Under the pieces are notes generated by a model, which was not told the DNA's origin, searched no databases, and was given only the letters and a program-made list of their open reading frames with translations. Both the position numbers and the translations under genes were made by a program. Positions 1 to 64,000 of a DNA stretch of 64,000 bases are shown piece after piece (position 1 is the first letter of the stretch; every line of letters begins with the position of its first letter). Source of the stretch: a virus. Its lineage: Duplodnaviria > Caudoviricetes. The DNA lies in the IMG/VR virus record IMGVR_UViG_3300037471_000178, positions 1,212 through 65,211 of that record; one strand, written 5' to 3'.

Positions 1-316
1 TGCGGAACTCTTCCACGGCTCGCTTGCTTACGTCCTTCTTCAGCATGTGCCACAGGTCATGCTCGCGCACGTACTTCAGAAGCGATTCCCAATCCCCAAC
101 CGTTGCACTGGTCTTGGTGGAGCGGTACACCGTTCCAGCCGCAGTCCGGCATGATGTGCTGTTCGTCTTGGACAGCACCCCGAGCATGGCCACTTCCAGC
201 GTTGACATGGCCTTCTCCAGTTCTGCGACTTCTTCCTCGTACTTCCGCTTTCGTTGATCGCGCTGATCGCGCATCTGCACATACAGTCCTACCATTCGTT
301 CCAGATCGTCGGACAT
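1..316 (-). CDS. Conserved phage replication-module protein, partial (runs off window start)
   Basis: Manual translation MSDDLERMVGLYVQMRDQRDQRKRKYEEEV...TAAGTVYRSTKTSATVGDWESLLKYVREHDLWHMLKKDVSKRAVEEFR; not in the ORF track (no stop inside window); directly downstream of a consensus promoter. Confidence 0.75.
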   Translation of the reverse strand, partial: MSDDLERMVGLYVQMRDQRDQRKRKYEEEVAELEKAMSTLEVAMLGVLSKTNSTSCRTAAGTVYRSTKTSATVGDWESLLKYVREHDLWHMLKKDVSKRAVEEFR

Positions 317-346
317 ACCGAACTCCTTGTGTGATGTTGTACGTCA

Positions 347-375
347 ATTATACAGGCGTGTAAGCCTTGTGTCAA
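347..375 (-). promoter_or_regulatory. Sigma70-type promoter TTGACA-N17-TATAAT
   Basis: Perfect consensus on minus strand; GCTTACA in spacer. Confidence 0.85.
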
Positions 376-408
376 CGGAGTTTCACAGCAACACTTACAC
401 GCCCGCCC

Positions 409-672
409 CTACTTCTTTTTAGCGCTCCACTGATTCCGCGAACGGTTCTCAGTGGCCGACTTCACCCGCCAGTTGCTCGGGTCATTGCTGCCGCCCTTCA
501 TCAGCATTTGCTTGTGGTCAACGTCTTTGCCGTCGCCCTTATGCACCTTGCCTGCCTTCTCCATCTGATAGCGGGCCTTGTTGCGTTCTTCCCGTTTCTT
601 GATCTGCTCGGGCTGGTTCTGATATGCCGCGTCATAAGCTTTCTCATGCGCGGTTCGCGGTCTAGTAGCCAT
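409..672 (-). CDS. Small HNH-like protein
   Basis: DVDHK...GGSN..SNWRV...ENRSRN motif typical of small phage HNH proteins. Confidence 0.65.
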   Translation of the reverse strand: MATRPRTAHEKAYDAAYQNQPEQIKKREERNKARYQMEKAGKVHKGDGKDVDHKQMLMKGGSNDPSNWRVKSATENRSRNQWSAKKK

Positions 673-674
673 AC

Positions 675-1328
675 TTACATACCCCCAATAACAATTTGAA
701 AATCTTCCTGCATGTCGTCGTCCAAGATAACGTCGCAGCCGAACAAGCGCCTTACTGAGTACGACTCATACGGCGAAAAATCTGCTGCATCTTGGTCCAC
801 GACTATTTCATCACAGTTACGCTCGTCGAAGCCAGCAGGAAGAACACGGGGTATCCGGCGAGTGCGGCTGCGTACTGATATGTGTTCGCCTAGCAGCGCG
901 TCAGCGTTGGACCGCAGCACAATCCTGCGCGGCGTCAGCCCCGACTGTTGTACCCGGTCTACCGCATTAACGATCCGGGTATAAAGCGACTCCGACTCGC
1001 TCATCGGCTCTGCCCGAGCCGTAAGGTACGGGTTGTTACTGAACAGCGCTGCTGCGTCGCGTATGCTATTCGGAATCGCCGGACTCTCCCGCGCCCACTC
1101 CCACTGCGGCTGTCGCGGGTACGCTTCCCGCGCCCGTGGCGTGGGCGACGGCTCCAGCGTCCGTCGCTCACCGTTCACATACCATTCTTCCTGATGCGTT
1201 TGGACGTTGAACCGGCGTTCGATGCGGTCATTCTGGCGAGCGCCAAGCAACCGTCGCTGCTCCGCTGTAAGTGTCGCTCCCGATACGCGGGTCGTATAAA
1301 ACTCGGGCGGACGTAGTTCTCGTGGCAT
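675..1328 (-). CDS. Hypothetical protein
   Basis: 217 aa ORF tightly packed between helicase and HNH gene. Confidence 0.6.
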   Translation of the reverse strand: MPRELRPPEFYTTRVSGATLTAEQRRLLGARQNDRIERRFNVQTHQEEWYVNGERRTLEPSPTPRAREAYPRQPQWEWARESPAIPNSIRDAAALFSNNPYLTARAEPMSESESLYTRIVNAVDRVQQSGLTPRRIVLRSNADALLGEHISVRSRTRRIPRVLPAGFDERNCDEIVVDQDAADFSPYESYSVRRLFGCDVILDDDMQEDFQIVIGGM

Positions 1329-1329
1329 G

Positions 1330-2877
1330 TCATTTTCCTTTCAAAATGTCTAACAACAAACCTTGCATCTTCCCTTGATTCTTCAGGCGGTCATACGCCC
1401 TGCGCTCTATGTCGCTGCCCTCAAGGTGGGCAATCAACGTGTTCAGCTTTTGCCCCGGTCGCACAATGCGGGCATTCGCCTGTTCGTAAATCTCGTTGCT
1501 CATCGTCGGCGCGTACCAAACGATGGTCGATGCCGCTGTCAGCGTTAGCCCATGCGACATGGCCCCCGGATTCGCCACCAGCACATGTGGGTCCGGTCGC
1601 TTCTGGAAGTCATGGAATATCTTGTCGCGCTCGGTCTTGCTTACCTGCCCATGAATCACCGCGACGCTGTATTCCTTGCTCAGTTCATCAGCCAGATTTT
1701 GCAGGACGCGGGTGTACGGCACGAACACAATGACCTTGCTGCCCGACTCCTCGATGAACTCCTTCAGCGCTTCGATCCGTGGGCCGCTCGGCACCACGAT
1801 AGTCTCGCCATTGTTGCCATACACCGCACCGCATGCGATCTGCAGCAGCTTGCCCGCCTTGACCGCTTCGTTGACTGCCGTGACTTGGTTCTCACCAAAC
1901 TCCGCTTGCAGCCGCTTCAGCATGTCCTTGTACATCGCTAGCTGTTCCAACGTCATTTCCACTTGGCGGGTGGTATATGTCGTCGGCGGCAAGTCGATGC
2001 ACTCTTCCCGGCTAAAGCGGATAGCCGGTTGCATCGCCTTGCTGACAATCTCCATCGCGTTGTCACGCGGTAGCCACTTGTACGGTCCTGACTGTCGCAT
2101 CACCAGTTCGCGGAACGCGCCGAAATAGGGTGGCACATTCCTCGGGCTGATGAGCTTGCACTGCGCCCACGCATCGGTCGGTGCTTTCGGCGTCGGCGTA
2201 CCTGTCATGCCCCACACATACATGCGGCCCTTGATCAGCTTTTGCAGCGCCTTCCACCGGCTCGTACTGGAGTTGCGGAACGCTGCAAACTCATCTACGC
2301 AAACGATATCAATGTCATGACGCTCGCATAGCGCGGCCAGTACTTCAGCAGATTTGATCCCGTCATGATTGATGATGTAAATATCAAAGTCCGTATTGAT
2401 CAGCTTTAGTCGCTTGTCCTTCGTCCCGTGTAGGGTCGTAAAAGTCAGCTCTGGGAAATTGCAAAATATCTCATCGCCCCATGTTCGCTCCAGCGTAGAA
2501 AGCGGCGCAATCACCAGCATCCGGCGCACCACGCCCTGCCGCTTCAGAAAGTCATACGACCATAGCGAGGCTAGCGTCTTGCCACTGCCCATACCGTTCA
2601 GACAGTATGAGTAGGGATTGAGCGTCAGGAACTCCGCTGTGATCTTCTGATGGATGAACGGTGGATAACGTCCGGGCCAATCATAGTACTTCGTGATTGG
2701 TGCAGGCGCGTCGATCCCCAAGTTTCGCAAAACCCTAACTTCATCATTCCTATGGGGCACGGCAACCAGCTCCTTGCCCCGATATTGAATGAGCCGAGCG
2801 GACGGTATTACCGTCATGACGCGACTCGGCTCACTCAGATTAAGCACGATTTTCTGATGCTTTTCCGAGATAAGCAC
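1330..2877 (-). CDS. SNF2-family (SF2) DNA helicase
   Basis: GMGSGKT (Walker A), DEFAAF, MTGTP, HGLTLTAA, QANARIVRPGQ motifs. Confidence 0.92.
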   Translation of the reverse strand: MLISEKHQKIVLNLSEPSRVMTVIPSARLIQYRGKELVAVPHRNDEVRVLRNLGIDAPAPITKYYDWPGRYPPFIHQKITAEFLTLNPYSYCLNGMGSGKTLASLWSYDFLKRQGVVRRMLVIAPLSTLERTWGDEIFCNFPELTFTTLHGTKDKRLKLINTDFDIYIINHDGIKSAEVLAALCERHDIDIVCVDEFAAFRNSSTSRWKALQKLIKGRMYVWGMTGTPTPKAPTDAWAQCKLISPRNVPPYFGAFRELVMRQSGPYKWLPRDNAMEIVSKAMQPAIRFSREECIDLPPTTYTTRQVEMTLEQLAMYKDMLKRLQAEFGENQVTAVNEAVKAGKLLQIACGAVYGNNGETIVVPSGPRIEALKEFIEESGSKVIVFVPYTRVLQNLADELSKEYSVAVIHGQVSKTERDKIFHDFQKRPDPHVLVANPGAMSHGLTLTAASTIVWYAPTMSNEIYEQANARIVRPGQKLNTLIAHLEGSDIERRAYDRLKNQGKMQGLLLDILKGK

Positions 2878-2896
2878 GACAACTCCTTGTGTCTAA

Positions 2897-3103
2897 TTAT
2901 TCAAGTTCCGACTGGCAAATAACGCAGCGCACTTTCCCAAGTGCCAATCTCCCCGGAGGGATTTCATCTTCGCATTCAACGCAGTCCTTGCCGTTGAAAC
3001 GCGGGTCTTTCTCTGGGCGCATGGCTCGTTCGATCCTGTGCCTTGCTGCTTCGCGTTCGGCCTGTTCCAGCTCCGAAGCGCGTTCCATCATCCACTCATC
3101 CAT
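2897..3103 (-). CDS. TraR/DksA C4-type zinc-finger protein
   Basis: N-terminal D..ASELEQAERE helix plus CVECEDEIPPGRL...RCVICQ. Confidence 0.85.
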   Translation of the reverse strand: MDEWMMERASELEQAEREAARHRIERAMRPEKDPRFNGKDCVECEDEIPPGRLALGKVRCVICQSELE

Positions 3104-3281
3104 GCTGCGTCTTCCTTAGTGTAACCGCAGCTTCGATGGCTTGCATAGCTAACCGATCCAACTGCGTTGCCAGCACATGCGCTGGCTCGTCGGGCGTGTT
3201 GTTCAGAAGGCTCTGAAGGTGGACAACCATATCAGCGATGTACTTGCGATCCATCACGTTAGTCAGCGTGTTCTTATTCAC
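3096..3281 (-). CDS. Hypothetical protein
   Basis: 61 aa ORF overlapping both neighbours in operon fashion. Confidence 0.55.
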   Translation of the reverse strand: MNKNTLTNVMDRKYIADMVVHLQSLLNNTPDEPAHVLATQLDRLAMQAIEAAVTLRKTQHG

Positions 3282-3615
3282 TTACTTCTCCCAAAAGAAA
3301 TATTGAACTCAGCTCGGATGCATCACGCACGACGAACGCCTTTCCACCTGCCGCACGAATCTCTTCCATGCGCAATATCTGATTTGCTGTCGGCTCGCCC
3401 TTCGGGGCTTTGGCTTCAATGAAGATACTGAAGCCCATAAATACGATAACAAAGTCGGGGATGCCATGCACCCCCATTCCGTTGCTGACCGGCATGTAGT
3501 ACCAGCCAACAAGTTTATCGGGGCGCTTACCCTGCCGCCCCGCACGCCAGAAGCCGTGGCCATCCAGCCACTTTTTGATATCGGCCTTCACACGGCCTTC
3601 CGGCGTCATTGCCAT
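3274..3615 (-). CDS. VRR-NUC domain nuclease (Holliday junction resolvase-like)
   Basis: PEGRVK...GIPDF...IEAKAPKGEPTANQ...AAGG motif. Confidence 0.85.
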   Translation of the reverse strand: MAMTPEGRVKADIKKWLDGHGFWRAGRQGKRPDKLVGWYYMPVSNGMGVHGIPDFVIVFMGFSIFIEAKAPKGEPTANQILRMEEIRAAGGKAFVVRDASELSSIFLLGEVSE

Positions 3616-3788
3616 TATTCTTGTTCCTGCAAGAACGGCGTTTCCATCAGAGGCAAGGTTTCAGCCATTGCGTCCAGTATCAGCGCCATACGCGCCACCA
3701 GTTCCTTCTCTCGTTCCGTCGCTTCCATATCCATATCAACGCTGGTAATCAGTTCCTCGTTGGTCAGGTGCCCAAAGGTTGCGTACAT
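3615..3788 (-). CDS. Small acidic hypothetical protein (57 aa)
   Basis: Manual translation MYATFGHLTNEELITSVD...; GGAGG RBS; stop overlaps the next start (TAATG). Confidence 0.6.
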   Translation of the reverse strand: MYATFGHLTNEELITSVDMDMEATEREKELVARMALILDAMAETLPLMETPFLQEQE

Positions 3789-3791
3789 CGT

Positions 3792-4457
3792 CTATCCTCC
3801 ACAAAATTCACACAGCTTCTTGCCTACCGGACACCACTCCCGGCACAGGCCACTTGGTTTCGGCGGAAAATCGCCACTTTTCGCCGCGTGTTCGATGCGC
3901 TGGACACGGGTGGTGAACTCTTGCCAGATCGCGGGTACATCGTCCGGCGTAAATTCATCGTTATCGACTCGTTCGTGGCCGAGCCACACGAATCCTGTTT
4001 TGACTTTCTCAAGCTGCGGCATCTGCATGAACGCGGTCGCTGCAAACAACTTCAACTGGTCGCTGTCCGGCTTGGGTTTCCCGGTCTTCCAGTCCAGAAT
4101 GATCGCCGTTTTCGGCTGCACGATGGCAACGTCCCAGACTGCCCGCAGCCATACATCACGCGCAAAAAAAGTGGTGGGCTTGAAGTCTCGGGTCATGCCG
4201 ATCTTCTGCTCCACCATCTTCTTTCCCGGCGTCATCGCCACCCGCTTCACGATGGGCGCATAGTCCATGTACTTCGTGGGCAAGGCTTGCTGGCCCGACA
4301 CAGCCAGCTCCAGCGCCTTGTGTACCTCGTTTCCATGGAGCGTCGCTTTCGTCTGCGGCTCCTGCACAGCCTTACTTACTTTTGTCAGGTAGTATCTACG
4401 CGGACACGTTTCAAACGCGGTCAGTGCAGAGTAACTCCAAGTAATCGGTTTATTCAT
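3792..4457 (-). CDS. PD-(D/E)XK (Cas4/RecB-like) exonuclease
   Basis: WSYSAL..FETCPRRY, GNEVH, DVA...ILDWKTGK, QL..FA, C..CP..C; start reassigned to MNKPITW. Confidence 0.85.
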   Translation of the reverse strand: MNKPITWSYSALTAFETCPRRYYLTKVSKAVQEPQTKATLHGNEVHKALELAVSGQQALPTKYMDYAPIVKRVAMTPGKKMVEQKIGMTRDFKPTTFFARDVWLRAVWDVAIVQPKTAIILDWKTGKPKPDSDQLKLFAATAFMQMPQLEKVKTGFVWLGHERVDNDEFTPDDVPAIWQEFTTRVQRIEHAAKSGDFPPKPSGLCREWCPVGKKLCEFCGG

Positions 4458-4646
4458 TGTTGTCCCGCGTGTCCCACGCCACCAAACATTTGAGCAAAAT
4501 ATAGCACAGCCTGTCAGCAAAACCACTACAAAGTATGTCAGACGTTTCACACCGCAAGATTAACTTAAAGTGATCTTGCGCGGATTTGCATTTTATGCTG
4601 TGCCGCCATCGTGTTACGCGGGAGACAGTGTAACGTAAAAAACTTC

Positions 4647-4676
4647 TTGCGCTTCCATTTTTACTTGGGCTACCAT
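4647..4676 (+). promoter_or_regulatory. Possible sigma70 promoter TTGCGC-N18-TACCAT
   Basis: Near-consensus hexamers with an A-tract upstream, facing a plus-strand terminator about 100 nt away. Confidence 0.4.
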
Positions 4677-4682
4677 AGAAGC

Positions 4683-4779
4683 GTTCTCGCGGCTAGACTC
4701 GTTCCCTAGCCAGTCCGTCAGGACAACCCTTGTGTTGAAAGCTCCTCAAGGCCCGCCCCTCCAAGCGGGCCTCTTTTTT
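4683..4779 (+). ncRNA. Candidate ~100 nt small RNA
   Basis: Promoter-like element, internal hairpin GGCTAG/CTAGCC and intrinsic terminator; no ORF. Confidence 0.3.
4749..4779 (+). terminator. Intrinsic terminator
   Basis: AGGCCCGC-ccctccaa-GCGGGCCT followed by CTTTTTT. Confidence 0.75.
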
Positions 4780-5371
4780 ATGCGCGGCGCATCCGGGCAA
4801 GGATCACCGCACCGATGGATAGCGTCATCAACGCTCCCGGCTCCGGCAGTTCGGTCGGATCACCGGCCCGGATAACCGGGCTAATCGCAGTCCAGCTATC
4901 GGATTTGAACGTCAGGTTGTCCATCCCCATCGTATTCAGTTCTAGCCCGTTGATCTGTCCGTTGCCATACATAGTGAAGTAGTGGTCGGACGGCAGGTTG
5001 TACCACTTGAACCCGGCGTCATCTATCCACACCGCGTCCATGCGGTAGTCGTTTGCCAGCGCGTAAGAAAACGCGCCCCACCGGAACGCTTGCACGTAGC
5101 CCTGAAAGCTGATCTGCGACAGATCGGCATGCGTATCAAACGATACCCGCGATGCCCCCTCCAAGAATGCGCCGTTGTCGCCGTACCGAACTCGCCCGCC
5201 GTTGAAATAGATGCCGTAGTTCGGGCCACTATTGCCGCAGCTATCGGTGCCACCTGCGTAATACCCTTGCACCAGCCCATAGTCGCACACACCATCGAAG
5301 GTCAGTACCGGCCCTGCCAGCGCCGATGCAGTCATGATTGATGCTGCGAGTCCCATCAGTTTGCCTTTCAT
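4778..5371 (-). CDS. PEP-CTERM sorting-signal protein
   Basis: Signal peptide MKGKLMGLAASIMTASALA; C-terminus ELPEPGALMTLSIGAVILARMRRA = PEP motif + TM helix + basic tail. Confidence 0.88.
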   Translation of the reverse strand: MKGKLMGLAASIMTASALAGPVLTFDGVCDYGLVQGYYAGGTDSCGNSGPNYGIYFNGGRVRYGDNGAFLEGASRVSFDTHADLSQISFQGYVQAFRWGAFSYALANDYRMDAVWIDDAGFKWYNLPSDHYFTMYGNGQINGLELNTMGMDNLTFKSDSWTAISPVIRAGDPTELPEPGALMTLSIGAVILARMRRA

Positions 5372-5382
5372 TTTCAGCTCCA

Positions 5383-5410
5383 GAAAAAGAAAGCCCGTCC
5401 TAAGACGGGC
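5383..5410 (-). terminator. Intrinsic terminator
   Basis: GCCCGTC-ttag-GACGGGC then TTTCTTTTT on minus strand. Confidence 0.75.
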
Positions 5411-5433
5411 ATTAATGGCTCCCTTGTCACGGC

Positions 5434-6081
5434 TTAATGTGCGTGGAGTTGCCGCCGTTTGGCCTTTTCCTCCATTGCGTCAAGTTCCCGGTCGATGGTT
5501 AGGCGGAACGCTTCAACCACTTCCCGCGCTTCCTTCCGGGTTAGCCTCCCATCTGGCTTGGTCGCCTGTGCCGCCTCTAGTGCCGCCAGCCGACGTTGCG
5601 CCCACTGTGACCACATCTTGCTGGTAAAGTCCAAGCGGGCCTGACCAGTCAGTTGTGCATGCGGCGGGCGCAGCATGTTTTCAATCTTCACCAAACGACG
5701 CAGACGCTCACGCATCGCTGCCACGTATCCGCGATTCGCTTCAGCAGCAATCTCTCGCTGCTCCTCCTGCCAGATGGCTCGCTCAATATCAGTCTCGCCG
5801 TTAAGCAGAGCCTTGAGCGATGTGTATGGCAGGTTGCGATTTGCCCGCTTGCGCATAATCAGACGAACCACGGCACGAAATGCGGTGGAATCATTTGATG
5901 CCAATTCCAGCAATGGGTTATACACGGAGAGTTCCCCTGCAAATCTTACAGAGTCTCCCGGAATTTCCAGTACGCTTTTCAGACGTTTCACCATGTCATC
6001 AATATCGCGTCGCTGGACCAGTTCTCCCACTGGCTGAATTAGTTGATTAGCGGAAGCTTTCGTTTCGTTAATAGTGTGCAT
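5434..6081 (-). CDS. Hypothetical helical protein
   Basis: 215 aa ORF followed by a terminator. Confidence 0.6.
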   Translation of the reverse strand: MHTINETKASANQLIQPVGELVQRRDIDDMVKRLKSVLEIPGDSVRFAGELSVYNPLLELASNDSTAFRAVVRLIMRKRANRNLPYTSLKALLNGETDIERAIWQEEQREIAAEANRGYVAAMRERLRRLVKIENMLRPPHAQLTGQARLDFTSKMWSQWAQRRLAALEAAQATKPDGRLTRKEAREVVEAFRLTIDRELDAMEEKAKRRQLHAH

Positions 6082-6163
6082 GTGTTGCCCCGTTCTATTA
6101 AATTTTATCCTTATTGGTTGCAGTGTAAGCGCTAATTACTGTTCAGCGCTATCGGAGGTTGTC

Positions 6164-8077
6164 CTACTTTGCTTCTCCATAGCGATCTGCCACGTCCCCT
6201 TCTGACCATGTAACCAAATCAGGCCACCATACCGGAGGCGTCCTGAAGATACACTGCAAGTATTCGAGTTTTTCTACCGCAGTTTGTTCCTTCTCAATGA
6301 ATACAATTTCGTCATAAACCCGCAAACAAGACGTAATTCCCGTTTCTATATAGAAACGCGCATCGGCTTCCACCATTACATCACGCGCCAAAGCTTGCAC
6401 AATATTCTCGACCATTTTCCCGCCGTAAATATATGCCTTGTGCCTGCCGTGGGCATAAACCCATTGCTGCTTTCCGTCGTTCTTATTCACTTCCATTCGC
6501 AAATCGGGGTAACGAATTATCCTTCCTGAAGGCAATACAATTCCCTCTTTGCAGGTATGCGTTAATCCCCACGGATCAATCGCAATTTCCTTTCCTTCTT
6601 TAATGGCCCGCAGCATATCCTGACACCGATACCATCCGTTCTGAATCTCGGGATGCTCGCGCCGCCATTCAACCACCGCATGCTGTGCCTGTTCATCCGT
6701 GAGCACCACGTTGCCCATCGTCTTCGCAACGCCACGGAAGGTCTTGCCGCCAGCACCGAATCCCAGACCGAGCGCTTTGACTTTCTCAAGTTGTCTCTGA
6801 TCTTTTGATACTTCATCCGGCGCACAGCCATACAACTTCACCGCTGCCATGCGATACAGGTCCGCGTCTGCCTTCTCCTGCCACATGCGCGTCGAGTACG
6901 GGACTTTCCACAGGAAGTGATTCACCCGCAACTCGATGCCGGACAAGTCAGCCACGCACACCTTGTAACCCTTCGGCGCACACAGCGACATGCGCAGCGC
7001 ATCGCTAGGCCGGGGAATCTGGCCAATCCTCGGCAGGTTCAGCATGTTGTACTGCTCGCCGCTATCCCTGCCCGTGGTGTCCGCGCCGCAGTACCGGATC
7101 GGCACCGGCAGCTTCCCGCCACAGGCTCGCCCTGCCCGGATGAACTTCTGGATGCGCGTTTCTAGCAGGGTGGACTTCACCCCGAGCCGTGCGCCAGCCA
7201 GCGTTGCCACCGTCAGATCGTCGCTCTCCAGCAGGGCCAGCATGCCTTCGTCGTTCTTGGCTAGCGCCGGGATCATCACGCCTTCCTTCTTCGGGCTTGG
7301 CTTCAGCGGTACTTCACAGCCAATCGCCTCCAGCATGGCGGCGAACTTCGGTGCCGACGCAATATCGCCCTTCAGCACTTCCAGCATCGCTTCCTCGGAG
7401 TCGTCCTGCCACTCCCGGCCAAGCATGTCAGCCACATTCAGCAGGGCACGGCGCTTCATTTCCTGCACTTCTTCCAGCGTCGATTCCAGCATGCCGAAGT
7501 CCAGCACGAACTGCGGGTTCACCAGCTTTTCTACCAGCAGATGAATCTGCAGCATTTCCCGCGCCCCGATGCGCTTGCTGAAATTCTTGAACAACGCATA
7601 GCACTGGTCGGTGTCCATCGCGTTGTACACAGCCATCGCATCCAGTTCTTCCTGCGTGAAGTCGCACAGGTGCTTGCCCTTCGTATTCAGCAGGATCGTG
7701 TTGTCCTTCTCGCCTAACCCGTACTCCTTCACCAGTGCGGCCAGCGACACGCCACAGGTCTTGGCATGGTAGGGCCGCGCCATCGCCGCCGTACATGCCC
7801 ACATGCGGGGCTGGATGCCGAATCGCCAGCGCACGATCATGCTGTCGAAGCCGCTCATGTTGTGCCCGACACAGATGGCTTGCGTCCAATCAATGTCGTT
7901 CAGTGCCATGCGTACATTTGCTTCGCCGAAGTACACATTCGTCTGGCCATCGTTGATCTTGATGGCGCACGAAATGATTTCGGTGTCCGGGTGCATCACG
8001 TATTCGGTCGGCGGCATCTTGGTCAGCGAGTGCGTCACCGACCAATAGCTTTCAAAATCCAATGTGACAATGTTCAT
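6164..8077 (-). CDS. DNA polymerase family A with 3'-5' exonuclease domain
   Basis: TLDFES (ExoI), VGHNMSGFD (ExoII), DLSGIELRV (motif A), RQLEKVKALGLGFG (motif B), VYDE (motif C); start reassigned to MNIVTLDFES. Confidence 0.92.
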   Translation of the reverse strand: MNIVTLDFESYWSVTHSLTKMPPTEYVMHPDTEIISCAIKINDGQTNVYFGEANVRMALNDIDWTQAICVGHNMSGFDSMIVRWRFGIQPRMWACTAAMARPYHAKTCGVSLAALVKEYGLGEKDNTILLNTKGKHLCDFTQEELDAMAVYNAMDTDQCYALFKNFSKRIGAREMLQIHLLVEKLVNPQFVLDFGMLESTLEEVQEMKRRALLNVADMLGREWQDDSEEAMLEVLKGDIASAPKFAAMLEAIGCEVPLKPSPKKEGVMIPALAKNDEGMLALLESDDLTVATLAGARLGVKSTLLETRIQKFIRAGRACGGKLPVPIRYCGADTTGRDSGEQYNMLNLPRIGQIPRPSDALRMSLCAPKGYKVCVADLSGIELRVNHFLWKVPYSTRMWQEKADADLYRMAAVKLYGCAPDEVSKDQRQLEKVKALGLGFGAGGKTFRGVAKTMGNVVLTDEQAQHAVVEWRREHPEIQNGWYRCQDMLRAIKEGKEIAIDPWGLTHTCKEGIVLPSGRIIRYPDLRMEVNKNDGKQQWVYAHGRHKAYIYGGKMVENIVQALARDVMVEADARFYIETGITSCLRVYDEIVFIEKEQTAVEKLEYLQCIFRTPPVWWPDLVTWSEGDVADRYGEAK

Positions 8078-8529
8078 AGGAACCGTTGGATGATCTGATT
8101 CACTTGCGATTGGGAAATGCGGAAGCCCTGCGCCAACTGGTGCTGCGTCCACTCCCGCGTCTTGTAATACTGCGCGATGGTACGCTTCTGCTCCTCGTTG
8201 TACGGCGGCTGCCAGCCATGATCCGGCAGTGGGGTTTTCTCTGCCTTGAGCGAACGCGAGTTCGGAACAACGACAAAGTGCGCCGGGTTGCAGCAGCTCT
8301 TGTTGCCGCACTTCTGCTTCACGAATCCACCGTCACGCCCCTTCATCACGGGGTCGCTGAGTAAGCCAGCGTAGTACGCGGCCAGCCGGTGGGCACGATA
8401 CGACACGCCTCCATAAATAAGCTGACCGTAGCCACGGTTCAGGAAACCCATGAAAGGCCAGCATGCGTCCGGGCCACCGCGCTTGTCAACGCGCCTCCAG
8501 AAGTACTTCTCTAGTCTGTTTGCAGTCAT
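8074..8529 (-). CDS. HNH (Cys-His box-like) endonuclease with C-terminal HTH
   Basis: CWPFMG..GYGQL..AHRLA..CGNKSCCNPAH; TQHQLAQGFRISQSQVNQI. Confidence 0.75.
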   Translation of the reverse strand: MTANRLEKYFWRRVDKRGGPDACWPFMGFLNRGYGQLIYGGVSYRAHRLAAYYAGLLSDPVMKGRDGGFVKQKCGNKSCCNPAHFVVVPNSRSLKAEKTPLPDHGWQPPYNEEQKRTIAQYYKTREWTQHQLAQGFRISQSQVNQIIQRFL

Positions 8530-8553
8530 GAAATCACTCCGTTGTCATTTGAC

Positions 8554-8901
8554 TTACATCGAGAGGGACAAACCCCCAACGACCAAGTATTTGTCCCGCG
8601 TCATTTCCGCAGGACCGTTGCCAAATAATGCAGCCACCAACTCATCGCGCTTGGCTGGTGCCTGATACCCTGCCTCCGGTACAGCCCGGTACACCCGCAG
8701 CTTCGCCGTTGACCCGACACCATCCTCCAACCAGCCCCTACGCAGCAACCGAACAATGTATGCCCGCATCGTACTGAAAGGGATATCCATGTCGGTTGCC
8801 ATCTGTTTCATCGTGCGTTCCTGCCTGCGGAACTCGTCCATCACCTTCGCCAGTTTCCATTCCAGTTCATCGTTGCGGCCTTCGTCCATCATCGACTCCA
8901 A
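8554..8901 (-). CDS. Winged-HTH-like DNA-binding protein
   Basis: TMKQMATDMDIPFSTMRAYIVRLLRRGWLE...RVYRA. Confidence 0.6.
   Translation of the reverse strand: MESMMDEGRNDELEWKLAKVMDEFRRQERTMKQMATDMDIPFSTMRAYIVRLLRRGWLEDGVGSTAKLRVYRAVPEAGYQAPAKRDELVAALFGNGPAEMTRDKYLVVGGLSLSM
8565..8597. repeat. 33-bp bipartite inverted repeat, copy 1 (intragenic)
   Basis: GGGACAAACCC-N11-GTATTTGTCCC. Confidence 0.8.
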
Positions 8902-9067
8902 TGTTGTCTATTAACCACAGCAAGACGGTGCGGAGTTCGTCCGTCGTCTGTGCCTGTGTAACGATCTGCATGGCTTCACGCTTTTGCAGATGCCGACGTG
9001 CCTGATCCTCGCTGATGCGCAAGTTGTACTGAATGCCCGCTATTTCTTCCCTTGTGAACCCGCGCAT
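8867..9067 (-). CDS. Hypothetical protein
   Basis: 66 aa ORF with GGAG RBS. Confidence 0.55.
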   Translation of the reverse strand: MRGFTREEIAGIQYNLRISEDQARRHLQKREAMQIVTQAQTTDELRTVLLWLIDNIGVDDGRRPQR

Positions 9068-9111
9068 ACTTTCTCCAAAGATAAATCCGGGCGCTAGGCC
9101 CGGATGGTTGG

Positions 9112-9513
9112 TTAGATTTTCTTGCCGCCGTCTGCTTGCCGGTTGGCGATCTGATGATCAGCTCGCTTGGCGTTGTACCGCACCTTCTCTGCGATAGCCC
9201 CGCCAAGGTCCAGCCCTAACGCGCCAGCCAGATCACCGATACGGATAACCGCATCAGCCAGCTCGACTTCAATCATCGGCCTGTGGGGTAGCTTATCATC
9301 TTGTAAGCCTTTGCGATAGCCCTCCGTTGCTTCGGCTACCTCGGTCACAATCAACATCAGCTTGGATAGCACCAGTTCCGGCGTGATCGTCAGTGGTTGT
9401 CCGGTCTGCAGATCAGACCACCAGCCCGCTTTCTCCGCCGCGTTATGACATGTCAGTGCCAGTACCACGCCGGACATGCGCAGCAAGTGTTCGTCCATTT
9501 TGTCGTTGCTCAT
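9112..9513 (-). CDS. MazG-like nucleotide pyrophosphohydrolase
   Basis: LMLIVTEVAEATEG.RK...EVELADAVIRIGDL..LDL..AIAEK..YN..R. Confidence 0.85.
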   Translation of the reverse strand: MSNDKMDEHLLRMSGVVLALTCHNAAEKAGWWSDLQTGQPLTITPELVLSKLMLIVTEVAEATEGYRKGLQDDKLPHRPMIEVELADAVIRIGDLAGALGLDLGGAIAEKVRYNAKRADHQIANRQADGGKKI

Positions 9514-9832
9514 TCTCGATTTCTCCTAGATATTTCCGTCGTCCTTGTGCCTGCCGTTCCATCTTCACGCGCAGTCGCCGCTTCAGACGGTTCGCTTCAA
9601 TATCACGCCTGAATCTGATGTTCAAGTCTTGGTCAACTACCAAATGCTTCTCGTCGCTTCCCTGCCGTACCTGCTTGGATATATGCCAGTCCCGGCAGTG
9701 GGGGCAACGATATGCCACCATCTGCTTAACTTCCTGCTGGATCAGCATGAACTCCTGCGCCGCTACCGCTGCTAACCCGGCGCTCATGTAACGCTTCTTG
9801 CTGGTACAGCCTTTTGCAACGTCGAAGCGCAT
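9443..9832 (-). CDS. Hypothetical protein with CPHCRDWH zinc-ribbon-like motif
   Basis: Start reassigned to MRFDVAKG (GGAGG RBS). Confidence 0.6.
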   Translation of the reverse strand: MRFDVAKGCTSKKRYMSAGLAAVAAQEFMLIQQEVKQMVAYRCPHCRDWHISKQVRQGSDEKHLVVDQDLNIRFRRDIEANRLKRRLRVKMERQAQGRRKYLGEIENEQRQNGRTLAAHVRRGTGTDMS

Positions 9833-10071
9833 CACGCCTCCGCTAGTTTGTACCGCTCCAGAATCTTCGCCTTGATGGAAGCGGGAACCTTCGCCAACGG
9901 ATGCCACCCGACGAAATACTTGTGGCTATCCGCACCCCATATCGTCTTGCCTGCTTCGCAGCCGTCAAAGTTCAGCACGTTCACCATCTGTCCATTCCTC
10001 GGTGCCTCCGGCGTGACCTCCAGCCAGTACACATCGGGATCGACAACGATGCCATCGCTGTTCACTTTCAT
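9832..10071 (-). CDS. Hypothetical protein
   Basis: MKVNSDG... with GGAGG RBS. Confidence 0.6.
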   Translation of the reverse strand: MKVNSDGIVVDPDVYWLEVTPEAPRNGQMVNVLNFDGCEAGKTIWGADSHKYFVGWHPLAKVPASIKAKILERYKLAEA

Positions 10072-10196
10072 TTCAGCCTCCAGAAAAAAGGCCACATGCC
10101 AAGCAGAATCGCTACCATTGTATAAACGGCCATCATGATCACTCTCCCCTTGTGATAACGGGGCTAGCGTAACACGACTAACCCCGTTCTCTTACA

Positions 10197-10364
10197 TCAG
10201 CACTTCGGCATCTTGCCCTTGCCCATCATCTGCGGAGGCATCGCGCCCGGAACACCTTTGGTGGTCTTGGCCGGTTGCTTCGCGCCGAAATGGGTGCTCG
10301 GTGCTTTCTTGCCCCTAGCGCCGCTCGGCACTACTGGCCCTACTTTGGTCTTGGAGGTTGCCAT
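10197..10364 (-). CDS. Small basic K/G/P/M-rich protein (55 aa)
   Basis: Manual translation MATSKTKVGPVVPSGARGKKAPSTHFGAK...MMGKGKMPKC; AAGGA RBS; not in ORF track. Confidence 0.5.
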   Translation of the reverse strand: MATSKTKVGPVVPSGARGKKAPSTHFGAKQPAKTTKGVPGAMPPQMMGKGKMPKC

Positions 10365-10620
10365 CTTCAATCCTTCGATCTAGTTCATCCAGAAATTCGA
10401 CAAGCGCTTCGCCGGTATGCGCGGCTTTAGCTATGTCGGCGTTCCCGCCCTTATCACGTTCTCGGGCGAGATACGCAATAATAGTTCCTTTCATGTAGCC
10501 ACGATACTCCTCCGGTGTAAGCCAAGCTTTCAGTACTTCCCACGGTTGGTACACACCGAGCTTGTGATAGTGGTCGCCGCCCACCTGCCGGTCTGTTGCG
10601 CGTCGGTTATTTGCAGTCAT
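10315..10620 (-). CDS. DUF3310-family protein
   Basis: QVGGDHY..PWEV..GY.KG.IIAYLAR...KGG..DIAKA.H. Confidence 0.8.
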   Translation of the reverse strand: MTANNRRATDRQVGGDHYHKLGVYQPWEVLKAWLTPEEYRGYMKGTIIAYLARERDKGGNADIAKAAHTGEALVEFLDELDRRIEDGNLQDQSRASSAERR

Positions 10621-10636
10621 GAAACCCCCTCAAGGT

Positions 10637-10661
10637 AAAAAAGCCGGGGTTGCCCCCCGGC
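10637..10661 (-). terminator. Intrinsic terminator
   Basis: GCCGGGG-gcaa-type hairpin followed by TTTTTT on minus strand. Confidence 0.75.
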
Positions 10662-10668
10662 GTTTTGT

Positions 10669-11271
10669 TTAGTGCTTCTGATCATCGTGTTGCGCTAGCG
10701 CCGCATCAATATCAATCGGCTCGTTGCTCGCCTCCTGCGGTGCCGTCACCACGTCCAGAATGTTCTCCAGCGTTTGTTCGTGTCGCTTGTGCATCTGCTC
10801 CATGTGGGTCAGCAACTCCTGAATGCCCATGAGCTGATCCCGAATAGCCAGCACGTCCTGCCGCACAATCGCCACGTCAGCCGCCGTGCTGGTGTCTACG
10901 GCAGGAGACTTGGTCTTGAGGATTTGGTTCACCCCATCGGCAATGGTGTCCATGTCACGACGAATGTGCCGCAACTCCTGCAGGCTGATAGCAGGCGATT
11001 CCGGAGTCTTCGCTACTTCCTTGGGCTTGGGCTTGGTGTGCTCCTCAATGAAATTGTGCAGCCACGCTCTGGCAGGGCCAGCTTCCCACAGCGTTGACGC
11101 CCTTCCGCCTGTTCCGAGCGGGGTCACTACATGCGGGATTTCGGCTTCCTTCATCATGTTCTCAACCTTGGAGTGGTAGCCCACCAGCCCCCGGTTCTTC
11201 AGTTCTGTATAGAAGAAGTTGGTCGGCAGATGAGATATGTCATCCATCGTGCGCTTACGTTTCGCAGTCAT
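10669..11271 (-). CDS. Hypothetical protein with coiled-coil C-terminus
   Basis: 200 aa ORF with AAGGAG RBS. Confidence 0.65.
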   Translation of the reverse strand: MTAKRKRTMDDISHLPTNFFYTELKNRGLVGYHSKVENMMKEAEIPHVVTPLGTGGRASTLWEAGPARAWLHNFIEEHTKPKPKEVAKTPESPAISLQELRHIRRDMDTIADGVNQILKTKSPAVDTSTAADVAIVRQDVLAIRDQLMGIQELLTHMEQMHKRHEQTLENILDVVTAPQEASNEPIDIDAALAQHDDQKH

Positions 11272-11289
11272 TTCTAGCTCCTTGTGAAT

Positions 11290-11322
11290 GGGACAAATCC
11301 CTGAGTGATAAGGATTTGTCCC
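11290..11322. repeat. 33-bp bipartite inverted repeat, copy 2
   Basis: GGGACAAATCC-N11-GGATTTGTCCC. Confidence 0.85.
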
Positions 11323-11328
11323 TGTTGA

Positions 11329-11496
11329 TTACATCTTCTTCCCATCCTGATCCAGACCGAGCGCCAGCATAAGCTTCACCATGCGAGTCTCCATCCGAAT
11401 CAACCGCTGCGTGTTCTGACGATCTATCTCAACGAGTTCGTTGATCTTGACCATCAGCGCATCCAACCTCTCCAAGATCAGCTTGTCATTAAACAT
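11329..11496 (-). CDS. Small coiled-coil hypothetical protein (55 aa)
   Basis: Manual translation MFNDKLILERLDALMVKINELVEID... Confidence 0.55.
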   Translation of the reverse strand: MFNDKLILERLDALMVKINELVEIDRQNTQRLIRMETRMVKLMLALGLDQDGKKM

Positions 11497-11708
11497 GACT
11501 GGCCCCCATCCAAGAGTGCGGACTGAAGCGCTGCCGCATCGCCTTGAATCACAGGCCGAAGATCAGGTAGATATAGCAGCCCGATCTTAACTCTGGGCTT
11601 TGTGATTCCCCGACTTGCCATCCATGCTAGCTGTCGGCGTCTTGCTTCCTCAATGGGCAAGACCTCCCCATTAACTGTTGCCTTCATCGACTTTCTCCTT
11701 TTCCTCAT
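11478..11708 (-). CDS. Hypothetical protein
   Basis: 76 aa ORF (start possibly MKATV). Confidence 0.45.
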   Translation of the reverse strand: MRKRRKSMKATVNGEVLPIEEARRRQLAWMASRGITKPRVKIGLLYLPDLRPVIQGDAAALQSALLDGGQSCLMTS

Positions 11709-12987
11709 AGTCCGTATAACCTGCGTCGCTCGTCATCCTAGCCAGCTCTTGCATCCGGTCATAGTTGGTCATGGCTTCGATCAAGTCAATGCCAAAGATC
11801 AGACCATCATCGTACGCCAACAACACGCTGGCTACCACATCAGCGCCGAACTTACTCACGTTGTCCTCAAGCATCTTGTCCGTGATGCTTGACGATGGCC
11901 AAGCGTTCGGGCTATTGCTCATGACGTTAAGCATCTGCCGGAGCTGGTGTACATCAGCACGGTACGGCTGCGCTACCTTATGCTCTGGCTCTGCCTCGTC
12001 CGTAGAGTCCGCGCTTGGGACGAACGGGTTTGCCTTTTTTCCGGTGCGTTTCGCTTCCTCCTGCCATTTGCCAATGTTGTGCGTACGAGTCTTGCCGCTG
12101 CGTGCCTTGGTTTTCTTGGGCAGTTGGCGGTTGCGGGCGGTCTTGGCTGGCGGCGATATCGGAACGACCTGACCTTCCACCACGTCCTTCGTGGTCTTGA
12201 TCACATCATCCTTGTTGTTCTTCTGCGCCTCCTTGAATCCTGCCCAATACTCTTCGTACGCAGCGTCATCGTCACGCTCATACGCCGTGGATGCGGTGCT
12301 GGACTTGGCATAGTTCGACGCGCTCGAACCGGAGTACCAAGTGTTGTTGCCGGAGTACCCGCCATACGAGTACTTGTGGCACTTGTTGATGCCCGGATAC
12401 AACGACTCGCTACGCGCCGACCATGCGTAAGTGTTGCTGAACCACACGCCATTCCATTCGATGCCCGCATCCTTGTTCATGATCTGCAGGTTGCCGTAGC
12501 AATCCATGATGGCGAACTTGTTGGACGATCCAATGAAGTCTTCGACAAGCAAACGGAATTGGGGCTTGAAGATAACAGCTTGGTCGTTCTCCGACAACGG
12601 CTTGATATAGTTCCGGATGAAGTGCCACGTATCAGACTTCGTGGTATCCGCCTTGTTACCCGTGGACAACACGCCATTGTGCATCATGGCAACCGGAGTC
12701 TTCTTGCCGCTTTCTTCCTTGGTGAAACCCCACACGATGTACGGATGGGTGTTCTCCAGATCAATGTCGCCATGCGTACGCATCCGAAGATGGAAGCAAG
12801 CCTCCTCGCTCTCGTACTTGCGGAAGAACTCGATCCAATCCTTCACGCCGCCCACGGCCTTGTCGATAAACAACGTGTTGTCCTTGGCATACATGACACC
12901 AAAGCCATCGCGGTTACTTGCCCACATATCGGCAAGCTGGCTATCGTTAAAGGTCACGTCGGCTGGCTTATGGAAGAGAAGACACAT
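11671..12987 (-). CDS. Class II (Ntn) glutamine amidotransferase with long C-terminal extension
   Basis: N-terminal Met-Cys nucleophile; NRDGFG, HLRMRTHG, NTHPY, MHNG, SDT motifs. Confidence 0.88.
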   Translation of the reverse strand: MCLLFHKPADVTFNDSQLADMWASNRDGFGVMYAKDNTLFIDKAVGGVKDWIEFFRKYESEEACFHLRMRTHGDIDLENTHPYIVWGFTKEESGKKTPVAMMHNGVLSTGNKADTTKSDTWHFIRNYIKPLSENDQAVIFKPQFRLLVEDFIGSSNKFAIMDCYGNLQIMNKDAGIEWNGVWFSNTYAWSARSESLYPGINKCHKYSYGGYSGNNTWYSGSSASNYAKSSTASTAYERDDDAAYEEYWAGFKEAQKNNKDDVIKTTKDVVEGQVVPISPPAKTARNRQLPKKTKARSGKTRTHNIGKWQEEAKRTGKKANPFVPSADSTDEAEPEHKVAQPYRADVHQLRQMLNVMSNSPNAWPSSSITDKMLEDNVSKFGADVVASVLLAYDDGLIFGIDLIEAMTNYDRMQELARMTSDAGYTDYEEKEKVDEGNS

Positions 12988-13057
12988 GATGATTCCTTTC
13001 AGTTAGTAAGTAAATTAAGTTGCAGGGCTAGCCCATTGCCAGCCCTGTTTGCTGCAA

Positions 13058-13276
13058 TTACCGCTTGATACCACGCCAAGACAAACGCTGGAACGCCGAC
13101 TTGTGCACTCTCAGTTCGTGTGCGACTTTAGCGGAAGTAGCCTGAAAACACCAAACCGTCCCGTCCCAATAGCTGTACATGAAGTTGCCGTTGAACCCGC
13201 GCTGATACACACCGACTCGCGCCGGCTTAATCGTGTACGGATACCAGTCCGTCAACTGCAATTTGCGCTTGCCCAT
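13058..13276 (-). CDS. Hypothetical protein
   Basis: 72 aa aromatic-rich ORF coupled to the amidoligase stop (TAATG). Confidence 0.6.
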   Translation of the reverse strand: MGKRKLQLTDWYPYTIKPARVGVYQRGFNGNFMYSYWDGTVWCFQATSAKVAHELRVHKSAFQRLSWRGIKR

Positions 13277-15252
13277 TATGCATTCTCCTCATGCGGGGTC
13301 AGTTCAGTAATCACAGCCGGTGCCGACGCATGCTGACGCGGCATGTACACATTGAAGCCACGCTGCGACAGGTACGTACGCAGGTAACGAGTCTCATGGC
13401 GATTCTCCGGTGCGCTGATGTACTCACAGAACTTCTCGGTTGTGAGGTCAGCCGCCGCATGATCGCGGGAGAACAGCCACGCAGCCTGTGCAAACTCCAC
13501 GCATGCCAGAATGGTGACAGGCATCATGCTGCCCTTGAACACACGAATCTCCACCGTCTTCGGGTTCGTGAAGTTCACCATCTGATAGCGGTCGCCGTCA
13601 GACAAATTCGTGACTGCATTCTCGATCACCTGCTGCCATGTGTAGCCATACGATCTGATCATGCGCTTGATGTTGCCACCCAAAGACCGCTTGGTGTTGT
13701 ACTGCACGTTCGCCTTGTCCTTGCCCTCGGCAACCTTGGCATAGTTCACCGAGTACCGGCGAGCGATGGCCTTGATCAGTTGCTTGTTTGCCGGGTCGTT
13801 GTAGAACGCTTGCATCTTCACCGCATGCATCAGCGACTTCGGCTTGGCCAGATGCACATGCAGACCACAGGACGAGCGGGCATCATGGCTGTGCAGCAGG
13901 CGACGATACGGCAGCTTGCCATCTTCACCACGACCGAAAATCTTCTCGATGTGATAGCGATGCACTTCCGCCGAACCATACGACGTAACCATTTCAAAGC
14001 CATACGACACCGAACCGTCACGCTCCAAGAACGCATAGCCCGGAACCCTCTTGCCATTCCAACCTTCCGGCTTGGCATTCAGGATACGGCCCATCACACG
14101 CTGCGCTGCATCCTCACGATCCCCCTCGCAGCCGGGGACACACTCCATTTCCAGTTCAACGCCGATGGTCAGGCCGTTGAAGTGAGTGCCATCCAGATTC
14201 GGCAGCGCACCGATGCGACGCTTGGACGAGTGATACTCACCAATCACAGGCGGCGGCTGATGGGTACGCTTGCTGCCATCCGGCCATGTGTACCCACGGA
14301 AGTCAGTCCGTGCCAGTACTTCGACACCAATCTCGTTGAGCAGAGTATGCGTCTGGATTCCCTGCATGCAGTGCTGGCAGTACGACTCTTCACCATGACG
14401 CGACATGACCTCAGCGATGCGGTTGACGAACTCATAGTGACCGCAGCCAGCAGGACTAACCGGGTTGTCCGGGTGCTTGGCGTGCCACACGTTGAGCGCT
14501 ATGCTCATATTGGCCGAGTTTACTGACGTACGGATGGAGTTCAAGAACTGGTATCCATCACGACCTTCCTCGACACGCTTGGCTGCCTTGGCGATAGCCT
14601 GCAGCGCGGTCTTCACCTGATTGGCCTGCTCGGTGTGCGGCTTCCATGTGCTGACCCTGATCCACGGATACGATCCGGGCTGGATTGCTTCCTTGCGACC
14701 AGCCGCGCCGAACTTGTTCATCGAGCAGCGACGATTGAACTCAAGCTCGGCCAGCTTGTTGTACATCTTCTGCTTGAAGTTATCCAGCACCGACGAGCGG
14801 CTGTGGTCGATGTTCCAGCGCACATACGCCATCATCGACGTTGAACCCCGGCGCATCGTATCCTCTTCCTCGTTGCGGGCATTGAGGATGCGGATATGCT
14901 GGCGATTAACCGCTACCGTCAAGAGCTGCTTGGGCAAGCCATCACGCCCTGCAGCGAACTGATCGTTGTTGATCCGCATGATCGCCACGGTAGTCGATAG
15001 ACCGCACAGCGGGCGAATCATAGCCAGCCTGCGCTCGCTGTTATACGACACGCATACGCCACGGAACTGCGACGAGATACGAGTGCGGCCCCACGAATGA
15101 TCCTTGACATCAACTCGCACAAACATACCCGGCTTGAGAATCTGACCGCGCTTGACGGTATTCTCTGCGGTCATCACTGGTGCAAGGAAGCTGTCCAGAG
15201 TTACTTCGTTGCCGCGCAGGAGTTTGCTAGCGAAGATGGTTTGAGTGGTCAT
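13276..15252 (-). CDS. Putative amidoligase (COOH-NH2 ligase, Amidoligase_2-like)
   Basis: TIGVELEME, ERDGSVSYGFEMVT, SCGLHVH, RYQMVN, TVEIRVFKGS. Confidence 0.82.
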   Translation of the reverse strand: MTTQTIFASKLLRGNEVTLDSFLAPVMTAENTVKRGQILKPGMFVRVDVKDHSWGRTRISSQFRGVCVSYNSERRLAMIRPLCGLSTTVAIMRINNDQFAAGRDGLPKQLLTVAVNRQHIRILNARNEEEDTMRRGSTSMMAYVRWNIDHSRSSVLDNFKQKMYNKLAELEFNRRCSMNKFGAAGRKEAIQPGSYPWIRVSTWKPHTEQANQVKTALQAIAKAAKRVEEGRDGYQFLNSIRTSVNSANMSIALNVWHAKHPDNPVSPAGCGHYEFVNRIAEVMSRHGEESYCQHCMQGIQTHTLLNEIGVEVLARTDFRGYTWPDGSKRTHQPPPVIGEYHSSKRRIGALPNLDGTHFNGLTIGVELEMECVPGCEGDREDAAQRVMGRILNAKPEGWNGKRVPGYAFLERDGSVSYGFEMVTSYGSAEVHRYHIEKIFGRGEDGKLPYRRLLHSHDARSSCGLHVHLAKPKSLMHAVKMQAFYNDPANKQLIKAIARRYSVNYAKVAEGKDKANVQYNTKRSLGGNIKRMIRSYGYTWQQVIENAVTNLSDGDRYQMVNFTNPKTVEIRVFKGSMMPVTILACVEFAQAAWLFSRDHAAADLTTEKFCEYISAPENRHETRYLRTYLSQRGFNVYMPRQHASAPAVITELTPHEENA

Positions 15253-15282
15253 TTTGTACTCCGTAAATAAGTGAATGAGAGT

Positions 15283-15315
15283 GGGACAAGTCCTTAACCA
15301 CTAAGGATATGTCCC
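15283..15315. repeat. 33-bp bipartite inverted repeat, copy 3
   Basis: GGGACAAGTCC-N11-GGATATGTCCC. Confidence 0.85.
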
Positions 15316-15333
15316 CGGTACTGCGGGTCTAGC

Positions 15334-15726
15334 TTAGTGCAACGTCGGGTTATCGTCCTCGTCAATCGGAAACTGCTGTTGCTGCGGTAGAACTTCTGCA
15401 TCGCCACGCTCGATCAGATCACCAAGCGCGTCCATGATCTTGTTGAGCAGCTTGATCTGGCGCAACTCACCAAACACGCGGTCGAATGAGCGGGTCATAT
15501 CTTCCTTCGTCCATGCGCTGTTGCCAACGATCACCGATGCATCATCGAAGTAGCGGTTGATGATCATGTCGTCACGCGCCTTCTCATACGCTGCCTTATC
15601 GCCGGTTTCGTACACAGCGAGAACCGCTTTCACTGTTTCAATCGGGATCAGGTCACGCAGGGATTCGGCTTGGCTCAGGCCGATGTAGACGCCTTTCTTC
15701 AACTCGACTTGCTGTTCCGCTTTCAT
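15334..15726 (-). CDS. Hypothetical protein
   Basis: Start reassigned to MKAEQQ (AAGGAG RBS). Confidence 0.6.
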   Translation of the reverse strand: MKAEQQVELKKGVYIGLSQAESLRDLIPIETVKAVLAVYETGDKAAYEKARDDMIINRYFDDASVIVGNSAWTKEDMTRSFDRVFGELRQIKLLNKIMDALGDLIERGDAEVLPQQQQFPIDEDDNPTLH

Positions 15727-15740
15727 GTCAGCTCCTTGTT

Positions 15741-15773
15741 GGGACATTTCCCCGGCCCTTGGGGATTTGTCCC
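15741..15773. repeat. 33-bp bipartite inverted repeat, copy 4
   Basis: GGGACATTTCC-N11-GGATTTGTCCC. Confidence 0.85.
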
Positions 15774-15824
15774 GGTTGGTTATGTGCTGCTTGGGCCTTA
15801 CTGTTTCGATCTACTATGAGACAT

Positions 15825-15853
15825 ATTATACATGAGTGTAAGCGTCATGTCAA
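15825..15853 (-). promoter_or_regulatory. Sigma70-type promoter TTGACA-N17-TATAAT
   Basis: Perfect consensus; GCTTACA in spacer; 21 nt spanning the -10 box and start region identical to the promoter at 19992-20020. Confidence 0.88.
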
Positions 15854-15862
15854 ATAAATGTC

Positions 15863-16048
15863 TTACTCCGCATGCACGTCCAAGATGACGTTGTTGGCAT
15901 CCACCTTTAGGACAGCGCGGCTCCTGCCCTGCGAGTGGGTGAAGCCTTCGCCGGGGCGGACTACGTGGACCTCGTGGAAGGCAATCTTCAGGGCGTCCAT
16001 CAGGTCATCGGTCAGGGTGCGACCGATCAGCGATGCGAGTGCGATCAT
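15863..16048 (-). CDS. Hypothetical protein
   Basis: 61 aa ORF with GAGGAG RBS. Confidence 0.6.
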   Translation of the reverse strand: MIALASLIGRTLTDDLMDALKIAFHEVHVVRPGEGFTHSQGRSRAVLKVDANNVILDVHAE

Positions 16049-16081
16049 GTGTTTCTCCTCGTTAAAATGCAGTCATGAAAA

Positions 16082-16420
16082 TCAGTACTGGTCGTCATAT
16101 TGACCGGCCAAAAATTCTACGCGAATACAGGCAATACGCGACGATGATGATTCCGCATCAGCCTCGGCCCGTGTCGCATGTCCGGGCTTGCCCCGGTAGA
16201 TGTTGACGTACCGCACGATCTTCTCGGGCGGGTTAATCAAGTCATCCTGCGATTCCTCGCCAGTCACATAGAACTTACCGTCACGGCCCCACGACGATAG
16301 CGTGGTGCTGCGTCCGATGTAGCCAAGGATGGGCTGACGCCCACGGCCATCAATGCTTACCAACGTCACTGTCTCGCCACTGCGGGTGCGCAGTGTCTCG
16401 TCAAAGATCAACGTAGTCAT
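16082..16420 (-). CDS. Hypothetical protein (single copy of a repeated phage domain)
   Basis: LRTRSGETV...ILGYIG...WGRDGKFY...DDLIN, homologous to modules in the adjacent ORF. Confidence 0.7.
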   Translation of the reverse strand: MTTLIFDETLRTRSGETVTLVSIDGRGRQPILGYIGRSTTLSSWGRDGKFYVTGEESQDDLINPPEKIVRYVNIYRGKPGHATRAEADAESSSSRIACIRVEFLAGQYDDQY

Positions 16421-16429
16421 GATCGTTCC

Positions 16430-17026
16430 TTAGTTGAGTTCGATTTCAAAGGGCAGCACAGTCAGAACCCGCACATTCGGGTACATGGTGCGAAGCGTTT
16501 TCTCATCGGCATAGATGCCAGTACTGCGCAGCTCGCCGTTGGAGTCAAGGACGATGCCGACCACACCATTGCGTACCTCGGGCACGTTCTCAAGGTCCAT
16601 TTCAGATGGGGTATCACAGTACTGCCCCTCCGCGTTCCATGTAGACGGCAGAAGGTTCGTGCCGATATAGCCAATGAGTTCCTTACCCGGACGCCCACCA
16701 GTGGAAATAATCTCCACTTCCAAGCCGTGCTTGGTGCGAATGGGTCGGCTGAAATCAAGGTCTTTCACTTCGTTCTCCTTCACGTTGGGAATCAGGTCAT
16801 GCGGGTGATCGTATTTCTCACGCAGGTACTTGCCGTTGTACGTGTACGCCATGCATAAATCCCTGCCGTCGCAGTCACGCACTAGGTCAACCGTCGCGGG
16901 GAAGGCGTCTCGAACAAAGCCGCTTTTTATCTTAGTCAGCCTTACGTTCAGCACTGTCATCCCGCTTTTTGTGAATATCGGTTTTGTCAGGTCGAACTTT
17001 TTTGGGTTCAGTGGTTTCATCCTCAA
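16430..17026 (-). CDS. Hypothetical protein (two copies of the same domain)
   Basis: PIFTKSG...YNGKY...HDLI and PIRTKHG...LIGYIG...WNAEGQY...MDLEN. Confidence 0.7.
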   Translation of the reverse strand: MRMKPLNPKKFDLTKPIFTKSGMTVLNVRLTKIKSGFVRDAFPATVDLVRDCDGRDLCMAYTYNGKYLREKYDHPHDLIPNVKENEVKDLDFSRPIRTKHGLEVEIISTGGRPGKELIGYIGTNLLPSTWNAEGQYCDTPSEMDLENVPEVRNGVVGIVLDSNGELRSTGIYADEKTLRTMYPNVRVLTVLPFEIELN

Positions 17027-17231
17027 GCTCCTTCTTCGGTGGGTTGCGATAGTCGAACGCCACCTTGGTCATGTTCGTGGCGATACCAAACGCCACCTTG
17101 GACAGCGTGTACTCCAGACTGTCCCCGTTCTTACGCGCCATGCTGCTCAGCCATGCATGATGTGCCCGGTCGAGCAGCGCTTGCATGGCTAGCCCCGCGT
17201 AGTGTTCCCGCAAATCGCGCCTATCCATCAC
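16932..17231 (-). CDS. Hypothetical protein
   Basis: DLREHYAGLAMQALL motif, common in small phage proteins. Confidence 0.6.
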   Translation of the reverse strand: MMDRRDLREHYAGLAMQALLDRAHHAWLSSMARKNGDSLEYTLSKVAFGIATNMTKVAFDYRNPPKKELEDETTEPKKVRPDKTDIHKKRDDSAERKAD

Positions 17232-17539
17232 ACCCCCACATCGTCTGTCTTATCCAGCTCAAGATGGAGGATTTCCAGTTGCCCCTTGATCCACCCCCGG
17301 CAGTCCGCTGCCGTTACGTTATGCGCTCCTTCCATCCATTCTATGAGTTCATCGACCCACTGGAACACCGACGATTTCATGGCGTTCAGCCCGCCAAGAT
17401 GGGTGAACACTTCAGCCCGCCTTCGGCTCGTCATTTCGCCGAAGAAATACCCGGTGTAATACATCGCCAGCAGTTGCACTTGCCTCGTTGAGTCCATGTC
17501 AGTCATCCTCATCATCGTTGTTGATGCCAAATGCTGCAC
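17228..17539 (-). CDS. Hypothetical protein
   Basis: ORF in early cluster; start uncertain. Confidence 0.5.
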   Translation of the reverse strand: MQHLASTTMMRMTDMDSTRQVQLLAMYYTGYFFGEMTSRRRAEVFTHLGGLNAMKSSVFQWVDELIEWMEGAHNVTAADCRGWIKGQLEILHLELDKTDDVGV

Positions 17540-17594
17540 ACAGCAGCGTCGTCACCGATGCGCTCAGCGCGAACAGTATCAATGCAGTCATGAT

Positions 17595-17954
17595 TCATTT
17601 CCCTTTCTTGGTTAAGTCAGAAAGCATTTCATCCAGCTTGGCATTGACCACGGCTTGCACCTTCTGGCCTGTTGCAGAGTTGACTGCCTCTTTAGCTAGG
17701 CTAGCACCAGCCATCATGTACATCGTGCGCTCGGATGGCAGTAGCGCCGACACAATAAACGACACGAAGCTCAACCACACTAGCGTCGTGCAGTACGGCT
17801 GCCACGGTTTCTTACTGTTCTCGTCCATGTATTCCATGCCGCGAGCGAATACCCCAACGACAACAGCGGCTATCAACAGAACGCCAAAGGTAAAGAAAAC
17901 GACACTGACTTTATCCAGCACGTTTGCCAAGTAAATAAATAGTTCGATGCTCAT
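17595..17954 (-). CDS. Hypothetical membrane protein (2 TM)
   Basis: Two hydrophobic segments; LPSERTMYMMAG motif. Confidence 0.7.
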   Translation of the reverse strand: MSIELFIYLANVLDKVSVVFFTFGVLLIAAVVVGVFARGMEYMDENSKKPWQPYCTTLVWLSFVSFIVSALLPSERTMYMMAGASLAKEAVNSATGQKVQAVVNAKLDEMLSDLTKKGK

Positions 17955-18139
17955 GAATTCCTCGCGTTAAAAAACCGAACAAACCAGTAGCCATTGATCG
18001 TTGCCAGCACCAGTTCAATAAGCGCCGACCCAATCTGGCCTTCGCGCAATAGCGATACTGCCGCTACCGACAGGAGCAAACACACTAGCAGATTCGATGC
18101 TGCTAGCACGGTGCACAGGATTTTCCATTTTTGGTTCAC
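17951..18139 (-). CDS. Small membrane protein
   Basis: Two hydrophobic stretches; ATGA overlap with next gene. Confidence 0.55.
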   Translation of the reverse strand: MNQKWKILCTVLAASNLLVCLLLSVAAVSLLREGQIGSALIELVLATINGYWFVRFFNARNS

Positions 18140-18256
18140 GACGTTCTCCTAGTTTGTGTTGACAGATAATCATAGCGATGGCGAATCCAATGAGGAATCC
18201 GCCAAGCCACAGCCCTAGCAGGGCTAGCCCCATGCCGGGGCGTCTGCGCTGCGCGT

Positions 18257-18568
18257 TCATGGCCTTGCTCCGTAGTCGAAACCCGGTGGCGTCTTGATTG
18301 AAAGCGAACGCACCAAGCTACTCACTTTCTCATCTGCCCATGCGTCATCATCCGTGCAGAGCTGCAGTTTCATGACGCGCTCATAAGGCACAAGGGATTT
18401 CTCCCCGTTGTGCCACTTCACCAAGTAGCTATCCACTACCTGCGGCCCTTCGATGGTCTGCACCGTGCGTATCTTGCGCGAGCCGATAATCACGCCAGCC
18501 TGTTTGTTCATGCGAGCCGAGCTACCCTTGAACCCCACACCCATGACCTGATCGCCTTTCTTGAACAT
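18257..18568 (-). CDS. Hypothetical protein (SH3-like beta barrel)
   Basis: MFKKGDQV...GVIIG...YLVKW pattern; AGGAG RBS. Confidence 0.6.
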   Translation of the reverse strand: MFKKGDQVMGVGFKGSSARMNKQAGVIIGSRKIRTVQTIEGPQVVDSYLVKWHNGEKSLVPYERVMKLQLCTDDDAWADEKVSSLVRSLSIKTPPGFDYGARP

Positions 18569-18577
18569 GATGTTCTC

Positions 18578-18778
18578 CTAGATTGTGTTGAAGAATGCTT
18601 CGATGCGTTCGATATCCGCGAGCTGCCTTCTCAGACTGCGTACGGCCCGCTTGAACTGTCGTCGGGTCCCCACTGCAGCGCTTGCCTCAGTGAGCGTCGC
18701 GTGGCTACGAACATAGTGCCGCTTGGCGCACCGCTTGAAGTATCTGCCCTCCCGCTGATTACGCGACGTGGTATCCAT
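18578..18778 (-). CDS. Small basic hypothetical protein
   Basis: 66 aa with AAGGAG RBS. Confidence 0.55.
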   Translation of the reverse strand: MDTTSRNQREGRYFKRCAKRHYVRSHATLTEASAAVGTRRQFKRAVRSLRRQLADIERIEAFFNTI

Positions 18779-19004
18779 TCCGGTCTGCTCCTTGTTGGGT
18801 TACGGCTCACGGCTATCAGCAGCCACTCGCCATCATAGTTGTTCGCATTTACCACATCGTACCTAACGTCATACAACGCAGACGGCCAGTGTGCCGCCAC
18901 TGTGCGCGTATCACCGTTCTGTATCGCCCTGTTCAACGCTGCGTAGTTCGCATAACGCTTGAGCACATACACCATCTGCCCTTCGGCGTTCAGCGATGCA
19001 GTCA
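18631..19004 (-). CDS. Hypothetical protein
   Basis: Probable start MTASLN; 3' end overlaps the next ORF, boundaries uncertain. Confidence 0.4.
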
Positions 19005-19009
19005 TGAAT

Positions 19010-19240
19010 TCACCGTTCATCACGCCTCCTGTTCGCAGGTGGGACGGATATAGCCATCAGCCGATACGGACGCTCGGCTAGCGGTACGTTCAGATCAATC
19101 GAAATGTCCAGCCGGTACAACTCAGGTGGCCAGTACTTGTCGAACCGGCTATGCACCTGCGGCCATGTCGCGCAGTTGTCCGCTACCAGTGCGCCGTGAC
19201 CCATCCATGTGTGTACGGGATACACAATCTTCTCGTCCAT
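19010..19240 (-). CDS. Hypothetical protein
   Basis: 76 aa with GGAGG RBS. Confidence 0.55.
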   Translation of the reverse strand: MDEKIVYPVHTWMGHGALVADNCATWPQVHSRFDKYWPPELYRLDISIDLNVPLAERPYRLMAISVPPANRRRDER

Positions 19241-19252
19241 GATGCCCCTCCA

Positions 19253-19345
19253 TCAGTAGAGGGTCGTCGTGCAGAGGACGAAGGTGGAAGCCGCACAGTA
19301 CGCCAGCACCGCCACCCATGCCAGAATATCAATAAGCTTGTTCAT
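19253..19345 (-). CDS. 30 aa single-TM peptide
   Basis: MNKLIDILAWVAVLAYCAASTFVLCTTTLY; strong AGGAG RBS. Confidence 0.5.
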   Translation of the reverse strand: MNKLIDILAWVAVLAYCAASTFVLCTTTLY

Positions 19346-19379
19346 GATGTTTCTCCTGTTAATCAGTGAGTGAGAGAAA

Positions 19380-19412
19380 GGGACATATCCCCGGCAATCA
19401 AGGATATGTCCC
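19380..19412. repeat. 33-bp bipartite inverted repeat, copy 5
   Basis: GGGACATATCC-N11-GGATATGTCCC. Confidence 0.85.
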
Positions 19413-19418
19413 CCGTTA

Positions 19419-19589
19419 CTACAGCTTAGTGAGCCAGATGATGTTGGTCGCCGCGCCGATCCATGCAGCGATCTGACCCGGCAGCACCACCGCAGCTATG
19501 ATGCCGAGTCCAACGATCAGCTTGATAGCTATGACACGCTCAACGTGAATAGCCTTGACCTCCCACTTGTGGATTTTGATTGTACGCAT
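19419..19589 (-). CDS. Small membrane protein (56 aa)
   Basis: MRTIKIHKWEV...; GGAGG RBS; TAATG coupling to upstream gene. Confidence 0.6.
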   Translation of the reverse strand: MRTIKIHKWEVKAIHVERVIAIKLIVGLGIIAAVVLPGQIAAWIGAATNIIWLTKL

Positions 19590-19783
19590 TAGTCGCCTCC
19601 TAAAAATACATGACCGATCACCATGAGCAGCAAAACCCCCGCTGCAATGGCATGGCCTCCATGTCCTTCCCACCACGTAAAGCCAAGGTAGGTGCAGTGA
19701 ACAAGTTCATGCATTCGGTCGGATGCAACAATGGCATGCAGACGATGGTTCAGCCAATGCAGGGCGTTATGTAATTGGTGCAT
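19589..19783 (-). CDS. His-rich small membrane protein (64 aa)
   Basis: 10 His in 64 aa plus a C-terminal TM segment. Confidence 0.55.
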   Translation of the reverse strand: MHQLHNALHWLNHRLHAIVASDRMHELVHCTYLGFTWWEGHGGHAIAAGVLLLMVIGHVFLGGD

Positions 19784-19907
19784 TGCTTTCCCTTTCAATA
19801 AGTAAGTAACTGTCAGGCGCTCAGGCTTCGGCTTGCCTGCTACCCGGCACCGCTCGTCATGCGGTGGGTTCTGCTATGGCTCCTTTCATCTAGTGGGTTG
19901 GTCGGTC

Positions 19908-19940
19908 GGGACAGGTCCTTGGTTAGTGGGGAACTGTCCC
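19908..19940. repeat. 33-bp bipartite inverted repeat, copy 6
   Basis: GGGACAGGTCC-N11-GGAACTGTCCC. Confidence 0.8.
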
Positions 19941-19991
19941 GCGTTGCTCTTTACTGCCGCCGATGTGTACTGATTAACTACTATGAGACAT

Positions 19992-20020
19992 ATTATACTG
20001 CTATGTAAGCGTAATGTCAA
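19992..20020 (-). promoter_or_regulatory. Sigma70-type promoter TTGACA-N17-TATAAT
   Basis: Perfect consensus; GCTTACA in spacer. Confidence 0.88.
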
Positions 20021-20275
20021 CTATTTGTCCCTGCGCACTTTCACACCCAAGCTCTCCCAGAACTGCAATTCTTGGGCTGTTCGGCGCGGTCGAAGCTCTC
20101 TGCCTACCACATCATCCCCATCCCATGCGTTCGGGTCTGCTTCCATTTTGCGCAGCCGCGTGAGTAACTGGTTGCGCGTCTTGCATGCGCAGCGATGGTC
20201 GAGCAGCCATTCATCAATCGTCTTGAGTTCGCCGAAAGCAAATATGTGCTTATCTGCGCGCTTGTTTGCAGTCAT
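20021..20275 (-). CDS. Small protein paralogous to the C-terminal domain of the adjacent HNH protein
   Basis: AFGELKTIDEWL...LLTRL vs AFGETKTITAWL...MLARL. Confidence 0.7.
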   Translation of the reverse strand: MTANKRADKHIFAFGELKTIDEWLLDHRCACKTRNQLLTRLRKMEADPNAWDGDDVVGRELRPRRTAQELQFWESLGVKVRRDK

Positions 20276-20287
20276 GATTTCCTCCTA

Positions 20288-20848
20288 TCAAAACGTGGCA
20301 TCACTACGTTTAGCCCGCTTGCGCGGTTGCTGCTCGGCAAACAAAAGTTCCTCGTTGGTTCGCCTAGCCTGCACTTGCTTCTGCACCACGTCTTCAAACG
20401 TCCATTCGTGACCACGGTTCAGCTTGTCTAGCCTAGCTAGCATCTGCTTGCGATTCACTACGCAACGCGGATCATTCAGCCATGCCGTGATTGTCTTGGT
20501 TTCACCAAAGGCAGTGAACTCACGCTCAGGCTTGCCGCCAAACTTCTCCTCCGCATACTTCGACTTGAACCGGCTAACCTTCATGTGCGCAGGATTTACA
20601 CACGATGGATTGCCGCATGTGTCATGCAGATACATTGCATCATCAAAATCAGGATGCTCGCGCAGGTATAGCACCTTGCGAACCGATCTTGTCTTGCTTT
20701 CAATGCTGATGACAGGGTTATGTCCATAGGTCATCGAGCCTTGCCACAAGTAACAACCCGGCACCGACTTGGTATCAAGCAACTGGTGGGCGCGGATACG
20801 GAAACTGTCCCACGCTTTCTGTGTCATGCCGTACGGATATGTGCTCAT
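20288..20848 (-). CDS. HNH-like endonuclease with C-terminal DNA-binding domain
   Basis: CYLWQG...HDTCGNPSCVNPAHM. Confidence 0.7.
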   Translation of the reverse strand: MSTYPYGMTQKAWDSFRIRAHQLLDTKSVPGCYLWQGSMTYGHNPVISIESKTRSVRKVLYLREHPDFDDAMYLHDTCGNPSCVNPAHMKVSRFKSKYAEEKFGGKPEREFTAFGETKTITAWLNDPRCVVNRKQMLARLDKLNRGHEWTFEDVVQKQVQARRTNEELLFAEQQPRKRAKRSDATF

Positions 20849-21316
20849 GTTTGCTCCTTGGTTGAAGAGTTTGCATTGTACTGCGCATTAGACTACATCG
20901 CAATCGTATCAATACTATCTTGGCTAGCGTGTTGTCAGGCCGCGACTAATAGCAGAAATACCTATTCAAGCTGTCAGTTAATATAACCGCGTTTTCTAAT
21001 ACATGGATAGCGAACTAGGTGTGTGTTCTCCCCAAGACGCTAATCTAGGCATGTGTAAGTGAGGGCCATGATTCGTGTGGAATGTCAAATTGGGGCTGCG
21101 TGACCTATATTTATTTATCTATCTAATAGAACAAATAATGAACTGAGAGAAATCCAATGATTAGATATTTTCGCTAATAACCACGAATACGGGCTTGCCA
21201 GCTAGCCTTTCTAGTCTAGTAGCGAACATCTTTACGAGTGCCCGCCGCTGTCGAAAAATGCAGTCATGATTTTGCCTGTATCGCAGCATGCCACACTGTG
21301 CTAGCTACGTTGCACC

Positions 21317-21349
21317 GGGACAGATGCGCAGCGAGTACGGAAATGTCCC
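21317..21349. repeat. 33-bp bipartite inverted repeat, copy 7
   Basis: GGGACAGATGC-N11-GGAAATGTCCC. Confidence 0.75.
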
Positions 21350-21363
21350 GATGCGATAGACGC

Positions 21364-21385
21364 AAAAAAGCCCGCCGAAGCGGGC
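21364..21385 (-). terminator. Intrinsic terminator with UUCG loop
   Basis: GCCCGC-TTCG-GCGGGC then TTTTTT on minus strand. Confidence 0.85.
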
Positions 21386-21407
21386 TGGTTGATCTAGCTA
21401 GGCTAGC

Positions 21408-22154
21408 TTATTGCTTTTCGGCCATTTGCTTTTCCATGCCAGTGAGCACTTTGTCCAGTTTGGCAACAGCTTTCGCTTCGGCAAGTACGCTAGCTTTGCG
21501 TGGAGCCTTGTCTTTCTTGGCTGCAACAGGAGCCGGTTCCTTGCCCTTGCGCAAGATTTCCAGCGCTGCCATCAACGTCGGCAGATCGGCACAGTTCACG
21601 ATTTCTTTCCGCAGAGCTTCTTTCGCTTCGGAAATCTTCTTCTGGGCTTGCTTCTGGGCATCTTCGGCTGCTGCCTTGCCAAGCTCGATAGCTGCCGCTT
21701 GGAAAGCTTTCGCTTCGTTAACCTTGCCCTCCTTCAACAGTTCTTCTGCCTTCTGGAAAGCATCAGCCGGTTTCACGCACTGGGCTTTCGCTGCGGCAAC
21801 TGCCTTGTCAGCCTTCGCACGCTGCTGTTGTTTCTTTTTGGCATCCGTGGTCTGTGCCTTCGGTTTCTCCAGAGCAAACTCTTTCGCCATGGAATCAACA
21901 ACGACATACCAACGATCTTGCGCGGTTTTCTCCACACAGCCGCGCTTCGCCTTATATTCCAGCTGGAATTCCTTCGCTACCATGTCCCACTGCGCTAGCG
22001 TCGGTTTGGTCCCCAGAATCCGCGCAATGCCTTCAGCGCAAGCCCGGATTCCAGACTCGAAAGCGAGATCGGTTTTTACCAGACCATCAGCGAACGAGCG
22101 CACTTGGTTAGCTTGCTCTGCGGTAATGGTGATGGTGGTTTTGGTATCGGCCAT
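21408..22154 (-). CDS. Ala/Lys-rich early protein, monocistronic
   Basis: Start reassigned to MADTKTT (AGGAG RBS); own promoter and terminator. Confidence 0.75.
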   Translation of the reverse strand: MADTKTTITITAEQANQVRSFADGLVKTDLAFESGIRACAEGIARILGTKPTLAQWDMVAKEFQLEYKAKRGCVEKTAQDRWYVVVDSMAKEFALEKPKAQTTDAKKKQQQRAKADKAVAAAKAQCVKPADAFQKAEELLKEGKVNEAKAFQAAAIELGKAAAEDAQKQAQKKISEAKEALRKEIVNCADLPTLMAALEILRKGKEPAPVAAKKDKAPRKASVLAEAKAVAKLDKVLTGMEKQMAEKQ

Positions 22155-22208
22155 GATGTTTCTCCTAAGTAAGTGAGTTGAGTTGTCGTGGTTGCCAGCC
22201 ACGATTCC

Positions 22209-22236
22209 ATTATAGTACATATCTGTAAGCTTACAA
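22209..22236 (-). promoter_or_regulatory. Sigma70-type promoter TTGTAA-N16-TATAAT
   Basis: Consensus -10; overlaps the palindrome TGTAAGCTTACA. Confidence 0.7.
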
Positions 22237-22257
22237 GGTTGGACATGCTTACATGTC

Positions 22258-22290
22258 GGGACAAATCCTTAATCGGCACGGAAATGTCCC
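22258..22290. repeat. 33-bp bipartite inverted repeat, copy 8
   Basis: GGGACAAATCC-N11-GGAAATGTCCC. Confidence 0.85.
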
Positions 22291-22418
22291 CGTCCTAGAC
22301 TGGCTAGCTGGACTGGACTTGGCTAGCCCGGAGGGGAGGGGTATGGACCAACGCGAGCAGCCGACCCACCCCACCCTTAGCTATCGCTCTTTACCGGGAG
22401 TAGAGTTTTTGAAATCAC

Positions 22419-22447
22419 TTGTAAGCTACGTATCCATCACGTATAGT
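22419..22447 (+). promoter_or_regulatory. Sigma70-type promoter TTGTAA-N17-TATAGT
   Basis: Near-consensus; divergent from the early promoter at 22209-22236. Confidence 0.55.
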
Positions 22448-22940
22448 GGTCCTTGGTCGGCAGGACGCCAACGACCAACACTGTAGCTTCCAACCGGGCT
22501 AGCCCCGTATGCCAAGCAGCCAAGCATTCTTCCCCTTTGTGCCGCTGCCGCAGACTGAGCGGGACTGGCCCGGTCCTTTTATTCCCCCCAACGAATACTC
22601 GGTGCTTATTCCCCCGGAGGAATTGTCAGCCTGAATTCAGTCTTGTAGGATAAAGTCTTACAGACAAACACCTACAAGGGCCGACGATGAAATACCTGCT
22701 GCCAGCTACCGGGCTAGCCCTGCTCGCCTATCTGATGATCCAGTCCCATATTATTCAAATCATATTTAGTTATCTGATAGCCTACCCCCGCTAGCGCCAC
22801 AATCCCCGCCTTGGATTGATCCGTGTCCTCGGCGCTAGCCTCGCATACCACTCCGATTGGCCGCATTGCTGCAGGGCATTGACGGCTTGACTTCTCTCGT
22901 GTAATAGAGCTTGGTAGCTTCACTTACACAGGAGAAGGAC

Positions 22941-23195
22941 ATGACCTACCTGCAAGCGCTGAAACGGGCGACCCACTACCTCACCATGGATGCATGGGAT
23001 GAGCTGAAGAACCTGCCCTTCCTGCTCCTCGCCATCGCGCAGGAACTCGGCCTCACCGCGTTCTGGCTGCTCATGTTTGTCCTCCTGCCCATTTCCGCTC
23101 CGATCTTCGCGTTCGGGGTGCAGAAGTATCCGGAACTCGCTGACGAGGTTGATGAGAAGTTCGGGTATGACTTCGGCGACAAAGAAGACAAATGA
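22941..23195 (+). CDS. Hypothetical membrane protein
   Basis: Start likely MTYLQ (AAGGA RBS); hydrophobic core; ATGA overlap with next gene. Confidence 0.55.
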   Translation: MTYLQALKRATHYLTMDAWDELKNLPFLLLAIAQELGLTAFWLLMFVLLPISAPIFAFGVQKYPELADEVDEKFGYDFGDKEDK

Positions 23196-23668
23196 AACTG
23201 ATCCCCAACGACCCGAACAAGTTTGACCTCGCCCTGCTGGTTGCCATCGCATCAGGCACCAGTGCCCCGGAAGAGGTTCAGGCGACCTTCGGGTTGTCCC
23301 CCGAGGCTTACGCCTCTCTCATGGCTAACCCGTTGTTCCTGCAGGCCGTAACAGGTGTGCGGCAGGATTTGCTGAAGAACGGCTCGATGCTGTCCATCCG
23401 TGCTGGCTACGTGCTGGCAGAGGTCGCCATCCCCGAGATGCAGGACATTCTGCAGTCCATCGACAGCGACCCGGAAGCCAAGATCAAGGCTGTGCATGCG
23501 CTGATCAAGATTCAGGAGATCGGTGCCGCGCCCGGTAACGCCAAGGACAAGGGCGATGGGCGAGCTGGCGTGACCATCACTATCAACACTAACCCGGTGC
23601 CCGTGGGTCGCGCCAAGCCTGAAGTCATCGAGGCCACCGTATCGGAGGTCAAGATTGGCAGCGATTAA
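23192..23668 (+). CDS. Probable terminase small subunit
   Basis: Immediately upstream of TerL; helical 158 aa; VTITINTN tail. Confidence 0.6.
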   Translation: MKLIPNDPNKFDLALLVAIASGTSAPEEVQATFGLSPEAYASLMANPLFLQAVTGVRQDLLKNGSMLSIRAGYVLAEVAIPEMQDILQSIDSDPEAKIKAVHALIKIQEIGAAPGNAKDKGDGRAGVTITINTNPVPVGRAKPEVIEATVSEVKIGSD

Positions 23669-25094
23669 TTACACACCGGGGCCGACTGGTGCCCGGTTCC
23701 TGAAGTCCCGTGCGTTCCTGAAACTGATCTGCGGGCCTGTTGGCGGCGGTAAGTCCACGGTGGCGCTGTTTGACCTGATCAGCCGCGCCTGTGGCCAGAA
23801 GCCCGGTGCGGGCAATATCCGGCGTACCCGGTTCATCATCCTGCGTAACACCGTCGCGCAGTTGAAGTCCACCGTCAAGCCGTTGATCGACCAGTGGCTT
23901 GTTGAAATGGCCGAGAACCAAGTCGGGTACTGGCGTATCTCGGACAACGTATTCGTGTTCACCCTGACGCTGGAAGACGGCACTCGGGTCGAGTCGGAAT
24001 TCTGGCTCATGGCAGCGGATACTCCCGATGACGTGCGACGGCTGTTGTCGGTGGAGTGTTCGGCGGCATGGGTCGAAGAATCGCGGGAAGTGAACCCGGA
24101 CGTGTTCTCCGGCCTGCAGGGTCGTGTGAACCGTTACCCGAACCGCGCCAACGGCGGCGTCACATACCCCGGCGTGATCTGCTCGACCAACGCGCCGCCT
24201 GTCGGGGGATTCTGGCATGGCATCATGACCGACCCACCCAAGGGTTGGGAAATCTTCATGCAGCCGCCAGCGCTGCTCGCGGACGGGGCGCTGAACCCGG
24301 ACGCGGAGAATCTGGAGAATCTGGCCGACGACTACTACGACAACCTCATCGGCGGCAAGACCGATGACTGGATCGACGTATATCTGAAGAACCAGTTCGG
24401 CGCGGGTAACTTCGGTAAGCCCGTGTACCGTTACAGTTTCAAGAAGAACTTCCACGTTGCCGACCAGCCGTTGCTCGGTATCTTCGGGTCGGCCTCGCCG
24501 CTGGTCATCGGCATGGACAACGGCCTCCAGTCCGCTGCCGTGTTCACGCAGAAGGACATGCGCGGGCGCATTAACGTACTGGACGAGTGCTACGTGCCCA
24601 AGGAAACCACGATGGGCGTCGAACGCTTCCTCGATACGATGGTTATTCCAAAGTTAAGAGAAAAGTGGCACAAGTTCCAGCAGGAAAATATACTATTCGT
24701 CTTGGACCCGGCTTGCTTCCAGCGGGCGCAAGCCAACGAAATCACCATCGCTCAGGTTGTAAGGGAACGGGGCTACCGTATCTTGCAAGCGCCGACCAAC
24801 AACCTTGAGCCGCGCATCGGGGCCGTTGAACGCCTCATGGCGAGTCAGGTGGATGGCACCGGCCTCCTCCGTATCTCGCCAGTCTGCACCTACCTCGTGG
24901 AAGGCATGGAGTGGGGTTATCGCTTCAAGCCCGACAAGGGCGACCAAGCCACCGCCATCCCCGAGAAAAATCACCACGCCAATTTGCAGGACGCCATGCA
25001 GTACGCCGCGATGCATCACGTTGGCCCGCAGATCGGCGTCAAACGCCCGCAGCGCCGCGATGTAAAGCAGATACAAGCCGCTGGCTGGACTTAA
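23655..25094 (+). CDS. terL: Terminase large subunit
   Basis: GPVGGGKS Walker A, LRNTVAQL, WVEESRE Walker B, STNAP, GMDNG nuclease, NLQDAMQYA. Confidence 0.92.
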   Translation: MAAINYTPGPTGARFLKSRAFLKLICGPVGGGKSTVALFDLISRACGQKPGAGNIRRTRFIILRNTVAQLKSTVKPLIDQWLVEMAENQVGYWRISDNVFVFTLTLEDGTRVESEFWLMAADTPDDVRRLLSVECSAAWVEESREVNPDVFSGLQGRVNRYPNRANGGVTYPGVICSTNAPPVGGFWHGIMTDPPKGWEIFMQPPALLADGALNPDAENLENLADDYYDNLIGGKTDDWIDVYLKNQFGAGNFGKPVYRYSFKKNFHVADQPLLGIFGSASPLVIGMDNGLQSAAVFTQKDMRGRINVLDECYVPKETTMGVERFLDTMVIPKLREKWHKFQQENILFVLDPACFQRAQANEITIAQVVRERGYRILQAPTNNLEPRIGAVERLMASQVDGTGLLRISPVCTYLVEGMEWGYRFKPDKGDQATAIPEKNHHANLQDAMQYAAMHHVGPQIGVKRPQRRDVKQIQAAGWT

Positions 25095-25108
25095 CCTGAG
25101 AGGAAAAC

Positions 25109-27259
25109 ATGGCCCTGCCAACCCAAGCACCCTATCCGGGCGCACCCGACTTTACCCCGCCACAGGCCGCTCCCGCGCCTGACATGGCGGCGGCCCCTGC
25201 CCCGGCGATGAGCAACGGGTTGATGCAGGTACAAAGCGCTAGCCAGCTTGAGGCGCAGTCCCGCGCCCAAGCGCTCGCTCGCCAAGCACAGCCGCATATC
25301 TCCGGCCTTGCCACCCACATTCGTCACTGCTGGAGTTCTGCCAAGACCGCCAAGCGCGAACCCGAGCAGCGCATGATGCGCAGCCTTCGCGCACGGGATG
25401 GCATCTACGAAGCCGACAAGCTAGCCGCGATCCGTCAGCAGGGCGGCTCCGAAATCTACATGATGCTCACCGCGACCAAGTGCCGCGCCGCCGCTGCGCT
25501 GCTGCGTGACCTCCTGCTTGGCAACGGCACCGACAAGCCGTGGTCGATTGCGCCGACTTCGATTCCGGACCTCCCGGAAGACAAGCTCATGGAAGCCAAG
25601 GAAGAAGCGACCAACATCGTCATGCAGCAGTACATGATGGGACCGCCCCCGACCCCGGCTGACGTTCGCGCCATCGCCGAACAGGTCAAGGGTCGCTACA
25701 TGAACGAGGTCCGCGAGGAAGCCAAGGAAGCCGTGGGCCGCATGGAAGACAAGATGGAAGACCAGTTGCAGGAAGGCGGTTTCCTGCAAGCGCTGTCGGC
25801 CTTCATTGACGATCTGGCCGTGTTCCCGAGCGCCATCATGAAAGGCCCGGTGATCCGCAAGAAGTTCAAGATGGCTTACGCGGGCGGTGCTGTGACCGTC
25901 GTGGAAGACCTCGTGACCGAATGGGAGCGCGTGGACCCGACCCGGTTCTACCCGGCCCCGCACAGCGAGGACATTCAGGACGGCTACTGCCTTGAGCACC
26001 ACAGCATGACCATCCAATCCCTGACCGAGCTGAAGGGCGTGGAAGGCTATGACAATGACTCCATTGACGCGGTGATCGAGGATTACGGTCGCGGCGGGCT
26101 GCACGAGTGGCTGGCCATCGACTCCGACAAGGCCCGCGTCAACGAGAAGCAGTCGGTGTTCAACAACAATCCCGAAGCGCTGATCGACGCCCTCCAGTTC
26201 TGGGGCGCGGTTCCCGGTCGCATGCTGGTGGACTGGGGCATCGACAAAGCCGAAGTACCGGACCTGAACAAGATGTACTTTGTCGAGGCATGGCTGATCG
26301 GCAGCTACGTCATCAAGGCCACCCTGAACCCGCACCCGCTCGGCCACAAGCCGTACTTCAAGACCAGCTACGAGAAAATCCCCGGTCGCTTCTGGGGCAA
26401 CTCCCCGGCTGACTTGGTAGCGGACTGCCAAGCCATGTGCAACGCGGCGGCTCGCGCCATTGCGAACAACATGGGCATCGCCTCGGGTCCGCAGGTGTGG
26501 ATCGACGTATCGCGCCTCCCGGCTGGCGAAGACGTAACGCAAATGTTCCCGTGGAAGATTTGGCAGGTGGACCGCGACCCGAACTCGGGCGCTGGCGCAC
26601 CGATGGGATTCTTCCAGCCGAATAACTACTCGTCTGAACTCATGGCCATCTACGAGAAGTTCGCCATGCTTGCGGACGAGTACTCGGGCATCCCGCGCTA
26701 CATGACCGGCACCGAAGGAACAGGTGGCGCTGGCCGCACCGCGTCAGGTCTGTCCATGATGATCGGTAACGCCGCCAAGACGCTCAAGCAGGTATTGTCC
26801 AACGTCGATATCGACATTCTGCGCCCGCTGCTGGAGTCGCTGTACTTCCACAACCTGCGCTACGGACAAGACCCGGACCTGATTGGCGATATCAACGTCG
26901 TCGCTCGCGGCGCACTGTCGCTGCAGGTGAAGGACTCGGCTGCCATGAACCGCAACCAGTTCCTCCAAGCTACCGCCAACCCGGTTGACCTCCAGATCAT
27001 CGGTCTGCCCGGTCGCGCCGCCATCCTGCGCGAGCAGGCCAAGACCCTCGGCATCAACCCGGATGACGTGGTGCCGCCCGACGAGGCGATCAAGCGCATG
27101 GCGCAAGTCATGGCATTCCAGCAAATGCAGCAACAGCAGGCGATGGCAGCGCAGGCCGAACAGCAGCAAATGCAGCAGCAAGGGAAGATCAAACCCGGTG
27201 AGCGCCTGTTAGATGGGACGCCAACCACCGACCACTTCTCCCCACAACCTCAGCAGTAA
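25109..27259 (+). CDS. Portal protein (podovirus type)
   Basis: 716 aa after TerL; YEKIPGRFWG, GRTASGLSMM motifs; Gln-rich tail. Confidence 0.88.
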   Translation: MALPTQAPYPGAPDFTPPQAAPAPDMAAAPAPAMSNGLMQVQSASQLEAQSRAQALARQAQPHISGLATHIRHCWSSAKTAKREPEQRMMRSLRARDGIYEADKLAAIRQQGGSEIYMMLTATKCRAAAALLRDLLLGNGTDKPWSIAPTSIPDLPEDKLMEAKEEATNIVMQQYMMGPPPTPADVRAIAEQVKGRYMNEVREEAKEAVGRMEDKMEDQLQEGGFLQALSAFIDDLAVFPSAIMKGPVIRKKFKMAYAGGAVTVVEDLVTEWERVDPTRFYPAPHSEDIQDGYCLEHHSMTIQSLTELKGVEGYDNDSIDAVIEDYGRGGLHEWLAIDSDKARVNEKQSVFNNNPEALIDALQFWGAVPGRMLVDWGIDKAEVPDLNKMYFVEAWLIGSYVIKATLNPHPLGHKPYFKTSYEKIPGRFWGNSPADLVADCQAMCNAAARAIANNMGIASGPQVWIDVSRLPAGEDVTQMFPWKIWQVDRDPNSGAGAPMGFFQPNNYSSELMAIYEKFAMLADEYSGIPRYMTGTEGTGGAGRTASGLSMMIGNAAKTLKQVLSNVDIDILRPLLESLYFHNLRYGQDPDLIGDINVVARGALSLQVKDSAAMNRNQFLQATANPVDLQIIGLPGRAAILREQAKTLGINPDDVVPPDEAIKRMAQVMAFQQMQQQQAMAAQAEQQQMQQQGKIKPGERLLDGTPTTDHFSPQPQQ

Positions 27260-27311
27260 GCTAGAATAGATAGCCCGCTTACACCGGGCTATCTTATTTA
27301 TCAGGGAAGAC

Positions 27312-27938
27312 ATGCGACTAATTTCATTCACTCAGCCAGTAATTGACGAATGCGAGACAGCCAACGACCTCCTTGCTTTCTGTGCGCGGGTGTCAAATCC
27401 CGGCAATCAGACAAACAAAGCCACCGCGAACAAGCTGATCAAGTACCTGATCACCCACAAGCACTGGTCCCCGATGGAAATGGTGGACGCCACCTTCGAG
27501 ATCGAAGTGCCGAGGGATATTGGTCGCCAGATGCTCCGGCACCGCAGCTTCAGCTTTCAGGAGTTCAGCCAGCGGTACGCCGAATCCCTTGGCTTTGCCG
27601 CGCCCCGTGAAGCCCGCATGCAAGACCCGACGAACCGCCAGTCCAGCCTCCCCTGCCCGGATGACGTGCTGAACGAGGAGTGGTTCAGGCGGCAAATGTC
27701 GGTGATCGAATTCTGCGAGGGCCACTACCAGTGGGCGCTGGATAAGGGAATCGCCAAGGAATGCGCCCGCGTCGTGCTGCCCGAGGGACTGACCCTGAGC
27801 CGCATGTACATGAAGGGAAGCCTGCGGAGCTGGATTCATTATCTGGAGGTTCGCTGTGATCCATCGACTCAGAAAGAGCATCGAGAGATTGCGCAGGGCA
27901 TTGCGCAGGTTATTCATGAAGTATTCGGAATTGTGTAA
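27312..27938 (+). CDS. thyX: FAD-dependent thymidylate synthase
   Basis: RHRSFSFQEFSQRY signature; HKHWSP.E; TQKEHR. Confidence 0.95.
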   Translation: MRLISFTQPVIDECETANDLLAFCARVSNPGNQTNKATANKLIKYLITHKHWSPMEMVDATFEIEVPRDIGRQMLRHRSFSFQEFSQRYAESLGFAAPREARMQDPTNRQSSLPCPDDVLNEEWFRRQMSVIEFCEGHYQWALDKGIAKECARVVLPEGLTLSRMYMKGSLRSWIHYLEVRCDPSTQKEHREIAQGIAQVIHEVFGIV

Positions 27939-27948
27939 GTAAAACCTA

Positions 27949-27977
27949 TTGACACGCTTACCGCAGAGGTATATAAG
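27949..27977 (+). promoter_or_regulatory. Promoter TTGACA-N17-TATAAG
   Basis: Consensus -35; GCTTAC in spacer. Confidence 0.6.
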
Positions 27978-27983
27978 ACCATC

Positions 27984-28199
27984 ATGAATAGCCCGAAAGC
28001 AACACCAGCAGAATACAGGGCGCTGACCGAGCTGCGAACCAGCGCGTTCAAGACGTACCTCGAAAACTGGCTGCAACGGACTACCGATGCTCTGACCGTC
28101 GCCAACGACGCCACCGCGTTCTACCGGATGCAGGGCGAAGCGCAGACGATCAAGCATCTGCTCCACCTTATCCAGATAGCTCCCGATCAACTCCGGTGA
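27984..28199 (+). CDS. Small head-module protein
   Basis: 71 aa before scaffold; YRMQGEAQ.I..LL motif. Confidence 0.6.
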   Translation: MNSPKATPAEYRALTELRTSAFKTYLENWLQRTTDALTVANDATAFYRMQGEAQTIKHLLHLIQIAPDQLR

Positions 28200-28277
28200 A
28201 TACCCGTAAAGGCTCACCGTTTACCAACCCACCGCGAACACCCGTAGATATCTTCGGACTCGCAGGAGAAAGCAAGC

Positions 28278-29243
28278 ATGGCACTCCCCCGCCAAGTTCA
28301 GGCACAACTCGACGCTGCCGCTCAGATTGAAGCTCAAATCAGCCCGACCGCGCAGCCAGCAGAACCCGTCCCTGCCCCGGCACCCGCCGAGCCGACACCG
28401 GCCCCCGCAGAACCCGTCCCTGCTCCCGAGCCACAGCCTGAACCGACCCCGGAACCGACCCCGGCAGAGCCGAAGGAAGACCCCCGTTATAAAGCCCTGA
28501 AAGGCAAATATGACGCGGAAGTACCAAGACTCCACGCCGCTAACCGGGAGCTAGAAACGCGAGTGCAGCAGCTTGCCGAACTGGTTCGCCAGTTGCAGCA
28601 GCCCAAGCAAGAACCGCAACCTGAACCGAAGCAGCAGGGCGCGACCACCAAGGACGTTGAAGACTTTGGCGGCGACATGGTGCAGATGGTTGAGCGCGTA
28701 TCCCGCGCCATCGTTACGGAATATGCGAACGCGCTGCAAGGCGAATTCCAGAAGCTCCGCAGTGAGTTGGGCGCTGTCAGTCAGACGACGGCCAAGAGCG
28801 CCGAGGAACGCTTCCTCGACAAACTCACCAGCATCGTCCCCGACTGGCAGGAGATTGACAGCGATGAGCGCTGGCAGGACTGGCTGCGCGAAGTTGATCC
28901 GCTGTATGGCGCACCCCGCCAATCACTGCTGGACAGTGCGTACAACGCCCTCGATGCAAGCCGCATCGCCGCTGTGTTCAACGCATGGAAAGCGCAGTTC
29001 AAGCCCGCGCAGTCAGAAGCGCCCGCTCCCAAAGCGGAGCTGGCACGTCAGGTAGCCCCTAGCAAGGCTTCCGCCCCCACCCCGACTTCCACTCCCGAAA
29101 AGCCTGTCTGGACCGACGCGATGATCGCTGAGTTCTGGGGCGACGTACGGAAGGGCAAGTTCCGTGGGCGAGAAACCGAAATTGACCGCATTGACCAAGA
29201 AATTCACGCCGCCATCGCGGAAGGCCGCTACCGACCAAGGTAA
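28278..29243 (+). CDS. Capsid scaffolding protein
   Basis: PAEP low-complexity linker, YKALKGKYDAEV coiled coil, C-terminal EI.AAIAEGR; precedes capsid gene. Confidence 0.82.
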   Translation: MALPRQVQAQLDAAAQIEAQISPTAQPAEPVPAPAPAEPTPAPAEPVPAPEPQPEPTPEPTPAEPKEDPRYKALKGKYDAEVPRLHAANRELETRVQQLAELVRQLQQPKQEPQPEPKQQGATTKDVEDFGGDMVQMVERVSRAIVTEYANALQGEFQKLRSELGAVSQTTAKSAEERFLDKLTSIVPDWQEIDSDERWQDWLREVDPLYGAPRQSLLDSAYNALDASRIAAVFNAWKAQFKPAQSEAPAPKAELARQVAPSKASAPTPTSTPEKPVWTDAMIAEFWGDVRKGKFRGRETEIDRIDQEIHAAIAEGRYRPR

Positions 29244-29283
29244 CAGCCTCACCGGACGGGGCACTTCATAGAGAGAGGAAATC

Positions 29284-30240
29284 ATGTCGTATCCCGTCCA
29301 AGCACCATATAACGTAAACCCGGCGTACTCGGGTACCTTCATCCCTACCCTGTGGTCCTCGAAGCTGATCGCCAAGTTTTACGCGGCGACCGTCTTCGGT
29401 GAGATCGCCAACACCGACTACGAAGGCGAAATTTCGGGTCAGGGCGACAAGGTGGTGATCAACACCATCCCGTCCATCACCATCCGTGATTACGTCGTTG
29501 GTCAAAACCTGACCTACGAAGTGCCGGCTGGCGCGACCGTCGAACTGCTGATCGACAAGGGCAAGTACTTTGGCTTCCGCGTTTCCGACGTGCTGGAGCA
29601 CCAGTCGAAGCCGAACCTGATGAGCATGTTCAGCGATGACGCTGCTCAGCAGATGAAAGTCACCATCGACCGCGAAGTACTGAAGGGCGTGTTCAACCAA
29701 GGCGCTGCTCAGAACATGGGCGCAACCGCTGGCCGTATCTCCGCTGGCTACAACCTCGGCACCGACACCGCTCCGGTGGCGCTGACCGGCGCGAACATTC
29801 TGGCTACCATCACCAACATGGCGTCGGTGCTGGACGAGCAGAACGTGCCTGAGTCGGACCGCTTCTTGGTGATCTCCCCGGCGATCCGTACCGTGCTGAT
29901 GCAGTCGAATCTGGCGAACGCCATGTTCATCGGTGATTCGACCTCGATGCAGCGTAACGGCAAGATCGGCACCATCGACCGCTTCACCGTGTATGTGTCC
30001 AACCAGCTCCCGCGTGGCGCTGCTGGCCAAGACTGGAGCGGCAATGCGTCGGCAGGCACCGCCAAGCGTGAAGCAATGATGGCTGGTCACAAGACCGCGA
30101 TCACCTTCGCCTCGCAGATCACCAAGGTCGAAGACCTCGTTGATCAGAATGACTTCGGTAAGCTGGTACGCGGCCTTAACGTGTACGGCTACAAGGTCAT
30201 CAAGCCTGAGTCGCTGGCGCTGGCCGTTGTGTCGGTCTAA
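29284..30240 (+). CDS. Major capsid protein
   Basis: FIPTLWSSKL, NTDYEGEISGQGDKV.I, VRGLNVYG.KV.KPE (P22-coat-like HK97 fold). Confidence 0.92.
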   Translation: MSYPVQAPYNVNPAYSGTFIPTLWSSKLIAKFYAATVFGEIANTDYEGEISGQGDKVVINTIPSITIRDYVVGQNLTYEVPAGATVELLIDKGKYFGFRVSDVLEHQSKPNLMSMFSDDAAQQMKVTIDREVLKGVFNQGAAQNMGATAGRISAGYNLGTDTAPVALTGANILATITNMASVLDEQNVPESDRFLVISPAIRTVLMQSNLANAMFIGDSTSMQRNGKIGTIDRFTVYVSNQLPRGAAGQDWSGNASAGTAKREAMMAGHKTAITFASQITKVEDLVDQNDFGKLVRGLNVYGYKVIKPESLALAVVSV

Positions 30241-30252
30241 GTGATGTAAGTG

Positions 30253-30290
30253 AAATGGCCGCACCCGCTATCTGGCGGTGCGGCCATTTT
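30253..30290 (+). terminator. Intrinsic terminator after capsid gene
   Basis: AAATGGCCGCACC...GGTGCGGCCATTTT hairpin. Confidence 0.75.
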
Positions 30291-30305
30291 GCATGGGAGC
30301 CATAA

Positions 30306-31829
30306 ATGAGCAAATACATTATCCCGGCCTCCACCGTACCCGGTGAAGCGCCGTATGTGTTCGACGCTGCCACTGGCAAGTCGGTCGGCCTGCAAGGTAC
30401 AGGCAGCACTGGCGTCACCCCATTTTCCAAGCCGAGCCGGAACTTCACCGGCAGGCTGCCCTATGTTCTGTCCCCGGCTCCTACCCTGCTGCTATCGAAC
30501 GCAGACGAGGCGGCAATGTTCGCCACGGGTCCGTACTATTCCGTGCTGGATGCTAGCGCGTTCAAGCTGACGGGCTGTGTTCCGCAGCGGGCAATGTGGT
30601 ATCCAGACTACCAAGGACTCAACGGCAACATGATGTACTCGGTAACGGCTCCGTCACCGTGGGCAGTTGAATTCTGGCTGGATACGATTGACGCTACCGG
30701 GCGCTTTGAAATCGCCATGAAGGGCGCGGGCAACGGCTTCCGTGTCGGTATTCGCCAGCCGCGCGATGCAGCTTGGGGCTACGCTTCTACCGGCGCGACG
30801 TTCCGACCGACTGGTAACGGAGAAACCTTCCACGGCGTCGTGGCAATAGGCGCACCGGGTACGTATCAGGTTCGCATTGAAATGGAACAGTGGTCCGCGC
30901 TGTATGGCGTTGGTGGACCGGCTGGTACGCATATCACAGCCCTGCCCCGCGCACCGCGCACCTACATCGTTGTCGGTGACTCCTTTACCGAGCCAACCGT
31001 CGTTGACTCGATTGCGCATGTCGCCAACGATGGTTGGGTCAGCATGCTGGAGCACATCACGGGCTACAACTTCATTTCCGCTGGTCTTGGTGGTACGGGT
31101 TATCTCGGTACCAACAACGGAACGCGCCCGAAGTACCGCGACCGCCTGATGGAAGCTATGGCGTACGGCGCAGACGGCATTATCTTCACTGGTGGTGTCA
31201 ACGACATTGGCACGTTCAACGGTGCGCAGATCGGCCCGGAAGCGACGGCATGCTTCGAGTATGCACGGAATGTCTTGGGCAGCACGGCGGATATCGTCGT
31301 TGTTAGCCCGTTCTACCCGCGTCAGATTCACGATATCACTATCCCCAATCTGCTTGACGTGCGTGACGCGCTGCGTACCGCCTGCGCAAAAGTTGGCGGC
31401 ACGTTCCTTGACGTTCTCTCCCTGCCGACAGGTCCGTATTTTGCCAAGCCAGCCATGCAGCTTCTCGGTGCGCTCGGCCCCGGCAATACGTCTATTGATG
31501 TGGCTGTTGTGCCTCATGCTGCCGAAATTGGCGGGTTCTACCTGTGCATTGGTGAAGGTCCGTCAGCGGAAATTCGCAAAGTAACCGGCGTTATTAACAA
31601 CGGATCGAGCTACACCCTCAATCTGAATGCTGGTGTCACTTTGTCACACGCGGCTGGCGCTCCAGTCACCCTTGCAGGTCCGTCGTACATGACCGGCACG
31701 GGTAACGCTGGCGCACACGCTAATGACGGTATTGCGGACTACCACACGAGCGCGGACGGGATGCATCCGACAATTGCAGGGCATCGCAACATCGCCCGGA
31801 CAATTGCTACGCTTTGGGCAAATAGCTAG
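30306..31829 (+). CDS. SGNH/GDSL hydrolase (esterase) domain protein
   Basis: VGDSFT block I, GGTGY block II, GGVND block III, DGMHPT..GH block V. Confidence 0.85.
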   Translation: MSKYIIPASTVPGEAPYVFDAATGKSVGLQGTGSTGVTPFSKPSRNFTGRLPYVLSPAPTLLLSNADEAAMFATGPYYSVLDASAFKLTGCVPQRAMWYPDYQGLNGNMMYSVTAPSPWAVEFWLDTIDATGRFEIAMKGAGNGFRVGIRQPRDAAWGYASTGATFRPTGNGETFHGVVAIGAPGTYQVRIEMEQWSALYGVGGPAGTHITALPRAPRTYIVVGDSFTEPTVVDSIAHVANDGWVSMLEHITGYNFISAGLGGTGYLGTNNGTRPKYRDRLMEAMAYGADGIIFTGGVNDIGTFNGAQIGPEATACFEYARNVLGSTADIVVVSPFYPRQIHDITIPNLLDVRDALRTACAKVGGTFLDVLSLPTGPYFAKPAMQLLGALGPGNTSIDVAVVPHAAEIGGFYLCIGEGPSAEIRKVTGVINNGSSYTLNLNAGVTLSHAAGAPVTLAGPSYMTGTGNAGAHANDGIADYHTSADGMHPTIAGHRNIARTIATLWANS

Positions 31830-31901
31830 CCACAACCCCTTGCTTCAATGTAAGATTCGGTGTAAGTAAAACATTGAAGCAAGACTTTCATAAGGTCTAT
31901 C

Positions 31902-32555
31902 GTGGTCCCATACACCGCATTTCTGCCGTATGTACTGCCCTACGCAATGGGAGCTTCGGAACCCATTGCGCTTCAGGCCGTCCGCGATATTTGCATCGAC
32001 TTCTGCGAGCAGACGCTTATCTGGGAAGAAACGCTAGACCCGATCACCGCGATCCCGAACATTCTCACGTACGACCTCGACGCCCCTCCGGGCGTCCAGT
32101 GCATGCTGATCGACAGCGCGTGGTTTGAAAAGGACCGCATGGAAGTCCTCTACGACGATTCTGCGAAAGCGCGTCCGGAAATGTTCAACACGCAGTTCCA
32201 GAACGCCGACACCAATCCGGGTCGGCCCACGGCGCTGCTGCAGAACGCCGACAACACCTTCACCATCAATCGTCTTCCTGCCGAGCGCGAGCGCGGCGCA
32301 TTCACGGTTCGCGGCGTCTTCAAGCCGACGCGGGCTTCCTCGGGGGTCGCGGACATTGTGTTCCAAGACTATGCACCGGCCATCGGCAAGGGCGCTGTGG
32401 CGTACCTGATGAAGATGCCGTTTGAGTCCTTCACCAACCCGGCGCTAGCTCAGGCATTCGACGTTGAGTACGCCAACGCTGTTCACAAAGCCAAGATTCG
32501 CGCAAACAAGAATCTGGGCCGCGCCAACCTGCAAGTCCAACTTCGGAGAATCTGA
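31902..32555 (+). CDS. Head-to-tail adaptor-like protein
   Basis: Position in the head-tail module; AVRDICIDFCEQT.IW motif. Confidence 0.65.
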   Translation: MVPYTAFLPYVLPYAMGASEPIALQAVRDICIDFCEQTLIWEETLDPITAIPNILTYDLDAPPGVQCMLIDSAWFEKDRMEVLYDDSAKARPEMFNTQFQNADTNPGRPTALLQNADNTFTINRLPAERERGAFTVRGVFKPTRASSGVADIVFQDYAPAIGKGAVAYLMKMPFESFTNPALAQAFDVEYANAVHKAKIRANKNLGRANLQVQLRRI

Positions 32556-33229
32556 TGGGCACCATCGTCGCTTCGAGCCTGATTAGCCGCGCCAGCATCC
32601 TCCTGCAAGACACCACGAATATTCGCTGGACGCAGGACGAACTGCTTGGCTGGCTCAATGACGGCCAACGCGAAATCGTTCTGATCAAGCCAAACGCCTG
32701 TGTGAAGAATCAGGCATTGCCGCTGGTCGCGGGCACGAAGCAGAGCCTCCCTGATGATTCGCTCAGCCTGATCGACGTGACGCGCAACCTCGGCGTCAAC
32801 GGCACCACGCCGGGTCCGGCCATTCGCGTCTGCTCCCGCGAGATTCTGGATGCGCAGCTCCCGAACTGGCACACGCTGGCGGGCAACGCCACCGTGAAGC
32901 ATTACATGTACAACCCGATGGACGTGAAGCACTTCTACGTCTATCCCCCGCAACCAGCTACCGGCACCGCTCAGGTTGAACTGATCTATGCGTACTCGCC
33001 CGCCGACATTGCGATTGGCGCGGCGATTTCGGTTGACGACATTTACGCGACTGCGCTGGTGAACTACGTGCTGTTCCGCGCTTACAGCAAAGACACCGAA
33101 TACGCCGCGAACGCATCGCTGGCTTCGGCGTACTACCAAGCGTTCACCGCACTGCTCGGTGCGAAGGTGGGCGGCGAGCAAGCCACCGACCCGAACACCC
33201 ACGCACCCGGCAATAAAGGAATCGCGTAA
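32555..33229 (+). CDS. Head-completion / tail tubular-like virion protein
   Basis: IRWTQDELLGWLNDGQREI..KP...Y..AL.NYVLFRAYSKD..YA. Confidence 0.7.
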   Translation: MGTIVASSLISRASILLQDTTNIRWTQDELLGWLNDGQREIVLIKPNACVKNQALPLVAGTKQSLPDDSLSLIDVTRNLGVNGTTPGPAIRVCSREILDAQLPNWHTLAGNATVKHYMYNPMDVKHFYVYPPQPATGTAQVELIYAYSPADIAIGAAISVDDIYATALVNYVLFRAYSKDTEYAANASLASAYYQAFTALLGAKVGGEQATDPNTHAPGNKGIA

Positions 33230-34569
33230 TGGCCGCTCTACCTACCGTTGCGATTACCTGCAAATGCTTCCAGCAGGACGGCACCCCGGTAGCGGGCGGG
33301 CTGATCCGGGCCAAGCTGCAGGGTAATCCCACCTACCAAGGATTCGTGCTTCCGGAAACCACGGAAATCACGCTGGATTCTTACGGCTACGGGATCATGC
33401 ACCTGTGGCCCAACGTGCTGTCGCTGGTCCCGTCGAACTACAAGTTCACGATCATCGACGTACAAGGCTCCGGCAAGAGCTTCAGCTTTTACGCTGTCGT
33501 CCCGAACACCGATATCAACCTGTCCGACCTCGTTCAGATCGACCCGACCGGCGACAACTGGTGGACTGGCACCCCCGGAGGGGTAGGAGGTCAACCTGTG
33601 GAAGTCGCTGCAACGGTAAGCGTCGGCACTACGACCACGCTGCCACCCGGCTCACCCGCCACCGTCGCCAACATCGGCAACGCCACCAACGCGATTCTGA
33701 CCTTCGGTGTGCCGCAAGGCCCGCAGGGTGTGAAGGGTGACAAAGGCGACAAGGGTGACAAAGGCGACAAGGGTGATCCCGGCGCAGATGGCGCACCCGG
33801 CGCGAACGGCTCTGGCTCGGTTGTCGTCGGCACGGTGGAAACCCTGCCCGCAGGCGCTACCGCGTACGTCACCAATGTCGGCACCCCGTCGCAGGCGATC
33901 CTGAATTTCGGCCTGCCACAAGGTCAGACTGGCGCACCGGGTACGGGCGGCAGCAACGGCGCTATCGGCCTGCCACCGGGCGGCACGACCGGCCAAGTGT
34001 TGATGAAGAATGGTAACGCCGACTACTCCGTGGTCTGGGCGACCCCGCAAGGCAGCACTGGCGGAACCACAACCAGCTCGCAAACCTACGTTGCACTGTA
34101 CTCGTGGGAAGGCGGCGTGGTGGTTCCTTCGACCGGCATCCCGCTCGACACCGCGACCCGCGATGCGTACGTCGCTGCGATCAACGGCGCGACCACCGGC
34201 AGCAAGCGGCTGGCTGGCGCGAACAACCTGATCGCCTCGTTCGGCAACTCGCAGACGCTCACCATCACCCGCGATGGCGTGACGATGCTGCAGGCGACCT
34301 ACAACAACCCGCTGGTGCTGTTCAACGACGGCACGAACGTCGGCATCCAGTTGGGGGCACTGACTTCGATCCTCGACGTGGTGGCTGGCTCGCTGGCTAC
34401 CGGCACATGGCAGGCAGTCCTCGCCAGCGGCGCTCGCACTGCGACCCTGACGGTCGGCACTGCCGGCTCTGGCAAGAACCTGATCCTGTCGGGCGACACC
34501 GCTCCGGGCGTCGGCTTCAGTCCGTCTTTCACCCTGATCGTCCCGCGCAGCGTGGATGGACTTGTGTAA
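33229..34569 (+). CDS. Collagen-repeat tail fibre-like protein
   Basis: GPQG(KGD)n collagen run; two VGT.TL..G..A.V.N.G...AIL.FG.PQG repeats. Confidence 0.75.
   Translation: MAALPTVAITCKCFQQDGTPVAGGLIRAKLQGNPTYQGFVLPETTEITLDSYGYGIMHLWPNVLSLVPSNYKFTIIDVQGSGKSFSFYAVVPNTDINLSDLVQIDPTGDNWWTGTPGGVGGQPVEVAATVSVGTTTTLPPGSPATVANIGNATNAILTFGVPQGPQGVKGDKGDKGDKGDKGDPGADGAPGANGSGSVVVGTVETLPAGATAYVTNVGTPSQAILNFGLPQGQTGAPGTGGSNGAIGLPPGGTTGQVLMKNGNADYSVVWATPQGSTGGTTTSSQTYVALYSWEGGVVVPSTGIPLDTATRDAYVAAINGATTGSKRLAGANNLIASFGNSQTLTITRDGVTMLQATYNNPLVLFNDGTNVGIQLGALTSILDVVAGSLATGTWQAVLASGARTATLTVGTAGSGKNLILSGDTAPGVGFSPSFTLIVPRSVDGLV
33731..33775 (+). repeat. KGD collagen-coding tandem repeat
   Basis: (aagggtgacaaaggcgac)x2 plus a partial copy. 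Confidence 0.7.
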
Positions 34570-34578
34570 GGAAACAGC

Positions 34579-36570
34579 ATGGCTACTAACACACTCAACA
34601 TCGTAGCGACCGACGCGGGCAAGACCTTCCCGCTGCGCGGCGATATGGCCGTGACGCTGAACTTCGTTCCGGACAACCACTTCTGGGTCGTCTTCCGCAC
34701 TGAAGACGCCACGGTTTATACGGTGTCGTCTAACTCGGCGCTGATCGCCCGCATGGATGGCACCACCGGCAGCGCGTTCTCGCTCGGCGGCGCTCGTGGC
34801 ATGTTTGCCAAGTTCATGTTCGACACGAACAAGAACCTCTTCGTTGTGACCGACAACAACCTGATCGGTGGCACGGGCGGTGGCGGCACGGCTGGTCCTC
34901 CGGGCGCAGCAGCAACCATCACGGTTGGCACGGTTACGACCGGCGCTCCCGGCTCGTCGGTGCAGGTTACTAACTCCGGCACTGCGACGGACGCCGTGCT
35001 GAACTTCGCCATTCCGAAAGGAGCTGACGGTGCTTCTGGAATTCCTGCGGGCGGTACTGCTGGTCAGCTTCTCGCCAAAGCGTCTGCTACGGATCGTGAC
35101 GTTACTTGGATCGACGCTCCTGCTGGTACTGGCGGCAGTACTGGTGGCGGTCGTCGCGCAGAAGTGGTCCTCACTCCTGCTGCTGATGGATCGGTTACTC
35201 TCGACGGTGCTGTATCCGACACTTTCGCGGTTGTCCTGAACCAGCCCAAGGTCACGTTCAACAACCCGGTGAACTTCACCACCAAGGACGAGATTCACGT
35301 CACCATGCAGCAGGACGCAACAGGTGGCCGCGTCCTCGGCTATGGCCGCGCTTTCCTCCTGCCTAACGCGCAGCCGTACAAGCCTCCGCAGAACGCCAAC
35401 GCGATCTCGTTCGCCCGGATCAACCCGACGAACATTTCCGGCACCCTGCAGTACGTCTTCAAGGCTGATCCGGATTACACCGTGGTTCAGGGCTTCGGCG
35501 CGATCACCGAAATCGGTCGCATCGGTCTGAACAAGTACTTCACGATCAACGACACCTTCACCGCCCTGACCTCCGGCCAAACCGCGTACGTCATCCGTAA
35601 CGGTCTGTCGGCAGAAGCCACGGCAACCAAGATTGGCGGCAACCCGGCAGAAACCTACACCATCGCCGGTCAAGCGGTCCCTGCCAACGGCACTGACCAG
35701 CGCCCGATCCTGACCCTGCTGCAGACCGACTTCAGCGACGGCCCCCCGGCTGGCGCGAACCGTCCTGCATGGGGCAAGGCGATCCTTAACTTCGAGGGTA
35801 GCGGCACGTTCAACGTGCGCGACGTGATTGTTCAGGGCGCTCGCCACGACGAAGGCTCGGCTCGCGGTATCGCGCCGAACGGTGGCTGCTCGATGAACCT
35901 GAACAACGTGAAGGTGTACAACTGCAACAACGGTACGCTGTGGGGCAACGCCGACTTCACCGGCAACGTCAACATCACCGACTGCGTGTTCGACTTCAAC
36001 GGCATCGGCACCAACGGTGTTGGCGACGGCTTCTCGCACAATCTGTATGCGGGTAAGTCGCCGGGAACCCTGACGGTTCGCCGTTCCTCGTTCATCGCTT
36101 CCCAGAAGGGCCACGACTTCAAGACCCGTCAGGCCGTCACGAACATCTACAACACGCTGATCGAAGGCGCGTTTGAAGGCCGTGAACTGGAGCTGCCCGA
36201 AGGCGGTGTCCTGTACGTGGAGAACTGCATCATTCGCAAATACGCGAATGCCGCGCAGAACGACCTCGTGCGGATTGGCGACGAAGGCACGGATACCTCC
36301 CGCCCGCGTCAGTACACGTTCAAGAACGTGCGCTTTGAAAACCAGCGCGGTGCTGGCACGGACTGCACCTTCATCTGGAACCAAGACGATACGACCGACG
36401 TGGTGTGCATCGACTGCGAATTCGTCGGTGACGCAGCGCTGGCGAACAACGTCAACGCTGTCCAGGGTCGCCGGGGCCGCGTCGTTATTCAGAACACTGG
36501 CGGTCCGCTCGGACCCCGCGCAGGCGAACAGGTCGGTTATGTCGCTGTCGCCATGACCCCCGCAGCATAA
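34579..36570 (+). CDS. Tail fibre/spike with right-handed beta-helix (pectin-lyase-like) domain
   Basis: Fibre-type N-terminal motifs; beta-helix repeats NVKVYNCNNG, DGFSHNLY, KGHDFKTR. Confidence 0.72.
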   Translation: MATNTLNIVATDAGKTFPLRGDMAVTLNFVPDNHFWVVFRTEDATVYTVSSNSALIARMDGTTGSAFSLGGARGMFAKFMFDTNKNLFVVTDNNLIGGTGGGGTAGPPGAAATITVGTVTTGAPGSSVQVTNSGTATDAVLNFAIPKGADGASGIPAGGTAGQLLAKASATDRDVTWIDAPAGTGGSTGGGRRAEVVLTPAADGSVTLDGAVSDTFAVVLNQPKVTFNNPVNFTTKDEIHVTMQQDATGGRVLGYGRAFLLPNAQPYKPPQNANAISFARINPTNISGTLQYVFKADPDYTVVQGFGAITEIGRIGLNKYFTINDTFTALTSGQTAYVIRNGLSAEATATKIGGNPAETYTIAGQAVPANGTDQRPILTLLQTDFSDGPPAGANRPAWGKAILNFEGSGTFNVRDVIVQGARHDEGSARGIAPNGGCSMNLNNVKVYNCNNGTLWGNADFTGNVNITDCVFDFNGIGTNGVGDGFSHNLYAGKSPGTLTVRRSSFIASQKGHDFKTRQAVTNIYNTLIEGAFEGRELELPEGGVLYVENCIIRKYANAAQNDLVRIGDEGTDTSRPRQYTFKNVRFENQRGAGTDCTFIWNQDDTTDVVCIDCEFVGDAALANNVNAVQGRRGRVVIQNTGGPLGPRAGEQVGYVAVAMTPAA

Positions 36571-36579
36571 GGAAAAACC

Positions 36580-39279
36580 ATGAGCCTCACTTATTCCGCA
36601 GGACTCGCCCCGCTCGTCAACGCGGCCACCACCAAGAAGCAGGTGTCTGACGTTCTGAACGCGCAGCTCGGTACGAACCGCACCATCATCTGCAAGCGCG
36701 ACCCGGACGCCAACGCCAACGATCCGTGGGCCACCGGAACGATCTTCCGTCAGGTCGGCTCGACCGGCGCGATGAATACCGTGAGCGGCATCATCGTTGA
36801 CTTTGGCACCGTCAAGGGAACCGTCACTGCTACTGCCGCCGATATCTTCACTGGCAAGTGCGTACTGCGTATCCAGAGCAGCAGCGGCTCCATGTGGGTG
36901 CAAGGCTCCCTCGGCCCGAGCGCTGACGCGCAACGCGCCGCAGGCATCACCAACCCGAAGAAGTACGACTTTGAAGCGGACGGCAACTTCACCGCCAAGA
37001 ACGGCTTCGCGGTTCGCCCCGGCTTGGGGCTGTCCGGCGCTCGCTGGCTGCCGAGCGGCATCGGTCCGGCAGCTCCGGCGAAAACCGCTGGCATGCCGCA
37101 CAAGTTCATCCTGTGGGACTACACCAACGCCTCGGCTCCGGTTCAGGTCGGTTCCTGCTTCCTCGACAACCGCGTGGATGACTTCACGTACGAGCACAAG
37201 GACATGGCGGCGAATATCGGTGACGCAGCGTGGTATCAGACCACGACCGGCATCGTCTTCGGCAAGCACTGGTTCGCGCCGCACCTGTTTATCTCGGCAG
37301 CGTCGAACACCATCGACAATTCCGCTCCGCTGCTGGAAGTCGCTGTGACGGCTTCGTACAAGACCGACACCGGCTGGACCTCGTATCCGGAGTCCGATAC
37401 GTACACCAAGCGTACGGATATCGTGTTCCCGAAACCGTTCAAGATCGAGATTCAGGATCAGAACGGCGTTCAGCTCGGCATGATCCAGATGCAGGATGGT
37501 CTGCCGATCAATGACCCGAGCATGACTTCCGGCGTCGGCACCGGCTACCCCGGCTGGCAGGGCAAGCCGCTGCGCCCGAAGTTCAACATCGGCATGGTGC
37601 TGGCATGGCGCAACAAGCAGCCTGCATTCAACCCGTACGCCAAGCACATCTATCCGGGCCTGTATCCGGGCTACTCGGATCGTCCGACCGTGGCGAAGAC
37701 CTACTTCACCTACCTGTCGTGCGAACCGCTCATCACTGACGGCTACAGCAACAGCGGCTCGATCAACGGTATCGGCAGCTTTGAATGGGCTGCAAAGTGG
37801 CCGCAATATCTGGCAGCCGGTCAGGTGTATCAGGTTCAGGGCGCTACCGATCCGTACGCGAACTGGTTCGGCCTCCAGAACAGCCACTCGCCGTGGCTGG
37901 AAGGATGGGGCTACGAGCCGGGTGCGTTCGGCATGCACAACTGGTACACCGCGCCCGGTGGCCCGCGTCAGGATCGCGGCCCGATTCCGTCCATCATCGC
38001 CAAGTACATCAATGATCCAACCGGCAACCGTGTTCAGGAAAGCGTGCCTTGGCAGGACATGGCGACGAACTGGAACCTGAACTACCTGAACCGTAGCAAT
38101 CATCTGATGAGCGACCCGCGTACCCTCGCCGTGGATTCGCAGTTCAACATGATGTACAACTGGTCGCAGATGGGGTTCTACTACTCCAACGGCAGCGAAG
38201 GTGCGCAAGCCAAGCGCATCTGGTGGAACGGCGACCAGCGCGGCGGCACCGACCCGGTATTCCACTTCGACGTGGAAGGCAACAACATCTGGAATGCGTG
38301 GGCGCAGGACAACCTGCACGACTACGCAACTGCTGCGTGGGGCGCTATCAGCCAGAAGACGCCGATGCTGGCTGTTATGTCGAAGTTCGATTACTTCGTT
38401 AGCTGCATCAACCACGGCGGCTCGATGGGTTCGTATGGCGTCCGTGATTGGGCATGGCAAATGCTGCACACCACGCTGGCGTGGATCGTCGCTTCTCGCC
38501 ATCCGGCCTGCTTTAGCCAAGCGCACGTCGAGTCCCGCTTTACGTGGCAGATGGAAGAGTTGTACAACTCGCACTACGTCCCGACGTGGATCGAGAATAA
38601 CCAAGCACCATACTACGCTGGTATCCGCAACCTCGGCATGGCGATCACCGACAACGGCGGTCGCTGGATCATGGGCGGCGGTGGCCTCGGCTTCTACCTC
38701 GGTGGCGTACTGGTGTGGATGAAGCAGTCCGGCTTCTGGCAGATGGGTCTGAACAAAGGCGGTCACGTCAAGATCGTCATGGAACAGATGATCGCTGACT
38801 ATGATCGGTACTGCTTCGGGTTCATGGTTACGGCCAAGGGCGTGTTGTGGCACCCGAACGATGGTTACGTGACATGGCCAAACAATATGTCCTTCCCGGC
38901 TTCCGGCACCTATGTTCCGAACAACTGGCAAGACCTGTGGAACGGTCGCGTAGCGATTGCGTCCCCGGACTGGCCTGTGGATCAGGGGCAGGCTACGCTG
39001 TTCCGCAACACGGACGGTACGCTGCGCGGTGACTACGATGTAGCCCAATGGCCGATGGTTACTTACGTGTTGATGCGCCGTGACTTCTTCCCCGAGTATG
39101 ACCACCCGCTGAAGCAGCAGGCTATTGACTTTGTGGTTAGTGGTATGGACGCAAAGAAAGCACTGGTACAATCGTGGATAGCCAGCGGCGGTGTGAACAC
39201 CGGCCCGAACCCGGACTACATTTACTGCTACCCCGGTGTGGCCCCCATCAAGGCTCCCGATGTTGTCGGCCCGCTCTGA
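36580..39279 (+). CDS. Large tail-associated protein (899 aa), W/Y/G-rich C-terminal domain
   Basis: AAGGA RBS in tail operon; aromatic-rich helical C-half; function unassigned. Confidence 0.6.
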   Translation: MSLTYSAGLAPLVNAATTKKQVSDVLNAQLGTNRTIICKRDPDANANDPWATGTIFRQVGSTGAMNTVSGIIVDFGTVKGTVTATAADIFTGKCVLRIQSSSGSMWVQGSLGPSADAQRAAGITNPKKYDFEADGNFTAKNGFAVRPGLGLSGARWLPSGIGPAAPAKTAGMPHKFILWDYTNASAPVQVGSCFLDNRVDDFTYEHKDMAANIGDAAWYQTTTGIVFGKHWFAPHLFISAASNTIDNSAPLLEVAVTASYKTDTGWTSYPESDTYTKRTDIVFPKPFKIEIQDQNGVQLGMIQMQDGLPINDPSMTSGVGTGYPGWQGKPLRPKFNIGMVLAWRNKQPAFNPYAKHIYPGLYPGYSDRPTVAKTYFTYLSCEPLITDGYSNSGSINGIGSFEWAAKWPQYLAAGQVYQVQGATDPYANWFGLQNSHSPWLEGWGYEPGAFGMHNWYTAPGGPRQDRGPIPSIIAKYINDPTGNRVQESVPWQDMATNWNLNYLNRSNHLMSDPRTLAVDSQFNMMYNWSQMGFYYSNGSEGAQAKRIWWNGDQRGGTDPVFHFDVEGNNIWNAWAQDNLHDYATAAWGAISQKTPMLAVMSKFDYFVSCINHGGSMGSYGVRDWAWQMLHTTLAWIVASRHPACFSQAHVESRFTWQMEELYNSHYVPTWIENNQAPYYAGIRNLGMAITDNGGRWIMGGGGLGFYLGGVLVWMKQSGFWQMGLNKGGHVKIVMEQMIADYDRYCFGFMVTAKGVLWHPNDGYVTWPNNMSFPASGTYVPNNWQDLWNGRVAIASPDWPVDQGQATLFRNTDGTLRGDYDVAQWPMVTYVLMRRDFFPEYDHPLKQQAIDFVVSGMDAKKALVQSWIASGGVNTGPNPDYIYCYPGVAPIKAPDVVGPL

Positions 39280-39292
39280 GTAAGGAAATCAG

Positions 39293-42200
39293 ATGACTAC
39301 CATTAACACCAGCAATGCTCTCGGTGCAAAGGTCAAGTTTCACTGGCCGCTGAACGGGACCGAAGGGGAAATCAAAACCGGAACCGCCCTCGTTATGGGG
39401 ACGGGCGGTTCCTTTGCGACTGACCCGACCTACGGCCCGTACCTGAAGGGCGACTTGGTTAATCCGGTTGCCCATCAGGACAACATCGACCTGACTGCGC
39501 AGACCGGGTTCACCATTGCATTCCGTGCGTATTGCACCGGCCCCACCGATAACTCCGATGGCTTCCTCTGGGAGCTTGGCGAGCCGTGGGACACGGTGCC
39601 CGGTGGTTGCGGCTTCGCCCTCCAAGCGGGCGGCGGCGACATGACGGTGGTGATCAACAGCAATCAGAGCGGCGGCACTTACAAGGCGTTCACCCGCGTC
39701 AACCTCGGCTGGCACTACTTCATCATCGACATTCGGAACGGTAACGGCGGTAGCTGGACAACCGTTCAGGTGGATGGGCAGACGCCGACCGTCACGTTCG
39801 ACCCGCAGGGTTTCAGCACCGGCAATCGCGGCAACAACACGATGTACTTCTTGGGTCGTAACACCACGAAGCTCGCCGCGAACCGCCTGCAGAAAGTCAC
39901 CATCTTCAACAGCGTTCTGTCGCAGGCTGAGAAGGATTCGCTGCTGGCGAACCCGGATCAGATCGTCAACGCTGCTGCGGACACGATCCCCCCGACGATT
40001 GCCTCGGCACAGACGAACGCGACTGGCGACGTGATCCAGATTACGTTCTCCGAAACGCTGGCGCACGTCACGCCGGACTCGTCTGCCTTCACCGTCAGCG
40101 GCGGTCACGCCATCGGCGGTATCGACATTGGCACGGACGGCCCGAACAAGGGCGCGATCTACGGTCTGTCCCCGGTGATTGCTCCGGGCGAAACCGTCAC
40201 CTTCAGCTACGTCCAGCCTGCGACCAATCAGATTCAGGACGCTGCCGCGAATATGATGGTGTCGGTGGCTAACGTCGCCGTTACCAACACCGTTCCAATT
40301 CCGGGCGACACCACCCCGCCAGCGATCCAGTCGGCGGTCCTGATGGTGGACCCGGCCAACAGCACCAAGCAGATCATTCGCCTGACGTTCACCGAAGCGA
40401 TGGACGCAGCGAAGTATCCGGAAGCGATTGGCGCTACGGCGGCATCGGCATGGTCGGTATCCGGCAACGCCGCTGTGTCCGTCACTGCCACGACCCGCAC
40501 TTCGCTCGGTGCCAATCCGGGTGTGCTGGACATTAACCTGAACGGCACGTTCGTATCGACCGACAATGTTCGCCTGACCTACACGCCGAACGCGAACGCT
40601 ACCGGCAAGTACAGCGACCTGTCCGGCAACCCGCTAGCTGCGGTATCGAACTTTGTCGTGACGAACTCGATCAGCGGTGCGCTGACCTACACCGCCGACA
40701 CCACCACGAACTTCCCGAACCCGGAGCGCGGCTTCTACATGGAGCTGCTCCACGGCGGTAACTTCACCGCAGCGAACTTCAACACCTACAAGGCGCAGGG
40801 TGTGTCGCTGGTGAAGTACATGGTGTACCTCGGCTCCTACGTCACGACGGCGCTGGACAGCACCTTCCTGACCGCGTTCCAGAACAACCTGAACGCTATC
40901 CGCACCAACGGCCTGAAGGTCGTGCTGCGGTTCGCCTTTTCCAGCACTGCGGCAACCGATGCGACTGAATCCCGCATCATGAGCCACATGGATCAACTGG
41001 CTCCGTACTTCACCAGCAACGCCGATATCATCATCGGCCTGCAAGCTGGCTGGATCGGCCAGTGGGGTGAGTTCCAAGGTTCCAACAACTTCGGCGCGGA
41101 CGCATGGCCGACTTCGCTCTCGCAGGCGAACAAGGATGCCCGTAAGCGCGTCATCGACAAGTGCTTGGCTGTCATGCCTGACAACAAGCCGGTCATGCTG
41201 CGCCAGCCGTGGTACAAGCTGCAGATGTACAGCTCCACCCCGGTCGGAGCCTCTAATGCATACGACGGCTCTGCCCTGTCCCGCCTCGGCCACTTCAACG
41301 ATTCGTTCCTGACCTCCAGCAACGACGGCGGTACGTACTACCAGCAGACCACCGAACAGACCTACATGGACACCGATACCCAATGGGTTCCGGTGGGCGG
41401 CGAAACCAACGGCGGCTCTGCCCCGCGCAACGCCGGTCCTTCGGCGCTGGCGGAAATGGCCCGCTTCCACTGGTCGTACCTCAACATCGGCTACGACACC
41501 ACCGTTCTGAATACGTGGAAGGACGGTCAGGACAGCTACGGTCAGGCACAGCGCAAGCTCGGCTACCGTCTGCGCCTCGTGTCGGCGCAACTGCCAAACG
41601 TGTTCACTCCCGGTGGCACGGTCGGCGTCAAGTTCGTCATCAACAACGACGGCTTTGCTGCCCCGTTCCTGCCCCGCAAGATCAAGCTGATCCTGCGTAG
41701 CGGCACCACGGTTCGCTCGATTGACATGACTTCCGACTGGCGCAAGTTCCTGCCGGGTCAGACCGTCATTCAGGAAACGCTGACTCTGCCTGCTGATCTG
41801 GCTCCGGGTACGTACAACGTCGCCCTGCACCTGCCGGACAACTACGCTTCGCTGGCAAACAACCCGACCTTCGCCGTTCGCTTTGCGAACACGAACATGT
41901 GGGAAGCCACCACCGGCTACAACCTGCTCGGCACTTCTGTCACCGTGCCGAACGCGCAGGCCAACGGCCACCGCTTCTACATGCTGCGGGTGCTGGCGAC
42001 CAACGGCAGCTTCAACAACCAAGTCGCTTTCGGTGAAATCGAGCTTCGCGCTACTCCGGGCGGTGCAGACCTGACGACTCCGACGACCAAGGTAACGGTC
42101 AGCTCGGCCAGCCCGCAGTACAACGAGATCGCAGCGAACATTCTGGACAATAACAATCAGTCCACGTATTCGTCTGACTCCAGCAAGCCCGCGCCGCACA

Positions 42201-44605
42201 CCATCATCTTCGACCTCGGCTCTCCCAAGGTTGTGCAGCAGCTCGCCATCCTGCCGCAGCAGTACACCGACACCAACATGGTTCTCGGTCGTACGATGCG
42301 CGACTTCGATTGGCTGTCTGCCGAGGATGACGGTACGGGCAATCCGGCTGGATTCGCGCTTCAACGCTCGTATCGGGGTAAGCCAGCTTCGGACTGGAAC
42401 CTTACACAACTGAACCTGCTGGACGTAACGCCGCAGGCCGCGACCAAGATCAGCATGACCGGCCCCGCTTCCGGTCCGCTCGGGGACTCCTCGTACGTGT
42501 TCACCATGACCATCGACGGCACGGTGCCGAACGATGTGGTGGTGACGCCGCCGACTATCTCCGGCCTGACCTTCGACCCGCCGAGCATCATCATCAGCAA
42601 GTCCACCGGCCAAGGGCAGTTCACCATTCACGGTGATTCGCTCGGCTCGTACACGCTGACTGGCTTCACCAACAACGCTGGTCTGACCAACCCGGCTTCG
42701 CAGTCGTTCTCGGTTGTTACTTCGGTGGTGAAGCACATCGGCGCTGGTCAGGAGTTCGCGGACCTCAACGCCTTCGCTGGCTGGCTGTGGAACCAAACCC
42801 CAGTCGATGGTCGTTACATGATCTTCGGCAAGCTTCATGATGCGTCCTTCTCCGGCGCAGGTGTCAGCCTCACGCTGCAGCAATCGTCGTCGCAGTATTA
42901 CTGCGAAATCGGTCCCGCCGATGGCATGTCGATTGCCTCGCCGCTGCGTTGGGGTTCCAACCCGGTGACGATCACCCTCGGCACTGCTGACTACCTCAAC
43001 CTCAACCTTGGTGTGCGGTTCGTCAACGTCCAGTTCGACATTACCGGCGCAGGTATCGCCACGTCGTCCGGTCTGGGCTGGGCCTATAACAACACCATGA
43101 AAGTGCCTGAACTGGCGCACTGCGTTATCCGGGCGAACACGGCCAACAACCCGCTACGTCTGGGCATCTATGCAGTGGCAACTGCCATGGACAACTGCCT
43201 GTTCATCCAGACCGGATCGAACGACCGCAGCATCGGCCAGATCGACGGCTGGCTGGACATGCGCAACTGCGGCTTCGTGCGCTACGGCACCTACGGTCAA
43301 CCGCTGTTCCTGAATACCGGCGCACTGGCGCTGACGAACTCGTGGGGCTGGAACGTCATGGCGGCTGGCAGGCTGTCGTCGGATACGGGCAACTGGCGCG
43401 AGTTCAAAGGCAACGTCTTCAACCAAGACGTTGTTACCGGCTCCGTCATGGACAACTCGCAGCCGCCAACCATCGGCTGCATCACGGCGAACAACTTCCT
43501 CGTTGATCCGTCCTCCGCGACCGGCGACTTCACTCCGGCCTCCGGTGGCGCACTGGTCGGCCATGCAACCCGTATCGCCAATGCCACGCTGGACTTCTTC
43601 GGCAACAACCACGGCCTCACGCCTGACGTTGGCCCGGTACAGCGCACTCCGGCTCCCACGCTGGCGGTGGCGCAGGTGACGACCCAAACGCTGGACGGTG
43701 CATCGTTGACTGTCGCTGGCTCGGTGACTGGCACGGTGGACTCGGCAACGATCACGATTGTTCCGACCGATACCCGCTACATCAACCACTCCATCGGCCC
43801 GCTGGCTGTTCCGGTTGTCGCTGGCGCGTTCACCATCACCATCGACAACATCGTGCCGGGTTCGTACGCCGCGCCTAGCCTGCTGTTCACCAACGGTGGC
43901 GGTACTTCCGCAGCCAAGGGAACCGCGCCTTTCGAGCTGATGGGCGTGTCCGGTACGGCGATGGACTCTGGCACGATCACGCCAGCTACCTCGGTTGTGT
44001 ACAGCACCACCGCGCCGACCACTGGCACGGCAGGCTCGTCCACAGCAGCGTTCAGCGTGAGCCTCGACGGTGCCAAGTCCGGCATCGTGACGCTGGCACT
44101 GAGCGATAACGGCAAGGGTGGCGTGTTCAGCCCGCAGGCTCCGACCATCGTGAATGGCGCACCCGCGAGCTTCACCTACACCCCGTCCGTGGCTGGCTCC
44201 ATCACCATCAGCATCACCAACGATGCCGGTCTGACCAACCCGGCTCCGGTTGTGATGACGATTGCTCCGGCTGTCCTGCCTGCTCCGACGGTGGCTGTCA
44301 CCACGGGCGACACGGCCATCATGCGCGGCGCTCGCGCCACGCTGTCCGGCACGACCAATCTGCAAGGCGATGCAACGGGTACGGTGAGCCTGTACATCGA
44401 GTCTCAGCTTGACAGCACGGTACAGGGTCCGCTCGGCACCGTGAACGTAAGCGGCGGCACTTGGACCGTCCAGTACCAACCCATCCCGGTTGGTATCTGG
44501 AAGTTCCGGGTTGACGCCACGGCCAACGGGCAGACCGCGCAAGCCCGCACCGGAATCATCCGGGTACTCGGTCTGACCGGCTCACCGGCTCTGCCGACAC
44601 CATGA
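39293..44605 (+). CDS. Giant multidomain adhesin/glycanase-like virion protein (1770 aa)
   Basis: LamG-like N-terminus, two SwmB-like DT.PP.I.SA repeats, DUF4874/DUF4832-like (NPERGF, RLGHFNDSFL, GGET, LGYRL), discoidin-like and Ig-like modules. Confidence 0.75.
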   Translation: MTTINTSNALGAKVKFHWPLNGTEGEIKTGTALVMGTGGSFATDPTYGPYLKGDLVNPVAHQDNIDLTAQTGFTIAFRAYCTGPTDNSDGFLWELGEPWDTVPGGCGFALQAGGGDMTVVINSNQSGGTYKAFTRVNLGWHYFIIDIRNGNGGSWTTVQVDGQTPTVTFDPQGFSTGNRGNNTMYFLGRNTTKLAANRLQKVTIFNSVLSQAEKDSLLANPDQIVNAAADTIPPTIASAQTNATGDVIQITFSETLAHVTPDSSAFTVSGGHAIGGIDIGTDGPNKGAIYGLSPVIAPGETVTFSYVQPATNQIQDAAANMMVSVANVAVTNTVPIPGDTTPPAIQSAVLMVDPANSTKQIIRLTFTEAMDAAKYPEAIGATAASAWSVSGNAAVSVTATTRTSLGANPGVLDINLNGTFVSTDNVRLTYTPNANATGKYSDLSGNPLAAVSNFVVTNSISGALTYTADTTTNFPNPERGFYMELLHGGNFTAANFNTYKAQGVSLVKYMVYLGSYVTTALDSTFLTAFQNNLNAIRTNGLKVVLRFAFSSTAATDATESRIMSHMDQLAPYFTSNADIIIGLQAGWIGQWGEFQGSNNFGADAWPTSLSQANKDARKRVIDKCLAVMPDNKPVMLRQPWYKLQMYSSTPVGASNAYDGSALSRLGHFNDSFLTSSNDGGTYYQQTTEQTYMDTDTQWVPVGGETNGGSAPRNAGPSALAEMARFHWSYLNIGYDTTVLNTWKDGQDSYGQAQRKLGYRLRLVSAQLPNVFTPGGTVGVKFVINNDGFAAPFLPRKIKLILRSGTTVRSIDMTSDWRKFLPGQTVIQETLTLPADLAPGTYNVALHLPDNYASLANNPTFAVRFANTNMWEATTGYNLLGTSVTVPNAQANGHRFYMLRVLATNGSFNNQVAFGEIELRATPGGADLTTPTTKVTVSSASPQYNEIAANILDNNNQSTYSSDSSKPAPHTIIFDLGSPKVVQQLAILPQQYTDTNMVLGRTMRDFDWLSAEDDGTGNPAGFALQRSYRGKPASDWNLTQLNLLDVTPQAATKISMTGPASGPLGDSSYVFTMTIDGTVPNDVVVTPPTISGLTFDPPSIIISKSTGQGQFTIHGDSLGSYTLTGFTNNAGLTNPASQSFSVVTSVVKHIGAGQEFADLNAFAGWLWNQTPVDGRYMIFGKLHDASFSGAGVSLTLQQSSSQYYCEIGPADGMSIASPLRWGSNPVTITLGTADYLNLNLGVRFVNVQFDITGAGIATSSGLGWAYNNTMKVPELAHCVIRANTANNPLRLGIYAVATAMDNCLFIQTGSNDRSIGQIDGWLDMRNCGFVRYGTYGQPLFLNTGALALTNSWGWNVMAAGRLSSDTGNWREFKGNVFNQDVVTGSVMDNSQPPTIGCITANNFLVDPSSATGDFTPASGGALVGHATRIANATLDFFGNNHGLTPDVGPVQRTPAPTLAVAQVTTQTLDGASLTVAGSVTGTVDSATITIVPTDTRYINHSIGPLAVPVVAGAFTITIDNIVPGSYAAPSLLFTNGGGTSAAKGTAPFELMGVSGTAMDSGTITPATSVVYSTTAPTTGTAGSSTAAFSVSLDGAKSGIVTLALSDNGKGGVFSPQAPTIVNGAPASFTYTPSVAGSITISITNDAGLTNPAPVVMTIAPAVLPAPTVAVTTGDTAIMRGARATLSGTTNLQGDATGTVSLYIESQLDSTVQGPLGTVNVSGGTWTVQYQPIPVGIWKFRVDATANGQTAQARTGIIRVLGLTGSPALPTP

Positions 44606-44811
44606 AAGGAAGCACCGTGATCGACCACGCCAAAGCTGTAGGGGATACGGCATCCCTTGCAGCGACGGTGGGGGTTTTGTTCGGGTGGCTGCCCTACGCA
44701 GCCGCCCTTGCTTCCCTCATCTGGACTTGCATTCGTATCTACGAAACCCGCACCGTACAGCGGTGGTTGTACGGCGAGTCTCCCTTGCGCCCCTACGAAG
44801 ATGAATCGTGA
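44602..44811 (+). CDS. Holin
   Basis: 69 aa, two TM segments, directly upstream of endolysin. Confidence 0.75.
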   Translation: MKGSTVIDHAKAVGDTASLAATVGVLFGWLPYAAALASLIWTCIRIYETRTVQRWLYGESPLRPYEDES

Positions 44812-45211
44812 ACGACTGAAAGCGCAGCTTCGCACCGACGAAGGCGTTCGCTACAAGCCGTACAAGGATACGGTGGGCAAGACAACCATCGGCGTCGGGA
44901 GAAATCTTGACGACCGGGGGCTGTCGCCGGATGAGGTCAACTTCCTGCTGGAAGGCGATATCAACCTGTGCGTCCTCGACCTTGACCGCGAGCTGCCGTG
45001 GTGGAAGCAGATGAGCGACGCTCGTCAGGAAGTGCTGCTGAATATGTGCTTCAACCTTGGCATCGACAGATTGCTCGGGTTCCAGAATACGCTCGCTTTT
45101 ATGGAAGCTGGTCGCTATGACGCTGCGGCTGGCGGCATGCTCCAGTCGAAGTGGGCCAATCAGGTTGGCGCTCGCGCACAGCGCCTAGCCAAGATGATGC
45201 GGGAGGGATGA
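44801..45211 (+). CDS. Endolysin (GH24 lysozyme)
   Basis: DEGVRYKPYKDTVGKTTIGVGRNL (E-X8-D-X5-T); start reassigned to MNRERL. Confidence 0.92.
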   Translation: MNRERLKAQLRTDEGVRYKPYKDTVGKTTIGVGRNLDDRGLSPDEVNFLLEGDINLCVLDLDRELPWWKQMSDARQEVLLNMCFNLGIDRLLGFQNTLAFMEAGRYDAAAGGMLQSKWANQVGARAQRLAKMMREG

Positions 45212-45633
45212 TGGACATTACTCCATTCTCGGCGGTGTTCGACGTTATCGGCAAGGTCATCGACCGGGTGTTTCCTGACCCGGTTGCCGCTGCGAACGCC
45301 AAGCTAGAAATGGCAAAGATGACGCAAACCGGCGAACTGCAAACTGTGCTGGCGCAGCTTGAAGTCGCCAAAGCGGAAGCCGGGAATGGAAGCATGTTCG
45401 TTGCCGGTGCTCGCCCGTTCGTGATGTGGGTCTGCGGCGTCGGCCTCGGTATCCAGTTCATCGTGGAGCCGCTGGCACAGTGGGGGATGATCCTTGCCGG
45501 GAAGACCGTCACGCTTCCCCCACTTGATATGAGTGTCCTGCTAACATTGCTCTTTGGCATGCTCGGACTCGGTACGCAGCGCACGTTCGAGAAACTGAAG
45601 GGTGTGCAGACCACTTCCATCGGAAAGAAATAA
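45208..45633 (+). CDS. GTA-type 3TM holin-family protein
   Basis: PDP..A..AKL...GE..WF.AGARP.V.W.C...GLG..RTFEKLKG pattern. Confidence 0.78.
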   Translation: MMDITPFSAVFDVIGKVIDRVFPDPVAAANAKLEMAKMTQTGELQTVLAQLEVAKAEAGNGSMFVAGARPFVMWVCGVGLGIQFIVEPLAQWGMILAGKTVTLPPLDMSVLLTLLFGMLGLGTQRTFEKLKGVQTTSIGKK

Positions 45634-47255
45634 TGGCAATCTCTGAGCGCGTATTCCAAGGCGAAGTGCCCCTCCTCGATGCTGAAAAGCTGTCGGGGGG
45701 TTTGGCTGCTCGCGCCAACAACTGCAAGCTGACTCGCGGTTTGCTGGAGCCTTGGAAAGCGCCAGCGACGGTGGTTTCGCCAACCAAGGCGGGCACCAAG
45801 AAAACCATTTACCGTTTCGGTGAGCATGAAACCGACGAGTCGAAGTTTTGGTTTTCGTGGATCACCGACGTTGATGTGGTCAAAGCGCCAATCTCGGAAG
45901 ATACGTCCGAGCGTACCTACTTCACGGGCGACGGTTATCCGAAGAAAACGAACAACGTGCTAGCCCAGACGGGAGGCACGGACTACCCGATTGCCGCTTA
46001 CCGGCTCGGCCTGCCGATGCCTGACACTTCGCTAGTGACGGTATCCGTGGGCGGCACTGCCCTCGACGCCAACAGTTCCACGCTGCTCGGCGCGTACGTG
46101 ATGACCTACGTGAGCGCATGGGGCGAAGAATCGGCCATGAGCGACCGTGCCATCGGCGTGTTTGAGTTCAAGAACGGCCAGAGCATGACGCTCAACAACC
46201 TGCCGATTCCTCCGGGCGGGAACTACAACATCGTGTCCAAGCGGCTGTACCGCTCCAACACCGGCACTTCCGGTGCGGCGCAGTACCAGTTCGTTGACGA
46301 GATTCCGCTGGCGTTCACCAGCTACACCGACACCCGCAAGAACGAGGAGCTTGGTGAAGTGTGCGCCACGGCTGGCTGGTACGAACCGCCCGATGACGGG
46401 TTCGGCCTGAAGCTCGGTGCCAACGGTAACGCGATCATGCTGTCGGGTCGCACCATTCACTGCTCGGTTCCGTACGCGCTGTACGCATGGCCGGATGCCT
46501 ACAAGCTCGCCGTTGACCACGATCTTGTCGGCTGCGGCGCGTTCGATCAGGGTTTTGCGATCCTGACGAAATCGTATCCGTACGTGCTGACCGGCGTGGA
46601 CCCGGAAGGCTACACCCTGACCAAGCTGCCGGATGAGCAGGCTTGCGTATCGAAACGCTCCATCGTGTCGATGCTAGGGGGCGTCATCTACGCCTCCCCG
46701 GACGGGCTGTATATGATCAGCACTTCCGGCATCCAGTCCATGACCGAGAAGCTGTTCACCCGTGAGCAGTGGCGGGCACTCGACCCGGCCAATATGTTCG
46801 CGGTCGAGTACAACAACCGCTACTTCGCTTTCTTCCCCGGCGACCTGTGCTTGGTGTTCGACTGGACCCGGACGCCGTTCGTGGTGCGCCTCGAAGGGCT
46901 GCATGCGACCGCTGCCCGCTATGACCCGATCTTCGACACGCTGTATCTGGCGCAGGGCAGCAACATCACCAAGTTCGACGGCGGCGCTCCGCTGACGGCC
47001 ACTTGGCGTTCCCCGAACTATCGTTACCCGCGCTACGTCAGCTTGGGCTACGGGCGCATCGAAGCGGACACCTTCCCGGTGACGTTCCGGCTGTACGCCA
47101 ACGGCTCCCTGATCCACACCCGCACGGTGAGCAACGATTCCCCATTCCGCTTGCCAGCCATCCCGACGCGCATCACCGCGTTTGAAGTGGATTGCACCGG
47201 GCCGATTCGCGGCATCACGCTGGCAGGTAACGGAGAGGAGTTGCTGAAGCTATGA
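45633..47255 (+). CDS. Tail tubular B / DNA-stabilisation-like protein
   Basis: 540 aa; YV.TYVSAWGEESA, beta-propeller-like C-half; position in tail module. Confidence 0.65.
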   Translation: MAISERVFQGEVPLLDAEKLSGGLAARANNCKLTRGLLEPWKAPATVVSPTKAGTKKTIYRFGEHETDESKFWFSWITDVDVVKAPISEDTSERTYFTGDGYPKKTNNVLAQTGGTDYPIAAYRLGLPMPDTSLVTVSVGGTALDANSSTLLGAYVMTYVSAWGEESAMSDRAIGVFEFKNGQSMTLNNLPIPPGGNYNIVSKRLYRSNTGTSGAAQYQFVDEIPLAFTSYTDTRKNEELGEVCATAGWYEPPDDGFGLKLGANGNAIMLSGRTIHCSVPYALYAWPDAYKLAVDHDLVGCGAFDQGFAILTKSYPYVLTGVDPEGYTLTKLPDEQACVSKRSIVSMLGGVIYASPDGLYMISTSGIQSMTEKLFTREQWRALDPANMFAVEYNNRYFAFFPGDLCLVFDWTRTPFVVRLEGLHATAARYDPIFDTLYLAQGSNITKFDGGAPLTATWRSPNYRYPRYVSLGYGRIEADTFPVTFRLYANGSLIHTRTVSNDSPFRLPAIPTRITAFEVDCTGPIRGITLAGNGEELLKL

Positions 47256-49009
47256 GCGAACCGCTGAAAACGCCGGAGTCCAGCAAGGTCATCCTGTCGC
47301 AGAAGGATTTGCAGTCATTGACGCGGGAAGCGCCGCGCCTGCCGCAGATTCCGACGCCGACTGATCTTCAGTCCACGATCAAGGCGATCAATCAGATCAA
47401 GGAAATCCTTGAGACTCGGGAAGGCAATCGCGGCTCGCAGGTGGATGCTGCGGTAACGTGGCGCGATCTGCTGTCCAACGGTATTGCTCAGGCTGTCGTT
47501 GGCGGCACGGCGTACTCTGCCGATCCGGGCAGCGGCAACGTCACGCCCATCGGCGACCAGTACGATGTGTCGATCCCGCCCCCGCCCACTGGTCTGTCGA
47601 TCATGGGCGCGATTGCCAACATCATCCTGTCGTGGGCCAAGCCTACCTTCCACAACTTCGCCTATACCGAAATCTGGCGCAGCCCGGTTGACGATATCGG
47701 TCAGGCAGTCCTGATCGCGCAGACGACCGCATGGGTGTACGCGGACTCCATCGGTGCTGGCAAGGTCTTCTATTACTGGATTCGCCATGTTGCTACCTCC
47801 GGTGTCGTCGGCCCGTTCAACAAGGATACTGGTACTCGTGGCGAAACCGGCTATGACGCTTCGTATCTGCTGGACGTTCTGGCGGCTAATCCGCCAGCGG
47901 GGGTGAACTACAACCCGCTGCTGTACGTTCAGTCTGATCCCACGCTGGTCATCGATGGTCAGCCGATCCCGGTCGGCGTGTACATGAACTCGGCGTATAT
48001 CCGCAATGCGTCGATCTCCAACGCGATGATCCAGAACCTCGCGGTGGACAACGCCAAGATCGCCAACCTCGACGCGGTGAAAATCACGGCGGGCGACATT
48101 GACGCTGCCCGCATGACGGCCAATATCGTCACTGCTGCCACGGGCCGGTTCAACACCCTGTCAGCCCTGTCAGCCTCGCTCGGCACGGTGCAGATAAACA
48201 ACAACGGCTGGCTGCGCACGGTCGGCGTGACTGACTACAACAACGGCAAGGGCCTGTACATGGATGCCAGCCTGTTCCGCATCGGTGATCCGGCAGGCGA
48301 CGGTCTGTGGTGGAACGGTACGAACCTGTACATCAAGGGCAACCTTGACGTATCCGGCGATGGCTCCTTCCACGGTCGCTTCTATGCTGGTCAGTTTGCC
48401 GGGATGAACAGCGCGACATGGGGAAGCGCGGGCGGCTACATCGGCACCGATGGCGCTGTGTTCGGTTATACGGGCGGCGGCGTCTACCCGTGGGTATCAC
48501 AAGGCAATCTGCTCTCCATCGACAACGTTAACAGCCTGATTACCCTGTCCTCTCCAACCCTGTCCCTCCAAGGCCGTAGCTGGCATATCAATTCGGACGG
48601 GACTGCGCAGTTCGTCACTGGCTACGTCAATGGCAACCTGTCGGTGGATTCGCTCACGGTGCGCGGTGGCGGCAGTGGCTCCTCTAACTATTCCGGCATT
48701 GGCGCTCGTGCGTTCGGCGGCGGGCAATTCACTGCCTCGCAGCAGTTCACCGTTCCTGCTCAGTCGTTCGTCACGCTCCTGTTGCAGTTCCGTACAGGTT
48801 CTCGTGAAATCATGTCTGCCAGCGTTACCAACCTGCCGGGTGGCAGCGCCACAGTCACCTACATGCAAATTGATAACGGCACGGGCGGCGGCGCACCGCC
48901 TCCGGCTGTCATGCGCCTTGACCCCGGCACGTACTACATCAATACGACCGCTTCCGCTAGCGGAGACATGACCGTGGATGGCTTCGTTTACTGGATACCG
49001 GCGACATGA
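47252..49009 (+). CDS. Tail fibre / host-specificity protein
   Basis: FN3-like PPPP.GL..; AYIRNASISNAMIQNL..DNAKI (DUF1983-like). Confidence 0.72.
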   Translation: MSEPLKTPESSKVILSQKDLQSLTREAPRLPQIPTPTDLQSTIKAINQIKEILETREGNRGSQVDAAVTWRDLLSNGIAQAVVGGTAYSADPGSGNVTPIGDQYDVSIPPPPTGLSIMGAIANIILSWAKPTFHNFAYTEIWRSPVDDIGQAVLIAQTTAWVYADSIGAGKVFYYWIRHVATSGVVGPFNKDTGTRGETGYDASYLLDVLAANPPAGVNYNPLLYVQSDPTLVIDGQPIPVGVYMNSAYIRNASISNAMIQNLAVDNAKIANLDAVKITAGDIDAARMTANIVTAATGRFNTLSALSASLGTVQINNNGWLRTVGVTDYNNGKGLYMDASLFRIGDPAGDGLWWNGTNLYIKGNLDVSGDGSFHGRFYAGQFAGMNSATWGSAGGYIGTDGAVFGYTGGGVYPWVSQGNLLSIDNVNSLITLSSPTLSLQGRSWHINSDGTAQFVTGYVNGNLSVDSLTVRGGGSGSSNYSGIGARAFGGGQFTASQQFTVPAQSFVTLLLQFRTGSREIMSASVTNLPGGSATVTYMQIDNGTGGGAPPPAVMRLDPGTYYINTTASASGDMTVDGFVYWIPAT

Positions 49010-49311
49010 ACAAATACGCATTCGACGTAGATGGCAACCTGATCGCCTGTGGTTACGGTGACGGCCCGATCTACATCAACGGAATCGAAGTACAGACCAT
49101 CGACGCCGAACCCGGACTCGATATGGCTGCGCACCAAGTTATCAACGGGGCCATTGTCAGAAAGGCCCATCCACTGGGAGGAAGCAATGGTTCTCAAACG
49201 CTGGCAGCTAGTGCTGCTGTGGCTGGCGGTTCATCTGATCCAGCCAATCGTGTCGCTCGTGTGGTTATGGGTGTGCCTGTTTCGCCCGGAAAGGGGAACG
49301 GCGTCGTTTAG
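49006..49311 (+). CDS. Hypothetical tail-associated protein
   Basis: ATGA-coupled to the fibre gene. Confidence 0.5.
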   Translation: MNKYAFDVDGNLIACGYGDGPIYINGIEVQTIDAEPGLDMAAHQVINGAIVRKAHPLGGSNGSQTLAASAAVAGGSSDPANRVARVVMGVPVSPGKGNGVV

Positions 49312-49477
49312 AGCGTACGACCGATTCGCCAATACCGAACTTAACGGCGAGGAGCATGAGACAATCTCCTCCCGCGCTGGCCGAGGTCTTCTGAACGGTA
49401 GCGTCGGTTGGTGCGTGTTGTGCAAACTTCTTGACTGGTTTGAGAAAGACCATTGCAAGAAATCTATTGGCTACTGA
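49187..49477 (+). CDS. Small membrane protein
   Basis: GGAGG RBS; DRFAN..LNGEEHETISSRAG..WC.LC.LLDWFEKDHC motif. Confidence 0.65.
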   Translation: MVLKRWQLVLLWLAVHLIQPIVSLVWLWVCLFRPERGTASFRAYDRFANTELNGEEHETISSRAGRGLLNGSVGWCVLCKLLDWFEKDHCKKSIGY

Positions 49478-49548
49478 AGTGTAAGTATGTTATAGCGCCT
49501 CGCTTACAGTGTAGAATCCTGTAAGCGAGAAATTCTAAGGAGAAACTC

Positions 49549-49752
49549 ATGTTGACTATTAAAGATATCGAAGCCGCTGGCGGTCAAGTCGTGGCTGGAA
49601 AAGTTGTTAAGGGCGGTAAGTTCATCGAGGGAATCTGGGCCGAAGGTACTTTCGCCCCCGCCGATGAAAACGCTTTGGCCGCTCCTGCCCCTGCACCGAA
49701 AGCCGCTCCGCGCTACAAGGGCGCTGACGTTTCCGAAGGCGTCATTAAATGA
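49549..49752 (+). CDS. Small hypothetical protein
   Basis: AAGGAG RBS; first gene after the GTAAG-N17-CTTAC element. Confidence 0.65.
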   Translation: MLTIKDIEAAGGQVVAGKVVKGGKFIEGIWAEGTFAPADENALAAPAPAPKAAPRYKGADVSEGVIK

Positions 49753-50246
49753 TTCACTTCCCGGTCGAGCGCACTGCCGAGGCGTTCACTCCCGTCATGC
49801 TCGGCAACAAAGCTGCCGCCCAATTCCTCGCGGATATGGTGGAGGTTCTGCACGTCTGGGATGATTTGATCGACCGGGATAAACCCGTTGACCCGAATCA
49901 GATTCACGCGGCGTTCATGAAGGCGCTTATTACGCTGCCGCGCAATGAGTTCTATATGGCGAACTTTGCGCACCTGAACGCCATCCTCGTCAACGCAATC
50001 AGCAATTGGCACATCGCTAACAAGCTGGAAGCTGACGCCCAAGAATACGAACTCCGCATCGCTTATATCCTGCGCTCGTCCTACGTCGATCTTGTGACGC
50101 AGTGCGCGATGCTCGTTGGCGGTCCTGACTATGCGCGTGAGCTTGGCTACGCTGCCCGCAAGGTCGCCCACAAGGAAGGATGGGACAACTACCTGAAAAA
50201 CCTGCATGCGGAGTTTGAAGCTCGCGCTGCATCTATGAAGGAATAA
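49749..50246 (+). CDS. Conserved phage hypothetical protein
   Basis: HVWDDLID.D...LP.N.FY motif. Confidence 0.7.
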   Translation: MIHFPVERTAEAFTPVMLGNKAAAQFLADMVEVLHVWDDLIDRDKPVDPNQIHAAFMKALITLPRNEFYMANFAHLNAILVNAISNWHIANKLEADAQEYELRIAYILRSSYVDLVTQCAMLVGGPDYARELGYAARKVAHKEGWDNYLKNLHAEFEARAASMKE

Positions 50247-50248
50247 TC

Positions 50249-51274
50249 ATGTGCTGCGACGCTGACGCTCCGCAACAAGACCCCCGCGCTGGCGAGGCTG
50301 CGATGATGCAGGCGCAGACCGCACGGGATATGTCCAACTACATGCAGGGCGCTGATGCTTACAACCGTCAGCGGCTCTCCGCGCTAGACGCGCAAAACTC
50401 GCAAGTCGTGAACGCGCAGCTTCAGTCGATGACCTCGGCGAACAACCGGGCGAACGACCAATGGAACTGGTACGTCCAGAACGGACGCCCCATGCTCCAG
50501 AACGCGATGAACGATGCCAACAACTTCGATTCCGCTTCGGCACTGGCTGGCCTGCGTGGGCAAGCTGCCGCCGACGTTGAGCAGGCGTTCGCGCAACAGA
50601 ATGCCGCCAATCAGCGCGGTCTGCAACGCATGGGCGTGAACCCGAGTTCTGGCCGCGCTCAAGCCGCGCTAGCTGCGGGCGGTGCGCAAGCCGCGCTCGG
50701 CAAGGTCGGCGCTGCCAACGCCATGACTGAAGCCCGCCGCACTCAAGCTGTGGGACTGCGCCAGCAAGCCGCTAACCTCGCTAGCGGTATGCCCGCTCAG
50801 TCAATGGGATTCTCCGGCGTCGGCAATCAGGCTGGCATGGGCGCTGCATCTGTCGGACAGATGGGCATGCAGTCCGCGCTCGGCATGCAGTCCAACATGA
50901 TCAGCGGCTACGGCGGCGTGGCGAACGCTTACGGCGGCGCGGCCAATACCTACAACGGCATCTACCAAGGTCAGCTTCAGGCTGCGAATCTCCAGAACCA
51001 AGCTGACGCGGGCGTTGGTTCGCTGATTGGCACTCTGGGCGCTGCCGCGATCTTCGCGTCCGACTTCCGCATGAAACAGAACATCGTCCCGGTTGGCAAG
51101 CTGTCCAACGGTCTGACGCTGTACTCGTTCCAATACAAGCCGGAATACCACTGCGACTTTGGCGATGACACCTTCTTCGGTGTGATGGCACAGGAAGTCC
51201 TAGCTGTCCGTCCTGATGCCGTGATTGTCCGTCCTGACGGATTCCTGTCGGTCGATTATTCAAGGGTGATGTAA
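50249..51274 (+). CDS. Internal virion (ejection) protein with C-terminal peptidase S74-like domain
   Basis: A/Q/G-rich body; SDFRMKQNI...GVMAQEV...VDYS. Confidence 0.75.
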   Translation: MCCDADAPQQDPRAGEAAMMQAQTARDMSNYMQGADAYNRQRLSALDAQNSQVVNAQLQSMTSANNRANDQWNWYVQNGRPMLQNAMNDANNFDSASALAGLRGQAAADVEQAFAQQNAANQRGLQRMGVNPSSGRAQAALAAGGAQAALGKVGAANAMTEARRTQAVGLRQQAANLASGMPAQSMGFSGVGNQAGMGAASVGQMGMQSALGMQSNMISGYGGVANAYGGAANTYNGIYQGQLQAANLQNQADAGVGSLIGTLGAAAIFASDFRMKQNIVPVGKLSNGLTLYSFQYKPEYHCDFGDDTFFGVMAQEVLAVRPDAVIVRPDGFLSVDYSRVM

Positions 51275-52809
51275 TGAGCCTCGGTTCTCTGATGGGCGGT
51301 ATGGCCCAATCCGGTCTTAGCACCTATCTCGGCCTCTCGCAGAACAAGCGACTACAGGACGAGCAGGACGCTCGCAACCAGCAACGCCAGCGTGAGGAGC
51401 AGGACCGCGCCACTACCAAAGATGCCATGTCCCGCGTCGGCAAGGACGACTACACGCGGACCATGCAGGACGTATCCAGCCTGACGCCGGAACAGGCGCA
51501 GGTGGTCAACGGGTGGGCGCAGCAGCAAGCCAACGGCGACGCTGGCCTGCAGCGCCAGCTTATCAGCGAGCGTCTGAGCGATTCCGCTAACGGCCTCGAC
51601 CCGGTGCAGGCAGCGGCGATGAAGCCGACTACTTACACGCAAGGCATGGCGTACAAGGACATGGCGGGCAAGATCAACGACCCGCGCATGGCAGTTGCCT
51701 ACGCGCAGATGGGCGAGCAGCAGTCCAAGGAAGATCAACTGAAGCGTCTGTTCGGAGCATCCGACAAGATGTTCGGCGGCGATCTGGAAGGTGGCCTGAC
51801 CGATATCGCCAACCTGCACAACACGGGCGTTCAGAATGGCTACACCAGTCAGGTTGTCAAAGACCCGCAGACCGGACAGGTCCACTACGAACTGGTGAAC
51901 ACCCAGACCGGCGCACGGCAACGCTTCGACCCGACCGGCCCGCTGGCGCAGAACGCGCTGGTGATGCGAGCCGCCGCTGCCATCGACCCGGAGAAGTACG
52001 CTCCGCTGGCGCAGCATGCGGTGAACCTGTGGGCACAATCCGGCCTGACTGGTCAGCAGCAGACCGACACCGCGCAGCATCAGGACGCCACTGCACAGAT
52101 CGGCATGGTCAATGCGAATAACCAAGGCATCAATATCGCCTCCGAAGCGCAGAACCGCGTCGGTATGCTCGGCGTGGCGCAGCAAAACGCTGGCTCTACC
52201 CAGATGAACGCCTACACCAACCGCGACTACAAGAATGGCGTACTCATGCAGTACGACCAAGGACTTCGCGGCAAGGGTGCTGCAGGCATCGACCCGGCCA
52301 AGGCCGAGCGCGAGAAGCGGGCTGAACAGCAGGCGTTCATCAAAGAGAACCCGAACCTGTACACCATCCAGACCGATCCGGATATGCCGGGTAAGCCACA
52401 CGCTGGACTGCTCGGGCTGACGAACAACATGCTCAAGGCGACCGACGCCGCGACCACGCAGCAAACCCTGCTGGCGGTGCAGGCGCAGGCCGCGCAGGTG
52501 GCGACCGACCCGGCAACCGGCAAGATGGACTACAACAAGTACCGTCAGGCTCTCGACGCCATCAGCGCCGAAGCCACCCGCGCTCTGGCCGAGCGTATGG
52601 GCGCTGGCGTCAAACCGGGCAACCAGCAAGGCACTGGTGGTGGCGTCCCTGCCAAGGAAGCCCCGTACAACTCGCAGCCGACGCAGAAAACCATTGATGG
52701 CATGAAGCGAGAGAAGGCCAAGGAAGATCGCGTCACCGGCCTGAAGAACACGCTGAAAAAAGCGGCGTCAGCCTATGGCGAGTCCGTGTCGAAGAACCCG
52801 CTCAACTAA
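51274..52809 (+). CDS. Internal virion (ejection) protein
   Basis: 511 aa Q/A/G-rich protein between ejection genes. Confidence 0.65.
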   Translation: MSLGSLMGGMAQSGLSTYLGLSQNKRLQDEQDARNQQRQREEQDRATTKDAMSRVGKDDYTRTMQDVSSLTPEQAQVVNGWAQQQANGDAGLQRQLISERLSDSANGLDPVQAAAMKPTTYTQGMAYKDMAGKINDPRMAVAYAQMGEQQSKEDQLKRLFGASDKMFGGDLEGGLTDIANLHNTGVQNGYTSQVVKDPQTGQVHYELVNTQTGARQRFDPTGPLAQNALVMRAAAAIDPEKYAPLAQHAVNLWAQSGLTGQQQTDTAQHQDATAQIGMVNANNQGINIASEAQNRVGMLGVAQQNAGSTQMNAYTNRDYKNGVLMQYDQGLRGKGAAGIDPAKAEREKRAEQQAFIKENPNLYTIQTDPDMPGKPHAGLLGLTNNMLKATDAATTQQTLLAVQAQAAQVATDPATGKMDYNKYRQALDAISAEATRALAERMGAGVKPGNQQGTGGGVPAKEAPYNSQPTQKTIDGMKREKAKEDRVTGLKNTLKKAASAYGESVSKNPLN

Positions 52810-52817
52810 GGACCGTC

Positions 52818-55800
52818 ATGGCATCCATCACCGATATCATCAACGGCTACTTCGACAACCGGCCTGACCCGGCTGCGGCCCCCGCGCCCATGCCGGGTAA
52901 CACCGGCAATGCGGCGACCGACCTGATGGATCGCCTCGTCGGTGCGATCCGCAATGTCGAATCGGGCGGCAACCCGAACGCGGTCAGCCCGCAGGGTGCG
53001 TCCGGTTCCATGCAGATCATGCCGGGTACGTTCCGTCAGTACGCCATGCCCGGTGAGTCGTATTACAACGACGAGCACCGCACGGCTGCCGCGATCCGCA
53101 AGATCAAGGACGACTGGAACTACTTCAACGGCGACCCGATGAAAGTCGCCGCTGCCTATATCGGTGGGCGCGGCGCGGTCCTGCCTGACGGCACGATCAA
53201 GGATTCGGTGCGTGACGCGCACGGCACTAGCCCCGCTATGTATGCCCGCATGGTCGCTGGCCGCATGCAGTACGACCCATCGCAGGGTGCAGCCGGTCAG
53301 CTCCCTTCCAGCGAGCCGATGCCTGCCGACTACTCCGACATTGCTAACTCGGTACTGAACGCTGGCGCGAAAGCCATCGGCGGCTTGCCGCCCCCACCCC
53401 CGCCGAAGACCGGCCTGATGCGTCGCTTGGGCGACACCGGCATCGACTTGGCGAAGGGTGCTGTGGACGCTGGCTCCGCTGTGACTGGCTTGGCGCGGCT
53501 TATCCCCGGCGTCGGCACGGTGCTGGATGCGGCAGGCTACGATCCGGAAGCGACCAACCAAATCTTCTCCCGTGGCTACTCCCCGGCACGTACCGCTGCC
53601 GAACAGGAAGTCGCTCAGGCTGGATTCCAGCGCGAAGGCACCGGCTTCTGGAATGAGGCTGGCGGTGCGATTGGCGATCTGCTTCAGCATCCGTCCGTGG
53701 CATTCGGTCGCGGCGTCGAAGCCCTGCCCTCGATGATGCTCGGCGCGACCGGCGCTCGCGCTGCCGCCATGCGCGGCGTTACCAACGTCGGTGCGCTCAA
53801 GACGCTCGGCGCTATCGGTGAAGGCGCTGTCTCCGCTGGTCAGACCGCGACCCAGATTGCGCAGTCCAACCCGGACGGTAACGTGTACGCGGCTATCCCC
53901 GCTGGCGTTCTCACCGGCCTGATCAGCCGTGGCGCTGCCGCCATCCCAGGATTCGGTGACGCCAAGACTGCCGTGATGACTGGCGTGGGCGCTGCTGGCG
54001 CAACGGGCGGCCTGCTGCGGCGTGTCGGCAAGGGCATGATCTCCGAAGGCATCCTTCAGGAAGCCCCGCAGTCCGCGCAGGAACAGATGTGGCAGAACAT
54101 CGGCACTGGCGACCCGCTCATGAAGGGCGTCGGCGCTCAGGCTGGTCAAGGCTTGGCGCTCGGCGTCATGCTCGGCGGCATGGAAGGTGCGATGCACAAG
54201 AACCACGGCATGCCGAATCAGACTGGCGGCGAGGCGCAGGAACAAGCCGCTCCGGTGCTGGCGCAGGACTCCACCGGCCAGATGAACCTGCTGTCGCCAA
54301 ACGACATGCCTGCACAGCCCACGCAGGTGATGCGTCCGGCTGACGCTGTGGCTGGCCCGCTGCCCGAAGGTGTTCGCACCCCGGCGCAGATGGACCTGTT
54401 CGGTGCGCCGCAGATGATGAGCAACCCGGCGCAGATGGAACTCCCGTTTGACGAGCGCCGTGCTGCCGCGCCGCAGGCACCTGCCACTTCTGCGCAACTG
54501 GAACTGCCGCTCAATCCTCCGGCCCGCGATATCATGGCACCGGAGCATGCGGCTGACCAACTGGCGCAGGCCAAAGAACAAGGCGCGATTGAACGCCTCG
54601 ACCAAGCTCAGGGAAATGTTGTAACGCCGCAGCTAGCACAGCAGCAGGATCAGATCGCCGGTACGCTGCACGAAGCGTCGAACCAGCCGCAGGTACAGAC
54701 CCCACAGATCGAGATTCCCGGTCAGGTCCAGCCGGGTGCTGGCGGTGTCGTCGCGTCGGAAAAGCCGAAGACCATCTACGAGATGCAGATGGAAGCCCGC
54801 CGCAAGGCGTCCGCTGGCGAACTCCTTAGTCAACAGGAAGCCGTGTTGCTGACCCTGCCGGTTGAGCCGCCGCATCCGAACGCCAAGATCGAAGTTCCCC
54901 AAGCGCCGAACACCAAGCCAGCCGAGCCACAGCAGGGCGAAATGTTTGGCAAGGTGCTAGACCAGCAGCCGGGACAAATCCCCACCAACCAAGGAAATGT
55001 CCCCGTCGAAGGCAAGCAGCCCGGTCAGGCAGAAATGTTCGACCAGCGCGGCAACCCGACCTACGCTGCCGAACAGACCGCAGACCCGAAAGCCATCGCG
55101 GAACAGTTCGGCAAAGAGTTCCGCATCAAGGTCACTGACCGGCGCATGCCGATCATGGCGCAGATCGGTCGCGCCCTGAACGACAACAAGATCAGCTTTG
55201 ACGATGCCACCCACCTTGCCGAAGCCGTCCGTGCTGGCAAGCTGAAATTCGCTGAGACTTCGCTAGCGTCGTCACTGGCAGAAAATGTCCCGCAGGCCAA
55301 GCCGGGGACAAATGCAGTCATGACCGAGGGACAAAATCCCGAGGCTCCGGCAGAGGCTCCGCAGTCCATCATGGGCACACCGCTGGAGGATGCTCACGCC
55401 AAGAACTACGAAGTCACCAACGGCTCGATTCAGGACGCGAACATTCACGAACTGTACGCGGCTGCCGAGGAAGGCGACCACCCGACGTTCTCCGTCAACG
55501 ACGCCGAGAAGGAACTGGCACGACGCTACTCCGATCAGTCCGGTAACATTCCGGAGCAAGATCAGAGAGTTGCCGAGCGGTACTTCAATATGAACTTCCC
55601 CGAGGCGCGGGCGCGTGAAGCGTACCTGCGTCAGCTTGCGCATGAGCGCGAGGGTGCGAAGGGCATGGCGTCGTGGCGTGAAGGCGAGAAGGGAGAGGGA
55701 GTGAGCGCCAGCGCAGCCAAAGCCGTCGCCGACGCAATGACGAACAAGTGGAAGAACGCGCCGCAAGTCGAAGTGGTAGAGAGCCGCGATGACTTCCCGC

Positions 55801-58800
55801 CCGAGCTTCGCAAGGAAGCCGAGGATGCCAACGTCAACCCGAAGGCGGGCTACTGGCGCGGCAAGGTGTACGTCATCGCCAGCAACCATTCCTCGCTTGG
55901 CGACGTGGCAGCTTCCATCCTGCACGAGATCACCGGCCATCACGGACTGGACGCGCTGCTTGGCGACTCCAAGAAAACCGTGATGAATCAGATTTACAAC
56001 GGCAACCCCGAAATCCGCAAGGCCGCTGACGCGATGATGGCGCAGGAAGGTCTGGACAAGGAAACCGCCGTGGAGGAAGTGCTGGCAGACATGGCCGAGA
56101 AGGGCCGCGTCAAGCCGAGCGTTCTGGAGAAGATTGGCAACGTCATCCGTGCCGGTCTGCGCAAGATCGGTCTGGGCAGCATCGCCTCCGGCGTGACCAA
56201 CGGCGAAGTGAAAGAGATTCTGGCGAACGCTCGCAAGGCAGTCGAACAGGGTACGGAAGCTGCACCGTCCGACAAGGCGGTGTACCGGCAGGAAGCCAAG
56301 CCATCGCTGGACGACATTCCGGAACCGAAGGCTGGCACGTTCCTCGACCGGATGAAGGACACCTTCGGAGGTCTTGGCACCAAGCCAGCCGTGCTTGGCT
56401 TCATGACTCTGCGCCAACTGGTTGACCGCTTCGGCGGTTCCGTCCCGGCGCTGAAGCGGCTTGCCGACGCACAGATCAAAATGTCCTCGATGGCCAAGCA
56501 CCTGCAAGGCGAAATCGAAGGCATCGACCGTGGATTCGAGAAGCTGTCGGACAAGGAATCGCTGGACCTGTCCAAGCTGATGATCGACGCGACGATGGCA
56601 CGGATGCACCCGGACATGGCGTTTGACGCCGACGAGAACAGCCATCTGGATCGTGCGCTGCGCGACGATCATCAGGCGCTTGCGGACCGTTATAACAACA
56701 TGCCCAAGCACATGAAGGAGCTGTACCAGCAGACCAAGGCCAAGTTTGAGTCTGACTGGAAAAAGACCAACGACCTGATCCGCTCAGCCATCATCGACCA
56801 GTATCGTGCCGAAATGACCGAGCGCGGCATGGACGCCGACAAGATTTCGGAAATCAAAAAGACCGAAGACCGCGTGGCGTTCAAGAAAACGCTGAAGACT
56901 ATCTCGGATCGTCGGCTGGCGTCGCACCTGTGGGATGACATGGATCAGCATGCATACCAGCTCTCGCAGATGCAGGGTCCGTACTTCCCGCTGATGCGCT
57001 TCGGCCAGCATGCGGTGGTTGCCAAGTCCCTCGGCCTGCGCAACGCGCAGGAAAGTCTGGACCGGGCGCGTGAGGCTCTGGCTGACCTGTACCGTCAGGA
57101 CGATGACACCTACGACAAGAAGGAACTGGCTGACCGTCGCAAGGCTGTCACCGATGCGCAAGCCGCGCTCAATGCGTACAAGCGCGACAGCAAGCAGTAC
57201 CTTGTCGAGTTCTACGAGAGCCAAGCGGAAGCCGACGCTCGCGTGAAGCAGATCAAGGAACACTTCGGCGACGACCCGAGCATGCAGGTGGAGCGCAAGC
57301 TGCGTGAGGCGCACTTCCGCGAACTGGACTCGGCACCGTATGGCTTCATGAAGAAGCTTGAGGAAGAAATCGCTGCCAACCTGCCGACCAAGGATTCGTC
57401 CGCGATCAAGCAGGCCGTGCGCGATCTGTACATTCGCCAGATGCCGGAACAGGCTGCACTCAAGCAGCAGCTCAAGCGCCTGAACGTGGCGGGTGTGAAG
57501 GCTGGCGAAATGCGCCGCGCTGTTATCAGCGCCGGTCTGCGGAACTCGTTCAACATTTCCCGCATGTCGTACGGCAGCGAGTACAACGCGGCGCTGGATG
57601 AACTGCGCCACGGCGATACCGACGAAGCCAAGCTACTCGGTGAGGAAATGGCGAAGCGCACGATGCAGCTTATGGCTCCGTCCTCGCAGAACAGCATCAT
57701 CAACGGGCTGTCGAACATCAGCTACGTGGTGAACCTCGGTCTGTCGCCATCGTTCCTCGCGCTGAACCTGTTGCAGCCGTGGACCGTATCGGCCCCGATC
57801 ATGGCGGCGCGTCACGGCCTGCTCCCGTCCGGCAATGCGCTGATGCGGGCAACCGGCGAAGTGGCAAAGGCGATGGCAAAGTCGTACAAGCAGGACGGTC
57901 TGAAGTTTGAACTGGACCTGAATCTGTTCAAGGACGATGAGCAGCGCATGCTCAAGGAACTGCTGGATCGCGGCGTTATCGACGTGACGCAGGACTACGA
58001 TCTTCGCGCTGCTGCCGCTGGTCAGACCGAAGGCATCACCGACAAGATGGCGAAGATTTCTTCGCTCCCGGCGCACCACACGGAAATCGTCAACCGGGTA
58101 GCCACCGCGCTAGCCGCGTACCGCCTTGAGAAATTATTGGATGCCAAAAACGGCACTAATTTCGCCACGCAGTATGCGGAGAAGGTTGTGGCCGACACCC
58201 ACCTTGACTACACCGCAGAGAATGCGCCGCGCCTGATGCAAGGCTCCAACGCTGGCGGTCTGGGTAAGCTGTTCTGGCAGTTCAAGAAGTACCAGCAGGG
58301 CATGATTTACCTGAACTTCAAGCTCATCAAGGATGCGATTGCGGAAGGTACGCTGACCGGCGAATCGGCCAAGGGCGCGATGTACCTGACGGGTGCGAAC
58401 CTTGCCATCGCTGGTGCGGTCGGAACCCCGCTGACGGCCCTAGCCTCGCTAGCCATGACCATCGCTGGCGCGTTCGGTCCGGATGACAAGGACAAGGAAT
58501 ACAAGCAGCAGTTCTACGCGGGCCTGAAGGATTCGCTTGGCGAGACTGCGGCGCGGCTGATCATGAAGGGCGCACCCGCTGCCTTCCTCAACATCGACGT
58601 ATCGGATCGTGCCGGTATGGGCGATATCCTGAACCCGCTGAAGTTTGCGCGTCAGGGCAACCATGGACAGGATACCGTCGCCAACTCGCTGTTCGCGCTG
58701 GCTGGCCCGACCGCTTCGCTGGCTGCGAACTGGTACGACGGTATCGACGCGCTAATGCACGGCAAGCCGATGGATGCTGCCCGCGTCGTGGCTCCGCGCT

Positions 58801-59243
58801 TCATGCAAGGTCCGATTGATGCGTACCGCATGGCTGACCAAGGCTTGCAGACGCAGCGCGGCAACACGTACATGAAGCCGGAAGACCTGTCGGCGTGGGA
58901 CATTGCTAGCAAGGCGCTCACCTTCAAGTCGGCTGACGTAGCCGATCTGCAAGACTCGCGCCGTGCGCTGGACAATGCATCGCATGCTCGGGATGCAGCG
59001 CGGCACGAACTCATCAACGAGTACGCCAAGACCAGCTTGCAGGGCGGGGACATGGATGCGATCCGGCAGAAGATCGCGGAGTTCAACGAGCGGCATCAGG
59101 GCGAGCGCGGTGTGGTGATCAACCAGTCGGCGCTGCTCAAGGCGCGGCAGTCGCAGAAGCAGTACGAGCGCGACTTGCGTAACGGGGTGCGGGTAACAAA
59201 GCAGAACCGCGCTCTGGCCGATGAACTCGGTATCCGCAAATGA
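52818..59243 (+). CDS. Giant internal virion / polyvalent protein with N-terminal lytic transglycosylase
   Basis: VESGGNPNAVSPQGASGSMQIMP.TF (SLT); ILHEITGHHGL zincin-like motif; helical LPD38-like C-terminus. Confidence 0.85.
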   Translation: MASITDIINGYFDNRPDPAAAPAPMPGNTGNAATDLMDRLVGAIRNVESGGNPNAVSPQGASGSMQIMPGTFRQYAMPGESYYNDEHRTAAAIRKIKDDWNYFNGDPMKVAAAYIGGRGAVLPDGTIKDSVRDAHGTSPAMYARMVAGRMQYDPSQGAAGQLPSSEPMPADYSDIANSVLNAGAKAIGGLPPPPPPKTGLMRRLGDTGIDLAKGAVDAGSAVTGLARLIPGVGTVLDAAGYDPEATNQIFSRGYSPARTAAEQEVAQAGFQREGTGFWNEAGGAIGDLLQHPSVAFGRGVEALPSMMLGATGARAAAMRGVTNVGALKTLGAIGEGAVSAGQTATQIAQSNPDGNVYAAIPAGVLTGLISRGAAAIPGFGDAKTAVMTGVGAAGATGGLLRRVGKGMISEGILQEAPQSAQEQMWQNIGTGDPLMKGVGAQAGQGLALGVMLGGMEGAMHKNHGMPNQTGGEAQEQAAPVLAQDSTGQMNLLSPNDMPAQPTQVMRPADAVAGPLPEGVRTPAQMDLFGAPQMMSNPAQMELPFDERRAAAPQAPATSAQLELPLNPPARDIMAPEHAADQLAQAKEQGAIERLDQAQGNVVTPQLAQQQDQIAGTLHEASNQPQVQTPQIEIPGQVQPGAGGVVASEKPKTIYEMQMEARRKASAGELLSQQEAVLLTLPVEPPHPNAKIEVPQAPNTKPAEPQQGEMFGKVLDQQPGQIPTNQGNVPVEGKQPGQAEMFDQRGNPTYAAEQTADPKAIAEQFGKEFRIKVTDRRMPIMAQIGRALNDNKISFDDATHLAEAVRAGKLKFAETSLASSLAENVPQAKPGTNAVMTEGQNPEAPAEAPQSIMGTPLEDAHAKNYEVTNGSIQDANIHELYAAAEEGDHPTFSVNDAEKELARRYSDQSGNIPEQDQRVAERYFNMNFPEARAREAYLRQLAHEREGAKGMASWREGEKGEGVSASAAKAVADAMTNKWKNAPQVEVVESRDDFPPELRKEAEDANVNPKAGYWRGKVYVIASNHSSLGDVAASILHEITGHHGLDALLGDSKKTVMNQIYNGNPEIRKAADAMMAQEGLDKETAVEEVLADMAEKGRVKPSVLEKIGNVIRAGLRKIGLGSIASGVTNGEVKEILANARKAVEQGTEAAPSDKAVYRQEAKPSLDDIPEPKAGTFLDRMKDTFGGLGTKPAVLGFMTLRQLVDRFGGSVPALKRLADAQIKMSSMAKHLQGEIEGIDRGFEKLSDKESLDLSKLMIDATMARMHPDMAFDADENSHLDRALRDDHQALADRYNNMPKHMKELYQQTKAKFESDWKKTNDLIRSAIIDQYRAEMTERGMDADKISEIKKTEDRVAFKKTLKTISDRRLASHLWDDMDQHAYQLSQMQGPYFPLMRFGQHAVVAKSLGLRNAQESLDRAREALADLYRQDDDTYDKKELADRRKAVTDAQAALNAYKRDSKQYLVEFYESQAEADARVKQIKEHFGDDPSMQVERKLREAHFRELDSAPYGFMKKLEEEIAANLPTKDSSAIKQAVRDLYIRQMPEQAALKQQLKRLNVAGVKAGEMRRAVISAGLRNSFNISRMSYGSEYNAALDELRHGDTDEAKLLGEEMAKRTMQLMAPSSQNSIINGLSNISYVVNLGLSPSFLALNLLQPWTVSAPIMAARHGLLPSGNALMRATGEVAKAMAKSYKQDGLKFELDLNLFKDDEQRMLKELLDRGVIDVTQDYDLRAAAAGQTEGITDKMAKISSLPAHHTEIVNRVATALAAYRLEKLLDAKNGTNFATQYAEKVVADTHLDYTAENAPRLMQGSNAGGLGKLFWQFKKYQQGMIYLNFKLIKDAIAEGTLTGESAKGAMYLTGANLAIAGAVGTPLTALASLAMTIAGAFGPDDKDKEYKQQFYAGLKDSLGETAARLIMKGAPAAFLNIDVSDRAGMGDILNPLKFARQGNHGQDTVANSLFALAGPTASLAANWYDGIDALMHGKPMDAARVVAPRFMQGPIDAYRMADQGLQTQRGNTYMKPEDLSAWDIASKALTFKSADVADLQDSRRALDNASHARDAARHELINEYAKTSLQGGDMDAIRQKIAEFNERHQGERGVVINQSALLKARQSQKQYERDLRNGVRVTKQNRALADELGIRK
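54971..55003. repeat. 33-bp bipartite inverted repeat, copy 9 (intragenic)
   Basis: GGGACAAATCC-N11-GGAAATGTCCC. Confidence 0.85.
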
Positions 59244-59244
59244 G

Positions 59245-59275
59245 AAAAGGCCCGGATCGCTCCGGGCCTTCTTTA
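59245..59275. terminator. Bidirectional intrinsic terminator between convergent transcription units
   Basis: AAAAGGCCCGGA-tcgc-TCCGGGCCTTCTTT. Confidence 0.85.
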
Positions 59276-59286
59276 CTTAACGCCGG

Positions 59287-59574
59287 TTATGCGTCGTTGG
59301 TATTGCTGCCTTCCGGCATGTTCCTGCGCAGCGCATCGGCCCGTTTGAGAATCACATCGATGGCGTAAGGCGGTATCCCGGTTTCCTTGCTCAATTGCTG
59401 CAACGCCGCTACTGGCAAGCGCCATCCTGCGGCATCCTTTTCCAGCTCGGCAATGCGCTTCAGATGAGGCACGATCTCGTGCGCAATGCGTTCGCGGAGT
59501 TGCTGCGCTGCGTGAAAATCTACGGCAATGTCGCGTAGTTTATTGACCAGCGCGGCGATCTCGTTGTCTTTCAT
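59287..59574 (-). CDS. Hypothetical protein
   Basis: 95 aa with AAGGA RBS. Confidence 0.6.
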   Translation of the reverse strand: MKDNEIAALVNKLRDIAVDFHAAQQLRERIAHEIVPHLKRIAELEKDAAGWRLPVAALQQLSKETGIPPYAIDVILKRADALRRNMPEGSNTNDA

Positions 59575-59589
59575 TTTGTTAATCCTTTA

Positions 59590-59715
59590 TCAACGCAACA
59601 ACAGGACGCCCCCCGCGACTGCCGCGACAAACAACAGCAGCAGGATTACCAGTGCTGCCAATTTTTCTAGCAGTGTTTCCACGGGTGGGCATGACGGGTC
59701 GGGTAAGTCGTCCAT
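59590..59715 (-). CDS. 41 aa single-TM peptide
   Basis: Manual translation MDDLPDPSCPPVETLLEKLAALVILLLFVAAVAGGVLLLR. Confidence 0.45.
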   Translation of the reverse strand: MDDLPDPSCPPVETLLEKLAALVILLLLFVAAVAGGVLLLR

Positions 59716-59720
59716 ATTTA

Positions 59721-59918
59721 TTAAAGCTCCAGCTTGTCGATGCGGAACCCGATGCGGTTTTTCATGCCGCCAACGATTTCCCGCAGTTCCTTCGCCGTCA
59801 TATAGATTGAACCATTGAACAGGACGAACCTATCATCCGGCATCGGGTTGCCCTCGTTCTGCTTGGTCGAGGACTCAACCGAGTCCCACCACTGAATGAA
59901 GCGGGACTCGGCGTTCAT
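59721..59918 (-). CDS. Hypothetical protein
   Basis: 65 aa; ATGA overlap. Confidence 0.55.
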   Translation of the reverse strand: MNAESRFIQWWDSVESSTKQNEGNPMPDDRFVLFNGSIYMTAKELREIVGGMKNRIGFRIDKLEL

Positions 59919-60226
59919 GCTAGCTCCGGCTCATCGTGAACAGGGCAAACATACTCTACGCCGAAATCGTAGAACGGCCTGCCGAGCGCACCCAGACCTT
60001 TCTCGAATTCCTGATGCTTGCGCACATACGCCTCATACTCGGTGGCGCGGGCAAACGCCGCCTTGTGCGCCTCGCGTTCTGCCAAGCCGGTATCTACCGT
60101 GTGGATCGAATACCCGCGCACGATGGCGGTGTTCATCATGGTCAGTTCGCACATCACATGACCACCGTGCAAGACGGTGTATCGTGCGCTAACGATCTGC
60201 GCTGTCACTTCGTTGGGGTGTAGCAT
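59915..60226 (-). CDS. Hypothetical protein (Gp49/DUF2829-like)
   Basis: MCELTMMN.A.V.G.S...AEREAH..AF...YEAY. Confidence 0.55.
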   Translation of the reverse strand: MLHPNEVTAQIVSARYTVLHGGHVMCELTMMNTAIVRGYSIHTVDTGLAEREAHKAAFARATEYEAYVRKHQEFEKGLGALGRPFYDFGVEYVCPVHDEPELA

Positions 60227-63200
60227 GGTTGTCTCCCTCCGGCGCGGACGCCGATTCCTGCCTACTGAAATGAACGATGTTGTCCGGTGCTTCCCCTTCG
60301 GTCGGCATGGACACGCTGTTCAACCTGTTCAAGCTAAGTTCGATAACCTTGTGCCGCATGCTTGCGATCTTCGCCGGGTGAATCCCCGCCGTTATTACCT
60401 TCAGGTGCGGCATTGATACCAGCAGCCCTTCGTTCTTCCAGTCACGCAGCAGACTGCGCCAGTCGGTGCCGACTTCATTGCACCACTGCTGGAACTCCGA
60501 ATACACCACGTACACCTTGTTATCCGCGACAACGTAGCGACCCGCGATGGACTTCTGATCCAGCATGTGCAGGTTATGCACTTCGTCGTATTCATCGCTA
60601 GTGAACCCAGTACGACGGGTTTCGGTATTGGTACGGATAAAGCGCGGCATCAGCGTACGAATCATTTCCTCGGCGTGCTCGGCTGGCGTCGTGATGGTCT
60701 GATTCACATAGCCACGGATGGCACGGATAACGTCCGCAAACGCTGCGTCCATCACTTCCTCGTCCACCGGCAAGATGCCGACTTCCTTCATCACTTCCCC
60801 CGCCAGCTTCGCCGCTGCATAGATCGCTGCGAAATAACGCTCCGCTTGGGTCAGGCCAAACTGCTCCGTGACCTTGTGCTTGATCGCCGTGGCGCGGTCG
60901 CGCATCGCGTTCCAGTTCATCACACCGTAACGCCCGAGCAGCATGCCGAGCGCACCAGTCGCGGGAGTGACGATCTTCTCCATCGACTCCTCAAACCTGA
61001 CGCGATCCAGCTTTTCCGGATCAACCTTGTCGAAGTTAATCTCCAGCAAGCGCATCTGCTCGGCTTGGCTATGGTTGCGATGCTCAGTCAGGGCCAGCCG
61101 CAGAGAACGGTTGGATGACATGGTGGCAATCGAAGTCCACGATCCGGTGTAGGTTGCCGCGCTACCGTCGCGCTGCGCCCGCACCTTGTCCTTGCCAATG
61201 CTGATCTTGTGGATCATTTCGGACACTTCATCCGGCTTGTTGTTGGTCACTTCGTCAATGAAGTACGGCAGCGAACCACGGCTAGCCATGTGAACACCAA
61301 CCGCAATCGCCGAACCGCCCGAGCGACGATCACCGCCAGCCTTGTTCAGCTCCGAGTCGCCGTATGCCCGCATGATGGCGCGTTGCAGTGCGGTCTTACC
61401 GAAACCGGAACCCTGCGAATAGAACGACAGCACGAAGCCCATCCCCGGCATTTCCAGTCCAACCTGCGGAACCTCCTGCGTCACGAACGTCAGGTACGAG
61501 CTAGCCACGCCGATGTACCAACCAAGCGCGAACGGCGTCAGGCTGGCGTTGGATGCGTCGCCATACATCGCCTTGATGCCTTCGCAGTACTGGCGAGCTT
61601 TCGGCAGGATGACTTCGCTGTAGAAGTCGCCCTTGAAGTCGGGCAGATCATCGCTCGGGATGCCGGGAATTTCGTAGCCGCCTTTCAGGTTGCGCAGGGA
61701 ACCGGACAGGAAGCACCGCTCAGTAACACCATCGCTGTTCACCTTGTACGCACCCTGTACGTACACAGGCTCGTCGTTCAAAAACTGGAATCCGAAGCGA
61801 TGGCGGAACACATCGCCGTTCCGCTTCTGCCGTAGCATCGCCAGATTCGCCCGCGTGTATGCGTGAAGCATATTCATTACTTCCTTATGTTTTGCTGCGT
61901 CCTTAGCCATGATGCCGAGCCGGTTCATGAGCTTGCGGAAGTCGCGCTCCTCCGACAACGACTCGAATGTAACTTCGGTTTCCGTCCACATTGCTTTGTT
62001 TGCAAGGTGACTGTCGTAGTGTTCCAGATACACCAGCGTCACACTACCGCCGCTGACGAACTCGCGGACATAGAACGGCTGTTCTGTTAGCAGCAGCCTT
62101 TCGTAGCGCGTCACTTCGCCGCCTTCCACCTTAATCTTGCGCCGCACATAGCAACCAAGCACCATGCGGTTATGCGAACCCTTGCCGATAAAGAACGGCG
62201 ACTCCGTATTGAACGGCACTAGCTCGGTTGGCTTCAGCCACTTTTCCGGAATCTGCCCGACCGCTATCAGTTCTTCAGTGCAGTCATCTTTTGCAGCGTC
62301 CTTGAATGCGTCTTCTTTCTTGTCGGCGACAACTGCTTCTTCAGCCGAGAACGCGCCGCCTTCATCCTCGGCTTCTGCCTTTGGGCGCAGCTTTGCAATC
62401 TCGGCGTCCGTCGCCTTGCCAAGCGAGAACGGCGTCTTGATCTTTCCGAAGTGCTCACATGAGCGGCAGGCGTCGCACTCATCGCTAACGCGGTCGCATG
62501 TCGGCGGTCCACCCGTCAGCGATTCGATCTTGATGGTGACTTCTGCCGGGTCGAACTCCGGATGGCCGCTCGACCATTCCAGTGCGCCATCCACGCCTTC
62601 GATGCTAGCTTTGTACAGCGCCAGCATGTTCAGCCAGTCGGTGTACCCGACGTTGCCCTTCGCTGCCAGATTGTCGGCAACCCACTGGCACTTCTGCGCG
62701 ACCTTGGCGACCGACGATTCCACCTTCACCATCGGCGATGCCAGCACATCGGCGTTCACGCCCGAGCTAGCTTTTGGCGCGGCTGCGTCAGGGATTAGCT
62801 CATGCTGCACTGCCTTGAACGCGGCGCTGAATTCTTCCAGAGTCAGATCGCCCATCGACTTCAGCACCTTGACCACGGCACCGCTCGGGTGCAGACCACC
62901 TACCGGGCGCAGCACACGCGCCGAATCCTTGGTCACGGCGTTATCTACCTTCAGGCCGAAGGTCTTTGCCAGCCGGTCCAGCATGCGGGCGCACAGCAGC
63001 CACACGTCCATGCTCGGGAAGTCCCGGTCGAAGCAGTAGTAAATGTGCAAGCCTTCGCCGGAATCGACAATCAGCGAAGGGCGAAGATTAGACCATTTCG
63101 CAAAGTCAACGACGTGCGCAATTGCCTCCTGCTTCGTCGCATACACCTTCTTCGGGCCATGTTTTTCAAGCTTCTTAGCCCCGGCATCCAGATCGAGCCG

Positions 63201-63419
63201 AAGGGATTTCGCCGCAATAACATGCTCCTGCGTGCGGGAACCCTCGCTATCGAAAGACGTTGTGCCGAAGTACCAGTTCGCTTCGATGTACGCATGTTTT
63301 ATCGTTCCTTCAACAAGTTCCGCCAGTGTCTCGTACCACAGGTGTTGCTTACGCGGTCCCATCAGGACGTACCGCCCTACGGACGGCAGTATCCGCGTGT
63401 AAAACGAAAGGATATCCAC
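60189..63419 (-). CDS. Primase-helicase (AEP/RepB-like primase + Zn-binding region + DUF927-like helicase)
   Basis: LRLDLD, VDSGEGLHIYY, DSARVLRP.GG.H; Cys cluster; GSGFGKTA, YFIDEVTN. Confidence 0.82.
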   Translation of the reverse strand: MDILSFYTRILPSVGRYVLMGPRKQHLWYETLAELVEGTIKHAYIEANWYFGTTSFDSEGSRTQEHVIAAKSLRLDLDAGAKKLEKHGPKKVYATKQEAIAHVVDFAKWSNLRPSLIVDSGEGLHIYYCFDRDFPSMDVWLLCARMLDRLAKTFGLKVDNAVTKDSARVLRPVGGLHPSGAVVKVLKSMGDLTLEEFSAAFKAVQHELIPDAAAPKASSGVNADVLASPMVKVESSVAKVAQKCQWVADNLAAKGNVGYTDWLNMLALYKASIEGVDGALEWSSGHPEFDPAEVTIKIESLTGGPPTCDRVSDECDACRSCEHFGKIKTPFSLGKATDAEIAKLRPKAEAEDEGGAFSAEEAVVADKKEDAFKDAAKDDCTEELIAVGQIPEKWLKPTELVPFNTESPFFIGKGSHNRMVLGCYVRRKIKVEGGEVTRYERLLLTEQPFYVREFVSGGSVTLVYLEHYDSHLANKAMWTETEVTFESLSEERDFRKLMNRLGIMAKDAAKHKEVMNMLHAYTRANLAMLRQKRNGDVFRHRFGFQFLNDEPVYVQGAYKVNSDGVTERCFLSGSLRNLKGGYEIPGIPSDDLPDFKGDFYSEVILPKARQYCEGIKAMYGDASNASLTPFALGWYIGVASSYLTFVTQEVPQVGLEMPGMGFVLSFYSQGSGFGKTALQRAIMRAYGDSELNKAGGDRRSGGSAIAVGVHMASRGSLPYFIDEVTNNKPDEVSEMIHKISIGKDKVRAQRDGSAATYTGSWTSIATMSSNRSLRLALTEHRNHSQAEQMRLLEINFDKVDPEKLDRVRFEESMEKIVTPATGALGMLLGRYGVMNWNAMRDRATAIKHKVTEQFGLTQAERYFAAIYAAAKLAGEVMKEVGILPVDEEVMDAAFADVIRAIRGYVNQTITTPAEHAEEMIRTLMPRFIRTNTETRRTGFTSDEYDEVHNLHMLDQKSIAGRYVVADNKVYVVYSEFQQWCNEVGTDWRSLLRDWKNEGLLVSMPHLKVITAGIHPAKIASMRHKVIELSLNRLNSVSMPTEGEAPDNIVHFSRQESASAPEGDNHATPQRSDSADR

Positions 63420-63482
63420 GAATGCCCCTTGCGCTGAAAAGTTTTTATTCTCGGGTCAAAGTGTAAGTGAAGGCAATACCTT

Positions 63483-63746
63483 TCACATTACACCGTTGAC
63501 TCTTTCGTAAATGGTTTGTTTCCGTTCCTCACCTTTCAGCCGGGGTGATACCGGCAATGCGCCCTTCTCCACGCAGAGCTTGATGCGGAAGATCAGGTCG
63601 TCAATCTTATCTTTGTGCAACTTATGCGGGCTGAACTTGCCGCGCATCCACTTGTTCACCGTCAATCGTGACACGTTGGCAATCGCTGCCAGTTCGCCTT
63701 GGGTGATCCCGGCGTCACGCACCGGCTCAAACATATCAGGTTCCAT
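63483..63746 (-). CDS. XRE-like HTH transcriptional regulator
   Basis: AGITQGELAAIANVSRLTVNKWMRG. Confidence 0.82.
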   Translation of the reverse strand: MEPDMFEPVRDAGITQGELAAIANVSRLTVNKWMRGKFSPHKLHKDKIDDLIFRIKLCVEKGALPVSPRLKGEERKQTIYERVNGVM

Positions 63747-63759
63747 ATTTCCTCCGGGT

Positions 63760-63792
63760 GGGACAAATCCCCATCGACTGAGGATTTGTCCC
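63760..63792. repeat. 33-bp bipartite inverted repeat, copy 10 (upstream of HTH gene)
   Basis: GGGACAAATCC-N11-GGATTTGTCCC, about 14 bp before the HTH start codon. Confidence 0.88.
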
Positions 63793-63799
63793 GGTTAGC

Positions 63800-64000
63800 T
63801 TAGTCGTCCAGACCGCCAAGCAGGTTGTCGAGCTGACCGAGCAACCCATCAACGTCGGCGGGTTCTTCCTTTGGCGCTGCTGGCTTGGTGGCTTTCTTCA
63901 CCACTTCGGCCTGCTCCAGCGCCGCGTTGATTTCCGGCTCTGCCACCGCAGCCGGTTTCTTCGCTTCCTTCACCACGTTACGGGCGGCGATAGCAGCGTC
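63800..64000 (-). CDS. C-terminal end of probable ssDNA-binding protein (partial)
   Basis: Manual translation ...KPAAPKEEPADVDGLLGQLDNLLGGLDD*; A/K/P linker plus acidic tail; position next to primase. Confidence 0.6.
   Translation of the reverse strand, partial: DAAIAARNVVKEAKKPAAVAEPEINAALEQAEVVKKATKPAAPKEEPADVDGLLGQLDNLLGGLDD

Follow-up and report, generated by a model that had tools for sequence, protein, structure and literature searches.

A PEP-CTERM-family protein encoded by acquired cargo in the replication block of a complete phage genome

The DNA analyzed here, referred to as the window, is a stretch of 64,000 nucleotides, corresponding to positions 1,212 to 65,211 of the virus record IMGVR_UViG_3300037471_000178, which is a complete genome of 65,211 bp with direct terminal repeats (DTR). 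The presence of genes for the terminase, portal, major head protein, DNA polymerase, and helicase, together with the complete DTR genome, confirms the earlier view of this record as a phage. The exonuclease and DNA polymerase genes of this phage are separated by an insert of two genes, the second of which (4778-5371) encodes a protein of 197 amino acids with the layout of a PEP-CTERM protein. The features of the locus are listed here from the upstream to the downstream end of the insert.

4551-6163, minus strand: 1.6-kb insert, flanked by the genes for the DNA polymerase (6164-8311) and the exonuclease (3792-4550), recognized by comparison with related phages
6102-6129, minus strand: sigma-70-like promoter, CTTACA-16-TAAAAT, upstream of g215 (scan, with matches at 9 of 12 positions; assigned by consensus alone)
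5434-6081, minus strand: g215, first gene of the insert, an ORF for a 215-aa helical protein
5383-5410, minus strand: intrinsic terminator between g215 and the PEP-CTERM-type gene, with a 7-bp stem (6 GC pairs) and a 4-nt loop, TTTCTTTTTC
5378-5381, minus strand: ribosome-binding site GGAG, 6 nt before the ATG, read from the sequence
4778-5371, minus strand: PEP-CTERM-type gene, an ORF for a predicted secreted protein of 197 aa (ATG at 5371, stop codon 4778-4780)
5315-5371, minus strand: predicted signal peptide, residues 1-19, formed by MKGK, a hydrophobic core, and an ALA/G cleavage site (sequence and hydropathy)
4892-5314, minus strand: predicted beta-sandwich domain, approximately residues 20-160 (AF2 pLDDT of around 95 over most of the core)
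4838-4846, minus strand: PEP motif, Pro176-Glu177-Pro178, with LPEP at residues 175-178 (family alignment)
4781-4837, minus strand: predicted C-terminal membrane helix, residues 179-192, and the basic cluster RMRRA, residues 193-197 (hydropathy and AF2)
4749-4772, no strand assigned: GC-rich hairpin directly after the stop codon, with its T-run on the plus strand
4590-4617, minus strand: sigma-70-like promoter, GTAACA-16-TAAAAT, predicted by the scan to restart transcription of the exonuclease gene after the insert

The ORF at 4778-5371 is a real gene, with a ribosome-binding site, a signal peptide, and a PEP motif followed by a helix and a basic tail, and its GC3 (0.71) is similar to that of the neighboring phage genes. 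The layout first read from the letters, that is, a 197-aa frame with a Sec-type signal peptide, LPEP, a membrane helix, and an RMRR tail, is thus borne out. The signal peptide, predicted by inspection, aligns with those of 23 homologs and corresponds to a helix at residues 3-17 of the AF2 model, while the cleavage site (ALA/GP) has no lipobox Cys. An internal ATG start in the 11-mer TCATGACTGCA (codon 13) was rejected, given that it would delete the signal peptide conserved in the homologs. The alignment of the beta-sandwich domain reveals a number of family motifs, YY-x-GGTDS-x-G-x-x-G-x-NYG and DN-x-x-F, as well as the Cys29/Cys45 pair. The PEP motif is preceded directly by a linker (residues 167-177) that is disordered in the AF2 model (pLDDT <50), and is followed by a hydrophobic segment with a Kyte-Doolittle peak of 2.4 at residues 181-191, within an AF2 helix at residues 178-196. 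Residues P176, P178, and G187 are invariant in the family alignment, E177 is found in at least 90% of its 24 members, and R195 is nearly invariant.

The assignment of this protein to the PEP-CTERM class is less direct than its layout might suggest. The curated cut-offs are 20.7 bits for PF07589, 16 bits for TIGR02595, 65 bits for NF038129, and 80 bits for NF033554 (floc_PepA), and the search with PEP-CTERM HMMs proposed in the preliminary description fails when applied to the 197-aa sequence alone, which scores 8.8 bits against PF07589 (E 2.4) and 16.6 bits against NF038129, with no TIGR02595 match reported even at E<=10. There is no PHROG family for the protein, and a word-indexed protein search recovered only the protein itself. 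The exhaustive phmmer search, by contrast with the latter, recovered 68 relatives of approximately 200-230 aa, several of which align as far as query residues 194-196. In the family alignment, which runs through the tail and comprises 24 sequences (the query and 23 of the 68 relatives), the threshold of E<=0.01 is reached by 20 sequences with TIGR02595 and by 21 with PF07589. Six relatives were also scanned one by one, and five of them score above the 16-bit cut-off of TIGR02595, including the copies of two phages, L001 and L003. A family HMM from which the query was left out covers residues 4-196 of the protein with a score of 137.7 bits, and the posterior probabilities of this alignment remain high across the tail. 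When the tail is considered separately, an HMM of the tails of 22 other family members gives the query 23.6 bits, a match beyond chance, given that none of 2000 shuffles reached this score (maximum 15.0). The matches to named subfamilies (NF038129, floc_PepA, and others) span the C-terminal third or less, that is, residues 126-196 in the query. Membership thus rests on the homologs, because the protein's own tail fails the curated models: the PEP-CTERM identity claimed at the outset stands by way of relatives that pass these models, and falls where the phage tail is scored by itself. By homology, the ORF belongs to a family of genuine PEP-CTERM proteins. Neither the family HMM nor the tail HMM found a second PEP-CTERM-like protein among the six-frame ORFs of the window.

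The low scores raise the alternative of a degenerate tag, in which the protein is exported but exosortase no longer accepts its diverged tail, and this tail serves as a plain C-terminal anchor that leaves a lectin-like domain in the periplasm. Such a protein could have exopolysaccharide or envelope precursors as its targets, or could prevent the DNA of a second phage from entering at the inner membrane. The query tail is the lowest-scoring of the family and under all the curated cut-offs, with T, S, and M in place of the family L, G, and L. The closest relative, P0002 (40% identity overall; not in IMG/VR, and with only distant matches in a metagenome scan), is also under the cut-offs and has lost the Arg cluster, and a signal peptide and a C-terminal helix would be sufficient for an anchored periplasmic protein. 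Set against this is the retention of P-E-P, G187, and the terminal Arg residues despite the divergence to 40% identity from P0002, which argues for selection on the motif, and not on hydrophobicity alone. The longest near-continuous run of identity with P0002 is, in fact, the tail block RAG-P-ELPEPG-L--L-IGAV-LAR, and the disordered linker directly before the PEP motif is arranged as in sorted substrates. On this evidence, the loss of sorting appears rather unlikely, and processing by exosortase is preferred here.

The position of the gene is informative on its origin. The DNA polymerase and exonuclease genes adjoin, around 100 bp apart, in 11 of the 12 related IMG/VR phages, and are 1.6 kb apart here, while the twelfth phage (L065) has a different insert, encoding HNH and GNAT, at the same junction. 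The family is absent from five related phage records, two of which are at least 95% complete. As the two genes adjoin in 11 of these 12 relatives, the two-gene insert is interpreted as acquired cargo, and the ORF at 4778-5371 is horizontally acquired. The gene had been described as sitting alone, which is incorrect, given that it is the second gene of the insert after g215. The latter has no PHROG or Pfam match, is absent from the DNA polymerase-exonuclease junction of the related phages, and its family is not in IMG/VR; seven metagenomic homologs (P0077-P0083) share 48-69% identity with it. The comparison with a moron holds in part, in that the gene is inserted between genes that adjoin in the relatives, and fails in part, in that it has neither its own promoter nor its own terminator.

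The transcription signals of the insert leave the gene behind a barrier. The terminator scan places the stem of the intrinsic terminator at 5410->5393 and its T-run at 5392->5383, ending 11 nt before the ATG, and the hairpin at 5383-5410 is present in the minimum-free-energy fold. The hairpin at 4749-4772 has an 11-bp stem on the strand of the gene, without a U-tract. Of the two terminators between which the gene was said to lie, the upstream one on the minus strand is therefore real, whereas the downstream one has its T-run on the plus strand. The promoter scan found no promoter-like site between the terminator (5410-5383) and the ATG; the nearest lies upstream of g215, at 6102-6129, and is the likely source, judging from the sequence, of the transcripts that reach the PEP-CTERM-type gene. 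A TTGACA/TATATT promoter is found in the DNA polymerase-exonuclease gap of the related phages. The expectation that expression would depend on read-through agrees with a minus-strand terminator so close to the start, and the combination of this strong terminator with the lack of any promoter found for the gene itself means that expression may be very low.

These signals lend themselves to a second alternative, that of passenger DNA, acquired recently together with g215 through illegitimate recombination at a hot spot, barely expressed, and with no selected function. An efficient-looking terminator directly upstream of a gene without its own promoter, the absence of the gene from all the related phages examined, and the unrelated cargo at the same junction in L065 are what this account would predict. 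The 197-codon frame is nevertheless intact, with a good ribosome-binding site and a codon usage like that of its neighbors, and the same family has been captured independently by at least two other phages. Furthermore, no close cellular donor was found, the best relative having 40% identity, so that the acquisition does not appear to be recent. Passenger DNA is thus considered improbable, and a cargo gene maintained for a function is preferred.

The family members at other loci provide the context of the cellular genes. An upstream sigma-54 site is a described signature of PEP-CTERM genes (Haft et al. 2006, PMC1569441), and the element GGCA[CT]-N5-[TA]TGC[TA] is found 28-92 nt upstream of 21 of 50 family genes at other loci, against a background rate of 0.008 per 210 nt. 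Near the ORF at 4778-5371, by contrast, the minus strand has no -24/-12 match, and the whole window has no convincing sigma-54 promoter, with 2-mismatch matches occurring below chance. This loss of the tie to the host PEP-CTERM regulon is a further point in favor of the degenerate tag. Exosortase (PF09721) is found in all five bacterial genomes carrying family members, compared with one of 14 control genomes. Other family members are carried by two unrelated verified phages, L001, which is temperate, and L003, and the viral copies are scattered on the family tree, which forces at least three changes. Two further viral contigs, L002 and L004, were left out of the verified phages; the neighbors of the L002 copy have no PHROG match, and this copy keeps its sigma-54 site. 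A tblastn search of 50,697 GenBank phage records with the 197-aa protein and the family member P0007 returned no match.

A role in lysis or in the virion, for example as a unimolecular spanin or a structural protein, is highly improbable. In u-spanins of the T1 gp11 type, an N-terminal outer-membrane signal is combined with a C-terminal inner-membrane helix, a topology that the N-terminal signal and C-terminal membrane helix of the 197-aa protein match superficially. The cleavage site, however, has no lipobox Cys, for which the u-spanin reading was dropped, and the insert belongs to the early replication block, not to a lysis cassette, with the structural genes on the other strand. The homologs are chromosomal, sigma-54-driven bacterial PEP-CTERM genes, and the lack of a PHROG match also speaks against a lysis or virion component.

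The carrier is apparently a virulent podovirus that depends on the host RNA polymerase, with no integrase, resolvase, or phage RNA polymerase found in its genome. No exosortase is encoded across the complete 65,211 bp, in agreement with what had been stated at first, and the processing of the tail would thus fall to the host. The identity of this host was approached through tRNA genes, of which none were found, and through the nearest isolates, Rhizobium phage RHph_TM3_14A (38% portal identity) and Pseudomonas phages KPP25 and Rollin (29-31% polymerase identity), which are too distant for a host to be transferred from them. No match was obtained when the whole window was run through the Rfam gathering scan, nor with megablast of 20 kb of the window against the GenBank phage records. 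The tail proteins had been described as active on exopolysaccharide (EPS), and some of them do carry sugar-active-looking domains, namely a GDSL/SGNH esterase, DUF4874/DUF4832, and a weak discoidin match. The family HMM found no similarity between the 197-aa protein and these tail proteins in the six-frame ORFs of the window, so that no direct link can be drawn between this protein and the phage receptor.

The predicted fold offers an indication of what the exported domain may do. The best VIA-align match is to the carbohydrate-binding modules (CBMs) 8wc1/8x8h (Z 10.0, rmsd 3.0, 120 residues aligned), a value modestly above the noise level of Z 7-8, and most of the best-scoring rows are CBMs, as are all of the top matches at Z 10.0-9.0. 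The matches to the pectate-lyase CBM 8wc1/8x8h, to CBM35 2w46, and to the porphyran- and alginate-binding CBMs 8xmz and 8zqf have Z 10.0-8.4, an rmsd of 2.7-4.3, and 111-125 aligned residues, within residues 15-162 of the model, and the Foldseek E-values for the fold matches range from 3e-3 to 1e-2. The modeled beta-sandwich thus resembles carbohydrate-binding modules, a shared fold that does not, in itself, show the binding of sugars.

Taken together, these lines of evidence, all of them bioinformatic, make it somewhat probable that the gene is acquired early-block cargo, expressed at a low level by read-through, whose product is exported by Sec, processed by the host exosortase, and binds surface glycans. 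The transcripts, initiated at the promoter in front of g215 or derived from the polymerase operon, would pass the terminator at 5410-5383 early in infection, the sigma-54 control typical of the cellular homologs having been lost. Following export and the removal of the signal peptide, the C-terminal helix would retain the protein in the inner membrane, with the CBM-like beta-sandwich facing outward. The host exosortase would then recognize the LPEP-helix-Arg tail, as in the bacterial homologs, and cleave the protein, which would be handed to the cell surface or the exopolysaccharide layer. The phage would probably, in this way, add a predicted PEP-CTERM protein to the surface or slime layer of the infected cell. 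The most likely role would be the binding of a host surface glycan during infection, which may mask a receptor against superinfection, keep the progeny off debris, or alter the aggregation of the cells.

A more specific proposal, that of an early exopolysaccharide-binding lectin which, by way of the host exosortase, masks the glycan receptor of the phage's own esterase- and glycosidase-like tail proteins, is speculative and rather doubtful at present. If true, superinfecting phages would be excluded and fewer progeny would be lost on debris, and the phage would provide the first functional example of PEP-CTERM/exosortase sorting put to use by a phage, together with a handle on what exosortase does with its substrates.

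Sorting of PEP-CTERM proteins by exosortase occurs widely among environmental and floc-forming bacteria, and much of its biochemistry, including the transfer target, is largely inferred. The substrates are usually treated as chromosomal genes under sigma-54 control, and a substrate carried by a phage would demonstrate that phages make use of the exosortase pathway to alter the host surface. The copy described here is free of host regulation and occupies a hot spot for cargo in a lytic-type phage, in a family with at least two other independent captures by phages. Small single-domain PEP-CTERM proteins also lend themselves to use as reporters of cleavage by exosortase and of the fate of the cargo, and their glycan specificity could underlie changes that phages bring about in aggregation or phage resistance in sludge, soil, and marine biofilms.

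The known system closest to the phage protein is that of the bacterial PEP-CTERM/exosortase (EpsH, XrtA) substrates, with which it shares a signal peptide, a variable globular domain, PEP, a helix, and a basic C-terminus, as well as end-to-end homology to proteins that pass the curated models. The cellular members have upstream sigma-54 sites and genomes with exosortase, whereas the phage gene has neither; its tail is under the cut-offs, it lies behind a terminator in an early operon, and its globular domain falls in no named PEP-CTERM subfamily. PepA (NF033554), from Zoogloea resiniphila, is a PEP-CTERM protein associated with flocculation (Gao et al. 2018, as cited in PMC12642866, ref. 37); it is likewise small and secreted, and has been linked to exopolysaccharide and aggregation. 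In the present family, 19 of the 24 aligned sequences touch NF033554, but these matches are far below 80 bits, cover the C-terminal region only, and show no orthology, and the query has no match.

No paper was found in the literature on a PEP-CTERM gene or exosortase sorting in a tailed phage. The only one found to connect a PEP-CTERM domain with a virus-like mobile element describes HOG10, a PEP-CTERM-domain protein of the virus-like IME1 elements of Dehalococcoides (bioRxiv 10.64898/2026.09.15.751708). IME1 differs in being an integrative element, filamentous or budding-virus-like, in a different host phylum, with a conserved gene of the virion module and no sorting analysis reported. The 197-aa protein shares the predicted beta-sandwich fold of the CBMs, with a sequence identity of only 6-13%, and the phage domain stands alone, and is not attached to an enzyme.

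Among the phage morons and surface modifiers are bor and lom of lambda, the receptor-blocking lipoprotein Llp of T5, Cor, and SieA of P22; of these, Llp is produced early in infection by a lytic phage, whose own receptor it masks. These proteins use lipoprotein or plain Sec routes, whereas the route proposed for the 197-aa protein is exosortase sorting, from a gene without its own promoter. What they have in common with it is that an extra, inserted gene allows host export to place a phage protein in the envelope.

The PEP-CTERM gene of the window encodes a protein of 197 aa, and has a GGAG site 6 nt upstream of its ATG and a GC3 of 0.71, which resembles that of the adjacent genes. The product begins with a predicted signal peptide (MKGK, a hydrophobic core, and ALA|G) and continues through a domain rich in beta-strands and a linker to a tail made of LPEP, a hydrophobic helix, and RMRRA. 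The preliminary description had proposed the PEP-CTERM HMMs as a check, which the protein by itself fails, scoring 8.8 bits against PF07589 (cut-off 20.7) and 16.6 bits against NF038129 (cut-off 65), and not being reported by TIGR02595. The PEP-CTERM claim itself holds by homology. While a word-indexed protein search recovered the query as its sole match, an exhaustive HMMER search, covering 1.84 billion representatives, recovered 68 relatives (E<=1e-3), mostly of 200-230 aa, the best of which, P0002, is 40-41% identical (E 3e-30). A search of the ESM Atlas also led to PEP-CTERM clusters.

The 23 aligned relatives share the signal peptide and the motif F-E-G-x(6)-V-x-D-Y-Y-N-G-G-T-D-S-x-G-N-x-G-x-N-Y-G, with a second motif, L-D-N-I-x-F, further along, and their tails are mostly the textbook VPEP-x-x-L-A-L-L-G-L-G-A-x-G-L-L-x-x-R-R-R. 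With the query included, TIGR02595 is matched by 20 of the 24 sequences and PF07589 by 21, and five of six individually scanned relatives exceed the 16-bit curated cut-off of TIGR02595. A family HMM from which the query and P0002 were left out matches the query at 137.7 bits over residues 4-196, with a high posterior probability through the tail. The tail-only HMM gives 23.6 bits, the lowest score in the family, which is reached by none of 2000 shuffles (maximum 15.0), and the longest near-continuous run of identity with P0002 is the tail block. We conclude from these alignments that the tail is homologous to genuine PEP-CTERM signals and under constraint, yet diverged, and its competence as an exosortase substrate is not certain. 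The low scores would suit a degenerate tag that leaves the protein a plain anchor, and the conserved tail block speaks against this reading, which is unlikely, if still to be taken seriously.

An AlphaFold2 model based on the 24-sequence alignment (mean pLDDT 83; about 95 over most of the core) folds residues 20-160 into a beta-sandwich and residues 178-196 into a helix, with disorder in between at 167-177. Foldseek found only weak matches in the PDB (E 3e-3 and worse). In an exhaustive VIA-align comparison, for which the stated noise level is Z 7-8, the best match was the carbohydrate-binding domain of a pectate lyase (Z 10.0, rmsd 3.0, 120 residues), followed by an arabinanase, CBM35, and porphyran-, alginate-, and xylan-binding modules (Z 8-9.6). 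These matches support a CBM-like beta-sandwich, a fold that does not in itself prove sugar binding. Cys29 and Cys45 of the query are also present in P0002 and in a second relative, P0006, a pairing that fits an oxidising, extracytoplasmic location.

In a scan of GTDB species genomes, family members were found in several proteobacterial groups, that is, in Massilia, Rubrivivax, Mitsuaria, and Rhodocyclaceae, in Alteromonas, Aestuariibacter, Marinobacter, and Colwellia, and in Sphingomonas and Rhodanobacteraceae. Exosortase (PF09721) scored above the cut-off in all five carrier genomes tested, versus one of 14 control genomes. The sigma-54 -24/-12 element GGCA[CT]-N5-[TA]TGC[TA] lies 28-92 nt upstream of 21 of 50 family genes, against a background of 0.008 per 210 nt at the same loci, and a sigma-54 signature of this type is described at proteobacterial PEP-CTERM genes (Haft et al., PMC1569441). 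One globular domain bears different tails by lineage: Massilia and Rhodocyclaceae have the classical VPEP, sphingomonads have PEP-x-x-W-A, and in Alteromonadaceae the tail is P-A-P-A-(G), ending in KKR. This pattern fits co-adaptation to the local sorting enzyme. By exosortase co-occurrence, sigma-54 sites, and lineage tails, the family is part of the exosortase world. One metagenome contig (Ga0265325_10000790) contains at least five family or PEP-CTERM paralogues within about 13 kb.

The virus record (65,211 bp, with direct terminal repeats) is rated 100% complete, and the window covers 64,000 bases of it. The closest cultured phages are distant podoviruses, namely Rhizobium RHph_TM3_14A (portal 38% identical) and Pseudomonas KPP25, phiR18, and Rollin (polymerase 29-31% identical). 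As no tyrosine integrase, serine recombinase, or phage RNA polymerase was found in the window phage, it looks virulent and transcribed by the host polymerase. The plus strand encodes the terminase, portal, major head protein, and internal virion and tail-fibre proteins, and the minus strand the family-A DNA polymerase, helicase, exonuclease, and endonuclease; a lysis or virion function for the PEP-CTERM protein, which lies among the latter genes, is highly improbable.

In 14 IMG/VR contigs, the encoded polymerase is 51-60% identical to that of the window phage. Of the 12 that extend far enough to be judged, 11 have the exonuclease gene about 100 bp after the polymerase gene, across a gap containing a sigma-70 promoter. 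In the window phage, this gap is 1.6 kb.

Features of the insert
6129->6102, minus strand: promoter-like site
5434-6081, minus strand: g215, a 215-aa ORF with no assigned function
5410->5383, minus strand: strong intrinsic terminator
4778-5371, minus strand: PEP-CTERM gene
4749-4779, T-run on plus strand: hairpin
4617->4590, minus strand: second promoter-like site, ahead of the exonuclease gene

The g215 product has seven metagenomic homologues (48-69% identity, on contigs of up to 46 kb), with no homologue in IMG/VR and no known domain. The junction is a cargo hot spot, since a related phage, L065, holds another insert at the same place (6290-8125, corresponding in position to window 4551-6163), with an HNH endonuclease, a GNAT acetyltransferase, and small ORFs instead. 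Five records of related phages, including two that are at least 95% complete, lack the family, as might also be seen with mere passenger DNA, an improbable reading. No sigma-54 site was found near the PEP-CTERM gene and, as the preliminary description claimed, no exosortase in the window phage. The hairpin at 4749-4779 is strong and lies in a block composed entirely of minus-strand genes; it has no match in Rfam, and would either keep antisense transcripts from running into the PEP-CTERM gene or serve as the end of a plus-strand RNA, as yet unannotated, that arises in 4551-4748.

The 11-mer TCATGACTGCA has nine exact copies in the same orientation, all on the minus strand (5327-5337, 8521, 10612, 16068, 17583, 18997, 20267, 21259, and 55313), and ten matches with one mismatch allowed, versus 1.27 expected. 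In five copies, the ATG serves as a gene's start codon (M-T-A...); the copy at 5327-5337 lies within the PEP-CTERM ORF, with its ATG as codon 13, and the remainder are intergenic or within the gene of a 2141-aa protein. TCATGA is a palindrome, and the repeat may be a start context that genes share, or a site of recombination or of homing.

Family members occur on four IMG/VR contigs, and two of these contigs, L003 and L001, are verified as phages. In L003, which encodes a terminase, portal, head proteins, Rha, and DnaC, the family gene lies between the packaging and regulatory modules, and L001 is temperate, with an integrase, a CI-like repressor, and a primase-helicase. In L001, a GC-rich terminator-like hairpin (9970-10013), on the same strand as the family copy, ends its stem 23 nt before the ATG and continues into a T-rich tail of 9 nt, which repeats the arrangement seen at the PEP-CTERM gene of the window; such a hairpin shortly upstream occurs in only two of 50 family genes. 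A maximum-likelihood tree with 98 members scatters the viral copies, its well-supported branches forcing at least three changes, and places the query in a loose grouping with metagenomic proteins only (SH-aLRT 83), with no close cellular donor found. L002, another contig listed in IMG/VR, has two PEP-CTERM genes side by side (9965-11553), and may be non-viral, given that its neighbours have no PHROG match.

A fit with tail proteins active on exopolysaccharide had also been proposed, and sugar-active-looking domains are indeed present. A GDSL/SGNH esterase domain scores above the cut-off (37.4 bits) in a 507-aa protein (30306-31829, plus strand), and a 1770-aa protein (39293-44605, plus strand) has DUF4874 and DUF4832 (114 and 187 bits), with weak SWM-repeat and discoidin matches, the latter sub-threshold. 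These domains fit a host with a decorated polysaccharide surface, but no direct link between them and the query was found. The 2141-aa protein (52818-59243, plus strand) matches a transglycosylase or lytic-tail protein near its N-terminus (residues 32-128) and DarB-like antirestriction PHROGs in its C-terminal half, and is probably an ejected internal virion protein.

In the literature, judged mainly by titles and abstracts, no study was found in which a tailed phage encodes a PEP-CTERM protein, the nearest being a single sentence that places such a domain in a virus-like element of Dehalococcoides (bioRxiv 10.64898/2026.09.15.751708). What is new is a CBM-like PEP-CTERM family so far without a name, its repeated capture by phages, and a copy in the early operon of a lytic-type phage, uncoupled from sigma-54.

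The reading somewhat favoured here is that of a phage cargo gene, expressed at a low level in early infection by terminator read-through, whose product would be exported by Sec, held by its tail, and transferred by an exosortase of the host to the cell surface or the exopolysaccharide layer, where the lectin-like domain would bind glycan. It is plausible that the protein would act in receptor masking or superinfection exclusion, by analogy with Llp of phage T5.

Follow-up and report, generated by a model that had tools for sequence, protein, structure and literature searches.

A bacteriophage genome assembled from soil carries an exact 11-base word, TCATGACTGCA, that is confined to one strand and keeps its positions among relatives, while the word itself changes lineage-wide. 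The pattern most resembles the strand-cut sites of phages tf, LUZ24 and T5, and our best reading, to which we assign a probability of roughly 0.4, is that the 11-mer may serve as the DNA-level recognition site of a strand-specific nicking system. The genome is a circular assembly of 65,211 bp from an uncultured phage; the analysis centred on a window of 64,000 bases, and the genome's first 1211 bases, which precede it, hold no additional copies.

Distribution of the word

The whole genome contains nine exact copies of TCATGACTGCA on the minus strand and none on the plus strand. These are given below together with one near-copy.

5327..5337, minus strand: motif copy; ATG (5335) lies in frame as codon 13 of a 197-aa ORF (4778-5371), within its signal peptide; about 55 nt after a terminator (5410-5393)
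8521..8531, minus strand: motif copy; ATG (8529) starts the HNH/His-Me-like gene 8074-8529 (MTANR); GGAG 7 nt upstream, 33-bp inverted repeat 33 nt upstream
10612..10622, minus strand: motif copy; ATG (10620) starts the DUF3310 gene 10315-10620 (MTANN); 20 nt after a terminator (10661-10643)
16068..16078, minus strand: orphan copy; micro-ORF MTAF* (16076); the ATG of ORF 15863-16048 follows 20 nt downstream, and the amidoligase two genes further on
16412..16422, minus strand: near-copy TCATGACTACG with 2 mismatches; ATG starts ORF 16082-16420; membership uncertain
17583..17593, minus strand: motif copy; ATG (17591) starts a 30-aa hydrophobic peptide, 17499-17591 (MTALI)
18997..19007, minus strand: motif copy; ATG (19005) starts a 124-aa ORF, 18631-19005 (MTASL)
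20267..20277, minus strand: motif copy; ATG (20275) starts an 84-aa ORF, 20021-20275 (MTANK); AGGAGG 5 nt upstream
21259..21269, minus strand: orphan copy, here called the leader copy; micro-ORF MTAFFDSGGHS* (21267); 100 nt past a conserved terminator (21386-21369) and ahead of a promoter (20903-20875)
55313..55323, minus strand: late-arm copy; antisense within the giant ORF 52818-59243, flanked by half-sites of the 33-bp repeat

The word thus marks five early-gene starts, one in-frame methionine, two intergenic orphans and one site antisense to a late gene. The nine copies in a single orientation claimed by the original prediction were recovered in full, although the range it gave, 5327-21269, encloses only the eight copies of the early arm and misses the ninth, in the late arm. 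Its readings of the motif ATG as the start of five genes (HNH, DUF3310, MTALI, MTASL and MTANK), as a methionine within the signal peptide at 5327 and as the opening of a micro-ORF at each orphan agree with ours. Two of its start coordinates, 19004 and 17590, become 19005 and 17591, because the A of the ATG lies at motif start + 8.

Shuffled sequences contained 0.03 copies on average and never more than 1, against the nine observed, and TCATGACTGCA is the most over-represented 10- to 12-mer of the window. Single-mismatch variants occur once in 64 kb, on the plus strand, which is chance level. The enrichment persists under a null that is aware of codons and starts. At the codon usage of this genome, where ACT makes up 14% of threonine codons and GCA 18% of alanine codons, 0.0005 genes would be expected to start TC-ATG-ACT-GCA and five do; ATGACTGCA occurs seven times in sense coding sequence, compared with a mean of 1.08 and a maximum of 4 under a synonymous shuffle that preserves the proteins. 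Five of the eight early-arm copies stand in exact start-codon register with Shine-Dalgarno boxes 5-8 nt away. These boxes are variable and separate from the word, and four copies, the orphans included, have none. A search of Rfam returned no matching family. Two simple accounts of the start-codon register were tried and rejected: a stop-start overlap, in which the upstream gene ends at the TGA of the motif, is found at two copies in the relative L001 and at none in the window, and a sigma-70 promoter or leaderless start is at odds with the unconserved sequence upstream of the word and the presence of Shine-Dalgarno boxes.

Conservation among relatives

Neither megablast against phages nor a single-protein scan of viral contigs returned a close relative. 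Two phages, L001 and L006, are syntenic with the window phage and have a terminase 84% identical. In each of them TCATGACAGT(G) occurs 5:0, always on the early-gene strand and in orthologous places. The four orthologous L001/L006 copies are identical at 10 of 10 positions within surrounding regions that are 73-90% identical, an outcome with a chance probability of about 6e-5. The L006 copy at position 8179, which falls in the amidoligase gene, is separated from the L001 sequence by a single synonymous C/T change and may therefore be a chance copy.

Four window copies have positional counterparts in L001/L006. The copy at 10612 corresponds to L001 14803, that at 17583 to L001 8552 and L006 4992 (in frame within small hydrophobic peptides), the orphan at 16068 to L001 9116 and L006 5963, and the leader copy to L001 6133 and L006 2336; a further relative, L099, retains a variant, AATCATGATAGGG, at the leader place only. 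The orphan places are kept among phages whose proteins are only 25-45% identical. As both window orphans occupy orthologous places in relatives, we regard them as conserved sites and not as the scars of lost cassettes that the original prediction took them to be.

More distant phages carry other words in a similar layout. The cultured Rhizobium phage RHph_TM3_14A, which has a syntenic block of DNA polymerase, RecB-like, VRR-NUC and SNF2 genes, holds GCGCACTCA 9:0, the copies being split seven to two between the early and late arms, all on the same strand and none at a start codon. Each locus of a third amidoligase-bearing lineage has 2-5 copies of ATGACCGTAG, without exception on a single strand, the one opposite the early genes. 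The 33-bp repeat found beside two of the window copies matched only an unrelated A+T-rich contig among viral contigs.

Gene content at the copies

The proposal that the word allows cassette exchange precise to the start codon held in part. Changes in gene content do occur at the motif: an inserted 188-aa gene in L006 ends exactly at a copy, an L006 orphan is what remains of a 67-aa gene still started there by L001, and the equivalent copy that opens DUF3310 in the window opens a dGTPase-like gene in L001. These observations are what would be expected if the copies were purely recombination joints, micro-homologies for swapping early-gene cassettes at the start codon with no further function, yet the link to breakpoints is marginal in L001/L006, where 2 of 17 homology ends lie near a site (p ~0.05), and absent in the third lineage, where 0 of 918 homology ends lie at sites against 7.8 expected. 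The persistence of orphans in place among such divergent phages, and the selection expected against direct repeats around essential genes, also tell against this account, which we consider very unlikely.

Translation, transcription and replication

A role at the level of mRNA was suggested by the original prediction in the form of a target for a RegA-like translational regulator. In its broader form, a phage protein or RNA would recognize UCAUGACUGCA and so regulate the translation of a set of early genes, in the manner of RegA or of the start-associated SAS elements of cluster K mycobacteriophages, and the late mRNA of the giant gene, in which the exact complement is present at 55313, could provide an antisense shut-off. 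The five true starts with their Shine-Dalgarno boxes, the orphans that have none, the retention of rare codons in all five genes and the confinement to the early arm, save for one copy whose plus-strand transcript is the anti-motif, are all consistent with such an operator. SAS elements, whose function is still unknown (Pope et al. 2011, PMC3203893; PMC12699233), are likewise asymmetric 11-13-mers in one orientation, restricted to the non-structural arm and linked to start codons, and they too share their genome with a separate family of imperfect inverted repeats (PMC3203893). They differ in lying 3-7 bp upstream of the start with a Shine-Dalgarno core, whereas the word described here has no such core and overlaps the ATG and codons 2-3, and in that the window phage has orphan, in-frame and late-arm antisense copies. 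T4 RegA similarly acts on a set of early genes with a common recognition element at their start-codon regions, but its sites are degenerate, AU-rich and read in RNA, while this word is exact and some of its copies are at no gene start.

Several features weaken the case for an mRNA operator. The leader copy, between a terminator and the next promoter, is probably untranscribed; in-frame internal copies stand 36-50 nt into genes; the late-arm copy is antisense; and RNA folding and accessibility at the nine copies revealed no common pattern. The strand-exclusive words of relatives are off starts in RHph_TM3_14A and antisense in the third lineage. Furthermore, no Pfam or PHROG match to RegA or another RNA-binding family was present among the 40 early ORFs scanned. 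An mRNA-level role is, in our view, unlikely, and the RegA-like version of it has lost ground accordingly.

A second alternative places the reader on DNA without cutting: a monomeric phage DNA-binding protein on the asymmetric word would block or time early transcription or replication, much as the stoperators of mycobacteriophage L5, which are 13-bp asymmetric repressor sites (PMC9283540). Like those sites, the copies are dispersed, asymmetric, situated in short intergenic spaces and orientation-dependent, and they appear to co-evolve with a reader. Its sequence is exact, its sites are gene junctions, it points the same way as early transcription, and, just as L5 stoperators change along with their repressor (PMC9283540), it differs from one whole lineage to another. 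Stoperators, however, follow transcription on both arms of temperate phages, whereas no copy in the late arm here is co-oriented, the only one, at 55313, opposing late transcription; in RHph_TM3_14A and tf the late-arm copies follow the physical strand and not the transcriptional sense. No repressor or integrase, and no other sign of lysogeny, was recognized among the early-arm ORFs, to which the scan was directed. On balance we find a stoperator-like role rather unlikely.

The candidate binders under this alternative are two HNH-like proteins, encoded by 8074-8529, which starts at a motif copy, and by 20288-20848.

20288..20848, minus strand: second early gene, the first feature downstream of the leader copy; encodes a His-Me/HNH-like domain and an HTH-like module

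The product of 20288-20848 belongs to a PHROGs family; homologues were recovered solely from phages that bear the motif, and a search by sequence turned up no solved relative. Both proteins retain the zinc ligands and the HTH-like module, but the H-x-C general base and the GT..DN motif kept by canonical relatives are missing from each, with I-PpoI as the reference for the catalytic residues. This apparent catalytic degeneracy, the recovery of homologues from motif-bearing phages alone and the position of the gene beside the leader copy would suit a binding protein, and we speculate that the 20288-20848 product is the reader of the site. The same gene was considered as the nickase and rejected, as the canonical catalytic residues do not align.

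The copies might instead be replication signals, that is, priming or initiator sites for the encoded 1076-aa primase-helicase, a DUF927/P4-alpha-like protein, and the leader copy would then lie next to a putative A+T-rich origin. GTC is the triplet of T7-type primases, and the complement of the word contains it; copies follow the leader copy at a spacing of 1-1.5 kb, and an A+T-rich stretch with repeated TATTAG adjoins the leader copy. An exact 11-base word, though, far exceeds the triplets known for primases, and iterons are normally clustered. We consider a replication signal very unlikely.

Comparison with phage nick sites

Nicking accounts for the pattern best. Most likely, a phage-encoded activity would place a single-strand nick in the minus strand at the 11-mer, and the cut, by analogy with the tf site TACT/RTGMC, would fall between TC and ATGAC. 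Such nicks would correspond to the 'localized single-strand interruptions' of Pseudomonas phages tf and LUZ24, phiKMV-like phages and T5. Gene junctions would offer the best fit for an ATGA-containing word, as little constrains codons 2-3 or the two nucleotides preceding the start, and this would explain why five genes start at the ATG of the word while other copies are in-frame or intergenic. The sequences show an exact, strand-exclusive word with conserved positions, a lineage-wide change and a parallel in the mapped tf sites; the nicking itself, along with its position, its enzyme and its purpose, is our inference.

Phage DNA that is nicked at specific sites has been on record since T5, and the tf report describes the function of such nicks as unknown and their spread as never surveyed (PMC3517423). 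It gives mapped tf nick sites as 5'-TACT/RTGMC-3' (Glukhov et al. 2012, PMC3517423), names no nicking enzyme, and reports similar site positions in LUZ24 and PaP3, with TACTATGAC rather than TACTGTGAC as the main word (PMC3517423). Our literature search found no later identification of the tf enzyme. The likenesses to the window word are these: in tf and LUZ24 a short exact word with almost no near-variants occupies one physical strand, most of its 9-14 copies fall in the early half and the few in the late half keep to that strand, positions are kept among relatives while the word differs by lineage, and some sites use RTG as a start or TGA as a stop. Both tf and the window phage also have an early-region pair of amidoligase and glutamine amidotransferase. 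The tf record annotates the start codons of tf_04, tf_15 and tf_41 at the RTG of sci1, sci4 and sci11, respectively; a further six sites lie in frame 0, and the TGA is a stop codon in two (p ~2e-6 by position alone). The RTGAC core is common to the tf sites and the window word, a match that a random 10-mer would show with a probability of about 2%. That the leader copy is placed after a conserved terminator and ahead of the next promoter is a further point in favor of a DNA-level site.

There are differences as well. The 5' half is WWTC here and TACT in tf, and four extra conserved bases follow the core here; the nicks are proven in tf, while the window word is known from sequence alone. Start-codon copies make up 5 of 9 here as opposed to 3 of 14 in tf, a share that also suits a role in translation, and the related word GTGATAGGGC of L099-type contigs, found on both strands, argues against a strand-specific nick. 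The full tf consensus, TACTRTGMC, has no copy in the window, and tblastn of the window against tf and LUZ24 gave only a lysozyme and two weak matches, with no common nickase candidate. With so few shared proteins and no full consensus, the link to tf therefore consists of analogy and a 5-base core, and may be coincidental.

Implications

If the 11-mer is a nick site, nicking systems would reach a clade of uncultured soil podophages, and such systems would be recognizable from sequence by an exact word, on one strand, at conserved positions, with a lineage-wide change of word. The proven tf nicks that fall on start codons, together with the core held in common with the window word, point to a possible connection of nicking with gene junctions; nicks on start codons and this common core go unmentioned in the available portion of the tf paper (PMC3517423). 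A broader possibility, which we hold to be quite unlikely, is that RTGAC-core nick sites are an unrecognized trait of many amidoligase podophages (the present clade as well as tf/LUZ24 and a freshwater clade), in which a nick 5' of the start would double as a recombination joint and give start-precise turnover of early genes. Should the word instead prove to be a protein or mRNA operator, it would still be a signal that defines a regulon unusually sharply and whose specificity co-evolves. RHph_TM3_14A, which is cultured and has the same 9:0 layout, is a possible bench system. In summary, the lineage described here could help to explain the poorly understood self-nicking of phages.

Results

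The window corresponds to bases 1212-65211 of its source contig (65,211 bp), which carries a 127-base overlap at its ends, indicating a circularly assembled phage genome. The DNA comes from a rhizosphere metagenome, the sole sequencing run with this stretch, and the nearest cultured phages are far off, at ~30% identity in polymerase and terminase. Genes and promoters are arranged as follows.

1-23 kb and 59-64 kb, minus strand: SNF2 helicase, PD-(D/E)XK nuclease, family A DNA polymerase, DUF3310, class II glutamine amidotransferase, amidoligase-like protein, DUF927 primase-helicase
23-59 kb, plus strand: terminase, giant virion proteins, SU10-type portal (portal call made in relatives)
22236, 20903, 20020 and 15853, minus strand: consensus sigma-70 promoters
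20020-19992 and 15853-15825, minus strand: perfect TTGACA-17-TATAAT promoters

By exact count in the window, the 11-mer TCATGACTGCA occurs nine times on the minus strand only (0.03 expected), just as the original prediction stated, and it is the commonest repeated 10- to 12-mer in the genome; its near-variants show no excess over chance. A/T bases flank it (WW 5' of the word in 8/9 copies, W 3' in 9/9). Five genes start at its ATG, each with its own, differing Shine-Dalgarno (SD) box, two copies are intergenic orphans lacking an SD, and one lies antisense within a giant late gene. The remaining ATG is codon 13 of a signal-peptide gene whose true start is 5371. This protein (4778-5371) is isolated between two terminators inside the replication block and had no match in a Pfam search, the PEP-CTERM label being that of the original prediction. 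ACT and GCA, within the word at gene starts, are minor codons of this genome, synonymous shuffling fails to yield the observed count, and a codon- and start-aware null, under which the enrichment persists, expects 0.0005 genes to begin with the word against five observed. That copies in the window fall in register with start codons seems to result from an ATGA-containing word being housed at gene junctions.

No close relatives were found in the collections searched; syntenic metagenomic contigs were retrieved via amidoligase and terminase. Two of these, L001 and L006, come from one sample and have a terminase 84% identical to that of the window. Each holds five copies of TCATGACAGT, every one on the early-gene strand and in the order of the matching window copies, with these places shared by all three phages.

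Leader orphan: flanked by the early gene 1 and early gene 2 homologues, 3' of a conserved terminator
Copy within a small hydrophobic peptide
Orphan two genes upstream of amidoligase
Copy 3' of the 200-217-aa gene that comes next after the amidotransferase block

Four copies are orthologous between L001 and L006; each matches at 10/10 bases within surroundings that are just 73-90% identical. In L099 (terminase 81%), a single related sequence, AATCATGATAGGG, sits at the leader place, and the 11 kb of available sequence held no gene-start copies. Both the positions and the core TCATGAC are thus kept, while the final four bases have changed together in every copy of a lineage; on sequence grounds, this combination is the signature of a putative cis site whose trans-acting reader co-evolves with it. 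The orphans had been proposed as scars of lost cassettes, a view at odds with the positional counterparts of the leader and pre-amidoligase orphans in relatives; they are better regarded as putative sites in their own right.

Intrinsic terminators lie immediately 5' of three motif copies. The leader copy (21259-21269) is probably outside mRNA, since it lies 100 nt past a terminator kept in 4/4 phages and the next promoter is 355 nt on. This argues against the word being an mRNA operator, as does the late-arm copy (55313-55323), which keeps the physical strand but not the transcriptional sense. No common RNA fold was found at the motif copies, an Rfam search gave no family match, and a scan of 40 early ORFs found neither RegA, the type of reader first proposed, nor another RNA-binding family. 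We consider an mRNA operator quite unlikely.

Gene-content changes at motif copies are suggestive of the start-codon-precise cassette exchange also proposed originally. In L006, the insertion of a 188-aa gene ends exactly at a motif copy, and one orphan is the remnant of a 67-aa gene that L001 begins at the same copy; the gene after an equivalent copy is DUF3310 in the window and dGTPase-like in L001. However, homology ends near a site in only 2/17 cases, and a comparable word in a freshwater clade, ATGACCGTAG, does not coincide with homology breakpoints, making recombination signals a very unlikely explanation.

Two genes encode candidate readers of the word, early gene 2 at 20288-20848 and the "HNH" gene at 8074-8529, and each has a match to HNH PHROG families. 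Gene 2 homologues occupy the equivalent place in L001, L006 and L099 and are absent from L004 and L012, both motif-less. Aligned with canonical relatives, both proteins keep the zinc ligands; the GT..DN motif and the H-x-C (general-base) histidine are missing from both. Long tandem arrays of the 35-aa module at the C terminus of gene 2 (GETKTL.EWL.DPR...) occur in other proteins, with up to 27 matched stretches (P0194). Both look like candidate DNA binders rather than proven nucleases, and a stoperator-like binding site is a conceivable, though unlikely, reading of the word.

A 33-bp imperfect inverted repeat, GGGACAWWTCC-N11-GGAWWTGTCCC, lies between early genes, often 3' of a consensus promoter and 5' of an SD box.

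33-bp repeat: 8565-8597, 11290-11322, 15283-15315, 15741-15773, 19380-19412, 19908-19940, 22258-22290, 54971-55003, 63760-63792

Because changes in one half are not clearly compensated in the other, a putative protein site seems a better fit than an RNA hairpin. The relatives carry distinct forms of the repeat (GCGACAAACTCCC in L001; GACATTCCGGGA..TCCCGGTTTGTC in contig L015). Both perfect promoters have the same words, TGTCTCATAGTAG, downstream, followed by the repeat. At 55305-55339, two direct half-sites flank the late-arm copy within the giant ORF coding sequence, and L099-type contigs place the word GTGATAGGGC 3-4 nt past a repeat half-site. Between the leader copy and the promoter at 20903-20875, the A+T-rich stretch 20950-21200, with repeated TATTAG-like words, has the lowest G+C of the window and is a possible replication origin; six CGTCGTCTTTCTACA iterons occupy the equivalent place in L012. 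That the word itself is a replication signal seems scarcely probable.

Discussion

The likeliest mechanism, which we hold tentatively (probability roughly 0.4), is that the word works at the DNA level in a strand-specific way, probably as a nick site like those of Pseudomonas phage tf. In tf, 14 nicks were mapped by experiment at 5'-TACT/RTGMC-3' on the top strand only; site positions in LUZ24, PaP3 and MR299-2 resemble those of tf, with TACTATGAC rather than TACTGTGAC as the main word; single-substitution variants are nearly absent; and the authors proposed that nickase and sites co-evolve (PMC3517423). In the tf record (HE611333), we find that the RTG of sci1, sci4 and sci11 (2099, 5264 and 20791) is the annotated start of tf_04, tf_15 and tf_41, a coincidence unmentioned in the part of that paper available to us. 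Six more sites lie in frame 0 inside genes (codons 6, 14, 24, 42, 91 and 346), at two the TGA is a stop codon, and two nicks are antisense within late genes. LUZ24 copies are 9:0 by strand; one of them coincides with a start codon, and three fall between genes. The window thus shows the same mix of start-codon, in-frame, intergenic and antisense-late sites as tf and LUZ24, and its word shares the RTGAC core of tf sites. Sequence homology between tf and our phage is almost nil, however, so the parallel is best described as a functional analogy, with membership not proven.

Exact, strand-exclusive words seem to characterise this broad group of phages. In the freshwater amidoligase-bearing clade, ATGACCGTAG occurs 2-5 times per locus in 14 loci (including L025, L028-L030, L048, L050, L053, L073 and others), always on a single strand, opposite to the early genes or amidoligase gene, and at positions conserved among related contigs. 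The cultured Rhizobium phage RHph_TM3_14A (MN988472; L107/L108, 19468-59233), whose polymerase, RecB-like, VRR-NUC and SNF2 block is syntenic with the window, has nine copies of GCGCACTCA on one strand and none on the other, seven in the early arm (spaced 1.5-4.4 kb apart) and another two in the late arm; its one-mismatch variants do not exceed chance, and start codons coincide with 0/9 copies. RHph_TM3_14A offers a cultured candidate for a nicking test.

Follow-up and report, generated by a model that had tools for sequence, protein, structure and literature searches.

Phage T7 carries about ten related hairpins as RNase III sites in the leader and between the cistrons of its long messages; these are irregular helices of roughly 20 bp and are recognized by shape. 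The stoperators of the temperate Cluster A mycobacteriophages (sites of L5 gp71) are 13-bp, asymmetric, transcription-oriented sequences bound by the immunity repressor (summarized in PMC4351075). Cluster O mycobacteriophages, which have no lysogeny genes, carry over 30 copies of a 17-bp palindrome (TGTTCGG-N3-CCGAACA) genome-wide (PMC4351075). The extended start-associated sequence (ESAS) of Cluster K has 17-bp arms and a spacer of 4 to 13 bp and is linked with an SAS of 13 bp located at the ribosome-binding site (PMC3203893), and the PeSL of T4-type phages is a terminator-like stem-loop just 5' of a near-consensus sigma-70 early promoter (PMC2839356, PMC4122927). In the lytic phage phi29, protein p4 binds AACTTTTT-15 bp-AAAATGTT as two protomers (PMC1904284), and the A/T tracts of its sites are read indirectly (PMC1904284, PMC3100819).

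Scattered "punctuation" motifs of phages are already known; the motif described here is new in sequence and layout. Its ten palindromic copies are most likely docking sites for one of the phage's own DNA-binding regulators.

The phage and its relatives

The window that we analyzed (64,000 nucleotides; positions 1,212 to 65,211 of IMG/VR record IMGVR_UViG_3300037471_000178) belongs to an uncultured HMO-2011/Rhizobium-phage-like podovirus of 65 kb. The record ends share a 127-bp terminal repeat that looks like an assembly overlap, and the map is therefore probably circular. Neither an integrase nor a recombinase was detected by Pfam and PHROGs in the ORFs scanned, no other sign of lysogeny was found, and the phage is apparently lytic.

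Relatives were reached via the DNA polymerase (51 to 56% identity) and contained neither GGGACA-N21-TGTCCC nor any recurring bipartite inverted repeat. Three near-complete relatives lacked such a motif family, and none of the searches yielded a close relative. Pattern scans of viral and metagenome contigs returned 3 and 116 stretches, respectively, none of which was related to this phage (dc-megablast blastn). One unrelated AT-rich viral contig carried three perfect hairpins with the same arms, which is about the chance number by a rough estimate. An ORFan flanked by two site copies had no homolog among 5.8 billion proteins.

Ten copies of a 33-bp bipartite palindrome

All ten previously listed sites of the form GGGACA-N21-TGTCCC (33 bp) were found, compared with 0 matches in 100 dinucleotide-preserving shuffles, which rules out a chance origin. 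The whole 65,211-bp record contained no eleventh copy. No degenerate copy was found with ≤3 mismatches over the 22 specified positions, and no hexamer pair recurred at spacings other than 21 bp. The copies are as follows.

Copy 1, 8565 to 8597: within the final 14 codons of ORF 8554-8892 (winged-helix-like); the ATG of the HNH-HTH endonuclease gene 8074-8529 lies 35 nt downstream
Copy 2, 11290 to 11322: intergenic; stop of 11329-11454 7 nt before, ATG of 10669-11271 18 nt after
Copy 3, 15283 to 15315: intergenic; 15334-15726 on one side, amidoligase-like gene 13276-15252 on the other
Copy 4, 15741 to 15773: 51 nt 3' of the -10 of promoter 15853-15825 (about +46 to +78); ATG at 15726 14 nt on
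Copy 5, 19380 to 19412: intergenic, past the stop of 19419-19589
Copy 6, 19908 to 19940: about +46 to +78 relative to consensus promoter 20020-19992, 51 nt 3' of its -10
Copy 7, 21317 to 21349: 19 nt 3' of intrinsic terminator 21386-21369, in a 559-nt, mostly noncoding gap
Copy 8, 22258 to 22290: about -56 to -88 relative to leftward promoter 22236-22209, 21 bp 5' of its -35
Copy 9, 54971 to 55003: in frame in the 2141-aa DarB-like/transglycosylase virion gene 52818-59243, encoding 11 residues of a P/Q-rich linker
Copy 10, 63760 to 63792: stop of a 324-aa ORF (crossing the record ends) before, ATG of the HTH_3 gene 63483-63746 13 nt after

The leftward early/replication block contains nine copies; the remaining one (copy 9) is internal to a late virion gene. 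The claim that most copies precede early-gene starts was borne out, with seven located 13 to 49 nt 5' of a minus-strand start codon; five are situated between a stop codon and the following ribosome-binding site. Two copies (8565 and 54971) are indeed in coding sequence, and the spacing of about 14 bp reported between copy 63760 and the XRE-HTH gene corresponds to the 13 nt given above. Copy 22258 precedes a promoter, not a ribosome-binding site, and sits in the gap of roughly 780 bp that separates the divergent early and late blocks. Copy 54971 is a perfect copy, although its host late gene is transcribed oppositely, and the linker around it has no homolog in the relatives.

Several identities were rejected for these repeats. 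The dispersal of the copies (0.5 to 9 kb apart) excludes a CRISPR-like or tandem array, and the position of three copies only 13 to 18 nt from an ATG excludes a promoter of the downstream gene. An intrinsic terminator, with a GC-rich stem and a T run after it, is excluded because no copy has a T run 3' of it on the sense strand. A scan of 185,579 species genomes for a host REP-like repeat returned only scattered unrelated hairpins and GGGACATGTCCC arrays.

The conserved part of the site consists of four blocks only (6+3 | 3+6 bp; pairwise identity, 87 to 100%). The outer hexamers are identical at 120/120 bases and the 21-bp spacing is exact in 10/10 copies despite the diverged center, so that the invariance previously reported for both holds throughout. 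T9/C10/C11 and G23/G24/A25 are conserved in 90 to 100% of copies (identity of the inner triplets between copies, 87 to 93%), whereas positions 7-8, 12-22, and 26-27 are about 40% identical. This contrast argues for selection on sequence and not on pairing alone. Positions 7-8 and 26-27 are A or T in 35/40 cases (87%) in a genome of 58% GC, and the pairs 7/27 and 8/26 are unpaired in 5 or 6 of the 10 copies, in agreement with the observation that the arms often mismatch each other. The "variable spacer" of the initial annotation needs qualification: positions 12-22 do vary, but a YYR...YRR pattern is retained, with purine/pyrimidine complementarity in 29/30 cells (by-eye tally). A weak central consensus, T16/G18, is moreover strand specific: six copies have it on the minus strand and no copy has it on the plus strand.

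Promoters and accessory elements

Three leftward promoters and two further elements accompany the sites.

15825 to 15853, minus strand: perfect consensus promoter; its 21-nt -10/start region is identical to that of promoter 19992-20020
19992 to 20020, minus strand: perfect TTGACA-17-TATAAT promoter; a site-like half (20021-20031; 9/11 matches) abuts the -35
22209 to 22236, minus strand: third promoter, TTGTAA-16-TATAAT, with a site upstream
15331 to 15338, minus strand: accessory 8-mer ACTAAGCT, also at 19423-19430 and 63797-63804
55281 to 55340, no strand assigned: three half-site-like fragments and the 11-mer TCATGACTGCA, clustered within the late gene at a distance of about 280 bp from copy 9

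The promoter-leader-site cassette is present twice (promoters 15853-15825 and 20020-19992). The -10-to-site distance is exactly 51 nt in both cases, and the 37-nt leader in between is about 38% identical (by-eye count on the alignment). No -35 or -10 element is overlapped by a site, and upstream of copy 22258 no sigma-70-like promoter exceeds 8 or 9 of 12 matches on either strand. ACTAAGCT occurs only three times in the window, always on the minus strand and 4 to 17 nt 5' of a site. TCATGACTGCA is an 11-mer shared by gene starts; in the late gene, it is fused to the site fragments in early-region orientation.

DNA operators or transcribed hairpins

We tentatively favor, at somewhat less than an even chance, the reading that one dimeric phage regulator uses the ten sites as DNA operators, the half-sites of each being separated by two helical turns. 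A single sequence-specific, two-fold symmetric phage protein would bind all ten, each half-site being an 11-bp arm (GGGACA, two A/T positions, TCC). The half-sites each fit one consensus independently and in fixed helical phase; with 22 bp, or about two helical turns, from one arm center to the other, both halves would face the same side of the duplex. Within each half-site, a recognition element would presumably contact the invariant hexamer from the major groove, and the neighboring A/T pair may be read through the minor groove, which would account for the free interchange of A and T in either arm regardless of the other. The bound protein would shut down or tune host-RNA-polymerase transcription of the leftward early genes. 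It might act as a roadblock downstream of the two strongest promoters (at +46 to +78) and in intercistronic gaps, and at the third promoter it would bind in a promoter-proximal position (-56 to -88). We infer the action at the DNA level, the mode of reading, and the direction of regulation from the arrangement of the sites. As counterpoints, the sites leave the -35 and -10 elements free, and roadblocks ahead of the genes for DNA polymerase and primase would reduce replication functions as well.

The main rival, which we regard as possible but rather unlikely, is that the copies are transcribed RNA hairpins punctuating the early polycistronic messages. Each would have a 6-bp lower stem, an optional 2 × 2 internal loop, and an upper stem of 3 to 8 bp; in 5' leaders and intercistronic gaps, it would serve for processing, stabilization, or insulation of translation; the reader might be a sequence-specific RNA-binding protein or nuclease. 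Eight of the 10 copies are in sense-transcribed leaders or intercistronic gaps, 4 to 30 nt from the next Shine-Dalgarno sequence. The predicted hairpin is an independent RNA module (-15 to -25 kcal/mol) that did not pair with the Shine-Dalgarno sequence in any of six longer contexts folded. In 7/10 copies it is more stable on the minus (sense) strand, the other 3 folding better on the plus strand; G·U cells outnumber A·C cells on the sense strand (13 versus 6), and T7 provides a precedent with a similar number of intercistronic processing hairpins. The extension of the dyad into the spacer, the G·U excess, T16/G18, and the one-stranded ACTAAGCT are more readily reconciled with a transcribed hairpin or an oriented element than with a symmetric dimer.

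Against RNA hairpins, the pairing between arms matched that of shuffled controls. On the minus strand, 86.4% of cells paired, compared with 85.8% when the 3' arms were shuffled among copies (213/500 shuffles were as high); the plus strand gave 81.4% versus 81.8%. Both central arm pairs were Watson-Crick in four copies versus 2.5 expected (P = 0.18), and no compensatory changes preserving pairs were found among the ten copies beyond column composition. These results speak against a structured RNA under selection for pairing and favor the earlier proposal that the arms follow the consensus independently, as in a DNA-binding site of invariant spacing. The middle of the "stem" is unpaired in 5 or 6 copies, the lower stem is sequence invariant beyond what structure demands, and the loop length is constant. 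At 11 to 16 bp, and in most copies without extension into the flanks, the stems are short for RNase III and speak against a T7-type site with its helix of about 20 bp; no Rfam family or tRNA matched. Both promoter-proximal copies fold more stably on the plus (antisense) strand. In addition, perfect copy 22258 has no strong promoter leading into it, and perfect copy 54971 is antisense oriented in its message, both of which favor a DNA site over an RNA hairpin, as the initial annotation had argued.

If the sites are operators, they form a compact and unusually clean regulon (ten all-or-none sites with a split 6+3 half-site and two-turn spacing) in a little-studied lineage of uncultured podoviruses dependent on host RNA polymerase, and they would point to how such podoviruses turn early genes off. 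The sharp block structure should make recognition as DNA or as RNA readily distinguishable.

Candidate binding proteins

HTH-type proteins are encoded beside two site copies. On sequence grounds, the candidate binders are these two and the HTH tail of the HNH endonuclease 8074-8529.

63483 to 63746, minus strand: candidate binder, 87-aa XRE-type HTH protein (HTH_3)
8554 to 8892, minus strand: weakly supported candidate binder, 112-aa winged-helix-like protein

The XRE-type protein has one homolog (58%), on a 1.7-kb Logan contig. ORF 8554-8892 is weakly HTH-like (phrog_2030, E = 1e-3; winged-helix look-alikes in the ESM Atlas) and has no Pfam match, and its AlphaFold model (pLDDT 52) was too poor for a fold search. 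No homolog of any candidate binder was detected in the three near-complete relatives (tblastn, E ≤ 1e-3).

These observations bear on the earlier inference of an autoregulated HTH protein that silences early genes through stoperator-like roadblocks. An operator-type site is favored by the arm comparison. Autoregulation and the repressor setting fare less well: the HTH_3 gene sits in the middle of the replication operon, where the site overlaps no obvious promoter, the second protein is only weakly HTH-like, and signs of lysogeny are lacking.

Recombination and folded-DNA readings

The sites could instead be mainly evolutionary, as conserved boundary repeats of early-gene cassettes with a role in recombination. 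Cassettes would be shuffled, duplicated, and deleted through short homology at the palindromes, the promoter cassettes, and the TCATGACTGCA gene starts, and the two HNH endonucleases may help. We judge this improbable as the principal explanation, although a boundary role could be compatible with an operator or an RNA hairpin. Of the ten copies, eight fall within 12 kb where, one small exception aside, no gene has a homolog in the three near-complete relatives (genes from 22220 to 10669 lack homologs there). The promoter-leader-site cassette is duplicated, the site fragments and 11-mer in the late gene resemble scars in early-region orientation, and an orphan 11-codon start lies 49 nt past copy 21317. 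HNH endonuclease paralogs and one fragment are found near copies 8565, 19908, and 21317, and PeSLs offer a precedent (PMC4122927). However, microhomology alone leaves the block-wise purifying selection, the free loops, and the fixed length unexplained, and the ORFs scanned yielded no recombinase by Pfam or PHROGs. The suggestion that the sites are recombination points for early cassettes has circumstantial support only, from the late-gene fragments and the hyperplastic setting.

A more specific version, to which we give little credence, holds that the palindromes are strand-specific folded-DNA recombination or nicking sites at early-cassette borders, used by one of the phage's HNH-HTH endonucleases or an unrecognized recombinase. 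If true, it would imply integron-like capture and reshuffling of early genes in a lytic phage, and the late-gene fragments fused to the gene-start 11-mer would be footprints of such events. The sites do not fit an integron attC-like type, which varies in length, has extrahelical bases, and goes with a nearby tyrosine recombinase gene (fixed length here; no recombinase in the ORFs scanned).

Finally, it is barely conceivable that hairpins formed by the sites in single-stranded DNA of the minus strand (the lagging-strand template if the fork moves leftward) serve as priming or loading signals for the phage primase-helicase. The primase-helicase gene adjoins one site copy, and several copies, including that in the late gene, share the same strand asymmetry. 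Nevertheless, the hairpins are weak with DNA parameters (-3.6 to -12.6 kcal/mol), neither strand being clearly preferred, and the copies are clustered rather than spread over the genome.

Comparison with known systems

The phi29 p4 sites, a precedent from a lytic phage, resemble the putative operators in being bipartite inverted repeats with a long spacer in an early/late control region, but they are few, at one divergent promoter cluster, and unrelated in sequence (PMC1904284, PMC3100819); no p4-like protein was identified in the present phage. T7 RNase III sites differ in that the present stems are 11 to 16 bp with an invariant sequence.

Like ESAS, the sites are imperfect inverted repeats just 5' of nonstructural gene starts, with arms that follow the consensus and not each other, but their spacing is fixed and there is no SAS (PMC3203893). 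PeSLs likewise combine near-consensus sigma-70 promoters, a conserved stem-loop, a Shine-Dalgarno sequence, and a start codon, and are concentrated in a hyperplastic early region of lineage-specific ORFs and ORFans (PMC2839356, PMC4122927). The PeSL order of site followed by promoter applies at only one of the three promoters here (copy 22258), the site being downstream at the other two (15741 and 19908), and six site copies have no promoter at all.

The Cluster O palindrome shares invariant arms, a variable A/T-rich center, a dispersed distribution that is partly intergenic and partly coding, and a phage without lysogeny genes. It has 7-bp arms and a 3-bp spacer, compared with 10 copies, a split arm of 6+3 bp, and an 11-bp center here, and it occurs genome-wide, whereas the present copies are confined almost wholly to the early block (PMC4351075).

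Stoperators are likewise present in many copies inside nonstructural operons, where most occupy short gaps between genes at some remove from promoters, with a proposed block to elongating RNA polymerase; the present site differs as a 33-bp palindrome with weak central asymmetry only, in an apparently lytic phage (PMC4351075). Because no integrase or other sign of lysogeny was found, "stoperator" is used here as an analogy and not as membership. The ten sites add a Gram-negative-type case to the dispersed repeats of phages, which are known mainly from mycobacteriophages and T4-type phages.

Genome organization

The sequence comes from an uncultured podovirus-like virus, whose portal protein shares 38% identity with that of Rhizobium phage RHph_TM3_14A and 27% with those of HMO-2011-type phages. 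The window covers positions 1212 to 65211 of a 65,211-bp virus record. The complete record ends in a 127-bp direct terminal repeat (record positions 1 to 127 and 65085 to 65211). As 127 bp is a common assembler k-mer overlap size, the repeat looks like an overlap of this sort, and we treated the map as circular; a 324-aa ORF spans the record ends. A leftward block runs from ~22,220 through position 1 and across the record ends to ~59,900. It encodes a helicase, a family-A DNA polymerase, PD-(D/E)XK and VRR-NUC nucleases, a primase-helicase, a Gam-like protein, a DksA/TraR-type zinc finger, and many ORFans. The rightward block (~22,940 to 59,800) encodes the terminase, portal, major head, tail, and internal virion proteins, with a thymidylate synthase gene (27312 to 27938) between the portal and head genes. 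Among the ORFs scanned, we detected no phage RNA polymerase and no integrase.

Two other features were recorded on this map. An open frame of 1,839 codons (33652 to 39171, minus strand) lies antisense to three tiled plus-strand tail/virion genes; it had no family match and is probably a shadow frame, though unusually long. The palindrome GCTAGC occurs 46 times in the window (about 16 expected) and is dense at 22290 to 22860, within the noncoding gap that separates the divergent early and late blocks and that might contain origin or packaging signals.

Anatomy of the 33-bp site family

The initial annotation had reported ten copies of the palindrome GGGACA-N21-TGTCCC, and an exact search of the window returned all ten where they had been placed (window start coordinates 8565, 11290, 15283, 15741, 19380, 19908, 21317, 22258, 54971, and 63760). 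Nine of the ten lie within the leftward block. No match arose in 100 dinucleotide-preserving shuffles. We detected no additional site at ≤3 mismatches over the 22 specified positions, no recurring other spacing of the two hexamers, and no further copy in the 1.2 kb of the record outside the window; the family is all-or-none.

Pairwise identity among the ten copies, by site position
Positions 1-6 and 28-33: 100%
Positions 9-11: 93%
Positions 23-25: 87%
Positions 7-8, 12-22, and 26-27: about 40%

The conserved blocks have sharp edges. Each arm consists of GGGACA, two mostly A/T positions (35 of 40), and TCC, and 22 bp separate the centres of the two arms. The site centre is also nonrandom, reading YYR...YRR at positions 12 to 14 and 20 to 22 (purine/pyrimidine-complementary in 29 of 30 cells by a by-eye tally); T16 and G18 are common to six copies on the minus strand and to none on the plus strand. 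We conclude that the site family is genuine and that selection acts on its sequence block by block.

Placement relative to genes and promoters

Leftward promoters near the sites
20020-19992, minus strand: perfect TTGACA-17-TATAAT promoter
15853-15825, minus strand: perfect TTGACA-17-TATAAT promoter
22236-22209, leftward: third promoter, with copy 22258 located 21 bp upstream of its -35 element

The two consensus promoters share an identical 21-nt -10/start segment, and in both the distance from the -10 hexamer to the site is exactly 51 nt, while the 37-nt leaders in between are only ~38% identical (by-eye count on the alignment). An almost identical ~50-bp cassette surrounds both promoters (15811 to 15853 and 19978 to 20020, minus strand), and GCTTACA closely follows the -35 element in all three leftward promoters.

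Copy 22258 lies within the ~780-bp gap separating the divergent blocks, and no sigma-70-like promoter above 8 to 9 of 12 matches reads into it on either strand. Four copies (11290, 15283, 19380, and 63760) lie in gaps that run from a stop codon to the following Shine-Dalgarno sequence, and copy 21317 is downstream of an intrinsic terminator. Copy 8565 occupies the final codons of ORF 8554-8892, with the ATG of the following gene 35 nt downstream, and copy 54971 is in frame within a 2,141-aa DarB-like/transglycosylase gene.

The accessory 8-mer ACTAAGCT occurs only three times in the 64-kb window, each time preceding a 33-bp site by 4 to 17 nt; for two of them, the TAA is the stop codon of the upstream gene.

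Occurrences of ACTAAGCT
15331-15338, minus strand
19423-19430, minus strand
63797-63804, minus strand

DNA operator or transcribed hairpin

We tentatively read the sites as the operator set through which a symmetric phage DNA-binding protein would control early leftward transcription, by means of roadblocks and one promoter-proximal site. Base pairs were counted over a 14-bp stem on both strands, with the 3′ arms shuffled among copies as a control. On the minus (sense) strand, 86.4% of cells were paired versus 85.8% after shuffling (213 of 500 shuffles as high); the plus-strand values were 81.4% and 81.8%. Each arm therefore suits the partners of other copies equally well, and the arms follow a consensus without covariation, which favors the earlier proposal that they follow it independently. 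Positions 7/27 and 8/26 were unpaired in five to six copies, and both were Watson-Crick pairs in four copies, against 2.5 expected if independent (P = 0.18).

The strong A/T preference at these positions, without discrimination between A and T, would, from general knowledge of protein-DNA recognition, suggest minor-groove readout of the A/T pair beside major-groove contact with the invariant block. The centre has diverged to ~40% identity yet never changes in length, which points to a geometric constraint: each base pair added would turn a half-site by about 34 degrees, and a 7-nt RNA loop, unlike a phased half-site, would be expected to accept plus or minus 1 nt.

That the sites serve as hairpins in transcripts is possible but rather unlikely. 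The hairpin folds independently of its surroundings (-15 to -25 kcal/mol; z from -1 to -6) and made no pairs with the Shine-Dalgarno sequence in any of the six longer contexts that were folded. The sense strand contains 13 G·U-type versus 6 A·C-type cells and is the more stable one in 7 of 10 copies; the three exceptions include both promoter-proximal copies. The strand specificity of ACTAAGCT, always upstream of sites and only on the minus strand, also favors RNA. Copies 22258 and 54971 are perfect, yet neither is positioned for action in a sense early transcript. The stem of 11 to 16 bp is short for RNase III, the site had no Rfam match, and no T run follows the sites. Hairpins formed in single-stranded DNA are a very improbable explanation.

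Cassette signals

The 11-mer TCATGACTGCA occurs nine times where 1.3 occurrences are expected (one mismatch allowed), always on the minus strand.

Occurrences of TCATGACTGCA
5327-5337, minus strand
8521-8531, minus strand
10612-10622, minus strand
16068-16078, minus strand
17583-17593, minus strand
18997-19007, minus strand
20267-20277, minus strand
21259-21269, minus strand
55313-55323, minus strand

It is found at several gene starts (8529, 10620, 17591, and 20275), and the copy at 21267, 49 nt beyond site copy 21317, opens an orphan frame of 11 codons. Several unrelated early genes take their ATG and first two codons (Met-Thr-Ala) from a copy of the 11-mer, and one copy is inside the late DarB-like gene.

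We consider it improbable that the sites are cassette-boundary or recombination elements, although some features hint at such a role. The promoter-leader-site cassette is present in duplicate, and the late DarB-like gene contains three half-site-like fragments within 60 bp, ~280 bp from copy 54971, all in early-block orientation and one fused to TCATGACTGCA. Together with the spread of TCATGACTGCA, these features resemble the modular shuffling proposed for T4-type PeSLs (PMC4122927), although the order of elements differs.

Candidate binding proteins and conservation

Candidate proteins for the putative operators
63483-63746: 87-aa XRE-type HTH protein (Pfam HTH_3, 4e-5; PHROG repressor families, about 1e-4), the gene beginning 13 nt after copy 63760
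8554-8892: ORF with a weak PHROG regulator match (1e-3) and copy 8565 in its tail
8074-8529: HNH homing endonuclease with a C-terminal HTH
20288-20848: paralog of 8074-8529
20021-20275: stand-alone gene paralogous to the C-terminal half of 20288-20848

The searches found a single homolog of the XRE-type protein, with 58% identity and encoded on a Logan contig of 1.7 kb. ORF 8554-8892 had no Pfam match; its ESM Atlas look-alikes were of the MarR/ArsR/DUF977 type (0.93; TM 0.5 to 0.6), and its single-sequence AlphaFold model was poor (pLDDT 52). The two HNH genes are of the His-Me finger type, and the one with the C-terminal HTH immediately precedes the DNA polymerase gene.

A Megablast search of 50,697 phage records gave no match, and scanning for the pattern in IMG/VR, in JGI metagenome contigs, and in one genome per species (185,579 species) gave unrelated matches only. 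No recurring bipartite inverted repeat of any sequence was present in 14 polymerase relatives and three whole related genomes; therefore, conservation of the site family does not extend to relatives this distant. In three near-complete relatives (DNA polymerase identity, 52 to 56%), tblastn (E ≤ 1e-3) detected no homologs of the candidate binders. Relatives that lack the motif family and yield no match to the candidate proteins are compatible with a lineage-specific regulator-operator module, without proving one. Apart from one small match, no gene in the interval from 22,220 to 10,669, which contains eight sites, has a homolog in these three relatives; this interval is a hyperplastic early region.

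Repeats were also recorded in two other sequences. The related phage L010 has a noncoding cluster of seven ATTAATCCA repeats (1281 to 1865), including a 16-bp palindrome, which looks like an iteron or origin region and not a dispersed family. The unrelated AT-rich viral contig L006 has three 100-bp tandem repeats (5428 to 5660), each with a long, perfect hairpin that matches the sites in the 11-bp arms and the spacing of its core; by rough estimate, about this many matches to the pattern are expected by chance.

Comparison with known phage repeats

Other phages are already known to carry dispersed dyad repeats whose function is regulatory or unknown: stoperators, the Cluster O 17-mer (PMC4351075), the Cluster K ESAS (PMC3203893), PeSLs, and the phi29 p4 sites (PMC1904284). 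We therefore regard the 33-bp site family as a variation on a known kind, of moderate interest.
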